Below, piece after piece: positions 1 to 64,000 of a DNA stretch of 64,000 nucleotides. The position numbers and the translations under genes were made by a program. Each line of letters opens with the position of its first letter. The first letter of the stretch is position 1. Location of the stretch: positions 62,001-126,000 of the forward strand of contig NC_090604.1 of NCBI RefSeq assembly GCF_000497125.1, read 5' to 3'. Source of the DNA: Spironucleus salmonicida (lineage: Eukaryota). The notes below the pieces were generated by a model that saw only the letters and a program-made list of their open reading frames with translations, made no database searches and was not told the DNA's origin.

Positions 1-665
1 TAGGAGCATTTATTGCGTCGTCACTATTTTTGGTGTCGCTATATGATTGTTTTTTCTCACTAAATGAGTAAATAATGTGTAATAATCACTATTTAGAGAT
101 TATATACAGAAATTATTATAGGTATACTAAAAATTATTTTGGTATGATCAAACTAAAGCGCAAATAAACTCTTGCGTTTATTCAGTTTACATGCTTTAAA
201 ATACGACTTTCATTTGAAGTCAATAATTTTTTATGTAAAATTTTTATAATTATGTTTTGGAAACTAACTGTATTTGGCTCTGCATTACAGGTTACCTTAA
301 TTAAATCCTTAAATACATATTTAAATATTTATACTAATATGTTTATATAAAAAATACATTGTTATAGATTATTTAATTTTAAATGATGCTATTATGAAAA
401 TTACAGATATTATATATGCTTTACTGTTGGTATCAAATTAGAACATAATAAGTTAAACCATAGTAATATTGAATTTATAATTAAAATATTATATTTAGCA
501 CTCAATTATAAAATTTGTTATTCTAGCTACTCTTGTTCCAGCTTAAAATGCAATATAATGTCGAAAATAGATTAAATATAGTTAAGTAGAAATACCATTT
601 AAAACAGAATCGTTTAACAAAAATAAGTAAATCATAAATTTTGACTATATTTATATAAATTATTA

Positions 666-2318
666 TCACTCCTTTATAGAATTTAATATTGATTTTTAGT
701 CAACTACATTTTGAAGGCCTTAAATAGTTATTTCATTATTACTTAAAATATCTACATGATTATTATTACCCACACTTCTTTTTCTTTTTTAAGTTATAAA
801 AATGGCAGTACCTACAACACCACCAACAATAACTAATAAACATATTATGATACCCACCATAGCACCTTAACCAGTTTTATTTACATTTTCAACGCATTTG
901 CCATGATTCAACGAATAATTTTTGGAACATGTTTAACATGTATCAGTACTGGTACAAACCTCACAATTCTCCATGCATTACTAACACTGGCCACCATTTT
1001 GTTATTATTTAAAGAATTAACCTAATGAGCAAGTTTCATCCGCCTAACTTTAATAAGCTATACATTATTTTTCTTCAGTCAAAACAAAATCATCTTTACA
1101 TGACATACATGAACTAGCACTGACACAGGTTTTGCAATTCTATGGGCAGCTTTAACATTCACTGCTCCCCTAAATACTTAAACAATACTGTCCATTGGGA
1201 CAAATTTATTCCGATGAGCATTAAATAACTGGTTATTTTTAGCATATCCCATTTTCTAACAAATACCCTTCAAAACACTTATAGCATCTTTTCTCATTAA
1301 TACAATTCGCACAACCAATAGAACAGTTTAAACACTCATATTTTTCACCAACAAAATACCCATCGAAGCAGTTATCGCAGTGAGATGAAGACGTGCAGTA
1401 CTCACAGCGTTTATCACATTTCTAGCACGTTCCTTAAAACAAAACAAAATGGGGAAGACACTTAGAGCACGCTCTATTGATATCAGCCACCATGCAGTGA
1501 TCTGGAAGTTCATAGCACTTATTTCCATAGTGCGTGTCGACACAATATTAGGTGTCTGCACAAGGATTAATGTCGTTACAGTAGTCGTATTAGCAAGTAT
1601 TCTTCCCAGAGGCTAAAGAAACGCTCATATGAGGCTGGCAAAGTTCACACTCAGTTTCAGATTTGCAGATTCTACATTTTGCTCCGCATGAGGTGCACTT
1701 GCCATTTTTGAGGAAGTAGCCGTCAATGCAGATTTCGCATCTACCATTAATAGAGCAGTTCTTACAGTATGCGGGACAACTTTCACAGGCTTTGTTAATT
1801 AAAACCGAGCTCAAGTTACACTGCGTGCAGATTCCATCATTTGTGCATTCAGAGCACTTACTAGGACATTTCACGCACTTTCCATCCTGCAGGCTAAAAC
1901 CGGAGAGGCATACTTAGCACAGATTTCCGTCCGTGCATTTATTGCAGCCTGGACTGCAAGCTGAACATGTTAAATCAGAATTTAGATAATACTTCGATTG
2001 GCACTGACTGCACGTGTTTGCGTCAGTGCACAGTTCGCAGTTTCTAGCGCAGCTGAGGCACTAATTTCTATCCAAGAAGAATTTTGGCTTACACGTTGTG
2101 CAGGAGCTGGAGTCTGAACAGAGCAGGCAGTTGTATTCACACTTTTGGCATGAGTTTTTATGTTTGAAGTGTCCGGGAAGGCAGTTCACGCAAATATCAG
2201 GTGTTTCGGGCAAGCACTCGGCGCAGTTAAAGATGCCACAAGTGACGCACCGCGGGCCAGTTATAGGGCACACTGTGGTGACGGGGCAGATATTCTCAGG
2301 GCACATGTAGTTGGCCAT
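666..2318 (-). CDS. Cysteine-rich (CXXC-repeat) type I membrane protein, VSP/CRMP-like, ~550 aa
   Basis: Code-6 ORF joins track fragments 2061..2348 and 1590..1874 (same frame). Dense CXXC repeats, C-terminal TM (GAMVGIIICLLVIVGVVGTAIFI) followed by KRKR, ends GAGTGA. Start chosen at caaaATG 2318; the in-frame ATG at 2348 is an alternative. Confidence 0.9.
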
Positions 2319-3359
2319 TTTGAAAAAAAATGTTTTTGCGAATACCATTTAATAGTACTGAATAATAATAAGTATTTTAAGCTAAGTTTCCAGCAATTGT
2401 AATAAATAAACGATTGAAGAAGATTGCATATATTTTGGTTTTGTAGCTTAAGATGTAGGCAAATAATACTGTTGCGATAAAAATATTATATTACGTATTT
2501 AGTTTTAGATATGTTTCCATATTAATCCAAAAACCAAAAATCTGCAAGCGCCTAAAGTACTTTAAAATGAATCTCAACTTCCGGTTATTAAATGAGATTT
2601 TATCCGCAGTTTTACTTATGAATAATGGGTAGTTAGTATTTCGGAAAAAATACAATGAGCGTCTGGCAAAACTTAGCAATAAGCTGAAGTGCAGAGAAAC
2701 TGGGGCTCAGCGCGCTAGAGACTGTGTGGCGTTCATATTAGCCAAAGGCTGCAGGACGAAGGCCCACTTTGCGTTATCCAACTGGCCAATTTTGGTATCA
2801 TCCTGCGCGGCCAGTAACAATGGCACTAAAGCTCTGAACATCCCTATTCTACGCAAAACTTCATCTAATGCGGATTAGTCTAATATTCCAACCTAAAATA
2901 AGCATAAATATCACAGTCTAATATGAATAACCCCGATGAATACCAATGGTGTATATTATTATATATTATTATATATTTCAAGTATCGTTATTTTCGTAGA
3001 GAAAATTGAAACCGTTTTTAAATTATAAAAGTTACTCCTAATTATTATGAAATATATCAGAATTCTAGAAAATTTTATCACCTTTAAAAGTGATTTTACG
3101 CATTTTATACGATTAGTTTAACGGATAGAAAAATTCATAAAAAGATTCTCCTCAATTGCTACTACTTTTGGTTATTAAAACCAACTTTGCCCAATTTTGT
3201 TACCGAACCTATATTCTTGGAAAAACTATACTATACTTGAAATCCCAGAAATGGATAATACATTCACTACTGATAATATACCCAAATCGGCCCGAAACTT
3301 CGCAAATCGAATCAGCATTTCAATCAGGTTTCCGCACAATCCGCCCTCCACTCCAGTCA

Positions 3360-4631
3360 ATGCTTGTCCTCCTCCTGCAAGCCACCTGCCAGCCGATCGG
3401 CTTCGACATCGAGAGCCCCACACTCGCCGACGCCGCAATGCGCGTTTTCGTCACCAAGCAGGGAATCGAGCGCTACTGCACGCGCAACATCAAGAACGCC
3501 ATTGGGACGATCCAGGGCTCCCTGTCCGCCATCGAGGTCAACTACGCGGTCGCCGGCATCGGGATCCAGCTTAAAAATGGGAGAATCATAGAAATCGAGC
3601 TCAACAACATGAGCGTTTTCCTGCATAGCAGCTCCTCCACGATCAAGGTGTCCGACGTCCTGATGAACATCATCTTCGAACTGAAGCTCGAGCAGAAGAC
3701 GTACCCGTATCTCTACGACACCGGGACCATGCAGCTGGAAATCAGCGATTTCACCATTTCTACTTTAGCAACCGTGGAGATTCCCGATGAGTGCAAGAAC
3801 AAGTACAAGATCGCGACAAGGTAGACTATCGTAAGCGTCGACGACTTCAAAATTTAGTTCAAGTCCAATTACGAGGTGCTGCTGAACTCGATCAGCGTGT
3901 TCCTGACGAGCTACCTGAAAGACCTGCTCAACGGTTCACTGGGGCAGGACATGGGCCAGAAGCTCATGGATGCGCTCATGAAGCTGCTGATCGAGCAGAC
4001 GTACCTGCCGCGCATGAGCTACAAGCAGTATGTGGGCACTGATTAGCGCTACTTCAACGGCCTGGAAATCGGCGAAAACTTCATAATGGTTAACTCCACG
4101 GGGCAGCGCTGCTTGTACTAGCACCCAACCAAGTAGCACTGCAAGGGCAATTTGGATGAAAAAGTGACCACCCCGCTCACGTACTTCACCAACCACCACG
4201 TGCAGTACCAGATCGAGAAGCTGGCGTTCAACTCGGGCTTCAAGCTGTATTTGGAAGAAGAGCGCAAAATTGATAATATTATTATAAAGAATATAACGCT
4301 GGTTAAATTTCACAACACGGGTGCGAAGGTCGAGGTGACGCTGGACGTGGGCGGCGCCTCGCACACGCTTACCTACCTTGAGCCAGTGGTCTTCGGTCTG
4401 GAGCGCATCAAGGACAACGTGGACTTCGGGCGGTTCGGGGTGCGGCTCACGAACTTGATTAGTAATAGCACGCTGACATCCGAACAGCTCAAGTCTCTCG
4501 CCGACTACTTCGATAGCTCCTACCCCATGTACGACATCGCGTACGCCAGCGCACTGGGCGTATCGGCCAAGCGGGCGGAGGTGGTGTACCTGGACGCGAA
4601 CTGGATCCACATCGGCAGCTTTATTGAATGA
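3360..4631 (+). CDS. BPI/LBP (TULIP-fold) lipid-binding protein, secreted, 423 aa
   Basis: C-rich motif then ATG, short hydrophobic N-terminus [21 protein letters not shown] resembles the BPI N-terminal RITQKGLDY motif. Fragments 3156..3824 and 4152..4631 join through TAG codons. BPI-like proteins are known in diplomonads. Confidence 0.75.
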
Positions 4632-6399
4632 GTTTTTGGGTTAGTTTGGCCGAGGCGCCTTTTGGGGCTTCGGCGTCGGGCGGTGCGTTTTAGCAGCAAG
4701 GGTAGCTAAAAACGTTGCTCTGGGCGACTGATGCGAATTTTCAGAAATGAGTGTCCGAAATAAAATTATAATTTAATCTATAACGCAGATTTTGAGTATA
4801 TTCTACGGCTTTTAATATGTATATAAGAAAGTTTTCAGTTATGAAAATATTTTGTCTTTTAGTACAGTTTAGCTAGCCACAGGCTGACCGTGCAGCTAAG
4901 GGTATGCTTTTGCCGGAATGCAGAGGTGAAGATTTCGGCGTTGCAGCGTGGGCACTTCGCTCTAGTGCGATAGCAGATTGCACCTGGTGGGAAGTTCGGG
5001 CCTTAGAGTAAAGTGGAAGCAAAATATATCTAAACTCTTATATAATAAGCTATTATACAGTTTCAATAATGATCTTTACCATCATCGTCTGAGCCGATTT
5101 TCCGAAGTGGTGGGAGGCATTTGAGGATTAGTATTATTAGAATTCATCAGCTTCTGTGAAAAATGGAGCAGTATGTGCATGGCAAAACTGGACTCTGGTG
5201 CTGTCAATTTCAATGACTATTTACCTGTTTAGCTTTGCACCTGCTTTTGCGTCTGCCTTTAGGCGGAGTAATGACTTAAAGTAGTTTTTTGTAGTATGCT
5301 TCCTAAAATGGGGTGAAGGCTTTAGACTGGGATAGCTAAATCTTGTAAAGAAAAGTTTGGAAGCACTCTATACGGGCACGGTTTTTGCACGCCTTGCAGT
5401 TCAGTAGTCGAGTCTCATCTTTACAGCTACAAGATATTTGCCTAGGAAAGGTAAGATCTTTACACGATGAACAGGAGAAGTCGCTTGGGATATTCGCCGC
5501 GCAATACATATCTGATAAACAGCTATTGGCCTTGCCAGGTTAAAATTCCAGTGGGTACATTTTTGATTTTTAATATGTTTTGAAATCTATATGTCTTTTG
5601 GTTAGATGACGCTTACTAATACCAAATTATAATTAAAATAAATTATAATCGTAAACTAGATCGGAGAATATTTAAGTAAAAGATATATAAACTCGTAACA
5701 ATACGGCATTGTTGGAAACAAACCACAGTAACTTGGATATCAGAACTTAGACCTTTATTCTGGCATTTAGGAGCATATTTTACTGTGTGTCTTGCCTATG
5801 GCAAAGCCAGTGTCTGATCGAACCCAGCCAGCGGTGTTATCAGAATAACTTGAGCTAGCATCCCGTGCTCAAGCTTACGCCCTATTGATAAGGATGGCTA
5901 CCGCCTCAGCCCATCTTGCATATTCATTAGTTTTAGACTATCTGCACATCTCCTAGTATGATACCATGCAAAGAGGCACCCGCGGTATTTTAACATATTA
6001 GATAGGCTGAGCTTTCCCAGCTTGTCGAACACGAACCGGCTGGCCCTCTTTCAGGTATCCACCAGCTCGCTTAACCGACCTCAGCCATTTTGGAGGATGC
6101 CGCGCATCGGCCAACAATTTACTGCAGACATTCATACTTATCACCCGAGCAGTATTATTCTAGATGCGGTATCCCCGTGTAGGTTAAGCCCCGCGTGGAG
6201 GTACATCCAAAAAGTTATCACTGGTGGCAGACATATCGCAGGCACCAAAATCAGATATACCAAATTAAGGATCATTGCCTCCAATCCTAGCACCCAGCAC
6301 CAGTCGAATATGGTCACAGCCGCCAGTCCTTGCCTGGGCCTTTCGGTTGCATTTTGAGTACGATGTCTTATATTATTATATACATATCAACTCCACACA

Positions 6400-6744
6400 A
6401 TGCCCGACACCGCCATCCCGATTTCCTACAGGAGCATCTTCCTGATATCCTTCCTGGTGTAGATAGCGACCTGTTCTATCGTGCAACTCATCAATTGCAC
6501 TATCCTGGCGCTCCGCGTGCACCGGCACCAAAAGAGCGTGGTAATATTCTCGGTGCTGGTGGTGCTGCCCTTCGCGCTGCAGATCCTCAAGATCCTGATA
6601 TCGTCCGTTATGTTAACCGCTATCGTGCTGCTCTCCTACGAGAACAACAGCCTCTTCGCCAACCTCACGCTCTACAAGCTGCTCACCATCAACGTCGTGA
6701 CAGTGCTCCTGCAGCTGGCGGGCCAGTTCATCTCAGCAGCATGA
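6400..6744 (+). CDS. Small multi-pass membrane protein, 114 aa, unknown function
   Basis: ctccacacaATG start, high GC3 codon usage, MPDTAIPISYRSIFLISFLVQIATCSIVQLINC... with 3-4 hydrophobic segments. Confidence 0.65.
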
Positions 6745-7299
6745 TGAGCGTGCTTACGAGCAGGGAAGGTACGGATTGGGAATATTGACTGGAGCTACTT
6801 ACGGTGGAACCTTACCGGCTCCAGAAATAGCTGGCAGGCGCATCACCACTAGCGTCAATAAACGGTAAACTGCATGTGATGCCATGGAGAATTCCAGACT
6901 GGATATGTTCCCAATTCTACTTCATGTCCTCGCCACTCTGATCCGTTGACTAGGACGCGCGTTGGCTGGAGATACAACGATGTCATCTTCAGTGATACAG
7001 ATTAATCACTGCTCTATATTATTTGCATCGCCCACGATTCCCAGAAGCTGCCTAACCAGGATACTGGGTGCTCGGTTCGTTATCGAGGGAGTTGGAGCTA
7101 ACAAGGCTGACGATTCTCCCAAACTTCCATGGAAACTGCATTCGATGGCTTTAGACTGCCAAATGGTGTCTCCGTATATTAGGGGCACCGGGTATAATTT
7201 TCATCCTAAATCTAAGTCATTTTCCTCGCACTCTGGTACAGTTTGGCTGTTTGGTCTCAAATCTTAACCAGTGATGCGCGCAATCTGCTAAAATTCCAG

Positions 7300-8228
7300 T
7301 CACTCAACCTGCACTTGAGTCGCACTGCCGCCAGCAGCCTTCTTGTGCTTCTTCACAAAGTAGTAGGCGAGCCCGCCACCCACGACGGCAGCGACTGCGA
7401 CGACACCTAGCACGATTCCTACAATCGCACCACTGCTCAAGCGAGTGTTCTTGCTCTCCTCTGTGGCTTCAGGATCGGTTGGCTTTACCGAGGGATCTGG
7501 GTTGATCGGTGGGTTCGGTTTTTCTGGTTCCACCGGGGGCTTGGGGTCCTCCGGCTCCACAGCGGTCTCTAGGGCTACGCACAGCTTGCCGAGCATCTCG
7601 AAGCCATCCTTGCACACCTCACACTTTCCCCCGTCCAGCTTCAGGTTCTTGAGGCACGCCCCGCAGCTGCTACCACCGTCTGTATCATTACAGGTGGCGC
7701 AGTTGGCGACGTCCTGGCACTTGCAGGCGCTGGTTATGTCATCAGCACATGTAGTAGCAGTACTGCCATTGCAGTACTGTCCATCCATGGGAGTGCAGGT
7801 GGCGGTGCACTTACCATCGGTTGTGGTGAGCGGGCAGCCGTACCGCTTTTGCTCTGGACGAAGAATTCCGCTGACGTGCAGATGTCGCACCCCTCCTGGC
7901 ACTTTGCGCACGTCTTGGTCTTGCTGTCGCAGTAGCCCAAGTCACGGTACCGGCACTTCTTGTTCGTTGCGCACTAGATGAGGCTGGGGTCTATTTGACT
8001 GCACTTGCCATTGTTCACGAAAAGGTTGTTGAAGCACTCTATGCAGGCACCATCTTTGCAGATCTTACACTCTTCGGTTGGTGTAAAATCTGTGCAATTA
8101 CAATCTACGTAGGTAGGGCTATTTTATCCACACAGAATACAGTCGGTATCCCCTGAAGAAAAGGATGGACATAGATAGTTGGCACGACACCTGTTCTCGT
8201 ATTCGTTACATTACTCTATTGGTACCAT
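7300..8228 (-). pseudogene. Cysteine-rich membrane protein (CRMP1-like) with a frameshift near 7840-7865
   Basis: The N-terminal CXXC half (MVPIEQCNEYENRCRANYLCP...CQEGCDICTSAEF) and the C-terminal half (GCPLTTTDGKC...Pro-rich stalk...GAIVGIVLGVVAVAAVVGGGLAYYFVKKHKK) lie in different frames. Confidence 0.75.
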
Positions 8229-9182
8229 TTCTGTTTTAGATAGTGTAATAATTGTATTTCCGTGCAGGTTAAGTGAAATTCAGTTTTTAGTCTAAACTTA
8301 GTAATAGTACATTATGGTACATATCTTATACTAAATTAGGAAGAAAGCAGTATGCAAAAAGTAAAATAATGTTTAAAATTATAATAGTAAGAAACTTAAA
8401 AATCTGTATAATATACTTTAAATTGCATCACAGACATAAATATGCGCGTTTTTAATCTTCACTTATTCTGTTCTTGTAGGTCTTCCTTTACTTACTATTA
8501 GTAAGAATTAGTTAGATTAACCTAATTGCAAAGTATTCAGCACATCATGTATACGAATTTCAATGATTTCTTGTTTTAGTTTAACTTAATTATTATCATG
8601 ACCAAGCCTATTAAAACATTTAAAATTTCAATTTTTTATACAATAGTTAGCTAAACTCAGCTAAGAGGAGATAACACTAACATACTTGCCATCAAATCCA
8701 GTTTCTATCAGAATTTCAGATGATAAATATTTATTATGCCATAACGGTTTCCAAAAATAGTAAATATTATAATAGTAATAATATATCAACACACCCAGAA
8801 AAAAGCATTTAGTGATTTTCAAAAAATAACAATTTTATAATTCGCGCTGCAAACCATAAAATAACGAACTTTCAAAACGCACTAAATACTAATTTGGCGG
8901 CGGGAACTGAATGGGCACTATATACTCCTTTTATTCCTGCTTATCGACTTGTACTGCTTTCGAGCATGAGTAGAGTGACCATTTAAACGCATAATTACTA
9001 GAAATGAACTCCAGATTGCGCAATAATTGATTTAAGCTGCATCCCTGATTTGCAAGTCTCTATAATCCTCAATCATCAAATAAATGCAAAGCTATCCAAT
9101 TTCTGCCAGTGTGCGCCTAGCTCACCCATATGCGAGTCCGTTAAGGAACGCTGCCGTACTTCACACCCAAACTAATTTATGC

Positions 9183-10880
9183 TCACTCCATCTCGCAAAT
9201 CAGCCGATCCACCGCATCGAGGTCCACGTCTCCGTCTACATCGAGCCCATCCACGCCCATCACCAAATCCATCTCGCCCTCCAAAGCCAGCCGCTCGTAC
9301 TCCAGCTAGCTCTCCTCAGCCAGCTGCTAGATCTGAACCACGCTGTTCTGCATGCATTTGTCGTCAATTTCCTTCAGTTTCTCCTCCAATTCGCCTTCGT
9401 TTCCGCCCTAAATTCCACCAGAACTGCTCAAAAAGCGTGCTTTTTCACCACATCCAAGCGCGTCGCTGCTGAGAAGCATTTTTTCGACCCGCTCAAGACG
9501 CTCGGAAACGCAGTCGCGTTCCCTTTCGAGCTCGAAAACACGCGTTTTCAAGCCACTCATCTGCTGGTTCACGATGAAGTCGCTGAGGCCCTAATCGAGG
9601 TCCATGAGCTAGTTTTGGACCTCCATTTGCATGTTTTTGCTGTCGATTTGGCTGTTTTCGATGACGGAAACGCGTTTTAGGAGCGACGTGAAGGCGCCTA
9701 CGACTTCGGTCTGGAATTCCTCTAAAGCGGCGCTCAAATCGTCGATGTTTTGGTCGTTTTTGAACATTTGGATTTGGTTCTGAAACTGTGAAGAAATTGT
9801 ATTAATTTGAGCCAATTGGTCACTTTTCACGTGATTTTCGAGGTCCTGCTGCGTCGATTTTTGCAGTCTCAAAAATGTTACTTTCCAGAGGTCTGCGAGC
9901 TTGTTTGCGCCAAAACCACCGAAAATGTAAATTTCAGATAAATTTGCGCAATATACACTGTCATCAGTATTATCATATAATAATATATTATTGCAATTAA
10001 ATTCTAATTATAATTTTTCTACGGTACCGTAGAATTTTTTGTTATTCTATATAATACAAGAACCAAATGCATGTCTAGCAGGAATTACCGTAGAATCCAT
10101 TTATTTTACGGTAAAGTCGTTCAAGTTTATGACATACATATCATTTAATACTGAATTGTCTCCAGAACCACCAAAAATCACCATTTCATCCGTAGAAATT
10201 ATGTGAGCCATATGTTCAGTTCTGGCAGGTATAATAATGTTATTATTCAAAGAAACGCATTTTGCTGTTTAACTGACTGGATCGACGACCCAGATATCAT
10301 TCAGGCGGCCGACAGCCCCTTTTCCTCCGAAAACAATCAATTTTCCGTCGTTTTCGCACATCGACATCCCGTAACGACCACAAATTCCGTCAATTTCGAG
10401 CCTTTTCCACTCCAATTCAATCAGATCCAATTCATAAAAATCGTCGAAAAGGGCTTAAATTTGCGGATTTTTGCCGCCGAAAACGTAAAGTTTTGACCCG
10501 ATAATCGCAGCTGCGTGGCCGTATCTGCCGGGAGGGCTGTTTTTGGTGTTCAGAAGACCCCAAGAAGTCCCGTTGAAAAGCCAGGTGTCGCTCAGGAATT
10601 TGTTCTGCGAATCACCGCCGAAAAGGACGAATTTAGAGATAGAAAACTGCGTTAATGTGTGACCCCTTCGTACTGATGGCGTCAAATTAGAGCGAGGTTT
10701 TGGTAACCACTGCAGTTACGATGAATTTTAGATGTCGAGCGAGTTCAAGTCTGAGTGGTAGAGCTACGAGAACCCGCCGAACGAAAAGAGTGTCGTATTG
10801 ATATATGCAAGGGCCGTTGAGGAACGTGGGACCGGTGCTGTCTGTGGCATGCGGGTCAGCGAATAGGCTAGCGCGTCCAT
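9183..10880 (-). CDS. Kelch-repeat protein with C-terminal coiled-coil, 565 aa
   Basis: Kelch motifs LFSFGG, RRGHT...FVLFGG...LSDTWLF, GRYGHAAA...LYVFGG, IYIFGG...DLW, then a heptad region; ends GAGTGA. Confidence 0.9.
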
Positions 10881-11645
10881 TAAATTTTAAGATGTGGAAG
10901 GTAAATTTTTAGATATAGTAATATATAATAATATAATTAGTTGACCTAAAAATAATGGAGTGAAATGTGAATAAGATGAATATAAGAAGTAGGAGGAGTA
11001 TGAATGAAAGAAGAATATAAAAAGGTGATAAGTTGAACATTATGACAAATACTGATGGGATTGATAATAAAAATAAAAATTGTAGAGTGTTTGGTAGTGC
11101 ATAAGAAATTTTGTTAGATAAGTGTTGATTTTAATTATTATAGCTCTCATTGTTTTAATTACCGCTAATATGGTTTCCTTGTTTGATTATCAGTCGGAAT
11201 AAATTATAAACTTATGCTATCAAACATTGGATTTGTTAATATTAGTAATTAATTAGTGTTGCTGTAATCATATTGAAAGTTCAAACTATAACATTGGTAG
11301 CTAGTTTATAACAAATATAACGGGATCATAATAAATTTTTATTTTTATATAATAAATAACTATCATAAAAAAAGTATAAAATACAACAGTTTTGTTATCA
11401 TATAGTATTCTAAAATAAATTATGTAATATAGTATTGATAAGTGATAATCATGATTTTTGAAGCTACTACTTTATTACTTGTAATCCTTAATATTAATAG
11501 TTGTGTTTATTATTAATAAATTGAAAGTAACAGTAATAAATAAGTTTAAAACTTTACTAAATCTCTTGTTTAAACAGATGTTATTGTTATGAAAGCTCTA
11601 GTGAAAGTATATGAAACAAATAATCTTATATATTTACAAAATTTC

Positions 11646-12095
11646 TCACTTGACTTTCACAATTTCACCTCGTAACACTTTCTCCCAAAATAAAATCTTT
11701 TTAGCAATAATACTGTTTTCTCTTTAAATTCTTGTAATTTTAGAAAGCGCTTGAACTTCATTAATCTCATTTAAGCGTTCTAGTCGTAGCCTTTAAATAG
11801 ATTTTTTAACTTAAAATAGTGTTTGCTATAAGGTAGTATTATCGAGTTTAAACTATTTTAAATGCTCGTTTAATACTTAGAAATTTTCAGTAATATAATT
11901 TGTAAACTCATCGAAACTGAGGTCGGTATTAACTTCTAAAACGGATAAGGAAACATTATTTAAGTCTAAATTTAAGTCATCAGATAAAAGTGAGCTAGAA
12001 TCAGAACAACAGAGTTAAGATTTAGTTATGTTGTAAAGATTCTACTGTATAACATCTTTGTCTAATAAAAGCTCCTATAATGTTTAATCCGACAT
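11646..12095 (-). CDS. Hypothetical coiled-coil protein, 149 aa (zipper-module family)
   Basis: Open in code 6 from MSDQTLQELLLDKD to KITRIQRENSIIAKKILFWEKVLRGEIVKVK, ends AAGTGA. Confidence 0.75.
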
Positions 12096-12329
12096 TATCT
12101 AAAAATCAAATTATAATCCAGATATAATATGATTTTCATGTTAAAATTATTTTTACTTACAAAAATTAATATAAATTATATATAGAATTATATTACTAAT
12201 TTATTTTATTTTTTGATTAAATATTATGATTATTATTATGATTAAGTTATTTTAATTACCAAAAAAATTAAACTTTAATCAGATTATCTATACAATATTT
12301 AATAATGGAATCGTTTAAAAACCTGTAAA

Positions 12330-12815
12330 ATGTCACTTGCCGAGATGCTTAAAAATTTTGATGATAGATAGTTTACAAAGCCAGATCAACAGTAAGTATA
12401 AAGTAGTAATATTCTAGAAGCACTACTTGGAAATATTGATACTTCTTCAAGTGAAGATATTGTAGAACATGTAAAGTCTTATTCAGTAGAAATAAATTCA
12501 CAATAATATGAGAATTTATCGTTAAAATGTGATGATATTTTATAGTAGCTATCTAATCCCTTAAATGCACCAAAATCAGATATTTCCTCATTATCTTAAA
12601 ATTAAGAAAGCATAGGAATTTTAATAGCGAAAAACTAACAGGAAAATTAAATTCTGTTGCAGTAGGTTAAAATTCTAGGTGCATCTTTGGCTCAAGTTAT
12701 TTAATAGAGAAACTAGAGCCCAATAATGTAGTAAATTGCAATTTTAGAATAGTAAAATTAGTTTTTAACATAGAAAGTTAACTAACTCGAAAGTATCATA
12801 ATGAGACGAAAGTGA
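12330..12815 (+). CDS. Hypothetical coiled-coil protein, 161 aa (zipper-module family)
   Basis: aaaATG MSLAEMLKNFDD...IAILEQQNQFLTQKVNQLESIIMRRK, ends AAGTGA. The C-terminus is clearly similar to gene A at 17085. Confidence 0.8.
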
Positions 12816-13508
12816 AAGTTGCGTTATATAATTATTATATTAAATATACTGTATTTGTAAATTAAACATTTTGTATAAAGAAGTTTCGCGGAACCCATCA
12901 GCATCATCGTCGTCGTCCAGCCCGATCTGCTCCAAACCACCAGGCCGCTGCCGTCAGTCCACCCTTCTGGCGCCAAGCCTATGTTTCACGCCGGTACAGA
13001 AACTCGCGCACTGGCTAGAGCGCTTCACCCAAACGTCCATGGCCTGTCCTGCCAGAATCATAGGTTCTCAGCCCGAGAAGCTGTCCTAAGCTGGCACCAC
13101 GACGCCAGCAGGGGTGTATCTCGATCAACGCCTTTGTATCGCTGTTCAGCGTAACCTCTGATGCAGATATACGTTTCAAGTTACACTGGGGCTGGACCAA
13201 TAGTGACAGAGAGGGTCCATGCGGTTATCCGGTGTAGCTAAATTACAAATTTTAGGATTATTATCCAATACTATATATTCGATATCCAGTTCCTCACTAC
13301 TGAGGTCGTATATTTTTCTTCAATATATTCAATTTATCGAGACGTTGATTTCCAATATTAATTATATTATGGTATGAATTATACTTTCGTAGAATTAAGT
13401 TTCCTTATTAGTCCGTAAGATTTGCGATATTAATACACTTCCCAGTTTCGGTTTTTATATTACTACTAAAATAAGCGGAATCCTATTAACAAAAACAGCT
13501 TCGTAAAA

Positions 13509-13949
13509 ATGGCAGAAAACTTCGAGCTCACAGTCATCAACGATGATCTGAAGATGATATTTGAAGAAGACGACACGGCAGTCGAAGACATTCCATAGGA
13601 GATCCAACAAGCTCTCTCCACCCAAGAGATTGTCCAGCCAGACCGCTTCATGAAGCTGCTCGAATCGCAGAAGAGCGCATACGACCCCCAACTACTGCAG
13701 CACACGACAGACATCAAGAAGATCGCGGCGCAGACCACAGGGCTAGTAGATCTGGTGACCCAGCTTACCGCCAAGGTCCAAAGCTAGCAGGATACCATCG
13801 TGTCTCAGCAAGGCTGCCTGAACGACGCCATCATACAGGTCAACACACTAAATGACATCGTCAACCAGGTGATCGCTCAGAATAACCAGCTTAGTAGCAA
13901 CTTTTCCACGGTTGTGCAGAGGCTGCTGGCAGTCGAGCAGCGGAAGTGA
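13509..13949 (+). CDS. Hypothetical coiled-coil protein gene C, 146 aa (copy 1)
   Basis: aaaATG MAENFELTVINDDLKMIFEEDD...VVQRLLAVEQRK, high GC3, ends AAGTGA. Confidence 0.8.
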
Positions 13950-15744
13950 AACTGTTTGTAATTTTAGCATGACATTCTATCTGAACTTATAATATTATAA
14001 TATCCAAACCAGTCCATTAATTGAATGCCATATTTCGATCGTCTGGTCTCTCGTGCTGAACTGCGGCTAGGATAATTAACCAGAGGCTACAAATTCCGAC
14101 GACAATAAATATATAACAGCGGTACTGCGCATTCATAATTTTATAATCCAGATATCAATTACCAATCTTGAGCACAGCATCCCCGCCGAAATTCTGAACC
14201 TATTGAGGTGACTTTGATTAGAGAACTAACATGACAAATTACTGTATTTCCCACATATTTATGCGATCGGATTTCGGCTCTCTTGAGGCAAACGAGTGCA
14301 GCTTATATACCATTTGCCCATTCGGCACTCAACGTGAAGGAATCTATCTCAGCTGCATGATGCAATCGAGTATGGTAATTAAAATCAATATAGCCGTCTG
14401 AGGAGATTCAGGTCCACCAAGGCAATATCACATTTTTATCCCATCCAACTAATTGTATCTTGCTGTCCCCTGGTGCGACCTATCGTCGTTAGGCCGGATA
14501 TTATATTACAAAGTATGCGAGTCCGTAAACCTTCATCGGTTAGCGCGTCTCATGCTGACCCACATTACCAGGGGTGTCCGGAGTCCATGGTCGATATATT
14601 ATACCCAGCACCCAGCGTTACTACACTGAATATTTCAGGGTACCCCATTTTCTAGATCTGGCAGATTCTCTGGATGTTAGATCTTTCTGGTCAGAACAAT
14701 CTGCGAGTATGCGAGGTAGACAGCAGCCCAGACATCCATGTATTCTCATTTCCTCTACCCAAGAATGCTACCAAGGTATTTTTTCGGGCATGTTCCGTTC
14801 TCAGCATCGGTATGTCATCTTATATGTGATGTACCTTTGATTTTACTGAGCAGAGCTCTCTTCCGACATTAATCTGGAGGTCATGAACGATGCTTTCGGA
14901 CGACAGTTTTATATTGACTCCATTAGATCTCCCTAGAATACTCCCAAGATTATCCTCAAAAAAGGCCTGGCTGACCGTGCGGACTGCTTGACGATGATGA
15001 TGGTGCTCTAGATTACGGAAGCTGGCTGATCTCAGAGAGCTTGTAATGGATAGCGTTAGTATCAATTTTTAGATTATTTCAGCGATTTTGTGTCTAGTTC
15101 TCCAACTCTATGTTGCAAAAGTGAGGTTCTCGAGCTGTATGGTGTGTAGATTAGAATGCAGCTATAGGAAATCAAAAAATCAATCTCACTAGACTGCTAA
15201 AGATTGAGAACCTACGCCCATTCTGCGTGAACTCATCCTTAATATGTATGATACTGTAACAGAAGGTTCTCATAGATCTACTTCTATAGGGTCCCTAAAT
15301 TGGTTGTTGTTCGGATTAGCTTACCAAATGAGCATTTATACAGAAGAATAGTGCCAGATATAATTTCTTCAGATGAAAGTATAGGTGACTCATTACCTTT
15401 TCAGGTGTCTACGCCCGTGGTAGGCGCACTCTCAAGTATCGTTACTGAATATTGCGGATTGACTTTCCGTCGACTGTAGTTCGATATATTGATCGTAGTA
15501 GAGGACATTATGAATCTGTAATACCTTAGCTGCCAAGAAGTGGGCTCGTGCTTTTCAGAAGATGGATTTTTCAGTTTACTACGGACGACGGATTGCCGCA
15601 CATACTCAGCTACCACGATATGGTTCTGCTTGGAGATATATTTTCCAATAGAATAGCGCCCTGGTATATCCTACACTGCTGTGCTACGCGAGTATAAGGC
15701 ACCCACGCGCATGCGCTGGTGAAGGAATGAGAATATCTAATCTA

Positions 15745-16299
15745 TCACTCGAAGCCGAAGCTGCAGAAGAACTGCTCGGAGAACTCGTCGTCCAGCAGAG
15801 TGTCCCGGGGCGTGACCGAGCAGCTTTCAACGCGGGGCGAGACCGACAAGGAGTCGAAGTCTGGCCGCGAGAAGGGCAGCGCAAGCTTGGGGATTACGGG
15901 CATAGCTGAACGGGCGATTGCCTTCGCATTCTGAAAGGCAACACGCAGAACCTGGGTGTCGTACTTGCGGGAAAGGCGCGCGCGGACCATGTCAAGGGAG
16001 GGCTCGAAACCAGCGGCGGCGGCCTCTTGGACCATATGCTTCACGACCGCGGCATCGGAGGCGCTGAGAGGCTCCTATTGACGGCGCTGGAAGGTCTCGC
16101 GGTACCAGTGGTACAGACGGGACTTGGTGACGCCCATGATGTCGGCGGCGTGCTGCCAGGGCACGGTGACGCGGGAAACCTCCTGGGAGAGTAGCGCGTG
16201 GTCGCGCAGAAGCGTAGAGGCGGTGTGGACCGAGAGACTGCGGAGCGCCTGGGCAATGGCGGAGAGGGCGGACGTCTGGTCGAGCGAGGCGCGAGGCAT
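15745..16299 (-). CDS. Putative helix-turn-helix DNA-binding protein gene B, 184 aa (copy 1)
   Basis: Mirror of 17614..18168; contains WQHAADIMGVTKSRLYHWYRETF. Confidence 0.8.
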
Positions 16300-16453
16300 T
16301 GCGGAGTGGTGCACTCAGATGTGGATATATACCATCGGAACCTACGCTTTGCCAGTTTCTGGTTTCGGTAGATTTTCGTGTCAGCGTATCCGGAAGTCTA
16401 GGGAATTATGGCCGGATGCCGATGGATACGCGAGTGGAGTGGGCCGTAGAATC

Positions 16454-16684
16454 TCACTGCCGCCTTGCCACGAGCGCCTCGAGCTGCATGATCTTCTGGT
16501 TCAAGAACTGGTTCTGCTGCTCCAGCACCATGATGCGCTACCGATACGCGTCCCCACCCGGGGCCTGCACCTGCGCGAGCTGTGGTACTTGCTGTAAAAT
16601 TATTTGAGATTTATTGAAATGAGGTGGTCTATAACTTAACAAGTTTATTTAATATATATCTAACAATTATAATAAATTCATCAT
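16454..16684 (-). CDS. Chimeric ORF, 76 aa: spacer-derived N-terminus fused to the gene A C-terminus
   Basis: cccaaaATG MMNLLQLLDIYQINLLSYRPPHFNKSQIILQQVPQ reads in frame into LAQVQAPGGDAYRQRIMVLEQQNQFLNQKIMQLEALVARRQ. Confidence 0.5.
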
Positions 16685-17084
16685 TTTGGGTTAATTTTTG
16701 TTGATAGCATTTTAATAAAATGATAATTGTGATATAAAATTTGTATTATACATTTTAAACTAAGTAATATCAAATATGAATTTAATAGAATTATAATAAT
16801 TTTTAACTGGATAGATAAAATATTGCATAAATTATAATAAGCTAACTGAAAATATAAACTAAGGAATCTGCTGACAATCAACAAGTAAAATCTTAACTAA
16901 TTTTATAATTTAAGTTATCTAAATACTTAATTATTAGTTTTTAGCGACATCAGATATTATTATTAATATTTTTTAATTGTAATAATCTAGTGTTAAACAA
17001 AACCTTAGTATCCTAATATTGTTCCTCTTATAATTTTAAACATAATATAATAAAATCATATACATAAAAATACTATCCGCGAAA

Positions 17085-17459
17085 ATGTCAAGCGGCCTGT
17101 CCCACACCGCAACGGAGCCTAACCACAAGGTTAGCTTCAAGGAGGTCGAGGCACGTATTGCTACTGCTGTGTCCCAGCTGGAGGTACATCTCACTGAAAC
17201 TAGGTCCCTGGACGAGAAGCTGGCGGTGGTTGAGCGCTAGCAACAGAAGTAGTAGGCAGCACTAGCGCAGAGCGCCCAAGTATCCCAAGCACTATCCAAG
17301 CAGGTGGCCCAGGCCCAGACGGCGTTAGCCCATCTCGCGCAGGTGCAGGCCCCGGGTGGGGACGCGTATCGGTAGCGCATCATGGTGCTGGAGCAGCAGA
17401 ACCAGTTCTTGAACCAGAAGATCATGCAGCTCGAGGCGCTCGTGGCAAGGCGGCAGTGA
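17085..17459 (+). CDS. Hypothetical coiled-coil protein gene A, 124 aa (zipper-module family)
   Basis: tccgcgaaaATG MSSGLSHTATEPNHKVSFKEVEARIATAVSQLE...LEQQNQFLNQKIMQLEALVARRQ, ends CAGTGA. Confidence 0.85.
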
Positions 17460-17613
17460 GATTCTACGGCCCACTCCACTCGCGTATCCATCGGCATCCG
17501 GCCATAATTCCCTAGACTTCCGGATACGCTGACACGAAAATCTACCGAAACCAGAAACTGGCAAAGCGTAGGTTCCGATGGTATATATCCACATCTGAGT
17601 GCACCACTCCGCA

Positions 17614-18168
17614 ATGCCTCGCGCCTCGCTCGACCAGACGTCCGCCCTCTCCGCCATTGCCCAGGCGCTCCGCAGTCTCTCGGTCCACACCGCCTCTACG
17701 CTTCTGCGCGACCACGCGCTACTCTCCCAGGAGGTTTCCCGCGTCACCGTGCCCTGGCAGCACGCCGCTGACATCATGGGCGTCACCAAGTCCCGTCTGT
17801 ACCACTGGTACCGCGAGACCTTCCAGCGCCGTCAATAGGAGCCTCTCAGCGCCTCCGATGCCGCGGTCGTGAAGCATATGGTCCAAGAGGCCGCCGCCGC
17901 TGGTTTCGAGCCCTCCCTTGACATGGTCCGCGCGCGCCTTTCCCGCAAGTACGACACCCAGGTTCTGCGTGTTGCCTTTCAGAATGCGAAGGCAATCGCC
18001 CGTTCAGCTATGCCCGTAATCCCCAAGCTTGCGCTGCCCTTCTCGCGGCCAGACTTCGACTCCTTGTCGGTCTCGCCCCGCGTTGAAAGCTGCTCGGTCA
18101 CGCCCCGGGACACTCTGCTGGACGACGAGTTCTCCGAGCAGTTCTTCTGCAGCTTCGGCTTCGAGTGA
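17614..18168 (+). CDS. Putative helix-turn-helix DNA-binding protein gene B, 184 aa (copy 2)
   Basis: ccactccgcaATG. Track fragments 17599..17838 and 17869..18168 join through TAG. HTH-like AADIMGVTKSRLYHWY, acidic/aromatic tail, ends GAGTGA. Confidence 0.8.
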
Positions 18169-19963
18169 TAGATTAGATATTCTCATTCCTTCACCAGCGC
18201 ATGCGCGTGGGTGCCTTATACTCGCGTAGCACAGCAGTGTAGGATATACCAGGGCGCTATTCTATTGGAAAATATATCTCCAAGCAGAACCATATCGTGG
18301 TAGCTGAGTATGTGCGGCAATCCGTCGTCCGTAGTAAACTGAAAAATCCATCTTCTGAAAAGCACGAGCCCACTTCTTGGCAGCTAAGGTATTACAGATT
18401 CATAATGTCCTCTACTACGATCAATATATCGAACTACAGTCGACGGAAAGTCAATCCGCAATATTCAGTAACGATACTTGAGAGTGCGCCTACCACGGGC
18501 GTAGACACCTGAAAAGGTAATGAGTCACCTATACTTTCATCTGAAGAAATTATATCTGGCACTATTCTTCTGTATAAATGCTCATTTGGTAAGCTAATCC
18601 GAACAACAACCAATTTAGGGACCCTATAGAAGTAGATCTATGAGAACCTTCTGTTACAGTATCATACATATTAAGGATGAGTTCACGCAGAATGGGCGTA
18701 GGTTCTCAATCTTTAGCAGTCTAGTGAGATTGATTTTTTGATTTCCTATAGCTGCATTCTAATCTACACACCATACAGCTCGAGAACCTCACTTTTGCAA
18801 CATAGAGTTGGAGAACTAGACACAAAATCGCTGAAATAATCTAAAAATTGATACTAACGCTATCCATTACAAGCTCTCTGAGATCAGCCAGCTTCCGTAA
18901 TCTAGAGCACCATCATCATCGTCAAGCAGTCCGCACGGTCAGCCAGGCCTTTTTTGAGGATAATCTTGGGAGTATTCTAGGGAGATCTAATGGAGTCAAT
19001 ATAAAACTGTCGTCCGAAAGCATCGTTCATGACCTCCAGATTAATGTCGGAAGAGAGCTCTGCTCAGTAAAATCAAAGGTACATCACATATAAGATGACA
19101 TACCGATGCTGAGAACGGAACATGCCCGAAAAAATACCTTGGTAGCATTCTTGGGTAGAGGAAATGAGAATACATGGATGTCTGGGCTGCTGTCTACCTC
19201 GCATACTCGCAGATTGTTCTGACCAGAAAGATCTAACATCCAGAGAATCTGCCAGATCTAGAAAATGGGGTACCCTGAAATATTCAGTGTAGTAACGCTG
19301 GGTGCTGGGTATAATATATCGACCATGGACTCCGGACACCCCTGGTAATGTGGGTCAGCATGAGACGCGCTAACCGATGAAGGTTTACGGACTCGCATAC
19401 TTTGTAATATAATATCCGGCCTAACGACGATAGGTCGCACCAGGGGACAGCAAGATACAATTAGTTGGATGGGATAAAAATGTGATATTGCCTTGGTGGA
19501 CCTGAATCTCCTCAGACGGCTATATTGATTTTAATTACCATACTCGATTGCATCATGCAGCTGAGATAGATTCCTTCACGTTGAGTGCCGAATGGGCAAA
19601 TGGTATATAAGCTGCACTCGTTTGCCTCAAGAGAGCCGAAATCCGATCGCATAAATATGTGGGAAATACAGTAATTTGTCATGTTAGTTCTCTAATCAAA
19701 GTCACCTCAATAGGTTCAGAATTTCGGCGGGGATGCTGTGCTCAAGATTGGTAATTGATATCTGGATTATAAAATTATGAATGCGCAGTACCGCTGTTAT
19801 ATATTTATTGTCGTCGGAATTTGTAGCCTCTGGTTAATTATCCTAGCCGCAGTTCAGCACGAGAGACCAGACGATCGAAATATGGCATTCAATTAATGGA
19901 CTGGTTTGGATATTATAATATTATAAGTTCAGATAGAATGTCATGCTAAAATTACAAACAGTT

Positions 19964-20404
19964 TCACTTCCGCTGCTCGACTGCCAGCAGCCTCTGCACA
20001 ACCGTGGAAAAGTTGCTACTAAGCTGGTTATTCTGAGCGATCACCTGGTTGACGATGTCATTTAGTGTGTTGACCTGTATGATGGCGTCGTTCAGGCAGC
20101 CTTGCTGAGACACGATGGTATCCTGCTAGCTTTGGACCTTGGCGGTAAGCTGGGTCACCAGATCTACTAGCCCTGTGGTCTGCGCCGCGATCTTCTTGAT
20201 GTCTGTCGTGTGCTGCAGTAGTTGGGGGTCGTATGCGCTCTTCTGCGATTCGAGCAGCTTCATGAAGCGGTCTGGCTGGACAATCTCTTGGGTGGAGAGA
20301 GCTTGTTGGATCTCCTATGGAATGTCTTCGACTGCCGTGTCGTCTTCTTCAAATATCATCTTCAGATCATCGTTGATGACTGTGAGCTCGAAGTTTTCTG
20401 CCAT
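19964..20404 (-). CDS. Hypothetical coiled-coil protein gene C (copy 2)
   Basis: Mirror of 13509..13949. Confidence 0.8.
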
Positions 20405-21082
20405 TTTTACGAAGCTGTTTTTGTTAATAGGATTCCGCTTATTTTAGTAGTAATATAAAAACCGAAACTGGGAAGTGTATTAATATCGCAAATCTTACGG
20501 ACTAATAAGGAAACTTAATTCTACGAAAGTATAATTCATACCATAATATAATTAATATTGGAAATCAACGTCTCGATAAATTGAATATATTGAAGAAAAA
20601 TATACGACCTCAGTAGTGAGGAACTGGATATCGAATATATAGTATTGGATAATAATCCTAAAATTTGTAATTTAGCTACACCGGATAACCGCATGGACCC
20701 TCTCTGTCACTATTGGTCCAGCCCCAGTGTAACTTGAAACGTATATCTGCATCAGAGGTTACGCTGAACAGCGATACAAAGGCGTTGATCGAGATACACC
20801 CCTGCTGGCGTCGTGGTGCCAGCTTAGGACAGCTTCTCGGGCTGAGAACCTATGATTCTGGCAGGACAGGCCATGGACGTTTGGGTGAAGCGCTCTAGCC
20901 AGTGCGCGAGTTTCTGTACCGGCGTGAAACATAGGCTTGGCGCCAGAAGGGTGGACTGACGGCAGCGGCCTGGTGGTTTGGAGCAGATCGGGCTGGAAAA
21001 TGACGGTCAAATCTAGTGATGGTTTATAAAAATCTTAAGAATTTTTTATAAAATACAAAATGATAAAAAACCATTTCTTCAC

Positions 21083-21607
21083 TCATCCCTATAAAAGACA
21101 CACACTCTTCTCCACGCTCTTACTGGTTAATAATAAACTTACAATTACCCCATAAAGCGCCAGTGCCTCTCCAAAAATCATAACAATAATCATTACTACA
21201 AATAAGCTAGGTTACTGTGCAACACATTTGCAGGCAGTTTGACCTGCAACCCCAATAGCAAGACCAGCTGCTAAAGCGGAAAACCCGGTACAAAGACCTG
21301 CAGCAAAATGGGCATAAGCGATGTATAAAGGCATGCCAAGAGGATATTCTTAAACCTTGGCGTTTATGGTAAGCATAGTTATGAGTCCATATATAGAAAG
21401 AACACCTGCCATAATAACTGGCAAGGTTAGTTTTGTTAAAGGGGTAATATTAATAAGACCCCCAGCAGCCATTCCTGAGCCTGCCTTAGCTGTACCAAAG
21501 GCAGCACCAAAAGCTGATAGCGAAACTGCTATAAATTCACCAAAATATGACCAGAATACACCAGATGTAGGACAAGCTTAGAAATTATGTAGCTATGACG
21601 ACTCCAT
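21083..21607 (-). CDS. VMA3: V-type H+-ATPase 16 kDa proteolipid subunit c, 174 aa
   Basis: GAAFGTAKAG, LPVIMAGVLSIYGL, HFAAGL...LAAGLAIG, AQQPSLFV, and FGEALALYG with the essential TM4 glutamate. Confidence 0.97.
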
Positions 21608-22185
21608 TTTTATGATATGATGGAATTGGAATGGTGTAAAATGTAAATAATATCTATATAATGTATAATAGTATAGATTATTCAGTAAAATTAAATTTAA
21701 AAAATAACTTAGTATCAAATATAAATCTTACTTTATAAATATAGGAATACTTTTAAAAACGAATGATAACAAGTAAATAAATACAAAACAATCAACTGAT
21801 ATCTTACAAATTCTTGAATAATTTGTTTTATTTAAATGAAAAACATATCAAAAGTAAAACCAATTTAAATAAAATGCATAGTACTTTTTTTAACTTAACT
21901 CATTAAAGTTGAGTGATCCAGTAATAAAGTTTACTTTTAAAGCATATATTCATATTATTATTTATAAACATATATTAATTATATTTTTAAAATATCCTCA
22001 CTACGTCTTACCTACAATAGTTATTATAAATATTAGATATTTATCATATAATATTCTACTTATCTAACTAAACATTTGAAAACTATATAAAAATTTTACG
22101 ATATTGAAATATAATTAGTATATATTATTTTTTCATTAATTTTTATCTATAAAATTATCATTTAATACTTATACTATCCGCGAAA

Positions 22186-22560
22186 ATGTCAAGCGGCCTG
22201 TCCCACACCGCAACGGAGCCTAACCACAAGGTTAGCTTCAAGGAGGTCGAGGCACGTATTGCTACTGCTGTGTCCCAGCTGGAGGTACATCTCACTGAAA
22301 CTAGGTCCCTGGACGAGAAGCTGGCGGTGGTTGAGCGCTAGCAACAGAAGTAGTAGGCAGCACTAGCGCAGAGCGCCCAAGTATCCCAAGCACTATCCAA
22401 GCAGGTGGCCCAGGCCCAGACGGCGTTAGCCCATCTCGCGCAGGTGCAGGCCCCGGGTGGGGACGCGTATCGGTAGCGCATCATGGTGCTGGAGCAGCAG
22501 AACCAGTTCTTGAACCAGAAGATCATGCAGCTCGAGGCGCTCGTGGCAAGGCGGCAGTGA
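22186..22560 (+). CDS. Gene A, second full copy
   Basis: Same sequence as 17085..17459. Confidence 0.85.
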
Positions 22561-22714
22561 GATTCTACGGCCCACTCCACTCGCGTATCCATCGGCATCC
22601 GGCCATAATTCCCTAGACTTCCGGATACGCTGACACGAAAATCTACCGAAACCAGAAACTGGCAAAGCGTAGGTTCCGATGGTATATATCCACATCTGAG
22701 TGCACCACTCCGCA

Positions 22715-23269
22715 ATGCCTCGCGCCTCGCTCGACCAGACGTCCGCCCTCTCCGCCATTGCCCAGGCGCTCCGCAGTCTCTCGGTCCACACCGCCTCTAC
22801 GCTTCTGCGCGACCACGCGCTACTCTCCCAGGAGGTTTCCCGCGTCACCGTGCCCTGGCAGCACGCCGCCGACATCATGGGCGTCACCAAGTCCCGTCTG
22901 TACCACTGGTACCGCGAGACCTTCCAGCGCCGTCAATAGGAGCCTCTCAGCGCCTCCGATGCCGCGGTCGTGAAGCATATGGTCCAAGAGGCCGCCGCCG
23001 CTGGTTTCGAGCCCTCCCTTGACATGGTCCGCGCGCGCCTTTCCCGCAAGTACGACACCCAGGTTCTGCGTGTTGCCTTTCAGAATGCGAAGGCAATCGC
23101 CCGTTCAGCTATGCCCGTAATCCCCAAGCTTGCGCTGCCCTTCTCGCGGCCAGACTTCGACTCCTTGTCGGTCTCGCCCCGCGTTGAAAGCTGCTCGGTC
23201 ACGCCCCGGGACACTCTGCTGGACGACGAGTTCTCCGAGCAGTTCTTCTGCAGCTTCGGCTTCGAGTGA
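22715..23269 (+). CDS. Gene B (HTH-like), copy 3
   Basis: Same protein as 17614..18168. Confidence 0.8.
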
Positions 23270-23401
23270 TAGATTAGATATTCTCATCCCTTAAAAATCT
23301 CTTACGCCCGCACAGTGTAGCATTTCTTATCAATAACACAACTCTAATTCTTGTTTAAATAAAATTATTTATAACAAATTATAAACAAAATATTAAATAC
23401 A

Positions 23402-24301
23402 TCACCCCATTCTAACTCTATTTTTAATCAAATTATCACAAATCTCTTCTATCGTCTCTTCAGTATCTATACACATTAAAATACGCTGCTTTTAATACAT
23501 TAATTCTAACTAATACAATTCTCCCTACTAAATTAATTGGATTTCAATTTCTTCACCACGAAAACGATGTAATCCTACGAATATCTCATTTTAATATCCA
23601 AAGCACTTTACATTCTTATCAGCTATTAATTTCTAAATAAGGCTCTTTTTAATCAAAAAATCCTCATCATTTATACACTAGATCCTTGCATTTTAACTTC
23701 CAATAAATACAATAATTTCATTTGAGCTTTCGTCAAATGTAAAGTTCTTTTCAATAATCTCAGTGCTATATGATGAAATGTTGTTTGATAAAAATAACTC
23801 ACCATCTTAAACAAAAAATTTGAACACTTCGCTCTGAAGCAAAAATGCAGAAGGATCGTCAAAATGTAATCTTGGCGGTATATTTGTGTTAGTATTAATA
23901 GATGTATCTAGACCAACATCTTATTATGTTGTTGATAAGAAAGCGTTTTATTAGGAAGTTAATTAAGAATATTATGATATATTTTGATTGGTTTAGACAG
24001 TTTGAGTAGTAATAGATAAAAACGCATTTTAAGGATCCGTAAGAATAGAAGTTCCACAGTTAAATGATGAGTCATTGTATTATTACTAGTTTTATTTTGG
24101 TATATATTCCATCAGAGAATTTGTGGTTTAATATGATGTGTTCATTGTAGTATTTTCACTTGAAAGAAATGCAACTGAAGGTCTCTTGGATGGCATGTTA
24201 GAAGGAATATTTATTTTAGATAAGTTTGTATCATTTTCTAACCTTGTAGGTAGAGTAACTGCAGAAGATGTAAGAATTGATGATTATTATTTTTCATACA
24301 T
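23402..24301 (-). CDS. Hypothetical protein, 299 aa (S/T/Q-rich N-terminus, globular C-terminus)
   Basis: Continuous code-6 frame MYEKQQSSILTSS...PPRLHFDDPSAFLL...EEICDNLIKNRVRMG; short internal repeat QNAFLS. Confidence 0.7.
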
Positions 24302-24607
24302 TTAGATTGAGAAATAATATATTTAAAATAATATATTTTTATAAATTGAAGTAATTCCAATGTATAAAATATTTATTAATTAATATTACATAATTCATAG
24401 TTTATTTCGAAGATTTTAACTATTAAGTTTAGAATAAATTTACTCAATTAAGTATTATATAATATTTACTATATTTAGAAATATACGTAGAAAATATGTA
24501 TTCTTTGTTTATAAATATTTGTTAACATAATATATGTAAAATTAGCAATAATCAAAAAACTATTAAATTAATTATTATATACTATATAATGTGTAGTAAA
24601 AACAAAT

Positions 24608-24778
24608 ATGGAACCTAAAGTAGCACTAAAGCATAAGAAGAAGCGTAAGACTAAATCTCCTGATGTATCTAGGGCATCTAATATATCAGCTACATCTTAA
24701 TCTGAGGTGATGTCATAAATTTTATAGATGAATGTTGAAAACTATAATTTTGATGAACTCGACTTAACAATCGAATGA
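24608..24778 (+). CDS. Small hypothetical protein, 56 aa, with an NLS-like basic cluster
   Basis: MEPKVALKHKKKRKTKSPDVSRAS...NFDELDLTIE. Composition is protein-like but the ORF is short. Confidence 0.45.
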
Positions 24779-25031
24779 TTTTTTCTATTTTTCATTGCCT
24801 GCAAATGTTATTAAATATAAATAAATGGTAAATAATTTAATTAAACCTTTATTGGTAAGAGATTAATGACAAACAACACCAGAGTCATTAGTTTGAATTC
24901 ATTTTATTTATATGATGATTAATAATATTCTTATATACAAATAATTACAACTTTCTATTTAAAAAACGTCCTAAAATAGGACATTTGTTTTTATATATAT
25001 TAATAAATCTGCATCCCACTTCAACATTTAT

Positions 25032-26198
25032 ATGCCGATTACATAATCTAGCTCATCATTAAAAAATGATATCACTGTAGCTAACCATCCTGGATTAAAA
25101 CGTAGTTTATCGAAGATGGGTAGTAATTCATCATTCGGAAATTTTGGAGTAAAACCCTCATTGTCTTTTCAAAAGGAGAAACTATTATAAGTTAAAGATG
25201 AAGAACCAAACTTAATCCCTTTACAAGAGAAGAGTGCATTTTTTATTCCAGATGTAGAAGTATCAAATAGCATTTAATCTACACTTAGCTAAGAAGTTGA
25301 CAATGAAGGATATTTCAACGGTAATAATGTGGTTAGAAGTAGCAAAAACAGTCTATGTGAAAATAATAGTAATATTGCAAGTCCTATTTTTGAGCGTACC
25401 ATAGAACCTCTTGAAATGACTATGGAATCTTAAAATTTTGAAATTCCAGTTATTAAGCTCTCAGTTGATCCCCCACCATCCTTGCCAAGATTTTAACCCA
25501 GACCCTAAGAGTAGCAAATAGTCTAAAGACCAATTAATGATTTTAATTAAGATGTGTAATAATTAGACTAGATTGATAATAGTCAATTTTTATTTAATAA
25601 TGCAAATGAATAGTAAATTGACTTTAATTTAATTGATCAAAAGTTGAATCATGCTTATGAAGATATAAATCCATAAGTTGAGGACGAATAAGAACAATCA
25701 ATCGCCTAAATTACCAATCTTGAATTTACAAATTCATTAGCAGACTTCTAAGATGTGGTTGTCACGGCATTTGCAAAGCTAAAAGGTAAGGTTAATGTTC
25801 ATGATAGAAATTCTTAGATGCTTTTCACCTAATCAAGCTCAGTTTTAGAGGAAATTTTCATTTTATAAAATAATATTTCCGAATTTATTCAAACCCAACG
25901 TCAAAAGAAGCTCAACAGACGGTTAACTTATCTTTAGTTTGAGCATCAGTTTTTGAACGAAAAAATTGCTATAATAGAGTAAGTACTTATCGGAAGTGGG
26001 ATCCTTAAGTCAAATATGATTAATCTTTTATACTAAGAAAATGTAATGTGGTAAATTGATGATTATGAAGATTAGAGTTTAAGTATTGCTCAGGAAGATA
26101 CAGAACATACTTAAAAAGGGGAATTTTTTGTTGATAGTGATATTGAACTTGATGAAGTAGATGACTTAATTAAAAAGATGGCACAAAGGGCTAAATGA
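25032..26198 (+). CDS. Hypothetical protein, 388 aa (KRSLSK...AFFIPD module plus zipper module)
   Basis: C-rich motif before ATG. MPITQSSSS...GLKRSLSK...AFFIPD...LNRRLTYLQFEHQFLNEKIAIIEQVL...DIELDEVDDLIKKM; AGTGA just after the stop. Confidence 0.85.
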
Positions 26199-27432
26199 TA
26201 GAGTGATTGAAGGGATTTCTTCTTGATTTATCAAGCTAGTCTAATATCTAATAAACAATTCTAATAATCAAAAGTAAAAGATATATTCATAAAGTTCAAT
26301 TACTGTTACTAAGCTTTTATAAATATTAATAATTCATATGTGAAAGTTTTTTTAATCAATAGTATGATAATAAAGCTTAGTGGAATATAAATAAAGAATG
26401 TATCTAAGTATGTTTAAAATAAATTGCATATTGACTTGTATATTTTTAAATTTAGATCATTTTGATAAAAATTTCAATAAACTTAATATAATTGGAATTA
26501 ATACCAAAATTAGTTATATGAAATATTATTTTAAATGAGAAACGCAGTTTTACTAGTTAATTTGTTAAAACTTGAATAAAATATCCTAAAGATACTCAAT
26601 TTTGTATAATAAAACCCTTTTATACTACTAACATTTAGCAAAAAAGAAACTTTAGATAATTAGAACATTTCTGATGGCCTACATTTAGTTTAACATCATA
26701 GCAAAGCAATTTTCTTTATATTAGAGGTTCAATATGTTAAAAGTAAATAATAATACTTTGATTATAATTTTATAGTTGTATTTTTAAGCGAGGAGTAATT
26801 AAAATTTGATTATCAGGAAAATATTATCAAATTAATAATCGCTTTGGAAGTAAAATAGTAGTAATAAGTTTCATAAAATTTAAATCATAAAATCGGCAAA
26901 TACTTATTATAAAACGACCATGCTTACATGTAAATTATATATTCGGACTTGAAATAGGATTGTATAATAGTGACTTAGTAAAATTTCAAATTATTTTTAA
27001 ATAGTGTTTTAAAAATTGATTAAAGTAAAGGTTTAATTATATATAGGATCTTTTAAATGAAATTTTATTTTATATAAACCTACTATATATTATAATAGTA
27101 TAAAAAAATAAATTGTAGTTAAACGGTAACCTTAGCGTATTTTACAGCTGATATAAAAAATGTATTCTACTTTAGAACAGTAATTTTTAGTTAAGCCGAT
27201 AAATTAAGCAATAATTATCACCCCCTTATCGATCAATATACACTTATTAAACCAAATTGCAATGCTCTTTGAATAATTTAGATATTCTTTAATAAGCCCA
27301 GTCTTTCCGTTACCACACCCATATCTTTTAATTAATATAATAACACAAATATTTGCCGATAGTAAATCACAAATTTGTGTTCACAAGATATTATTTATAT
27401 ATAAATGATTATGTTCATTTCACTCCCTCTTA

Positions 27433-28179
27433 ATGGGTTGTGGTGCAGAGCAAAAAGTAATTCTTCCTAAAGAAGACATAGTTATACCTTAAGTAAGAAC
27501 TTTAAAATAGACGAACCAATTTGACCCAAATTCTTCCCACCATGAACACTCAATTTCGTCTTCATCCACGTCTGAGGAGTCTCCAAACTTTTTACTCTTA
27601 CAGGCAATTGACGATGACGATTTGGCATTTATTTAAAAAAATTATGAGAATTTTGATACTGATATAATAACACCATTAATATACACAATCGAGCAGAATA
27701 AGCCACAATATGCAAAGTACTTTTTAAACAATCTGAATGCTAAGTTTGATCGGTAAACAGCACTTGTAGCAGCTATTCAAAATGGTCATTTAGAGCTTAT
27801 AAAAGACTTAAAAGTTGAGGCTAAACGTAAAATTCAAGGTGGAAACACTGCACTCATGATCGCTGCTAAAATGGGATTATCTGAGTGCCTCCATGATTTA
27901 CTGCCCGGTATTAAGTATTAAAATGATCAGTTGCAGACTGCTTTAATGTTAGCAGCAGGCAGTGGAAAATCTAATTGTATTTCAATTCTTAAAGACGAAA
28001 TCAGTATGAAAGATTGTCAGGGAAGAACAGCGTTAATGTACGCTGTCGAAAACCAGAACGTAGAGATTATCAAAATGCTCCTTAAGGAAAAAAAGATTCG
28101 GGATTGCTAAGGAAGGACACCTCTTGAAATCGCGCGGGAGGTTTGCTGTCCAGATGAGTTGATAAAGTTGCTTGTGTGA
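27433..28179 (+). CDS. Ankyrin-repeat protein (Giardia protein 21.1-like), 248 aa
   Basis: Repeats TALVAA, GNTALMIAA, QTALMLAA, GRTALMYAV, GRTPLEIA; N-terminus MGCG. Confidence 0.92.
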
Positions 28180-29052
28180 AGTAATTGTTTCAATTCTAAG
28201 TATTAGAACAAGATAATTAGAAAATAGTTGAATTGGTTTAAATCTAATGTATTGTCTTGTTTGAGTTATTTAGTGGAAGTAAAATAGTTAAATTAGTAAT
28301 ATATTTTCTTAAGATTTTAGCAGAAATTACTATTTCTGCATTTTAAGCATAATTCATCCTAATTCTAGAACAGTTGATACCAGCTGCTAGATAAATGAAA
28401 ACTAAATATTTTAAGGTAAGTGTCAAATTATGCTTAATTTAAATTATATACATAAATACTATTCAGTGTTCAATCTGAGCTTAAAAGTGATAATGTTATG
28501 GATAGCTTGTACTTTAAAAGTTTTTAATCAGATATTATATTTATTTTACCTAAGTTGTTAAATATTAAGGTAGATATTGATTCATTATTTCAATTTGTAC
28601 TGGGAAAACTGTATAATTTAGTATGCAAATATAAAATTATATCATTAATACTCATTATAAAGTTTTCTAAGCTACATATTAATCATTATAAGTTCGTAGC
28701 AAACTTTTACAGTGAATTATATCAATTTGACTAGATTATATTGCAATAAACTAAAATTTAAAATGTTCCACTCACAAATTTTACTTATGCATAATTATAA
28801 CAAAAATTTAAATCATCTAACTCACATGCAACTCATAATTTCCACCAAATCAATTGATTTTTCCTAAATATAAATTACAACCTCCATTTTAATTTTTACC
28901 TGTTCATAAGCTTACTACAAAAGATCTCTCTTCTAGCATATTTAATAATTATAATACATTATCCTCGCTATCTAACTTATATTCTCACTCCATAATTCAT
29001 ATTATTATACTATATATTTGAAGATATTTTTCCTTCCGCAATTTATCCCAAA

Positions 29053-32000
29053 ATGCCACCGAAACCTGACGAGAAAGCCATAGCCGATGCGGCAAAACTC
29101 TTCAAAAAGCAGCTCGATGAGGCCAAGCAAAAACAGCTCGAATTCAACACTAAGGAGTTCGCACGCCTCAATAAGGTCAAAACACTCATTTTGAACCACT
29201 GGACGGAAATAGCAAATTACGTAGCGACTACCTCTTTAAACGACAAATAGTCACTCCAAACCGAATCCCAGGACTTCTCAAACTTCTTACGCAAAATTTC
29301 GGCGGAGCGGAAATCCGAAATTGAACTAATTTCGACCGAGCTCAACTGGCAGCAGTTCAAACAGCAAACATAAACCGCCGAAAACGACCTCATTCCCGCT
29401 CTAGATACGCTGCTTTCCGCTCTAAAATCCGATTCTACGGTCTTTTCGCTCCAAAAAAATCTTAGCCAAAATCCGACGCTCCGTAACATTATCGAACAAA
29501 AGGAATCAATTTACGAGATTTTTCTGGCAGCTGTGACCGAAATTTGCGACCAGCTCGCGAAACTTGAAAAGTTTATCGATTTGGAATGCAAAAACGAGTA
29601 ATTTCTATAGAAAATCGTTCGCAGTTTCCCGAAAAAGCAGCTCGTGAACGACAAGGTCGGCGACTTGCTAATTTTAAGCGATTTGGGTCAACAATAAACT
29701 GAACTTTTCGATCTTTTTACCGTCAGAAACGAGTTCGTTGCTAACGACGAAAATCAAATTATCGTCGATATGACACTCAAAAATGAGCTTTTTAAGGCGA
29801 ATCCGGTACCAAAAATACAAGAATTTGATGAAAAAATGAATTTGATAAGTGGAGTAAAAAAAGAAGCGGAAAAAGACTCAAAAGAACCTGTAAAATAAGA
29901 GACTGCGCCGCCCAAGAAAAAGGGCAAGAAGGGCAAAAAAGTCGAAAAAGAGCCCGTGAAAGAGGAAGTTGACGACGAAATTCTACAGCTCCACTCTGTT
30001 ATATCGACACGAATTGAGCACTTTAAGGAGTTTTAGTAGCCATCTGAGGCCCAAGATTTGCTCAATAAGCTGCTCGTGCAGACGCTAAATCTCGAAATTC
30101 CGGCACTTCCAGAAACGGAAGAACTGATCGCTGAACAGCAAATTCATCGCAAAAACGAACTGCAACTCCTCAAACAGCAACTTTTGACGATAAAACCAAC
30201 TTTCACGCTCCCAACGTCCCCAGTTGACCAGTCATAATTTCAGAAAATCGCGCATTACCAGTCGGTCCGCGTGCTCTACAGGGCATATTTATTCGATTTT
30301 CTGGATCTTTCGACGAAGCAAATCATCGAAAATCCCGAAAATTACGGCGAATTGAACGAAATTCTGAAACTTTCGTACCCTAAAAAGTTCGAAAATGAGA
30401 ATTAGGAGGAGTCTGAGCACTCGATTTCGAGCTAAAATTCATCCTCAAATGAAGAGGAAAATTCGACCGAAAACGCTCAAAAAAACTCACTAAATTTCGA
30501 AAATTTGCAAAAATTGAACCAGAAACCGGACATCGAAGTAGAGGAAAAGGTCGAGCAATTTGACTTTTAGGAAGACAAAATTCGAGTTCAAGTAACGAAT
30601 AATTAGGACGAATTTGACATGAAATTCGCTGCTTTTCGGCCTCGAAAAACGAATTATAACAAGCAAAATATCACTTCTTTGAACGAGCAAATCGCGATTT
30701 TCAACAACGAAAAAAAGTTCAATTCAGTGCGAATTTAGCTCGAGGATTAGTACGTAAAACTGGTGCTAAATAAAGCTTTTTAAACGAACAATTCGAGTCA
30801 AATTTCGCGTTTACTCGCAAAAATATTATCCAGCGAAAAAGTTTATTTTGGCGAAATTTACACTCCAAAGCTGTTCAAAATTCCGTATTTGACGCTCTAA
30901 GAACGCGTTTTGTTGAGCCAAAGTGGAACGGAAATTGAAGCGAAAGCGTCAGATAAAATCAGATTAGAAAAGATATAATAGAAGATATAAATGCTAAATT
31001 AATTGAATAATTTGAATATTCACGCACTCCCTTTCACTTAAGGAGTGGTTGTAACTGCTAATCAAGGGAAGGGCAAAATGATGAAAATCAATTTCTCGAG
31101 TGCGCTCAAAATCGCAATTCCAGGAATTCTCAGTATGAGCAATCTGTGCATTAGAATGAACGTTTTTGACGTGAAATTGACGAGTTAAAATGACGGGTTT
31201 GAGTGCTTAATTTCGGAAATTGAAGGAGTGGAAAATCAAAATTTAATTAACTTTTTTGAAAAACGTGAGGTGTAAAACGTGGGCGAAAAGACGCTCATTC
31301 AGCTCATTAAGGAAATGGGGACGCGCTATTTGAAAGATTAGAGCGAAATCAACGAAAATACGCAAATTTAAGAAGAAGCGTCGAAAATCGACAAACTTCA
31401 GGGTGTAAAATCCGTAAATATCATATAATTGTTCGAAATGCGCACTTCGCTGAAGTAGAAAATCGCAGACTTGAAAATTCAGCTCAAAACGACAATTTAG
31501 GAACTTTTCACTTCTAACATCTACAGTTTAAAAGATAATAATTATATTGTATAATATATAATATTAATAAAAGGAATTAGATTTTTAGAAACCGAAATTG
31601 AAAATTTGAATATGAAAATTGTCAAATCGCACTATTCAGTGATATTAAAGAGTTAAAGCAATGAATTGCTGACAGTGAAAGGGAAAAAGTAGAAAATTTA
31701 GCTCCAAGATGCTCAAATTAAGCAGAACTCAGAAATCCTGAAATAATATTTTTAGATGCTTAAAACTGACGTTTTGGATCTCGATTTCTTCAATAATTCT
31801 CTTGAAAATTTGACTCTTCAGTCCGCAAACTTGAAATCAAAAGGGAAGAACAAATTCGAAATTCCAAAAATTGAAACTTTCTACGAGAAAGTGGAAGGAA
31901 CAAACAGTAATTATTATATAACTCCTGATATTGTTTAAATTTCGAAATCTTTCCAAATTGACGTCATTAGAGTGCCTCAAATTCAACAGGAAATCAACAA

Positions 32001-34674
32001 TTGGATGCCAAAACTTTTACTGAACGATGACATCAATACTACTATTTAAGGGCACCAAGCCTACGAATTTGACGACCAGTCTCTAGATATCTAACTGGGT
32101 CTGGAAACTCCCCAAAAATACGTAATTTCGAGGCCGGTCAAAGACTAAATTAAGCTTTTGCGTGAGATTTTGAGAAGCAAAAAGTCACAAAATAATCCCC
32201 AAAAAGTCGATATTTGCTCGGAAATTAATAGTGAGAAATACGTCCCAGCTACTACTTTTTACGTCAAAAAAGAGGCCCCGGTTAGCTAGCAGTATAATGT
32301 TATTAATATGATTAAATAGCTTCCTGTGATCACTCCAAAATCGTCACATATTACTGATTATTATATAAGGAATAACAATAATAATATTCAAAAACTCTTC
32401 AATTTCTTTGAAGAAACTGGCGAAACCGTCAAATAAGGTAAGCAGAAGGATTTCTACTTGAACCCGAAGCCATTTATTGATTATTTCATCTATCCGTCTT
32501 CTTCTAGCTAGCAGTTTAACTCGTATCCAGGTTTTCCGCTGCTTAAAATCTCAGAAATTGCTAAAGAACGTGCCAAATACTCCATTTTTGACTCAGTTCT
32601 CACCTGGAACTCGATTATCAACATAAATCAGGACTAGAACAGCGTCATTAACCCAGTATTAAACCAGGAAACCGAGGATAAGTCCAATCAGTACATAATA
32701 ATTGATATTTAGCTGTCGAATGAGCTCTAGTGCGGGATCCGTCAGATTCTTGACGTGCAGGAGACCACACAGTATTTGCAGCAAGCGTATCTCTTTTAAG
32801 ACTTCTCATCGCTCCTCGGAGCCTATTTTGTCGGCTTCTACAACTCTCAAACTCAAACTTTCGACCCTGACGGCGTTATTAGCGTGAACTACAAACCAGA
32901 GAACGGGTTTTTGACCCTAAAAGTCTTCAAAACAGGAATTTTCGGAATCTGCCAAATCCGTCAGAACCTGAGCGTAATCAGAGGCTGGGCGGCCTTCCCA
33001 GAGGATAACAGAGGTGACGGCTACTCCATGCGGGAAGCGAACTTGGAAATCCAAAAATATAATGTTAATATTAATGTATAATAATAATAACTAGGAAATT
33101 CTACAGCTTTCAATTCAAGTATGAACTATACTAGTATATAATAATAACAATTTAACACAAAGTAAACTCGTTTCAGCTATTTTTCGCCCGATCAAATCCT
33201 GCAACGCTCAGGCAAGCTTGCAGACATCCCTACGATGTTCGATGCGCAGGATTTGCATGTGAATTTCTTCGTAAATCGCGCGCTGTAGCTGTAAAGTCAA
33301 AATCAAATTCAGACGCACAGCGTGATCCTGCGACTGGCGCTCGCCTCGAACGTGATTTTGACTCTCCGAATTCTGCCTGAAGGCTTTGAAATTTTCGATA
33401 TTTCGACCCTCAAAAAGTGCGAAATTTAGAACGAAAACTGTGCTGAATACGTCGATTTTGACGAATTTAAAGTGGAAAGTCAAAATTACAATCAAATTAA
33501 AGTGAACGTTCCTGTGAGCATCGCTAACAGCGTTTTCAACAGCGTTCAGGAGCTCGCTTACGTGCTCGCGAAGATTGGAATATTCTTATCGCCGTTGACG
33601 GATTTCGAGATTTAGCAGCTCAAAATTACGCCCAAAACGAGTGAAATCGAGGTCGAATTCGCACGGCAAATCGCTGTTTTACTCACAATGAGCAATAACG
33701 GAAAATCGACTTTGAATTCGATTTTCCACTCCACGTGGAACCGAAATTTGCCCTCAACGATCAAATCGTTCCCGGAAACGAACATGTTCCAAACGCTCTA
33801 GGACGAGTTCGATATGAGCAATTTCATGATCCGTGGAATGCTGCCTCCCGAAGATATTCCGAATTACGTGAATTCGGAGCTCAAGAGGCTCAAAAAAGAG
33901 AAAAAAGACATGAAAAATTGGATGAAGGAGCAGCGCAGTGTCGACGAAAAGGCCGCACGAAAAGCCGTAACGACAAAAGTTGATTAGAAGGTCGAAAAAG
34001 GCGCCCCTTCAGCGCTCGGTCCAGGTGTTTACGGTATGAAAACAGAGGCAGTAGAAAAGCGATAGAAAGCAATTGACGATATTATTAGCTATATGGAAGA
34101 GTATCTGTCGGCTGTAGATCTGATTCGCGAGGTAAAGTACGAGAATTCGGCATGTTTTGTTTTGAACAGCACCTAAGTGAAGATAACGAGCGAAAAGGCC
34201 AGCGTGAACGCGCTGGTCATGCACTAGTAATTGCTAGAGAATTTGGAATTCCCAAAGAAAGCTGGAACGCGCCCAGATTTGCCGCTTACAGTGTCGGAGT
34301 AGAAGAAGAAGGCCAAGCTCGAGAAATTGAAAAAGAAAGAGGCCGAAAATATCGTCGAAAACGAGGTCGAGGAAGTTTAGGAGCCGCGCTGCACGCAGGT
34401 GAAGCCGTTCCAGGTTAACAGTGGAGAGGAGTTCACAATTTGTATTAATAAGTCGCGTTTTGACGCCTTCACGGTTAGGGCGAGCGCGGTGCCAGTGGAC
34501 GGACCAAAGGTCGAAGGGGAGGAGTTCTGCAATATGAGCATCGACGGCACCGAGGCACACGCGAGTGTTTTCGGCCTCTTCGGTATGAGCGGCGCGGACT
34601 GCCAGTGCGACCCGCTGCTCGTCGGGAAGGTCTACGAGCTGATCTGCTTCCTGAGGCTGGGTAGTCTCGGATGA
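29053..34674 (+). CDS. IC97/CASC1 (DNAI7)-like axonemal protein, ~1873 aa
   Basis: Start and stop are in one frame, and the segments read join through TAA/TAG. N-terminal MPPK plus K/E coiled-coil; ISVNYKPENGFLTLKVFKTGIFGICQ...GWAAFP, HSTWNR, HASVFGL and C-terminal ELICFLRLGSLG recall the CASC1 C-terminal domain (recognised by eye). Confidence 0.65.
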
Positions 34675-34874
34675 TGCTGAGTGAGGGGTTCAGATGGATG
34701 TTTTGGGGAACTTTGGCAATTGGTTTAGTCTTAAACACAATTTCAGGATAGTGACAGACAAAACGACACTTTACAAATATACATTATTATTTGTTAAAAT
34801 ATATTATAATATTCCAGCTTGTAAAAACTATTTTCTCAACATATAAAATAGCTTCAGAAATGACCAAACCCTGT

Positions 34875-37304
34875 TCACATATGCCCGTACTTGAAGGCCA
34901 GCTTGTCTGCCTCGTCCATGCCCTCATCGCTCTCAGGGTGGAAGTAAATTTTCCTCGGAGCCTCCTCGTAAACGGGAATGATTTCGGGTTTCCGCTCCTC
35001 CCTCGCGCTGTAAATGTCACCGCTTTTGCTCAGCAGGCAGCGCTTCATCTGGATAGTCAACAAATCGCCGTTCAGCAGCACGGATTCCAAGGCCTGTACC
35101 TACTGATTCAGCGCCTAATTCTCGTTTTCGAGCATTTTGAGCCGCTTTTTCTGGATGGTTCCGCTCTTGAACTGGCAGTACTCCTGCGCTACGTTGCGCA
35201 GCTCGCAAAGCCTCTTGAGCACCAGCTGGCCTCTGAAATGCTCCGCAGTAGTACCCTCCTCCAGCACCTTCACGTCATCCATGAAGTGCTAGCAGGCCTC
35301 GGTCGCGGTCTGCTGGAACTCGTTTATTGCGTTCATCGTACCCTGCTTTTTGGCGTTTTTGCGCTTTTTGAGCTTCTGAATCTGCACCTGCGCTTGCTGC
35401 TCGTGGGTGATTTTCATCTACGTGATCTGCTCCTAAATCAGCGACTCAGCGGCTTCCTTCTGCCGCTGCATTTCTTCCTCGTGCATCTGCTACTCCAGCT
35501 CATCCTAAATCCGTTTCTCCTCCCGCTCCTTTTCAATCATATCTTGGATGTGTTTGCTGTCCAAAAGGTCGTCCGGGGAAACGTACGCAGGCGCATCTTT
35601 GTCGTTATTGTCGAATCCTAGGAACGTGTGCTTGACCGCGACCTCCTCGATGGTCTCTTCGACCTTTTTCTCAACGGATTGTTTGAACTGCAGCGCGGTA
35701 CCCTTATTCTTCACGGCCGAGTTCTGGCGCTTGAAGTGACCGTCCTTCACGAAGGAGCTTTTAGCGGTTCCGAGCACCGAGAGCTGCTCGATCGGCTTCA
35801 GCTCAGCGAGGTCACAGATAAGCGGTTTGAAAGCGTTGCGTGGCTATTCCTGGGGCTCCACTGGGCCCTTGGCCTCCTGGGACCCCTCCGTGATGTTGCT
35901 CAGCGAGTGATTTGTGTCCTAAAATGACAATTTTTCGTTGGAATCATTCTGCTGCTCCTGCTCGCCCATCGCGAAGATCTATGAATTGTCCTGGGCGTCG
36001 CTTTCGGTCTAGAACGACAACTTTTCGGTCCCGCCGGCGCTCGAAACCAGTTCAGGCTCCTGCTCTAACTGTGGACTGCTGAAACTGCTCTTTTTAGCAT
36101 TCTAAACGAAAAATTCCGTTATATCATCTTCATTTGTCGTAAAAGGCTCTGGAATTTTACATTGTGAGCCAGAGAGCGATTCTAGCATCGACATTGTCGC
36201 GCTGTCTAGGATTTGGAGGTTCTCGGCAGGAATTGACGTCTCAAGCCCTGGGAGCGTTGCCAGCTCCATCAAAGTTTACGATGGAGGAGGTAGGTCTGGC
36301 TTGGAAAATGCTATTTTGGGGTTAATCGGAGCGCGCTCGTAGTCTTCAGAGTCAGATTGAATCGTCGAAAACGGCTCTGGGACTTTCAGTTCGTCTTTTA
36401 TCAAATCACTGAATGAAAATGCAGGAATCTGCTATTGAAGAAGATTTTCTTCGGAGTCTAGTGCGTGTTGCGGCACCTGCTCCGAGTCTGGGATATAAAA
36501 GGCTTTGAGTTGTAGCTTGACTTTAACCTCCTCCTCTTCGATGTGGAAGCTGCTGGTGGAAGCTGCTTTAAACTTAAGGGAGTTTGACGACCCGTTGTTG
36601 GAGCTGGAGCGGGATAGCTGCTTTCTTGGGGCTTTTTTGCTCTTCGACTGCAGTTGCTTACTGGATCTATTTTCGTAGTTTACATAATCCACCAAAATAT
36701 ACTAGAAAGGATTCTGGATCTCGGGGTCAAATTCTTACGAGTCTTTTAACTGGAGTGGAACCACTGCAGTTTGTTCGAGAGCTTCGGCTTGTTTTTATTC
36801 TGCAACCTGCAAATCGGCGGTCTCTTAGGGGAAATAATCTGTGATATGGAGTTGCTGGTGCTCGTCAGTATCTGGAAGTTGCTAAATATCCTAGCTGATA
36901 TTTGACAATAAGTCTTTGGTTATAATTTCGTGCTCAGTTTTCTCATGCTCATTTTAAAAAGATATATTATCCACCTCTTATTGAACTTCTTCCTATAACA
37001 AATCCATAAAATTAAATGTCGGAGCTTTCTCAGCTTCTTCTTGCTAACTCTCAGACTGTCTTCTCTATTCATCAGTTATATCGCTATCTGGAATATAAAA
37101 GGCTTTTGCTGGTTTACGAACATGAACTTCTTCCTCATCGTCTACAATTACTTTTTCAGCTGCTGGTCTAAACTTAAAGTTTGTAGAATTGTTACTAAAT
37201 GATCCTTGTGCATTTTAAATTTTTGACAGTGACCTCTTAAGGCCCTTTCCACCTTCTCCTTTCATGCCCAACTTGGAAGTACTTCTTTTTGGCAATTAAT
37301 CCAT
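34875..37304 (-). CDS. Hypothetical acidic protein, 809 aa (two KAFYIPDS modules plus zipper module)
   Basis: Track fragments 36432..36695, 35505..35777 and 34875..35090 are in one frame with ATG 37304. Confidence 0.85.
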
Positions 37305-37862
37305 TATATGGAAAGTAAATTTCTTTTAATATAAATAATAAATATAAATAAATTATTAATGAAGCCAAAATTCGCATTTAATAATTACTATTACAGTTCT
37401 AAATTTAGATATTAGTAAAATCAATTTAAGCATTATATTAAATAACATTAGTAATTACTATAAATAAATAAAAAATAAAAACGAAAAACTAACAAAGAAA
37501 CTATTATTCACTGTTAATAACTTTTATCGTAAATTAAATTACTCCTAATACTATTAAGATATTCTGAAGATATAAGTATATATTAACTATAAATTGGTTG
37601 AGCTAATCTCAAAAATCGATCAATGAAACAATATATTACAAACTTTGATTTATTCCATTTTCTTTACCATTTCTCTAATTCCATAGATTATTAGCTAATT
37701 TAACAGTTTTTTCGTATCTAATATAAAGTTAAATTTCAGATAACGAATAACTTTAAAGATTATTGCAAGATTTTATTCAGTTTATAATTTTATTTCATTT
37801 ACTTATAGAATATTTATACAGATATTTAATGATGTAAATTCTAAAAATAAAATAAATAATGT

Positions 37863-38039
37863 TCATTCGGTGTTAATACAAGCAACGGGGCAAGCACCTT
37901 CGCAGCATCCACAGTCGACGCAAGCGGGAGCATCAATGATGGATTTACCATCATCTTTAGCAGTAATGCAGGAGGTGGGGCAAACACCAATGCAAGCCTG
38001 ACAACCAATACAATCGCTATCATTGACAATTCTGGGCAT
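37863..38039 (-). CDS. fdx: 2[4Fe-4S] clostridial-type ferredoxin, 58 aa
   Basis: MPRIVNDSDCIGCQACIGVCPTSCITAKDDGKSIIDAPACVDCGCCEGACPVACINTE has two CxxCxxCxxxCP motifs; ttccgcttcc upstream. Absent from the ORF track. Confidence 0.96.
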   Translation of the reverse strand: MPRIVNDSDCIGCQACIGVCPTSCITAKDDGKSIIDAPACVDCGCCEGACPVACINTE

Positions 38040-38388
38040 ATTTAAGGAAGCGGAAAATATATTCTGCTACTTTTATATAACAAAAATAATATAATTTTAG
38101 ATAGTTTCACCAAGTATTGTAGTTATATAATATAATGAAATATATATCTAATTTATTATTTGAGAACAACATTAATCCAGTATTTTCTAATAATATTTGC
38201 TATAATCTACTTGAGATAATTTATATTATATTATAAATAAATTATATTTGATAATAACCTTAGCAAGTAAAACTGTTTTAAATAACAAATCAAGTTAAGA
38301 AATCCAAAACCTATTTTTCATTTTAAATAATAAAATTAATTAAAGAATATTCATATCTTAGAAACAAATAATAAAAATGGAAATTTAA

Positions 38389-39297
38389 TCAGAGTTCATC
38401 CTTCTTAGCAATAAGAGTTCTTGCGAACTCAATGAATTAGTCGGCTGAGTCAAATTCTTCAGACTTGTGGTCGCCTTCTTTGATAACACCAATGACGCTA
38501 GGGAAGTCAACAACCTTGAAAGTGTTTTCGAGATATTATTTCCATCTGTTAGAATCAACAAAGCAGAAGTTAACCTTGGAAACTAAATCATCACCTTTCA
38601 TAACCAAATCCTTAACCTTAGTTTCGATTTCCTTGATGAGCTTGGCATGTTTGGCCTTATCAGCAGCAAACTTAACCATAACCTTAGAAGAAAGAGTAGC
38701 ATAAGTATCAGGACCGAGCTCGGGGAAGAAGGGGAGCTTGTTGGAAGATATGAACTTGTCAACGGCAGCATAAGAGAAGGTAGAGGTGGTGAAAATTTCA
38801 CCATCACGGAAAGCCTTGACCATTCTGTCACCCTTAATGCAGAAAAGTTTAACCTTACCCTTGAAAGGCTCGAAATATTTCTCGTCTTTTATGGCATCAG
38901 GAGTAGAAACTAAGAAGGCAATGGGGTGCTTCTTGATGTTTTCCATAGCTTCGGCTTCAGGGATATAGGTAAGAGTAGGTAAGAGCATGGATTCAGCCCA
39001 AACTTTGATGGATTCAGCATTACGTTCGCCGTCAAACTCATAAACAGACTCGCCAGAAATGAGTTTGATAGCAGGGAAACCGGAAACACCGAAATCACCA
39101 CAGATAGACTTCTCCTCATCACAGTTAACTTCAGTAACTGGGATAGTGATATCAGTCTCAGAGAGCTTTTCCCACTCGGGAGCAAGAGATTTGCAGTGAC
39201 CGCACCATGGGGCGTAAAACTTAACAAGCTTCAAGTCGTAGTTTTTGATGTTGTCATTAGTGAGGTTGATGACCTCAGCAAGCAGGATGGCAAGCAT
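38389..39297 (-). CDS. PDI: Protein disulfide isomerase, single active domain, 302 aa
   Basis: Hydrophobic N-terminus, FYAPWCGHCK; extends through TAA TAA to ...AKKDEL-stop. Confidence 0.95.
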
Positions 39298-40091
39298 TTA
39301 AAGGAAGGGTAGATTCTGTGGAGTGTAAAAATTCATTTATTTTATTATTTATTCTATATAATAATGATATATTAAACTATTAAACGTTAATTGACGAAGG
39401 GAAGTTTTATAATATAAAATATATTATGAAATAATAATTGAATCGGTTTATTTGTTTTCAAATAATATTTTATAGTCATATTAGTAACGTATAGATACAA
39501 AAAATAATAATATATTATGCTTATATTATACAAATATAATGTTATAAAATTAGATTCTAAAATGTAATATAGATTCCGGCCTATAAAACTATTATTCTAT
39601 ATTGTGCCTATAATAGCGACATTCCATTCTGTTAAAAAAGGTTTTTATCATCTTCTGTTCGTTCAAATATTATTAAATATGTACCACATTAGTTAATTTA
39701 GACTTCCAAAATTCTCTAAGTCGTCGAGCGGGATTCTTTTTATTGTTATACTTTGTTCATCAGTTTTGGGAAATAAATTCTGGAACTATGTTAACAAGGG
39801 AATTTTACTATTTGTCATTGCAAATAATATTATCGACTGAGATTTAGTTCAATTCAGTTTTAAGACTAATTATACTAACAAATCTTTTGCTAACTCATCT
39901 TACGCTTTTTAGCGTTATAATTTACATATATGAAATATTTCTTATTTTAATAGGGAATAATTTTTTTTGATTCATGTTATTTTAAATAAATTCTTTCATA
40001 GTTTAGTGTTATTCTAAATAGAATTTAATTTTTATATGAAAGTTTACCTATAATATTCATCAAAATTTATTAAAAGGAAAAATCAAAATCT

Positions 40092-41528
40092 TCACTTTTA
40101 TTAAACTTCATAAAAATAACTACCTTCTTAAATCACGATACCATCAATACACTATATAAGTTTTTAAGGGTCTGAAACTCTTAATAATATCTCCTCCTTG
40201 TCCGAATTTAAAGATTGCATCATTTTAGCTCTTAGTTTATAAATGAGCTTATTCTCACACTAAATTTTATACTTTTAGTTAATTCGAATTTATAGTAATT
40301 CATTATCTAAATAAATAGAATCTTTTTCAATAAGTTCAATTTTTTCATTTATTTTAATGTACAGATTGGCATTAGAACATAAAATATTAATTTTTTACTA
40401 CTCTGGAATTTCGTCTCTGTATTGAATTTCTGAAATATCTTCAAAGTAGTTCAACTCCTAATCATTAATAACCGCGGAATGAGAGGTTGGTATTTAGTTA
40501 AATATAAGCTTACTAGGTTGCAGTAATTCTTTTTCAATAAATAATGGACTGTTTGAAACCTAGTCTTCTTCTTATTAATGTTGCAGATATAATTTTAAAG
40601 AAGGTGATTTTTATTATAATTCGGTGAATTTATTTATGACTTCTTAATTATGTTTTAGTTACTCATTGACTTAACTATCAAGTAAGTTTAGTGATTTTGG
40701 TGTCGGTGATCTAGGTGGGTTTTTAACCTAAAACACCTCCTCCTAATCAGAATCTGTTTTATTTTAAATATCACTGACTTATTCTTCAATTATACTTCGT
40801 ATAACGGAATTTGATTTTAAAACATGATCCTATTTATGTTCCAAACTAACATTTTAGTGACCATCATATATTTCATCTTAGGATAACTAAATTGAGTATT
40901 AGGCAGACCCCTGATGTTATATATGGCTTACTAAGGTATTATGGTTAGACTTATCATGTTATATTTCTTATAACTAATTAGAGATTTCAGTGTTTGGTTT
41001 CGAGTTTTCTTCAAAAATAGCAAAATCTTCCTCTAGCTATTAAAGATGACCGCTCATTCCACTTTTTGTTACCTATGCATCTGATATGTTTGTATTCTCT
41101 ATAATTAAATCTTCTTATAACAGATGAGCAGTATTTTATTCTATACTTATAGGTTCTTGCTACTATTGTTCACATTCTATAACAGAACCATCTTTATGAC
41201 TTTAGATTTCTTATTAAGAGGAGATACTACTTTCCATGGTTAAAATTTAATCTTCTTTTGAATTTTCACATTCTCTTACATATTACTCATTAATAATATT
41301 CTCGCCTTAATCCAAAGCTACAACTTCTATATCTTTGCTTTAACTTCCAATATCTCCTAAAAACTCAGTTTAGCTAGAAATTGTCGGTGCTTAAAAATCA
41401 TTTAAATCAATTTCCTCTACACATTTTACTTCTTCTGTGGAGTTAATAGAATATTCAAAGAGATCAGACTATATCGACATAGAGGGAGATGGAATCTGCT
41501 ATTTTGCTGCGCAGCAAAGTTTAAACAT
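40092..41528 (-). CDS. Hypothetical acidic, Q/E/S-rich protein, 478 aa
   Basis: ccaaaaATG MFKLCCAAKQQIPSPSM... with in-frame end ...SYFYEVQQK, AAGTGA. Confidence 0.75.
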
Positions 41529-41912
41529 TTTTGGAAATTTGTCTATTTATTTTTTATATATAATATTGGTATAATGAGGACTTTGTAAAAATAATATATA
41601 TCATATAATATATAAATAATAATATAGTAACTTATTTTAAACAGTCAGCTCTTAAAAAATAAATAAATAAAAAAGAATTTATATTGTGTTAATGTCAAAC
41701 AACTATAAGGGATTTAAATAATTAAGGTTAAAGGAAGATACAGCTAAGAAGATATCATTGTCTCTTAACATTTATAATATTTAAATTTATATTGCAATTT
41801 ATTCCACTCTTAAAAACGTAATATATTCATATTATGATATAAAATAATAAGTTTATTTGATAAAACTATTATATAGCTTAATAAATATATATTTATTAGA
41901 TACGATATTATT

Positions 41913-41925
41913 ACTTTTCCGCAAA
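41913..41925 (+). promoter_or_regulatory. Example of the C-rich TCC(G/A)C motif immediately upstream of start codons
   Basis: ttttccgcaaaATG. Similar motifs precede ATGs at 3360, 6400, 10880, 17085, 17614, 27433, 29053, 38039, 39297, 44486, 50835 and 53944. Confidence 0.7.
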
Positions 41926-42309
41926 ATGGCATTTAAGTAACTTACCAGTCTTAACTTGCTTTAGGGAAAAGTTGATACAACTAAACCAATATTATTAATG
42001 TATTTCTCTACTTACTGCCCTCTTTCTCGTAAAATAGTTGATAATGTCATCGCCAAAGATATTCCTAACTGTGAAAAAGTATTCATTGCTTGTGAAACTC
42101 CTAAATAGGTTGCCTAATATATTTAAAAATACCCCAAAGAAGCATTTGCAGTTGATCAAGACGATCTTTTCAGATCCTTCTTGTATAACAATGTCCCTAA
42201 ATTAGCCACTAATTATTATATCTTCCTCTTAAAGGACGGAAATGTTCTCTGGAAGGGTGTCCCAGAAAGTGGTGAATTCAATCATAGCATGTAAAAGATT
42301 CTTGGCTGA
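41926..42309 (+). CDS. Thioredoxin-fold (TlpA/redoxin-like) protein with CXXS site, 127 aa
   Basis: ttccgcaaaATG; KPILLMYFSTYCPLS, FAVDQD and IFLLKDGNVLWKG match the redoxin pattern. Confidence 0.8.
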
Positions 42310-43380
42310 TTTTATTTATCACCTTTATAATACTTAGTAGTCATATTTATTACTTATTTTCAGTGGTTTTTACTTATTAAATATATCGTCTACTATATCA
42401 GTATTGTTAACGAAGAATATAGATAAAAAATAAAAATGAAGTCATTTTACCCATAGTTTCACTATGTTTTACGCACAATCTATTTATGTAATTTCATAGT
42501 ACATTATTTTAAATATTTAAATTCAGCGTTATATAACAACAATATTAGTAATATGGATACTGAACAGTATAACTAGCCTCTAATAAATTAAATTTTAGAC
42601 CTAATAAAAGCAGATGAATATTTATAAGATCATAAAGCTTTGAATTTTAATTTTTAAAGCACCAATAATTATAAAACATATAACTTCATCTTAATAAATA
42701 TAATTTAATATAATGAATTATGGGAAATATTCAAATATGATCAATTTCTGAATAACTTCCATTAACTATGATACCAGTATTCAGAATTTGAGAGCATATT
42801 ATAGGTGAGCTAATTGGATCATTTTTATCTAAACTAGATAGCATATTGCCATAAGGATCAAGTAACAGATAATCATTTTTTCTTAAACAAATTTTGAACA
42901 TTTTTGGCAATGAATACATTGCATATAATATTATAATAAAAACATTCTATCGTTGTAATAACTTGGTTAATTCACTATTTAAAAACATAAATTTTAGAAA
43001 ATCAATTGAGAATATACCAAAGATAAAATATAAATTATATATAAGAAAAAACAGAATTAATAAGTTTAAACCCAAATATAATTCTATAATGGTTAAACTA
43101 TCTACTGTAGTTAATAAAATATTAATTATTATCCAATATTCTATAATATAAATTTGAATAAAAATCAATAGGTAAAATAAAGTAATGATACATATGTTAA
43201 TGTCAAATATTTTAAAATATCGGTTTTCTAAATTTAATTATATTTATATTAACAATACAATGGCCAAATATCAGTATTGAAAACAGATATATATTTACTA
43301 CAATTCGATGTTATACAAATAAATACCTAAACCAGTAAATTTAGAAAATGCAGAAAACCTAATCTACTTTTTTACTAGAC

Positions 43381-43869
43381 ATGAGCCCTGACGCCAGAAA
43401 ATCTGGTAATTCAAAAATGTTCGCATTTAACACATTAAATCATACTAGTAGTTCGCAAAAGTTATTTCTAGCAGTGGATGAAATCAAAGAGTAAAGTGTT
43501 TCACCCGTCTAGTCGTATAGCGATATATTATCTTTCTTTGATCAAATAGAGCCAGATATTGATCCTATAGATGTTAAGAAAAACGAAATAGAATAAAAAT
43601 TAACTAATATTAAAAATATGTTAACTAATCAATAAATTGGACAAATAGAAATTCTACAGGAATAATTAGATACCTAGTAACAATAAATTAATGCAAATTA
43701 GTAAAACTTATTATAAATTAAGAATTAAATGGTTATGATTACAAATAACATAAATTAGTTGCTTTAAGATCAGTAGATGATGAAATTGACAGTATTGGAC
43801 CAAAAAAATATGATCTTGAATTAAAAACTAACGTAGATGTAATCTACCGTGATGTAAGGAAGACAGTGA
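43381..43869 (+). CDS. Hypothetical coiled-coil protein, 162 aa (zipper-module family)
   Basis: MSPDARKSGNSK...KLTVLDQKNMILNQKLTQMQSTVMQGRQ, ends CAGTGA. Confidence 0.75.
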
Positions 43870-44485
43870 GAAGCAAGTTTTACATTATTTAAAAATTTAT
43901 TTTTTATCGAATCTTTGCAAATTATATGGATTGTAATTTTATCTAATGTAAACTATATATTGATTTTCAAATAAATTTTATCATAATTGTTAATTAAACT
44001 AGAATTTAAGCTTTGTGCATAAAATTTCGTTTCAAATTTTAAGGGTTTGCCCTTATCTTATCCTAATTTTTTAATTAATTATTTTTTTAATGCTAAAAAT
44101 TATGTATAAAGAGCAACTAATATTTTTACTGAAATTAATAAAAACTTAATATATCTGAACTAATTTACTTGTACTTTTATGATTAAATCAACTAAAAGAT
44201 AAATTAATATCACTTTTTAGCTTAACCTAAAACCTATAAAATATTAAATATACAATTATTGATAATATTATTTTATATATTATCAGCATATACGTAACTA
44301 TAGCTTTAATTCCCAGTGACATATCATAAATTTTTTATGTTATATAATATATAATGTTAAATTAAAGAAACTCAATTATACTTATATTAATTATTATATT
44401 TAATTATATAACCTTGTATTTACTAATATAATTAATATATGATTTATACCTATAATTTTATGTCCACTCCACTTTAAATTTAGTC

Positions 44486-46045
44486 ATGGATGACGACCAT
44501 TACGTTAAACCGGCCAGTCCCGCTCCCTAAAACAAAAAAGGAGTAGGAATACTCGGTCTCACAACTATGCTATATTTCCTAGTGACGTCTGGACCATTTG
44601 GGATCGAGCCAACGGTCCAAGCAGCAGGCCTTTTCTGGGCTGTAGTTGGCGTCATTATTATTCCACTTTTAGTCTCTTTGCCACAGGGAGTCATTTACTC
44701 GGAAATGTCTTCGTTTTTCCCGTTCATGGGGAGCACAATAATGTGGGGACAGTCGACTGCGAATATTGCAAAAACTAACATGCAAAACGACGCATCCATA
44801 AAGAATAAGATAAAATTTGGATCCCTGCAGTTCCTCTCCCATCTGAACGCTCATACTCTTTTGCTCAAAGCGATGTTTGACAACGCCATGTACCCAGCCA
44901 TGTTCTGCGACTATGTAGCAATCTTATGGCCTGGCATCGATAAGCCATATTTCAGGGTACTCGTGGCGTTTGTGCAGTTTGTTTTCGTCGGTATTTTGAA
45001 TTTGTACGGCCTCGACGTTGCTGGAATCGCGCAGTATGTTATTGGCGTCCTCATCCTTTCTCCGATTGTTATTTTTGTGTTACTTTCCCTGAACAGCTGG
45101 AATTTTGAGCATTTTTCAATTGCTAACACTCCCCAAAATCCGGATTTTCAGACTCTCATTTCGACTATTATCTGGTGCTGCACAGGCTTTGACCAGGCCA
45201 CAAACATCAGCTCAGAGGTCATAAAGCCCAGCAGGACCTATCCTATCTCTTACTTAAATTGCGTAATTCTCATGATTTTGACGTATTTATTCCCACTTTT
45301 GGCAGCTGGGATGATGCAACAAGATACTGAATTGTATGTAAATGGAGCGTTTGCTTCGATTTCACAAAAGTTGATATTTTGTGGGAACGGATGGCTGAGC
45401 TACTGGCTAGTGTTTTCAGGCGCTTTTTCTTCATTGACCATTTTGAACTGCTGTGTGAGCTCTACTAGCAGGGAGGTCTATCAAAACGCAAAATAGGGTC
45501 TGCTTCCATTTGGAAGGTGGGTTGGAGTATTAAAATGTTTCAAAAAAAATACTGACGTTAATGATTTTAATATCACGGAATCAGAAGCGGATAAGTTCGG
45601 AATGGTTCCGCATTTTGGGATTTTAGCAGTGTCAATTGTGCCTACATTACTTCTTATTTTTGACTACGAGTTTCTTATTTAATGTGACGCTATTTTAATC
45701 ATTGTAGCTATGTTCTTCAATATTATCTTTTACGTTATAGCGAAGCATGGAAAAGATGGATTTTTGCGCTAAAATAAATTTAGATAAGATATATTTTTGA
45801 TGAAAGGTGGTATTTATTCGACGATTTTAATTATTTTATGTCCATTGGCCGTGGGATTCGCTTTGCTTTATTTTGAGGGTGGAATGCTTATGTTTTACTG
45901 GGTTGTAGGAATGGTTATTTTGATGACGTTTTCAGGACTGTATGCACTAATTTAGAAATGGTAATCTTAGAAGGCACACCGTGCTTCTAATTATGACTAT
46001 CTTGACACACGGAACTAATCAGAAATGATTAGTTCTGCCTTGTGA
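44486..46045 (+). CDS. APC-superfamily amino acid/polyamine permease, 519 aa
   Basis: tccactccac upstream; SGPFGIE motif as in LAT/PUT-type polyamine transporters, EMSS.FP, GFDQA...SEVIKPSRTYP; many TM segments. Confidence 0.92.
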
Positions 46046-49000
46046 TGGGGGTATAATTGGGGTTTATTATTTATGATGTTTCTAACAGAAACTTATTTAT
46101 ATGGTGTTGTATCACTTTCTATTTATTATTATATTATTTTGTTGTAAATTATGTATTATACTATGTCGTTTAACTTGATTTGGCTATTTCAAAATAATCT
46201 TATAATATATTTTGATTAGTTATTATAGTATTATATTACCATTTCCAGAAAATCTTATAACTTTACTATTTTGTATAACTAAATTTATTCTTATTTTGAG
46301 TATGTCAATGATTATATTATGATGTATCATTGTAAAGCTCAAGACCAGTAAACAGAAGTACATTGTATTTTTTACTTTAAAAATAATTGAATAATTGATA
46401 ATTATTATACTTATAATATTATTTGATATCTAAAGCCTTTATAGAATTTAAGATAATTTCAGTGTAAAGTAAATATTATATAGATTTGTCAGTACTTTAG
46501 TTTCTTAATATTAAAAAAAAATAAATCATTTCAGGTATCTCATAAAACTAACATTTGTCATAAATAAATGTAGTTATTACTCAGACTTAGTGGCATTCGG
46601 TCTATCTTCTAGGAAATTCTGTTATTTATAAACTCTAAAGTCATACTAAGGCATAAAAATTTATCACAAAATGTTAAAATATTGTATAAGTATTGAAACT
46701 GATTACAACATATTTATATTATTCACCCCAGCTTGAAATTACTACCAGAGAATACAAAATTAAATAAACATATTTTATATATTATATAAATAATCATTTA
46801 GTAACCTAACTTTCCATGTAAATCCAAAATAACCAGCACCTACAAATAACACAAATCTCCTTACCTACTTACATTATTATTACCTAATCCCATTTAAACC
46901 TAATCTTTTCAGTACATAACTACTCAATTCGTTATCAACCTAAAATTACCCATAAAGTTAAAAAAATATAACAATAATTATATCATATAATATTCACTTT
47001 TAACCACTTTCCTCAACAAATCCCGTATGCGTCCCTACTAAACTCACAAAACTGTATTTAAAACCTATTTTCACCCGCCTTCAATCAATATACTCCAAAT
47101 TCCCACACTCTGCAGCTCTAGTTTTTTCTTACAAAACTTACATTATTATATACTCAAAATACATTATCAGTTATTTCTTAAGATGCAAATTATACACTTA
47201 CGCAAATTACTTGCTACCTAATTTGCTAACAAATTCTCGCTGACCCGACTGAATTTTCTCTAAAGGTGAAAACTTTAACTAAAAATTTTTCATTTTCGCC
47301 GGTGAAATTCTGAAATTCTTTGCCCAAAACGACTGAAAAACGCTAAAATTCGACGTTTTCATTGAATTTTGCGACTTGAAATTTTGACTCCTCGTAGAAT
47401 TTTGCGATCTGCTAAGCAGCAAATTCCGGAATTTGGCGGGCAAAAACCGTTTGTTTATATTATAAAAAGATATAATAATTAGTAATTGTATACTGTTTAA
47501 AAAAAACTAAATTGAGGAAGCACGATGTTTGATAAAAGTAGCTGAAAGGTCTCCAATGGGCTTCTTTAGGTTTTAAATAAAGAATAAATTGCTTATATCA
47601 GCGTAGAATTTAAATTTGGTGATATAAGGGAATTCTGCCTTGACAAGAACTAAGTATGAGTGGGTAAGCTAATAATGATATAGTAGATTTACTCAATTTA
47701 AAAGTTTAAGTATTAAGCGAAATTGCACCGTTCTAGTCTAAACTTTCACTCCTGTGTTAGTTATTTGATTGTGTCTAAAGTAAAATAGTTTTAGTGATAT
47801 TTCTGCAGCTCTAATTTGAATAAGCAATTTCTGGATCAGGAAATTACGATTTTTTATCGGGAAGAACTGCATATTTAGCTTAAATTTTTAGATCCTTTCG
47901 TTAATCAGGGTTTGGTTTTAATTTTTAGTATTTGACAATTTTTATGATTCTTTGGTGATAATATTCAGCTAAATTATTATCATATTTATGTCAGTTCTGT
48001 CTGTAATTGATGTGATATTAAGAGGGTTAGATTATATGGCATATATAAGGGCGTATTGCGACCAATATAACTAAGGTAAACATTTGTGTATGACATAATG
48101 CAATATATTGTGATGAGACTTAATAATTTTGTCTGTATAAATACATAAACTGAACAAAATGTGCAAGTTCTTCATTTTTACTATTAAATCAACTTAGTTT
48201 ACGAGTAATTATACTATAATACAGATTGTACATTGTAACATTCTTTATTCAATAACATATTGCTTTTAGTTGATTTGGATAAATTGTGGGTTATACTTTT
48301 TTATCTCATGAAAGAAGCTTATTAGTAATACTAAAAAATATTCAGTTGACCATAATTAATAATTATTAGCGAATAATGTTATAAAATAACTTAAAATACA
48401 TGATTTATACTAATGTAGTAAATCTTTATTTGATCTATTAGCGAAACTTGTTTATAACATTTGATATGTATTTTACTATTTACTAATTTGAAAATCCAAC
48501 TTAATATATAGGTTTCATTCTTAAATAGTGCTATTAGCGTCATAAGTAATTGATCAATTCTAATTTATGGCTATGCGTATTAATTATCTATAAAAATTAT
48601 TATAATTTTTAATAATATTAGTTGATACATTTTGTGTGTAAGCATCAAATTTTTCCGATTAAAATCTAAAAAAACTACGCTATAAGAATATTTATACACA
48701 GATAAAATTTTGTTTTTAAAAAAGTGTTAAAAAATATTTTGTATCTAAATTATACTATTTCATCTTCGATATCGGCTAAATAGCCTAAGTTGGTGATTTA
48801 TATAAAAATTATAAGAAAAATAATTAACAGTTAATATTATTTTTCTAATAAAATCTCTATTCCCAATATTTTATTTGCAATTTAAAAAACATAAATAAAA
48901 TGATTTAATATTCATTCAAATAGATTAGATTTATAGTTTATTGAGATTATTATTAGCATACTTTTATTTAATCTATAATTATAGAGAAATGTGAAATAAA

Positions 49001-49488
49001 ACGATTTGGAACTAGATATATTGGTATTTATACGTGTATAAATAGTATTGATAATTATACTTGGTCAACTTAATGTATGATTCGATTAGCGTATCCGAAT
49101 TGGTAGTAATACAGCTCCAGTTAAGTCAAAAAATAATGTGTGATAACAGTTAGTTTTTTGTTTTTTTGTATTATTGCTGATACAAATATAATATTAAATA
49201 GTTATTAAAAATTTATAATGGATATTGAAATAGTGTATGAAAATATTATTGATGTTAGAGTTAATTTTTAGTAAGTTAAAAGGACTAAGACTTAGTTATA
49301 TTTAATGTTAATATATTTTAAACTTTTAATAGTTTCAAGACAATCTTTGTAATTAATGATTTGACATAACTTATGATTTCATTTAGAGAAATTATTATTA
49401 ACATATTTAAATTTATTTATAAGTATAAAATTAAAGTTTAGTAATGCAGTACGATAAAAGTTATAAATAAAGCTTTAAAGTAGATTCT

Positions 49489-50835
49489 TCACTCAGCAGT
49501 CATAACGCCAGAGCCGAACCTGACCTCGGAGCCCTTCTCGGCTTCGCTGCTCGCAGCGGGTGCAGAGCCGGTAAGGATCATCTGGATTTCCTCCTGGGTC
49601 TTGCCCTTCGTTTCAGGGGTGGTAAAGAGCAATACAGCGGTTGTGACTCCCATGACGATCAAATATGTAACGAAGGGAGACCATGCGGCAGCGTTGGTAA
49701 GAATTGGGAAGAGAACGACGACAAAGATGTTGGGGATGTAGTTGAAGCTGAGCAGGATTGAGGATAGGAGGGACTTGGCTTCAACGGGGAAGAGCTCGGA
49801 GGCGAAGACGAAGAAGATGGGACCGGGACCAACTTCGAATCCAATGATGAATATAACAGAAGCTGTAATGAGAAGGGCGGTGTTAGAGGTGGGGAGGATG
49901 TAGTTGATCATGAGAGCAACCTGTGCAGCGAAACAGACACCGACACCGCCGAAGAGAAGGATCTTGCGGCCGAGCTTCTCGATGAAGGCGAGGGCGCCGA
50001 GGGTAGCCACAAAGTTGACACCGTTGATAATGATGGAACCGAATACGGAAGACAAAGGATGGGTAGTGCCATCTGCATTCTTGAAGGTCTCCTTGAAGGT
50101 CTCAGTGGAATAGACGATAACGGCGTTGATACCGGTGCACTGCTGGTTGAGGCCGAGCATGACAGAGAGGATGAGGACCTTGAAGTACTTCTTCTCCTTG
50201 AACAAAAGCATGGGAGAGATTTCCTTCTCCTCTCTGGGCTTGACGTCAGGTACAAAGAAGAGCAAGACAAAGCCCATGAGAGGCCAGATCAGGGTGACGA
50301 TGAAGTTGATCCACCAACCGTTATAAGTATCTTGATAAGTACGGATGGCAAGTAAGACTAAGGAGGCAACCAAGATCCCAAGGGTGACGTTGAATTGGAA
50401 CATGACACCGAGGAGACCTCTCTTGCTGGCCTCAGCGTGCTCACCCACGATGATGATGCTGGGCTGCTAGAACAATACAACGAAGTAGCCTGCAAAAAGC
50501 CTCATAACCAGCCAGTAATAGACATTGAAAGGGATGCAGAGGAGAACATTGAAGATGGCAGCACCAGCAGCACCGACTAAGCCGGTCTTCTTGTAGCCTA
50601 GCCAGCTGACAATAGGAGCGAAGGTGAGAGAAGCTAAGAGGAAGCCTACCAGGGAGGCGATAGAGAGATAGGGTAGTAAAGTTTGCACGTCACCATCAGC
50701 GGCTGCAAAATTAGCTGAAGTGCCAATAGCCATATAGTAAAGTTTTATGATGTCAGAAGAAAAGTTTGCAATGGTGAAGCCGAGCGTCTCGGCGGCAAGC
50801 GATTGGATTGCGAACAGGATTCCGAATGAAACCAT
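49489..50835 (-). CDS. MFS sugar (hexose) transporter, 448 aa
   Basis: QQCTGINAV, EKLGRK, GPGPIFF...SELFP and PETKGKT sugar-porter motifs; two track fragments join through TAG. Confidence 0.95.
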
Positions 50836-51459
50836 TTTGATGGAAAGATCTAAAATTTATAAATTAGGTAATCTTTGCCTTTCACATAGAGTAATGTGAT
50901 AGACGTAAAAATTACACTTAATATAAGTATTTGTTATTAAATACATTAGAGATATTATCGTTAGTTACAATACTTTTAAAAACTCATAAATTCTTGAAAT
51001 TAGTACATTTTAATACGTACCTAAAAATTCCTGAAAAAATAATAAACTATAATAAATAACTAAATATTAATAAATATGAAAACCAGATAAAACTAATTTT
51101 TAATTGTTAAAAAATAATTTTGTATATATATTAAAGCTAAAATAACTAATGAAAATTGTAAAATTATCTTAAAAATAGAAGATTGTAGTATTGTCATAAT
51201 AAATAATTTTATGTTAATGTGTAGATTACATAAATATATAAAATATCAACAAACATGTTGTAATTATATAATTTTCTTAGCCATTTTATACTGAATTATA
51301 TTAATAATGAATATAAACGTTAAATAAATTAACTTTTTCTATTCATTTATAAAAATATTAAATAGATCCAGTTATTCAAACTAATCAGAAAATATTTTTT
51401 TAATATTCAATTATATAATTCACTAATAAAACTCATTTATTTGTTAGTAAATTTTTATA

Positions 51460-51735
51460 ATGAGCAACTACCGTTGGACTGAAGCAGATAAAACTATTTT
51501 ATGGAATGCGGTTAATGATTAGGGAAATTAATGGTTGAACATTTAAAAATTGTACTTTTCATAATTATCGGTAAACTAAGTCAAGTTTAAATTTTATTAC
51601 ATGAAAAGAAAGTTGGAAAATAAATCAGATCGCACAGATGATATAAAAGAGTTCATAGTTAACGAAAATGAGGTTCAATAAAAATCTAAATGTGACCTCA
51701 TAAATGATTTAATTGTCATTCTAGCTAATGAGTGA
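51460..51735 (+). CDS. Single-repeat Myb/SANT DNA-binding protein, 91 aa
   Basis: RWTEADKTILWNAVNDQGNQWLNIQKLYFPQLSVNQVKFKFY, ends GAGTGA. Confidence 0.88.
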
Positions 51736-53943
51736 TAATGTTCATATTGATCTAATTTATAAAAAAATAGTCATAATTAATAATAAATTACTATATTTTA
51801 GTTAAAATTTTGGATAAATTCTTAATAATAGTTTGTTTCCGTTTATAAAATGTATTTATTCATCCTGTTTAGATTAACTCATATATTATTTATAAAATGC
51901 TGAATAATTTAATCTACAATACCTTTTTATTACACATAAAACTTGAGTTATATTCTTAATTTATTTGATTTTTATAAAAGTGAGTTGCTTTTATTCTGAA
52001 TACATAAGCATTTAATAAAAACAAAAATTGTAAAATACAAAAATTTCTATTAGATTATAATGATAAACTACGTCACATTATATTTATTTAATTTTTACAG
52101 TTAAAATTAATTAAAAAATAGTATAAGTAATTTTATGAATAATTCTATGAGAATTATAACACGTATAATCGTCGTTCATTCGATTTTATTTAAAGCTTAG
52201 CTATATTATCTATTTAATAACGTCTATTAAGGATAATATTTTAAGTTATCTAAGAGATAGTAATATATAGGTTATGCTATATCCAGAAACCTACCTTAGC
52301 ATAACTGAACAATTTGATGAATAAAATCTTAAATCTGTTCAAGATTCTATTGAACTGCTTTAGTTTACTATATCGATTGGTTTATATTAACTTGAATTAT
52401 ACCAATATAAACTACTATAATTAATAAAGAGATCTTAGACAATAAGATTTATCGTTTAGTCCTTTCTTTAAAATTCGTTATATTATTATTAGTATTAGAA
52501 AGTAATTTTTGCATCACAAAGTTTAGTATATATAATGCATTATTTAAGTTGCATAAAAGATAAATCCAAAAGTGTACTATTTTAGTATTTTTGATACGAC
52601 CTTATATAATTTCAAAAAATTTAAATAAACATACTATATAATAAATAATATTTTCATGTATTTTAGATTTTTGAATTAAATATTCATGTTTTAATATTTT
52701 AACTAGTTAATAATACTAACAATAACTTAATCTTAAAGTAAAACCTGACTATAGTTTTGTTTATTCTCAAAATTATTTTGACTTCATTCAAACATATCTA
52801 AAGTAAGAAGTAGAGATATAATCATTTATATTCTAATTTAGTAATTTTTATCCATAAAATTAAGTTAATATTAGCTTAAAATTTAGAAAACCTAAATTTC
52901 CGATTTTATTCTAAATTAATTTACTAAATAAGATTATTTAAAAATAATCAAGCAAATATTTATGTAAAACAAAGGATGAACATGCATTACTTATTATGAT
53001 ACTGCAGATTAGTTAAAGTAAAATTAGTAATTAATAATAATATTATAACAAAATTTAGATAAATTATTACAAACATATATAATCTTATTGAAACTGATAT
53101 ATTATATAGTAGTGAATAATGAAATCACTAATGGTAAATTCGCCAAATGCAGGATAAAGAAATGTGAAAAAATAATTTTTGATAGTTTTCACTATCTATA
53201 ATTAGTAAATTAAGTAAGTATTGTTAATTTTGTAATATTAAGATTAAGAGAATACACTGATAATTAGATATGATACTAAAGATGTATAGCGCTAAAGAGT
53301 TCACTTTAAGCAAAACTAAGTAATATATTTGTAATTATAAATATTGTAAAGATTCTTCAATACTTGATCAAATTATATATAGAATTTATACAGTTAAACT
53401 TAGCTAGTTCAATAAAATGAATAATTGAAAAGATTAAACGCAAATCAAAATGCATTAGAAGTAATTTGTGAAAATCAATTAATAAATATGTTAATGTGTA
53501 ATGTTTCATATATTTCTATAACAAAAAACTACTGTTAAAATTTGTATATTTAAATGAGATGAAAACAGTAAACCTCTGAACAAAACCATTTTTCGGTTAA
53601 AATACTGATATAAAGTTATCTAACTAATTTCATAAAAAATTTATTACATTAACTTAAGTACAGATATAAATATAAAGATGATGATATTTAAAGGAACATT
53701 GTAACAATGATGTAAATAAATAATAGGATATAATCATGAGATTTAATTACTTTATTAACTCTGCAGTATAATTTTTATTCTGATAAAACCTAAAGTTAAA
53801 ATATAATTTTTATAACAAACCTTCATAATGGAGCGGTTAATTTAATACTTTATATGATTTGATACTTATAATTAACGGTGAGTAAACCATATTATTATAT
53901 AGAAATATAATAATTTTTTCACCATTTCACATTCTCCGCAAAA

Positions 53944-56900
53944 ATGTCTAATTCTCCATCACGTAAGGCAAATGAGATTGGTGTATTTTAGAATCCGTAA
54001 TCGCCTTCAAAGCCTCTTCTTTAGCTACCTAAATCACGCGGTTAACATAGTCCTTTCCGTGAGGCATAGCATTAGTCTAAGGACAAGTTCAGACACCCTA
54101 CAAAGTTGGTTACTAGGTAAAAACCTTAAATTCCTACACCAATACAGTTTTAAGATCAATAAACATAGCAGCTTAACAATATGAATGCTAGCTCACTCTA
54201 GCATAACAATGATTTGAATTCTACTCATTTGAGTACGTAATAGTAAAACATAAATGAGACTCCTCATAGTTAAGTAGAAGCTACAATTCCTATTATACCT
54301 CAGTAATAGAGAAGTTAGCTAGCCTCTCAAATTCTACATTTCATGTCAAATCCACAGATTTATATTAATTTTATTACTTAGAGTAATGAATTACCTCGTT
54401 CAATTGCACTTGAGAGGAAAAGACGTGAATTAGCTCAAATTGATATTATAGATCAAATTATGGCTAATAATCCTAATACAAATCTTTAGAACCTTTAGTT
54501 TTATGATGATGAAACTTATACTACAAAATCTATTTCTTAGTGGATGAAAGAAACTAAAGAAGTAGTTATTTATGATGCAAATCGCGGTGAAGAACGTACC
54601 GTAAAAGGACTTTATGGATAATGCTATATAAATAATTCATGGGAGCAATGTGTAGTAATCGGCATAAAGGGAGAAAAACTCTTAGTATATTTGAAATCTA
54701 ATAATAGCGTTAAATATCTCATTTACAAAATTTACGTTTTTATTTGGGGAGAAGATCCTCGTGTTTACGCATAAAGAATTTAAAATGCATAAATTCAAAA
54801 AAGCCTGGACGAATCGTTAATGCGCTATTTTTCTTGTGTAGAGAACATGCCATTAAACGGTTTAGTAGAGTTCTAATGGGCAGAAAATGTAAGATTTAAG
54901 TCAAATGTAATGATTCAAGGAAAGACAATCTTAGGCCTCAACGACCAACAGTATTAAGATATTTAGAGCGATGTTAAAAAATAAATTGATTAACAAATCG
55001 TTGAAATTTAAAATTTATTCTCAACTTGTTAAAATCAGATTTTATTTAATATTTCCCTTAATAAATAGCCAAGTTTGATAATCGAAATGCAACTAGAACA
55101 GGCAGTAGAAAAGCTACAAGATAATTATTGTGTATTATTTAACAATATACAGAAAAGTACATATCCTTATTATTACATGATAAGTAACTAGTAGTTTGGT
55201 ACCACTTATGATGAAGTTACCTTTAACGTTAAATAATTTTTATAGGCAAAAATGGTTGAAACTAAGCAAGTTTTAGCATTCAACTCATTTTTTACATCCG
55301 TTAATGCCATTTAAGCATTATTTATTGCTAAAAATGAAGCTGAAAAATTAGTTAGTTATTAAATTAACTAATAGGCTATTAGTATTAATTCGGTCGCTGA
55401 ATCATATTATGAGATCGAAAATTTAACATTTGATTAATTATAATACAACACTTCATTGTATCATTTATTGGTTAAGAGCACTTGTCCCGTAATTAGTGTT
55501 TTACAGAAGGTATACAATGTAGAAGAATTTAAAACCTTATAATTAAATCACTAGAAATCACTTAAAAATTATTTAGAAGAAAGCTGGATAATTTCACTTA
55601 AAAACTAACTTTTAGAAGTTTTGAAAGGTAGTGGAAAAGGTCATTTTAACGTTTAAGTAAAGAGTAAAAACGTTTATATGAACTCAAAGTTAAGAAAATT
55701 AGTTCTCAGAATTATTTATTTATTAAATGATTCTATGAGAAGCTTAGTTCTTAATAGTGTTTAACAGTACGTTTAATTTTTCAAAATTAATTCAGAGTGG
55801 AAGGTCAAATGTATTGACAGTTAAAAAGTGATAGTGGAACATGCTGATAATTCTTTCAATAGCGAAGATGTAGAAAACGCATTGACCTGTTATAGATATC
55901 CAATTTTCAGTATTAATATCACAATCGATGACAAGATTATCGGAAATGACGATAAGATGATATTGGATAGATTAGAATAAACTTTCATTTACGGTATTTC
56001 ACCTTTAACAGAGGAAAAAGACATGGAAAGCAGTGAAAGCGAACAAGATCATGGAGAAGCTGATTCTGACCCAGAAGGCGATAATGCTGAGAAGAAGGAA
56101 AATGCAGTAGAGTAAAAAATAGTGTCTAAACCTAAAGCTTAACAAGCTTAAAAGCAAGATAAGGTTTAAGAAGTGTAATACGTTAAGTCATTGGCATTTT
56201 CTAATTAGCTCTAAGACTTTATTTCAGCAGTAATGCTTACCTTTGACAATGGTTTGAAGAGTGTATCCTCTATTCCAGATATTGAGCCAATGCTCCTAAT
56301 TGCAATTGTGTAGTCTGAAAAAACTTATATTTGCCCTCCCGAACCAACCGAAGATGTTTTTAAAGAAGCAAGAATTGCTATTGAGTAATATGTTACTAAG
56401 ATGTATGGATTCTTACCAGACTACATCAAACAGTTTAACAAGTATAAGGAGATTATTCTGACGGATAATGAGAAACTTATCGCTACCATTAAATATAGAG
56501 CTGAGATGTACTTATAATCTTAAAAGGAAGATGTTAAGCAAAACGAAGAGGAAGAAGTGCCAGATGTTTCATAAGTTATGTTGTAAGCAATTGAAAACAC
56601 AACCCCTTTAGACCCTGATGGCCTTAAAGCACTGGTTCATTAAAAGTTAGCTTAGGCCAAGTAAATATAGATTGAAATACCGGAGGCAGTCCATGTAGGC
56701 GCATTTTTGGTCAAAAACTAGGCACTAAGAAACTATTTATCATAGAAGCTGTAGACACAAGCCGAGCTTATCTAATAGATTATCATAGAAATTGCCTCTA
56801 AAAAGGCTGTTATGATTGGTACTGTATTTAATAACTTAAACAGAAAATTAAACCATAAATCTAAAAGTATAGAAGAGGTAATTAAAATCGAAGAATTCCT

Positions 56901-59900
56901 TAAGAATAAGCTGGATTCTGTTTTAACAACCATGAAAGGTAATATCAGCATCATGAATCAGTATTATTCAATTTTAGATGAATTGTTACTACAACAACCA
57001 GCTCAGGTTATTGCTTAAAGATTCAAGACTGCTGGATATCCTCGCGATATTAATATTCTTTATAAGGAAACTTCCACTATTATTGAATCAGATAAAGTTA
57101 AATTTAGGGATCAGCAAAACCACGAACAGCTTACTTTGGTTAAGGAAATCGATACTTCTACCCGAAATGCTCAGAATTTCCCTCACAAATTCTTAAAAAT
57201 CGATGATTACAAGCTGGCGAATGAAGAAGCTGAGCGCTTAGGACGTTAAATGAAGAGAATGTACGAAAAATCGAAGGTTATTAATAAGAGAGAAAGTCTA
57301 CTTCTTTAACAACAGACGGATTATTCAGCTCTTGATATCACAATCAAAGAGTTTGAACCTATATAGACTATCTGGCGTTGTATGGCCGAGTTCAAACAAC
57401 TTAGTAATAAAATTATGTCTGAAGATTTCCGTCTAATTAACGGTGAGAAAACTCAAAATCAAATTGATATAGCTCTTAAAAACGTGCAGAAGAGCATTAG
57501 GTTGATTAAGGAAGAGAACGAGTAGGTAAGAAATATTGGTGAGTAAATTAAGCAAGAAATTGTAGAGTTTAAGAAGCATTTGCCTTTACTCTGCGCACTC
57601 AGAAATCCAGGTTTAAGAAAGAGACATTGGATTAAGATATCTAAAGAAACTGGATGCAATTTGTAGCATTTACGCTACATCAATGGCATTGAGCTCAAGA
57701 AATTCAACTCCAAGGACGACGAAGAAAAATCAGAAACTGACTATCACGATATGACTGTCGAATAAATCGAAGAACTTAATAAACAACCAGTAAACTTCAC
57801 ATTTAAATAGGCATTAGAAGAGTTCTAGCTTTAAAGCGGTACAAAGCTTTAGAAAATTCTTCAGATATCAGAAGTAGCCACTAAAGAATTCTAGCTCGAA
57901 CACATCATTTTAACCCTTGAAAACACCTATAAAACAGTAAATTTCAACCTTGTTCCTTACAACAACTCTGATTCATACATCCTGAAACAACTAGATGAAA
58001 TCATCCAATAACTTGACGATAACATATCTTTAGTCCAGTAAATCGCATTTTCGCCTTTCAAGAAATATTTCGAAGAAATAATCGCATCTTGGGAGTTCAA
58101 GCTTACACTCACAAGCGAAATCATCGACATCTGGGTCCAACTTCAGCAATCTTGGCTCTATTTAGAGCCTATTTTCTCGTCCCCAGATATCTCAAAACAG
58201 CTCCCTACAGAATCGAAAATCTTCAAGCAAACCGATCAATTCTATAGAAAGTTCATGCAGAACACACAGAAAATCTTAAATGTCATTAAAATCACGACAG
58301 AAACCGACAAATTATTGCACAAATTGACAGAAAATGCAAAATAGCTGGAAATTGTCCAAAAAGGCCTTGCAGAGTACTTAGAAACCAAGAGAATTGCATT
58401 CCCGCGTTTCTACTTCCTCTCGGACGAGGAGCTCCTTTCCATTCTCTCGAACACCAAAAACCCAACTTCTGTCCAACCCTTCCTCCGGTCTTGTTTCGAG
58501 AACGTTGGAAGGCTCAAATTCGTTGAAGAACGCGAATTTGAGATAGTTTCTATGACGTCCCACGAGGGCGAAATTGTTTAATTCGTCAATGGAGTGGTGC
58601 CTTCTGGAAATGTCGAAAATTGGATGCTGACGCTCGAAAAGCAAATTCTGAAAACCGTCAAAATCCGAACCGTCGAAATGCTCATTTTGTACCTAAAATA
58701 AGTCAGCAAAGACGGTATTTCAGGGCGTGCGAATTGGGTTAAAAGCAGCTTCAGCTAGGGAGTCAATATCGTTAATTAGCTGAATTTCGCGAATGATACC
58801 GATTGGGCCATTGTTGGTGGCTATTTAGAGAAATATCGAGATCTGTTAGAGAAACAACTCGATTTGATGACTAATTTGGTCAGAAACGGGCTGAATAAAC
58901 AGGAAAGTAAGTGTTTTAGCAGCGTTTTGACATATGATGTGTTTTAAAGAGATCAAATCCAGGAATTGATCAACCAGAGAGTCAGTTAAGTCGGCGATTT
59001 CAACTGGGCAAAGCACCCTAAGCATTTCTGCAATTTGGACAGCTTTTACGAGCAAAGTATCATCGGCTGCGAGGAAAATTACATGGATAAAGCAGGATTC
59101 GAAAAAGCTGCTTACTTAGAAAAAATAGAGCAAATTTGCGAAGACGCGGTCAAATTAGACACTAATTTCACCATTACGTTCAATCAAGTCATCAGCTCGC
59201 TTCCCTATTAGTTCGAGTACTTAGGCAACACGCCAAGGCTAGTTATTACTCCGTTAACGCTGAAAATCTACTCCACAATCGCGCAGAGTCAGACACTGTA
59301 CAAGTTTTCGTCAGCTTCTGGACCCGCTGGTTCAGGCAAAACTGAGACTTCCAAACAAACGACAAACAAGGAATTCGGTCTCGTTTGCGTCGTTTTCAAC
59401 TGCTCTGAGGGTCTCGATTTGATTGGAATCCGTCGAATGCTCTCAGGCGTTATCTCATCGGGCGGCTGCCTGATCATGGACGAAATCAACAGATTGAGTC
59501 TGGATGTCCTCTCAGTTTTCGCCCAAATGGTTCTTTCGGTCCAAAGAGGGCTCTAAATGTGCGGCGGCTCAATCGTCAAACCACCAGTTTCCGAGTTCGG
59601 AAAGCCGGCTGCCCATATTTAGAACGTGAAAATCAACTTCGAAGGTGTCGAATTGACGCTTCAATCGACGGCAATTGTCATTATCACGTAGAATCCGAAC
59701 TACTCTGGTCGTCAGAAGCTACCGGCAAACTTGGTAGCTTTGTTCCGTGCCGTGTCCGTCATGGTGCCTAATTACATGAAAATCTGTCAAATTAGACTCT
59801 ATTCGTTCGGGTTCAACAAGGCGACCAGTTTAGCTCAAAAGGCGACTTCTGTGTTCAAACTTTGCTCGGAACAACTCTCTTTGTAGTCATGGTACGATTA

Positions 59901-62900
59901 CGGTATGAGAGCTATCAATTCGACTATTTAGGCCGCTGGAAACATCAGATAAGAGCTCGGAAACTTCTGTATTTAGTCTGAGGATTTGATTCCTCAGGTC
60001 GACGGAAAACCCGATAATAGGTATTACACCGAAGATCAGATCGTTTTACGGGCTATTACAGAGGTCAATTTGCCAAAATTCTTGGCTGCAGATGCGTTCT
60101 TGTTTAGCAATATTTTGAAGGATCTGTTCCCTGGCGTTTCTCAACCTTTTATAGATTATCAGAAACTTATTTCCGAGCTATAGGTAGTTTTGCGCTCTAA
60201 ATAACACAAATTCTTGCAACCAGAACCTACTTTTATCAGTAAAATTGTTGATTTGTACATGACTATTAATTTAAGGCATGGGTTGATGACATTAGGGCCA
60301 GCTTGTTCTGGAAAAACGGAGTCATTATACACTTTAGAGACAACTATGAACAGGCTGAATAAGCGTGAATTGGATGAGAAAATGGTCAAGTTCAACAAAT
60401 TATTAAAGCAGAACCCTGACTTACCAATTGCAGAGATGTCCACTTATATTTAAGAGGATTTCAACTTCATGAAATATTTCATTTCTAGAATCAATCCAAA
60501 GTCCATCACAATGGATCAACTGTTCGGTTAATTTGATGCAGTTTCCAAAGAATGGTAGGATGGTATTTTAAGTACTCAGATTAGAACAGCAGTTGGTGAT
60601 TATAACAAACATCAGTTTTGGATTGAAAACGAATTATACAATGAAAACTTCCAGTCTGACAGCGTACCAACAATATCAGATGTTAACCCATTAGTTTTCC
60701 TATAAAAATCTAACTTCACAAGATAAATTTGTTTATCTTGCGGTTATATTGACTCTCTCTGGATTGAGTCCCTTAACACGGTTTTAGATGACTCAAAACG
60801 TCTTTGTTTGAACTCTGGTGAGATCATTGCTTTATCGCCAGTTATGAACTTGGTTTTCAATATGGATTCCGTTGCGGAGGCCTCTCCAGCTACAATTTCA
60901 CGATGTGGAATGCTTTATTATGAGAGTTTGAACATAATTACCGTAGGTGGAACTAAACTTGAAAATGGCGAGCTGGTCATGGGTGGAACATTAAAATTAG
61001 ATAATTATATCTAAACATATTTAGACCGGTTGCCTGATCAGTTAAGAATAAATAATGTTGACTTAAGTAAAATTGGCGAAATTAGTAAAAATTTCGAGAC
61101 AAAATACGGTATCACCGAAGACTATTGCAGTATTTCTCAAACAATTAAGCGCCTTTCAGATACCTATATCGCATAGTCTATTGCATACTTGAAATATAAC
61201 TGTATGATGAACTAGGAGATTTTAGATGCAAACTTAGTGCTCAGTCTTTACAAACTACTTGACTGCTTCATAGCTGAGCTTAAAAAGAACGACTTTGGAT
61301 ATTATGAATAATATCAGATTATTATGTTCGAAAAATACCTTGACAAGTTCTTCTTCTTCTCGCTCATTTGGAGTGTTGGAGCAGTTATCGGCGACGAAGA
61401 ATCTAGACTATTATTCAGTAATTGGCTTAAGAGCTAGATAATTAAAAATAATGACTTGAAAGATTTACCTTTTAGCGAATAGTTAGTTTTCGATTATCAG
61501 TTCGTTTACACAGGCTTTTGCGATCTTAAAGACTAGGTTAATGTGATGATAAACGAAGGTAACGATGTAGAAGAAGGATTAAAAGAACTTGTTCAATAAA
61601 ATTGGAAACCTTGGGGATGGGATGTTTTAGGAGACTTAGATGTCAACTAGTTAGTGCTCAAAGGAAATAAGAATCCAGATGCACTTTAAAATATTAATCT
61701 ACTGGAAACTATTATTCCTACACCAAACAACATCAATTAGACTTACATAATTCAGAAATTACTTTCTAACAACCATCATCTTTTAATTGTTGGCCCTACA
61801 GGATCTGGCAAAACTCAAATCATTAAGAATTACCTACTAAATTCTCCAGATGCTAGCTATCAGGTACCTATTTCTACTACATTTTCGGCTAATACCTAAG
61901 CTAATGATTTGATGCGTTTCATCGATCAAAAGTTAGAGAAACGTCGCAGGGGTGTTTTTGGACCTCCTGCTGGAAAGAAGTATGCACTGTATATCGATGA
62001 TTTGAATATGCCTATGAAAGAAAAGTACGGTTGTATTAACTCCCACGAACTTATCCGCTAGCTTATTTCTCATGGTGGTTGGTATGATTTAAAAGAAATT
62101 ACGTTCAAACAGATTATCGACACAAATGTCATCTGCTCCATGTGCCCTGTTGGCGGTGCCAGAAATGCTGTTAACTAACGACTTGTAAGGCATTTCAACG
62201 TCATCAACTTCCTAGAGCTCAATAATACTCAACTAGACATGATTTTCTCACAGATAGTCAATTTTTGGACCGAAAAAAGCTTCGACAAGGAAGTTATCGG
62301 TGAGGCTCCATTTGAGGTAATCAAATCGACACTGGCCTCGTTCATCGACTCAGAATTAAACATTTACAACGAAACCAAATTGCAGCTTCTCCCAACGCCA
62401 TCAAAAATGCACTATACGTTCAATCTCCGCGACTACTCGAAAGTATTCCAAGGCCTGCTAATGGTCGACCCATAATTCATTTATTTGGACGGAAAAACCT
62501 CGAAAGAGACCTCTCAGATAACGATAAATTCACCAGAAGACATCAAACGCAATCTGCAAGAGCTATTTATCCACGAAAATCTTCGCGTTTACTACGACCG
62601 TTTAATCGACGACAAGGACCAGGATTTCTTTGTTTCCACTCTAAAGAAGAACATCGACCAGTCACTTCTCCAAAGCACAGACTTTGGCACCTTGATTTTC
62701 GGTGATTTCATCCAAAATTTCTCCATCAAAAACTACTAAAAACAAGACGATTTGGTCCAAATGAAGCAGAAATTGAACTCAGTTTTAGTAGAATACAGCG
62801 ATTACACACAGCAACCGAGCGATTTGGTGCTCTTTACGTCTGCAATTCAGCATTTGGCCAGAATCGTCAGAATCTTGAGACAACCAAATTCGAACCTTTT

Positions 62901-64000
62901 GCTCATTGGCGTCGGGGGCGTTGGCCGTCAGTCTTTGACGAAAATCGCAGCTTTCATCCTCAAACTTGAAATTTTCCAAATTGAGCTCAAAAAGCAATAT
63001 TCAATAACGGAGTGGAAAACCGATATTAAAACGACTTTGCTCGAATCCGGTCTAAACAGCAAAAACCAGATTTTCCTGATTTCGGACGCTCACATTTTCG
63101 ACGATAAGCAGCTCGAAGACGTTTCTTTGATGCTCAATTCCTGCGACTTTTAGAGCCTTTACGAGCCGGCCGAACTTGAGCAAATTTACACGAAAATGAA
63201 GCCAATTTGCGTAGAAAAATAGATGTAAACCACAAAAATCAACCTATATGACTTATATTTGTAAAATATTAAACTTAATTTCCACATTGTGCTCTGCTTT
63301 TCACCGTCTGGAAGCGCGCTCAGAACGCGTTTAAGGAAGTTCCCAGCGCTCGTTTCGTGCACGTCCATTAACTACATGTTCAACTGGCCCACGAACGCGC
63401 TGAAAGACGTCGGAAGACAGCTTTTGGGCTTCAACGAGCTGAACGACCAGGAGGCAATTCAATTCTTGAATAACTTCCTTATTAACGTTTCTAACGACAA
63501 CAAGGAGCTTTTGCAGAACCAGATCATCGATTTTTGCGTTTACGCGCACCAGTCAATTGAAAAATTCAGCGTTCAGTACAAGCAAGTTCTGTCAAGATCC
63601 AACCACATCACGCCAACGCTATTTTTGAACCTTCTGCAGTTCCTGCTAAAGTTCTTGTAGCAAAAATTCAACTCCTTGAAGACGTATCAAGTACAGCTTT
63701 CGAACGGGCTTACGAAACTCGTCGAAACGCAGCAAAAAGTCTCAGAAATGCAGGAACAGCTCACGAACTTGCAGCCGCTGCTAAAAGACAGCCAGGAGCG
63801 CGTAGCGGTCCAGGAGCAGCAAATTACAGCTGATACAACGCTCGCAAATGAAGCTAAAAATCAAGCCTCAATCGAGCAAAATCTGGCAGCTGAGAAGCTC
63901 AACTAATGCCAGACGATCGAGGCGGACGCCATGCGCGATTTGGCGCAGGCGCAGCCCCTTTTGGACGCTGCGATGACCGTTTTGAACTCGCTCGAGAAGA
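53944..64000 (+). CDS. DNAH1: Axonemal inner-arm dynein heavy chain, DNAH1-type (3' end beyond the window)
   Basis: ctccgcaaaaATG; all dynein fragments share one frame. FPRFYFLSDEELL; P-loops GPAGSGKT, GPACSGKT, GPTGSGKT, GVGGVGRQS; N-terminal GEDPRVYAQRI typical of DNAH1. The window ends in the stalk. Family is certain, subtype less so. Confidence 0.93.

Follow-up and report, generated by a model that had tools for sequence, protein, structure and literature searches.

The stretch of DNA analysed here, which we call the window, covers 64,000 nucleotides of Spironucleus salmonicida (contig NC_090604.1, positions 62,001 to 126,000 of the forward strand); all positions below are counted from its first letter. 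About 35 kb of it hosts genes in which a leucine-zipper-like pattern recurs. A sequence-only reading of this DNA had quoted seven 23-residue zipper peptides and four upstream-helix peptides, and proposed that seven genes share one C-terminal oligomerisation module. All seven and all four of these peptides are present in the translations with code 6, in which TAA and TAG encode Gln. The features discussed in this work are as follows.

9186..10880, minus strand: 565-aa Kelch-propeller protein (P0001), C-terminal domain 9186-9764, zipper 9474-9539
11649..12095, minus strand: 149-aa protein (P0003, "12095"), FDEFT helix motif, zipper 11673-11738
12330..12812, plus strand: 161-aa AT-rich protein (P0004, "12330"), zipper 12735-12800, protein end 4 residues later
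12908..21005, no strand: perfect palindrome, arms 12908-16587 and 17326-21005, spacer 738 nt
16457..16587, minus strand: mirrored fragment of gene A, its last 44 codons, in the left palindrome arm, zipper 16469-16534
17085..17456, plus strand: gene A copy 1, 124 aa (P0009), zipper 17379-17444, protein end 4 residues later
22186..22557, plus strand: gene A copy 2, a 100% identical 124-aa ORF, zipper 22480-22545
25032..26195, plus strand: 388-aa protein (P0005, "25032"), long C-terminal domain 25707-26195, zipper 25923-25988
34878..37304, minus strand: 809-aa protein (P0006, "37304"), long C-terminal domain 34878-35363, zipper 35076-35141
43348..43866, plus strand: ORF 43348 (called 43381 in the sequence-only reading), rejected as a family member

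Public protein collections contain six of the genes, and the Kelch, 12330, gene A, 25032 and 37304 proteins are exact entries. Profiles were searched against three sets: 760 ORF fragments from the window, which served as the background for leave-one-out profiles, 177,635 PDB sequences (230 times the size of the window set) and 1,835,955,588 representative proteins (1.84 billion). As a further control gene A, 12330, 12095 and ORF 43348 were each shuffled 200 times, and we counted the shuffles that reached the real score.

The strongest relationship is found among the three long proteins, each of which is recovered by leave-one-out profiles from the 760 ORF fragments with E-values of 1e-9 to 1e-10. 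The C-terminal domain of the Kelch protein, whose propeller is matched by Pfam Kelch families (best E 5.9e-59), is found by the profile of the other two members (E 1.3e-9, 33.4 bits), and the same holds for 25032 (E 9.8e-11, 37.4 bits) and 37304 (E 1.5e-9, 33.7 bits). The search of the 1.84 billion representative proteins added a sole relative, P0008 (E 5.4e-6, 42.7 bits, profile positions 5-112), a 161-residue hypothetical protein of S. salmonicida that is encoded on a different contig and is almost entirely domain. Of the four long-domain proteins that these representatives contain, three are encoded within 28 kb of the window. The best outsider, P0007, owes its score to the sum of 24 repeats, each of at most 2.4 bits, and generic coiled coils score unlike the three long members. 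For these three, unrelated coiled coils that score equally well, which had been named as grounds for giving up the family, were not seen among the 1.84 billion proteins. No relatives were found in species other than S. salmonicida, and for this reason conservation cannot support a function for the domain.

The unit of this family is a C-terminal domain of about 160 residues, not the short zipper module. It consists of one helix of about 95 residues, a variable segment and a short acidic amphipathic end helix (D-x-x-L-D-E-x-D-x-L). The helix carries two patches: an N-terminal [LI]x[DE]FQxxVVxAF and, starting exactly 62 residues past it in all four long members, a leucine-zipper-like stretch of 3.5 heptads. 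The [LI]x[DE]FQ patch, the zipper 62 residues on and the acidic D..LD..D.L end helix all occur in the Kelch, 25032, 37304 and P0008 proteins (4/4), a count that is not independent evidence, as the patch and heptad expressions were composed once the members were known. AlphaFold2 predicts a single continuous helix for P0008 (residues 26-120, pLDDT about 90-96) plus the terminal helix, and a single helix for the domain of 37304 (residues 2-98, pLDDT 92-96), in each case from an alignment of four sequences only and with a pTM of 0.33-0.35. The heptad phase slips by two residues immediately ahead of the zipper. Gene A carries Pro-Gly-Gly at this site, and the sequence suggests that the rod may be interrupted near the phase shift.

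In all eight zipper sequences the a and d positions are hydrophobic with 3-4-3-4-3-4 spacing, and the central a position is polar, being Asn in six of them and otherwise His or Arg. A profile of the zipper only clearly recovers gene A, 12330 and 37304, and 25032 marginally (0.026); the Kelch protein, 12095 and 43381 are not recovered. Since the Kelch zipper alone is unrecognised by the other members, the family's conserved core is something other than the zipper. Its position varies too. Gene A and 12330 do stop 4 residues after it, and the four short ORFs all stop within 4-8 residues; the long proteins continue for another 66-96 residues, and in them the zipper is not C-terminal as first described.

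A similar division applies to the proposal that the module has been shuffled onto different N-termini. The domain follows a Kelch propeller in one protein, a Ser-rich AF[FY]IPD region in others (AFFIPD in 25032) and next to nothing in P0008. However, 25032 and 37304 share their N-termini: BLASTP aligns them over the C-terminal domain (E 5e-7) and again over N-terminal residues 21-75 (E 5e-4). By sequence, 37304 is an expanded paralogue of 25032, with the paralogy running the whole length of the proteins, N-termini included, and for these two the idea of shuffling does not hold.

Gene A and 12330 form a second group. BLASTP within the window set relates them to each other with E-values of 3e-7 to 3e-8, gene A is recovered from the 760 ORF fragments by a profile of 12330 and 43348 (E 3.4e-8), and 12330 is recovered in its leave-one-out search of the same set (E 6.2e-8), making two of the three short proteins. 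On these alignments they are clear relatives of each other. Both also resemble part of the long domain, namely its helix 2 and zipper, and sequence profiles show a moderate match: the four-member long-domain profile gives 19.3 bits for gene A (E 2.9e-5, profile positions 27-96) and 17.3 bits for 12330 (E 1.2e-4), none of 200 shuffles of either protein reaches the real score, and hhalign of the long group against the pair returns a probability of 69% (P 4.4e-5, 52 columns). Neither has the FQ patch, the acidic tail or the segment that follows the zipper, and they would be partial members of the long-domain family at most.

Membership of the remaining two ORFs is weaker. The 12095 protein scores 9.8 bits (E 0.024) against the four-member profile, where the best unrelated ORF reaches 9.0 bits (E 0.043). 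None of its 200 shuffles attains its 11.1-bit domain score, hhalign gives a probability of 3.9% (P 0.011), and the spacing from FDEFT to the zipper is 59 residues, compared with 62 in the four sure members. We regard it as a possible divergent, truncated member, with borderline sequence scores. ORF 43348 was rejected: it scores 1.5 bits with the long-domain profile, 18 of 200 shuffles are equally good, and the hhalign probability is 0.3%. It is neither among the 8 leave-one-out matches listed nor among the 14 listed for the four-member profile, and it is absent from the protein collection with starts at 43348, 43381, 43417 and 43618. Of the seven genes originally proposed, five are therefore supported (Kelch, 25032, 37304, gene A and 12330), one is borderline and one is at the level of noise.

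Gene A has an unusual setting. The inverted-repeat arms of the palindrome are 3680 nt long, 100% complementary and GC-rich (0.48, compared with 0.24-0.28 in the flanks); the GC content of gene A itself is 0.60. A direct repeat, 17070-18186 and 22171-23287 with 1 mismatch, contains gene A copy 2. The window hosts two full copies and a mirrored 3′ fragment because gene A straddles the border of the 3680-nt inverted repeat, and the palindrome thereby duplicates the zipper-coding end of the gene. The mirrored fragment is preceded by a different, AT-rich upstream reading frame, and with each of three starts tried the resulting ORF has no entry in the protein collection.

Known families offer no name for the domain. 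In Pfam-A, 14 families match the four long-domain members at E up to 1, each in one of the four and all below the cut-off, the best being DUF4618 (19.2 bits vs 34.9); the 37304, gene A-fusion and 43348 proteins matched no Pfam family. Among PDB sequences there is no significant profile match, and none spans more than about 40 of the 165-177 profile positions; the highest scores come from the tag region of a nitrile hydratase (20.9-25.1 bits) and from designed coiled coils (17-19 bits). Foldseek returns 0 matches at E <=0.001. VIA-align returns 428 chains at Z >=5 and none at Z >=8, all of them long helices and tied. The Pfam, PDB sequence and fold searches brought up no named family, and the description of an unnamed, locally clustered family is supported.

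We conclude that there is a real orphan coiled-coil family restricted to this lineage. How much of the cluster belongs to it, and what the domain does, is a matter of weighing several explanations. On balance we lean, by a little, towards a lineage-restricted, unnamed family built on the helical domain of about 160 residues, with local duplication, truncated offshoots and coiled-coil pairing. Local gene duplication would have spread the domain, of which 28 kb of the window carry three genes and another contig a fourth. What precedes it differs from protein to protein, being a Kelch propeller, low-complexity sequence rich in Ser, or hardly anything. Most likely, gene A and 12330 are truncated offshoots that kept only the latter half of the long helix. 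This helix would form a rod-like coiled coil, most probably a dimer in parallel orientation with its register set by the polar a residue, and the rod could dimerise or tether the N-terminal binding part; the small zipper-only proteins could pair or compete with the long ones. The shared rod with its zipper-like stretch is probably a pairing handle.

Are the short proteins really related to the long ones? A rather doubtful alternative, but the one we take most seriously, is that there are two unrelated small families, the four long-domain proteins and, as a separate pair of small Gln-rich coiled-coil proteins, gene A with 12330, whose zippers would have come to resemble the long domain by convergence on a heptad pattern in a proteome rich in Gln, Asn, Lys, Leu and Ile. 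The scores between the groups are just 17-19 bits over 52-70 columns of coiled coil, no higher than those of the top three unrelated PDB chains, and designed and natural PDB coiled coils attain 17-21 bits with the same profile. The short proteins are without the flanking parts of the domain, as described above, and another small Gln-rich helical protein from the same palindrome (13509-13946) is matched by no profile. That said, the PDB set exceeds the window set 230-fold, only 3 of its 177,635 sequences reach at least 17.4 bits, and about 0.01 such matches would be expected in the window, where two independent loci are observed. Gene A and 12330 both have long-domain genes on either side, a profile of the zipper alone picks them up jointly with 37304, and the shuffle controls stand against chance resemblance.

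The broader proposal of the sequence-only reading, that all seven genes share one oligomerisation module and form a combinatorial, bZIP-like pairing network without a basic region, we consider unlikely. Its appeal is that all seven peptides have heptads with the a/d pattern and a polar residue at the central a, that the four short ORFs end just beyond it and that the genes are clustered inside 35 kb. However, the pattern was derived from the same sequences, and a loose version of it occurs 16 times in the window where shuffles lead us to expect 11.3; the zipper alone misses three of the seven, and the standing of 43381 and 12095 has been described. The detail of a missing basic region is borne out, as the zippers are preceded by mixed sequence or by stretches rich in Gln, Ser and Gly, and a bZIP-type basic cluster is absent. 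It is hard to credit, finally, that there is no family at all, and that composition and coiled-coil bias in an AT-rich genome read with TGA as the only stop have produced an artefact. Code 6 does yield 92 ORFs of at least 100 aa in 35 kb, mostly overlapping and spurious, and Gln/Asn/Lys-rich helices are commonplace. For the long group this explanation is already contradicted by the sequence comparisons, namely the leave-one-out E-values, the blind discovery of P0008 with the same three patches and the invariant patch spacing. The presence of six of the genes in public collections also speaks against an artefact.

To a more speculative extension of the preferred reading we would give a small chance. 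The family may use a private pairing code, in which a Kelch substrate or cargo receptor, two Ser-rich scaffolds and a domain-only protein would hetero-dimerise via the rod and choose partners through the polar residue of its core, which differs between members (Asn, His or Arg). Gene A and 12330 would then be dosage-sensitive competitors, and a self-correcting GC-rich palindrome would preserve gene A in both sequence and copy number.

If the preferred reading of a duplicated helical domain with truncated offshoots holds, diplomonad biology gains, for six 'hypothetical proteins', a domain that has a name and can be tested. The cluster would also be a small example of local duplication placing a coiled-coil handle on a variety of heads, and of a palindrome border as the source of a new gene end. 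Protist genomes commonly hold orphan coiled-coil families, and the finding leaves long-standing open questions untouched.

Several known systems are useful for comparison. The zipper resembles bZIP leucine zippers of the GCN4 type in its 3.5 heptads, in Leu/Ile/Val at a and d and in the polar central a; in GCN4, Asn16 sets the register of the coiled coil. A GCN4 peptide is among the weak PDB matches to the zipper columns of the family (12.4 bits, E 0.87), bZIP_2 matches one of the four long-domain members far below the cut-off (E 0.044), and no bZIP family is listed at E <=0.1 for 8 window proteins. A bZIP protein has a free-standing zipper of about 30 residues and a basic DNA-binding region, whereas here the zipper ends a helix of about 95 residues and, in the long members, is followed by 66-96 residues with the acidic end helix. 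Over some 95-109 residues, the predicted helix superposes with Z 6.3-7.2 on two-stranded coiled-coil rods, such as myosin rod fragments, a lamin coil, cortexillin I, tropomyosin and the KKT4 coiled coil; these matches are tied at 3-16% identity, in a Z range typical of any long helix, and give no sign of common descent. Id-type HLH proteins are small, helix-only inhibitors of dimeric factors. The layout of gene A and 12330, a putative pairing stretch without the rest of the domain or other domains, is similar by analogy, without homology, and would suit a competitor or modulator. An architectural parallel to the 9186-10880 protein is of the Tea1 type: fission-yeast Tea1 is a Kelch-propeller protein with a C-terminal coiled coil, and here too an N-terminal propeller is followed by a predicted helical rod. 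For the rod, the searches of Pfam, PDB and the 1.84 billion proteins showed no sequence relation to such Kelch/coiled-coil proteins, and it also occurs here in proteins without a propeller.

The conserved unit of the long members of this family is a domain of about 160 residues and not the 23-residue leucine-zipper-like peptide (the zipper) that it contains. We conclude that the family is real but small, an orphan group restricted to one species. Four proteins carry the long domain, three of them within 28 kb, and two kinds of truncated offshoots probably belong to it as well. The sequence-only reading had proposed seven genes with a common C-terminal module; this number is too high, as one of the remaining candidates is borderline and another has to be rejected.

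The window was translated with TAA and TAG as glutamine and TGA as the sole stop (NCBI table 6). The long genes open under this table encode a dynein heavy chain, sugar and amino-acid transporters, a thioredoxin-domain protein, an ankyrin protein and a Cys-rich VSP-like protein. These translations contain each of the seven zipper peptides and each of the four upstream-helix peptides reported earlier. The numbers used as gene names are start codons of real gene models, and public collections have the exact proteins of six genes:

9186-10880, minus strand: Kelch protein, 565 aa
11649-12095, minus strand: 12095 protein, 149 aa
12330-12812, plus strand: 12330 protein, 161 aa
17085-17456, plus strand: gene A, copy 1, 124 aa
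25032-26195, plus strand: 25032 protein, 388 aa
34878-37304, minus strand: 37304 protein, 809 aa

The seventh, an open reading frame at 43348-43866 on the plus strand (ORF 43348, earlier called 43381), is absent from the public protein collection with each of the four starts tried. Since TGA is the only stop and the 35-kb region holds 92 overlapping ORFs of at least 100 aa, an open frame is by itself little evidence. The background for the comparisons below is a set of 760 stop-to-stop code-6 fragments of at least 50 aa from the whole window (96,349 residues), here called the window set.

The long group comprises the C-terminal regions of the Kelch, 25032 and 37304 proteins. When each was left out in turn, a profile of the other two found the third in every case (E 1.3e-9, 9.8e-11 and 1.5e-9 in the window set). 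We also searched 1,835,955,588 representative proteins with a HMMER profile of all three, and five proteins reached the threshold of E 0.001: the three queries, P0007 and P0008. P0007, a Trypanosoma protein of 4333 aa that this search matched in 23 stretches, was rejected as a repeat artefact: scored domain by domain it has 24 matches, none above 2.4 bits. P0008, a hypothetical protein of 161 aa, matches profile positions 5-112 (42.7 bits, E 5.4e-6) and has all three conserved patches. It is the sole outside relative found, and it is again from Spironucleus salmonicida, on a 1.8-Mb contig; the window proteins sit on a 623-kb contig. Word-based protein searches with the Kelch C-terminal region, gene A, and an alignment of gene A and 12330 returned the window's own proteins only, and the domain alignment has no conserved stretch of 7-10 columns.

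The domain starts with an [LI]x[DE]FQ..VV.AF patch, and from the first residue of this patch to that of the zipper the distance is exactly 62 residues in all four long members (59 in the 12095 protein). A further 43-96 residues follow the zipper and close with an acidic D..LD..D.L stretch. AlphaFold2 models from four-sequence alignments contain one continuous helix, at residues 26-120 of P0008 (pLDDT about 86-94) and at residues 2-98 of the 37304 domain (pLDDT 92-96); beyond it come short helices, a segment of low confidence and a helix at the end. Their pTM of 0.33-0.35 is what a rod would be expected to give. The heptad phase of the hydrophobic residues stays constant for about 55 residues and moves by two residues just before the zipper, a point at which gene A reads Pro-Gly-Gly and 12330 reads Ser-Pro. 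Within the zipper the a and d positions are spaced 3-4-3-4-3-4, and the central a position holds Asn in six sequences, with His in the 25032 protein and Arg in the Kelch protein. Common descent is shown by these results, and so is a long helix that carries heptads.

How much of this signal lies in the zipper itself? In a leave-one-out test on its 40 columns, the zipper alone recovered gene A (4e-9), 12330 (4e-7) and 37304 (1e-6), with 25032 at the margin (0.026); it missed Kelch, 12095 and 43381. A strict zipper pattern matches the listed genes only (7 matches vs 0.02 expected), a figure that is not independent evidence because the pattern was written from those same sequences. A loose heptad pattern gives 16 matches vs 11.3 expected.

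The alternative to be weighed for each candidate is that it is simply another coiled coil. For the long members this can be set aside, as unrelated coiled coils do not score alike and the domain matches no described one in the searches below. The short ORFs, all four of which end 4-8 residues past the zipper, are less uniform. Gene A and 12330 were recovered by leave-one-out short-group profiles (E 3.4e-8 and 6.2e-8; two of three recovered in the window set). A profile of the four long members gives the two gene A copies 19.3 and 19.2 bits (E about 3e-5), 12330 17.3 bits (E 1.2e-4) and a mirrored gene A fragment 15.6 bits, against 9.0 bits (E 0.043) for the best unrelated ORF of the window set. 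Both genes reach 18.7 bits in comparisons with 200 shuffles, where the maximum was 9.0 for gene A and 6.3 for 12330, and hhalign aligns the long group with the pair over 52 columns (69% probability, P 4.4e-5). Unrelated coiled coils score nearly as well as these two. Among 177,635 PDB sequences, only three score at least 17.4 bits with the four-member profile (20.9, 18.6 and 17.4), and GCN4 and CoilSer peptides score 12-13 bits. The two short proteins are thus on a par with the best unrelated coiled coils from a collection 230 times the size of the window set, which makes the link between long and short proteins significant for the window, not overwhelming.

The 12095 protein is the borderline case. 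The four-member profile gives it 9.8 bits (E 0.024 in the window set), vs 9.0 bits for the best unrelated ORF; in the shuffle comparison it reaches 11.1 bits vs a maximum of 5.7 (200 shuffles); hhalign with the long group gives 3.9% (P 0.011). Its residues 75-107 (11775-11873, minus strand) also match the Pfam family INO80F at 23.3 bits. This is below the cut-off of 25.1 and was set aside; it is probably a chance coiled-coil match. ORF 43348 we reject, as its score is no better than noise. It scores 1.5 bits, which 18 of 200 shuffles equal or exceed, hhalign with the long group gives 0.3% (P 0.2), and in the window set it is absent both from the 8 matches listed for the short-group profile that left it out and from the 14 listed for the four-member long profile.

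Gene A straddles the point where the spacer of a large palindrome meets its right arm, and gene A is repeated nearby, once in full and once in part:

12908-16587 and 17326-21005: perfect inverted repeat, 3680-nt arms, 738-nt spacer, GC 0.48 in the arms vs 0.24-0.28 in the flanks
16457-16587, minus strand: mirrored last 44 codons of gene A, zipper included, behind a different upstream frame
22171-23287: third, direct partial copy of the repeat, 1.1 kb, 1 mismatch, GC 0.60
22186-22557, plus strand: gene A, copy 2, identical, inside this direct repeat

At 16457-16828 (minus strand) the mirrored end of gene A is continuous, on its upstream side, with an open frame that is AT-rich and unrelated. 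This is possibly a chimeric gene, made where the palindrome border cuts gene A; none of the three starts tried gives a protein that is in the collection. The palindrome itself may be an assembly artefact. Just downstream of gene A lies a GC-rich ORF of 184 aa (P0010) in three identical or near-identical copies, at 15745-16299 (minus), 17614-18168 (plus) and 22715-23269 (plus); it is annotated in public collections and matches no Pfam family. A Gln-rich, helical protein of 146 aa ending in LLAVEQRK (P0011; 13509-13946, plus, with its mirror in 19964-20932, minus) superficially resembles the short members and matches no family profile.

The module had also been described as shuffled onto different N-termini. 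This survives for three architectures, not for every pair: the Kelch protein has a six-family Pfam signal for a Kelch propeller, P0008 is nearly domain-only, and the 25032 and 37304 proteins are whole-length paralogues. By BLASTP these two share their C-terminal domain (E 5e-7) and residues 21-75 (E 5e-4):

25092-25256, plus strand: GLKRSLSK ... AF[FY]IPD stretch, 25032 protein
37080-37244, minus strand: the same stretch, 37304 protein

The 37304 protein has a second AFYIPD copy, and several short [KS]-L-S-F-Q-like repeats follow the shared stretch. GC varies widely among the members (gene A 0.60, 37304 0.475, Kelch 0.45, 25032 0.30, 12330 and 12095 0.28), and composition tracks this difference, from Ala/Gln-rich in gene A to Asn/Ile/Gln-rich in 12330.

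For the C-terminal domain, Pfam has no family above its cut-off and none common to two members; sequence searches of the PDB gave short chance or coiled-coil matches only, and Foldseek found no PDB structure at E <=0.001. VIA-align listed 428 chains with Z of at least 5, none of at least 8; all are long coiled-coil helices that tie at Z 6-7. For the 25032 domain the ESM Atlas gave no useful information (best feature score 0.82, unnamed clusters, structure TM <=0.32). A title-level literature search found nothing on these S. salmonicida proteins. We suggest that the long helix could form a parallel dimeric coiled coil, in which the polar a residue would fix the register or the choice of partner. 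The short proteins might be partners of the long ones or their competitors. In pattern the zipper works like the bZIP, or GCN4-type, zipper; the Spironucleus proteins differ from bZIP proteins in carrying their zipper without the basic region and without the Pfam match.

Follow-up and report, generated by a model that had tools for sequence, protein, structure and literature searches.

A near-perfect gene-bearing palindrome with a partial third copy and copy-number-graded GC content in Spironucleus salmonicida

We report that a chromosome of the fish parasite Spironucleus salmonicida carries a near-perfect palindrome, a further case of a known kind of repeat, in which the GC content of the shared tracts rises with the number of copies and steps at an arm edge that lies inside a gene. 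The palindrome was studied in a window of 64,000 nucleotides (NC_090604.1:62001-126000), from the first letter of which all positions below are counted. We consider it probable that native diplomonad genes underwent a genuine inverted segmental duplication, at a date earlier than the identity of the arms would indicate, and that the two arms and a third partial copy have been kept near-identical by repeated ectopic gene conversion favouring G and C; age and direction of substitution are here judged from the copies and paralogs of one isolate. A preliminary description of this DNA had offered either a very recent duplication or conversion; since synonymous GC content follows the number of copies and changes abruptly where the arm edge cuts gene A, conversion in an old repeat is favoured and a very recent duplication fits less well.

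Results

Structure of the locus

The repeated tracts are as follows.
12916..16579, left arm, 3664 bp, from the coordinate-sum comparison
16580..17333, spacer, 754 bp, of which about 490 bp are unique and AT-rich and 264 bp are common with the third copy
17334..20997, right arm, the left arm in reverse complement except for the mismatch at 17769
22171..23287, plus strand, 1117 bp at 60% GC, the third copy, which comprises genes A and B and has the same orientation as the right arm

Base-by-base comparison and self-BLAST showed that the preliminary description was exact with respect to the arms, i.e. they are gapless reverse complements of 3664 bp at a constant coordinate sum of 33913 with one substitution (16144 G vs 17769 T; 99.97% identity), which is synonymous in an Ala codon of gene B. 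Pairing breaks outside the arms, where mismatches restart at 12915 and 16580, and with ragged ends included the self-BLAST alignment has 3675 columns at 99.86%. The same program aligned 17070-18186 directly with 22171-23287, a third copy about 1.2 kb from the right arm with edges close to the gene A start and the gene B stop. The spacer stretch 17070-17333 is thereby repeated at 22171-22434, and while the length of 754 bp given earlier for the spacer holds, its supposed uniqueness is restricted to 490 bp. GC content is 17.5% over 16595-17069 in the unique part and 57% in the 264 bp belonging to the third copy.

Read from its outer end, each arm opens with 314 bp of GC-rich non-coding DNA and 279 bp of AT-rich DNA. 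Gene C comes next, separated from gene B by 1.8 kb of non-coding DNA, and the inner end consists of the final 41 codons of gene A. Gene B, gene C and about 1.8 kb of relatively GC-rich non-coding DNA had been noticed previously and were recovered (1778 bp non-coding at 42% GC); the gene A codons complete that description. An intact gene A occurs at two positions only, one spanning the right inner edge and one within the third copy, and the locus has in all two whole copies of A, three of B and two of C.

A genome-wide DNA search with the arm, proposed earlier as a check, found arm DNA at three places only, all at this locus (3 of 3 candidates scored). A DNA transposon with terminal inverted repeats was rejected, given this confinement and no transposase match in A, B, C or 12 non-coding frames. 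At the junctions, a local repeat search gave nothing beyond short AT-rich matches.

Genes and gene products

The window reads in genetic code 6, as diplomonad nuclear DNA, and codes 11 and 4 gave no coherent genes. Its genes include cysteine-rich surface-protein, kelch, ankyrin and V-ATPase proteolipid genes, and neither tRNA nor Rfam matches were found in it. The genes in and around the palindrome are the following.
12330..12815, plus strand, L0, an AT-rich paralog of gene A in single copy, close to the left arm on its outer side, 161 aa, GC3s 0.21
13509..13949, plus strand, gene C, left-arm copy, 146 aa, stop in AGTGA
15745..16299, minus strand, gene B, left-arm copy
16454..16579, minus strand, 3' fragment of gene A, 41 codons plus stop, forming the innermost part of the left arm
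17085..17459, plus strand, gene A, 124 aa, Gln/Ala-rich, straddling the right inner edge, stop in AGTGA
17614..18168, plus strand, gene B, 184 aa
19964..20404, minus strand, gene C, right-arm copy
21083..21607, minus strand, gene for the V-ATPase proteolipid (ATP-synt_C), situated after the right arm and before the third copy, GC3s 0.25
22186..22560, plus strand, gene A, second whole copy
22715..23269, plus strand, gene B, third copy

Genes A, B, C and L0 all terminate in AGTGA, a combined stop and polyadenylation signal reported for S. salmonicida (PMC3916229). Gene A and L0 are paralogous (0 of 500 shuffles score as high), and gene C is not supported as a paralog of A or L0 (147 and 190 of 500 shuffles equally good). 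Genes A and C have no family match in Pfam; a Giardia-type vsp identity was discarded for A, B and C, as Pfam gave no VSP match for them and they are not Cys-rich.

Single-protein searches with B and A returned self matches only. A profile search with gene B reached 101 proteins, and among ten relatives looked up, four were named S. salmonicida and five Hexamita inflata. The predicted structure of its product (pLDDT 85.7) has eight helices within residues 8-132, the N-terminal 132 residues being all-helical. Gene B matches HTH_23 at E=0.034, short of the cut-off, and 6 of 54 family members match it at E≤0.01. Against known folds, the best Foldseek match of the model was the DUX4 double homeodomain (E 0.44) and the best VIA Z was 6.2; sequence searches gave no relative with a solved structure (best E 0.67), and Atlas matches were all <0.9. 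Gene B is plausibly HTH-like, as in the preliminary description, or homeodomain-like, the resemblance being weak; the coiled coil given there for gene C is a candidate reading.

At the left inner junction a reading frame is open through the spacer, a putative fusion gene; 11 of its residues resemble L0 (16 of 500 controls equal) and not gene A (96 of 500).

Non-coding parts of the arms

Three non-coding parts were distinguished in each arm.
12916..13229, outer GC-rich block, 56% GC, mirrored at 20684-20997
13230..13508, AT-rich stretch of 279 bp upstream of gene C, 28% GC
18181..19884, 1.7-kb stretch onto which the 3' ends of genes B and C face, 42% GC, mirrored at 14029-15732

The AT-rich stretch is a probable promoter. 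In two runs of one study that we guess to be RNA, no listed run being recorded as such, a single contig covers the 1.7-kb stretch (18182-19871 in one, 18181-19884 in the other). The same two runs have zero cover over the AT-rich part of the spacer and over 21596-22150, an observation given no weight here. The stretch shows no codon periodicity, long ORF, Pfam, Rfam (0 at E≤1) or paralog match, and the first 1000 nt of one strand have a folding z of -1.89. Its reading as a broken gene found no support: six frames with X at stops gave one weak Pfam row (E 0.054), a genome search with one frame matched the two arms only, and the longest ORF has 127 aa vs a shuffle mean of 205. The stretch may be a non-coding transcript, gene B read-through or a decayed gene.

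Support for the assembled structure

Contigs of four of eight listed runs (X1, X2, X5 and X6) were compared over 16520-22150. X1 and X2 are DNA runs of one sample, possibly the source of this DNA. Their contigs span 16550-17099, 17070-17363, 17334-18186, 18157-20997 and onwards from 20968, which are the unitigs predicted by a 31-mer graph of the window, and loose contig ends carry the left flank and the flank beyond the third copy, so that the arm has two flanks at its outer end and two at its inner end. Overlap between the junction contigs and the arm amounts to 30 letters, one under the bridging rule, and no contig spans the whole structure.

Half depth over the arms had been named as a mark of an assembly artefact; in a partial check by depth and junction contigs, the two-copy part of the arm instead had 2.6 (X1) and 2.8 (X2) times the depth of single-copy contigs. 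For the three-copy part the values were 4.3x (X1) and 2.2x (X2), and depth, being GC-biased, is no exact copy number. The mismatch occurs in both states, C in X1, X2 and X6 and T in X5, a run from another study. The four runs list no further arm substitution, which argues against many differences hidden by polishing. The duplication is real, and all its junction sequences are present in DNA contigs. The near-perfect identity of the arms, the possible origin of this DNA from both DNA runs and the fact that no spanning read is seen in the contigs are what an artefact of fold-back chimeric reads would have in its favour; against it stand contigs that break at the predicted repeat edges and carry both flanks at each arm end, the elevated depth, the occurrence of the mismatch in both states, with T in a run from a different study, and a contig of X6 extending 20 letters beyond the right outer junction. 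This explanation is largely refuted and hardly credible.

The order of the arms is another matter, since the contig graph allows four walks at these copy numbers, two with the long arms inverted and two with them in direct order, and the inverted order thus rests on the assembly. The duplication might then be real and the assembled order one of several isomers, and cells may have the 2.8-kb parts in direct order if the left arm and the third copy have recombined to give an inversion. We regard this as improbable, given that inverted pairs are common in the genome and that the repeats measure 1.1-3.7 kb, which is short relative to usual long reads.

At least nine inverted repeat families were found in about 446 kb sampled. 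In C9:1-256000 (246,177 bases, the window included) there are three inverted pairs with together 24,126 inverted bases, the other two having arms of 6.5 kb (98.6%) and of 1.5 kb (98.0%). In addition, 100 kb of C5 gave eight inverted rows (about five families) and 100 kb of C6 one inverted pair with 6.1-kb arms. The spacer described here (754 bp) is the shortest among the inverted pairs sampled, the next having 1403 bp. The palindrome is ordinary for S. salmonicida, one of many, and a useful test case.

GC content and copy number

The arm as a whole has 48% GC and the flanks 19-30%. At synonymous positions (GC3s), G or C is found in 179 of 216 three-copy codons (0.83) and 154 of 225 two-copy codons (0.68; Fisher p=0.0006). 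Four single-copy paralogs have values of 0.21 (L0), 0.33 (L007), 0.19 (L010) and 0.28 (L011), and a fifth, L008, has 0.53. Non-coding DNA is graded likewise, with 17% GC in single copy (the unique spacer), 42% in two copies and 52% in three; in the arms it ranges between 42 and 56%, vs 17-25% in flanks and unique DNA, except over 13230-13508 (28%). Within gene A, GC3s rises at the arm edge from 55/82 before to 36/39 after (p=0.003), and at fourfold sites from 26/45 to 16/18 (p=0.02). The control paralog L0, split in the same way, shows a weaker trend in the same direction (21/118 to 12/39, p=0.11). At residues identical between B and L007, a distant paralog and as such not a proper outgroup for the direction of substitution, 35 codons end in G/C only in B and seven only in L007 (p=1.5e-5), which implies a shift in GC by many substitutions.

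GC change points lie ≤30 bp from six of seven repeat edges, a match reached by random centres in 0.8% of 2000 trials; at the seventh edge, high GC runs on as far as the third-copy tract extends. Of the six edges that coincide, five are either ends of genes or junctions which a recent event would leave sharp too, and the coincidence as such therefore has little weight. What is informative is the step inside gene A and the left outer edge, 29 bp from which the GC island ends.

Across larger stretches, GC-rich 500-bp windows (≥50%) fall within local repeats in 24 of 24 cases in 100 kb of C5 and in 33 of 53 in C6. Some data run counter to the copy-number rule: 20 of the 53 GC-rich C6 windows lie outside local repeats, the kelch gene, for which no duplicate was found, has a GC3 of 0.61-0.69 at its ends, and paralog L008 reaches 0.53 in single copy. 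The 279 bp at 28% GC within the arm count against conversion. In two neighbouring inverted repeats the four inner edges match GC steps and the four outer edges are off by 72-351 bp. A toy fixation model, which ignores ploidy and population fixation and is not evidence, places the bias at about 0.7 from non-coding GC and about 0.8-0.85 from codon GC.

Discussion

Origin and maintenance of the palindrome

The favoured course of events would begin with a local inverted duplication that had one edge inside gene A. Breaks would then have been repaired using a neighbouring copy as template, and with mismatch repair favouring G/C, the GC content of shared tracts would climb, more so where three copies are present. 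The lone C-to-T difference would be a recent mutation in the right arm that awaits conversion.

A less likely course, although one that deserves consideration, is a very recent inverted duplication, arising from a template switch or an inversion at staggered breaks, in which the segment copied had become GC-rich beforehand from another cause, e.g. a regional recombination hot spot or conversion with the third copy alone. The single mismatch in 3664 bp is what it predicts, yet one mismatch dates the last copying event and not the duplication. It also agrees with the look of the left outer and right inner edges, which resemble original continuity, and of the other two, which resemble new junctions, as after a single duplication-inversion, with the weak homology past the arm edges (equalled by 6, 47, 24 and 5 of 300 natural controls) and with the existence of single-copy GC-rich genes. 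It does not account for the GC3 step inside gene A, the end of the GC island close to the left outer edge, or the 68% GC3s of two-copy codons and 42% GC of the arm non-coding DNA, and the junctions show no clear microhomology and no obvious ancestral join.

By geometry, a crossover between the arms would flip the spacer, after which gene A's intact 5' end would adjoin the opposite arm, an identical one. The spacer contains this 5' end and the upstream region, and on these grounds a regulated switch, in which the flip alters expression, could be imagined. The arms differ by one synonymous base, so a flip leaves the proteins unchanged, gene A's included; moreover, a second whole gene A is present at 22186 and no recombinase-like ORF was seen among the proteins scanned, which makes such a switch very improbable. 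The palindrome probably has no switch function, and its likely effect is one of gene dosage. A crossover between the left arm and the third copy would give a larger inversion, and one between the right arm and the third copy would remove 5.1 kb including the V-ATPase proteolipid gene, the nearest paralogs of which are about 50% identical; this loss may select for repair without crossover.

Comparison with known systems

For primate X-chromosome palindromes, GC-biased gene conversion between arms has been shown (PMC8981503). They share with the present locus gene-bearing arms of >99% identity, a unique spacer and an arm GC content above that of the flanks also outside coding DNA. The contrast is larger here (48% vs 19-30%, as compared with 46% vs 41% in primates), and here the setting is a protist chromosome with a third copy; furthermore, age and conversion of the primate palindromes come from cross-species comparison (PMC8981503), whereas here we infer them.

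The vsp pairs of Giardia lamblia (PMC2996952) and G. muris (PMC7641422) are likewise diplomonad, with inverted identical genes and flanks whose near-identity ends abruptly. Their genes encode surface antigens and lie 2.2-3.8 kb apart (PMC2996952; PMC7641422), while here small hypothetical proteins are encoded around a spacer of 754 bp, and the graded GC content by copy number is a feature of the Spironucleus palindrome, unlike the Giardia pairs. The G. lamblia authors read their pairs as duplication and transposition, possibly recent (PMC2996952).

Within S. salmonicida, GC islands were reported in 2007 without explanation (PMC1805757), and duplicated regions make up 19.2% of the genome, with 44.7% GC vs 30.7% (PMC9509377). 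Our locus resembles these islands and regions in its sharp GC shifts, high GC3 and GC level (PMC1805757; PMC9509377). Gene conversion has been suggested for the surface-protein regions (PMC1805757; PMC9509377), and the parts of these two papers considered here do not describe palindromes or GC-biased conversion as a cause. An open-access literature search, supplements aside, gave no paper on biased gene conversion in Spironucleus, or on conversion of inverted repeats together with GC content in diplomonads.

Implications

The value of the locus is that tracts in one, two and three copies lie side by side and that a step falls inside one gene, which together constitute a test of biased conversion. 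Should the conversion reading be true, the near-identity of such repeats is useless for dating them, and repair bias, not expression, is what the codon usage of these genes reflects. It would also offer a testable cause for the published puzzle of the S. salmonicida GC islands. Finally, and more speculatively, it is possible that GC-biased ectopic conversion, stronger than in primates and scaling with the number of partner copies, builds these islands; the locus would then serve to calibrate the bias, several inversion isomers of it may coexist in the cell population, and both arms may carry a 1.7-kb non-coding RNA.

Other repeats and GC3s variation

Two further features in the window belong to repeats (C9 is the window's own contig in genome G000):

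2299-8770 (G000:C9:64299-70770), right arm of a second inverted repeat, partner arm G000:C9:47968-54449
49489-50835, transporter-like gene, annotated by eye

The arms of the second inverted repeat are 6.5 kb long, 98.6% identical and separated by a 9.85-kb spacer. The arm in the window carries a BPI/LBP-like gene (3360-4631) with a GC3s (GC at synonymous third codon positions) of 0.81 and, at 7300-8228, a cysteine-rich membrane-protein gene that appears to be split by a frameshift. For the transporter-like gene, as annotated by eye, GC3s is 0.64; it has at least 10 copies (89-96%) on C9 and contig C2, two of which constitute a 1.5-kb inverted pair at C9:133077-144881.

Outside the window, contig C6 of G000 holds an inverted repeat (626252-645775; 6.1-kb arms, 99.7% identity, 7.25-kb spacer, arm GC 52-61%). 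C9 also carries a tandem array of ~2-kb units (176181-244976; 60% GC, including an N gap) and an almost pure (ATAAT)n repeat of ~3 kb (11000-14000; L019:1000-4000).

Along the kelch gene (9183-10880) GC3s runs from 0.63 through 0.24 to 0.69, and no duplicate of this gene was found; the proposed GC-biased ectopic gene conversion does not account for this swing.

Contigs near the main palindrome

At 22128, the contig from DNA run X1 is one base short within a T run; the X2 contig (same sample) is not. A short contig from a further run, X6 (20700-21017), is directed away from gene C and stops at an AGTGA (21015), the motif described as stop and polyadenylation signal in this species, just beyond the right outer junction; it is possibly an upstream transcript from a two-way promoter.
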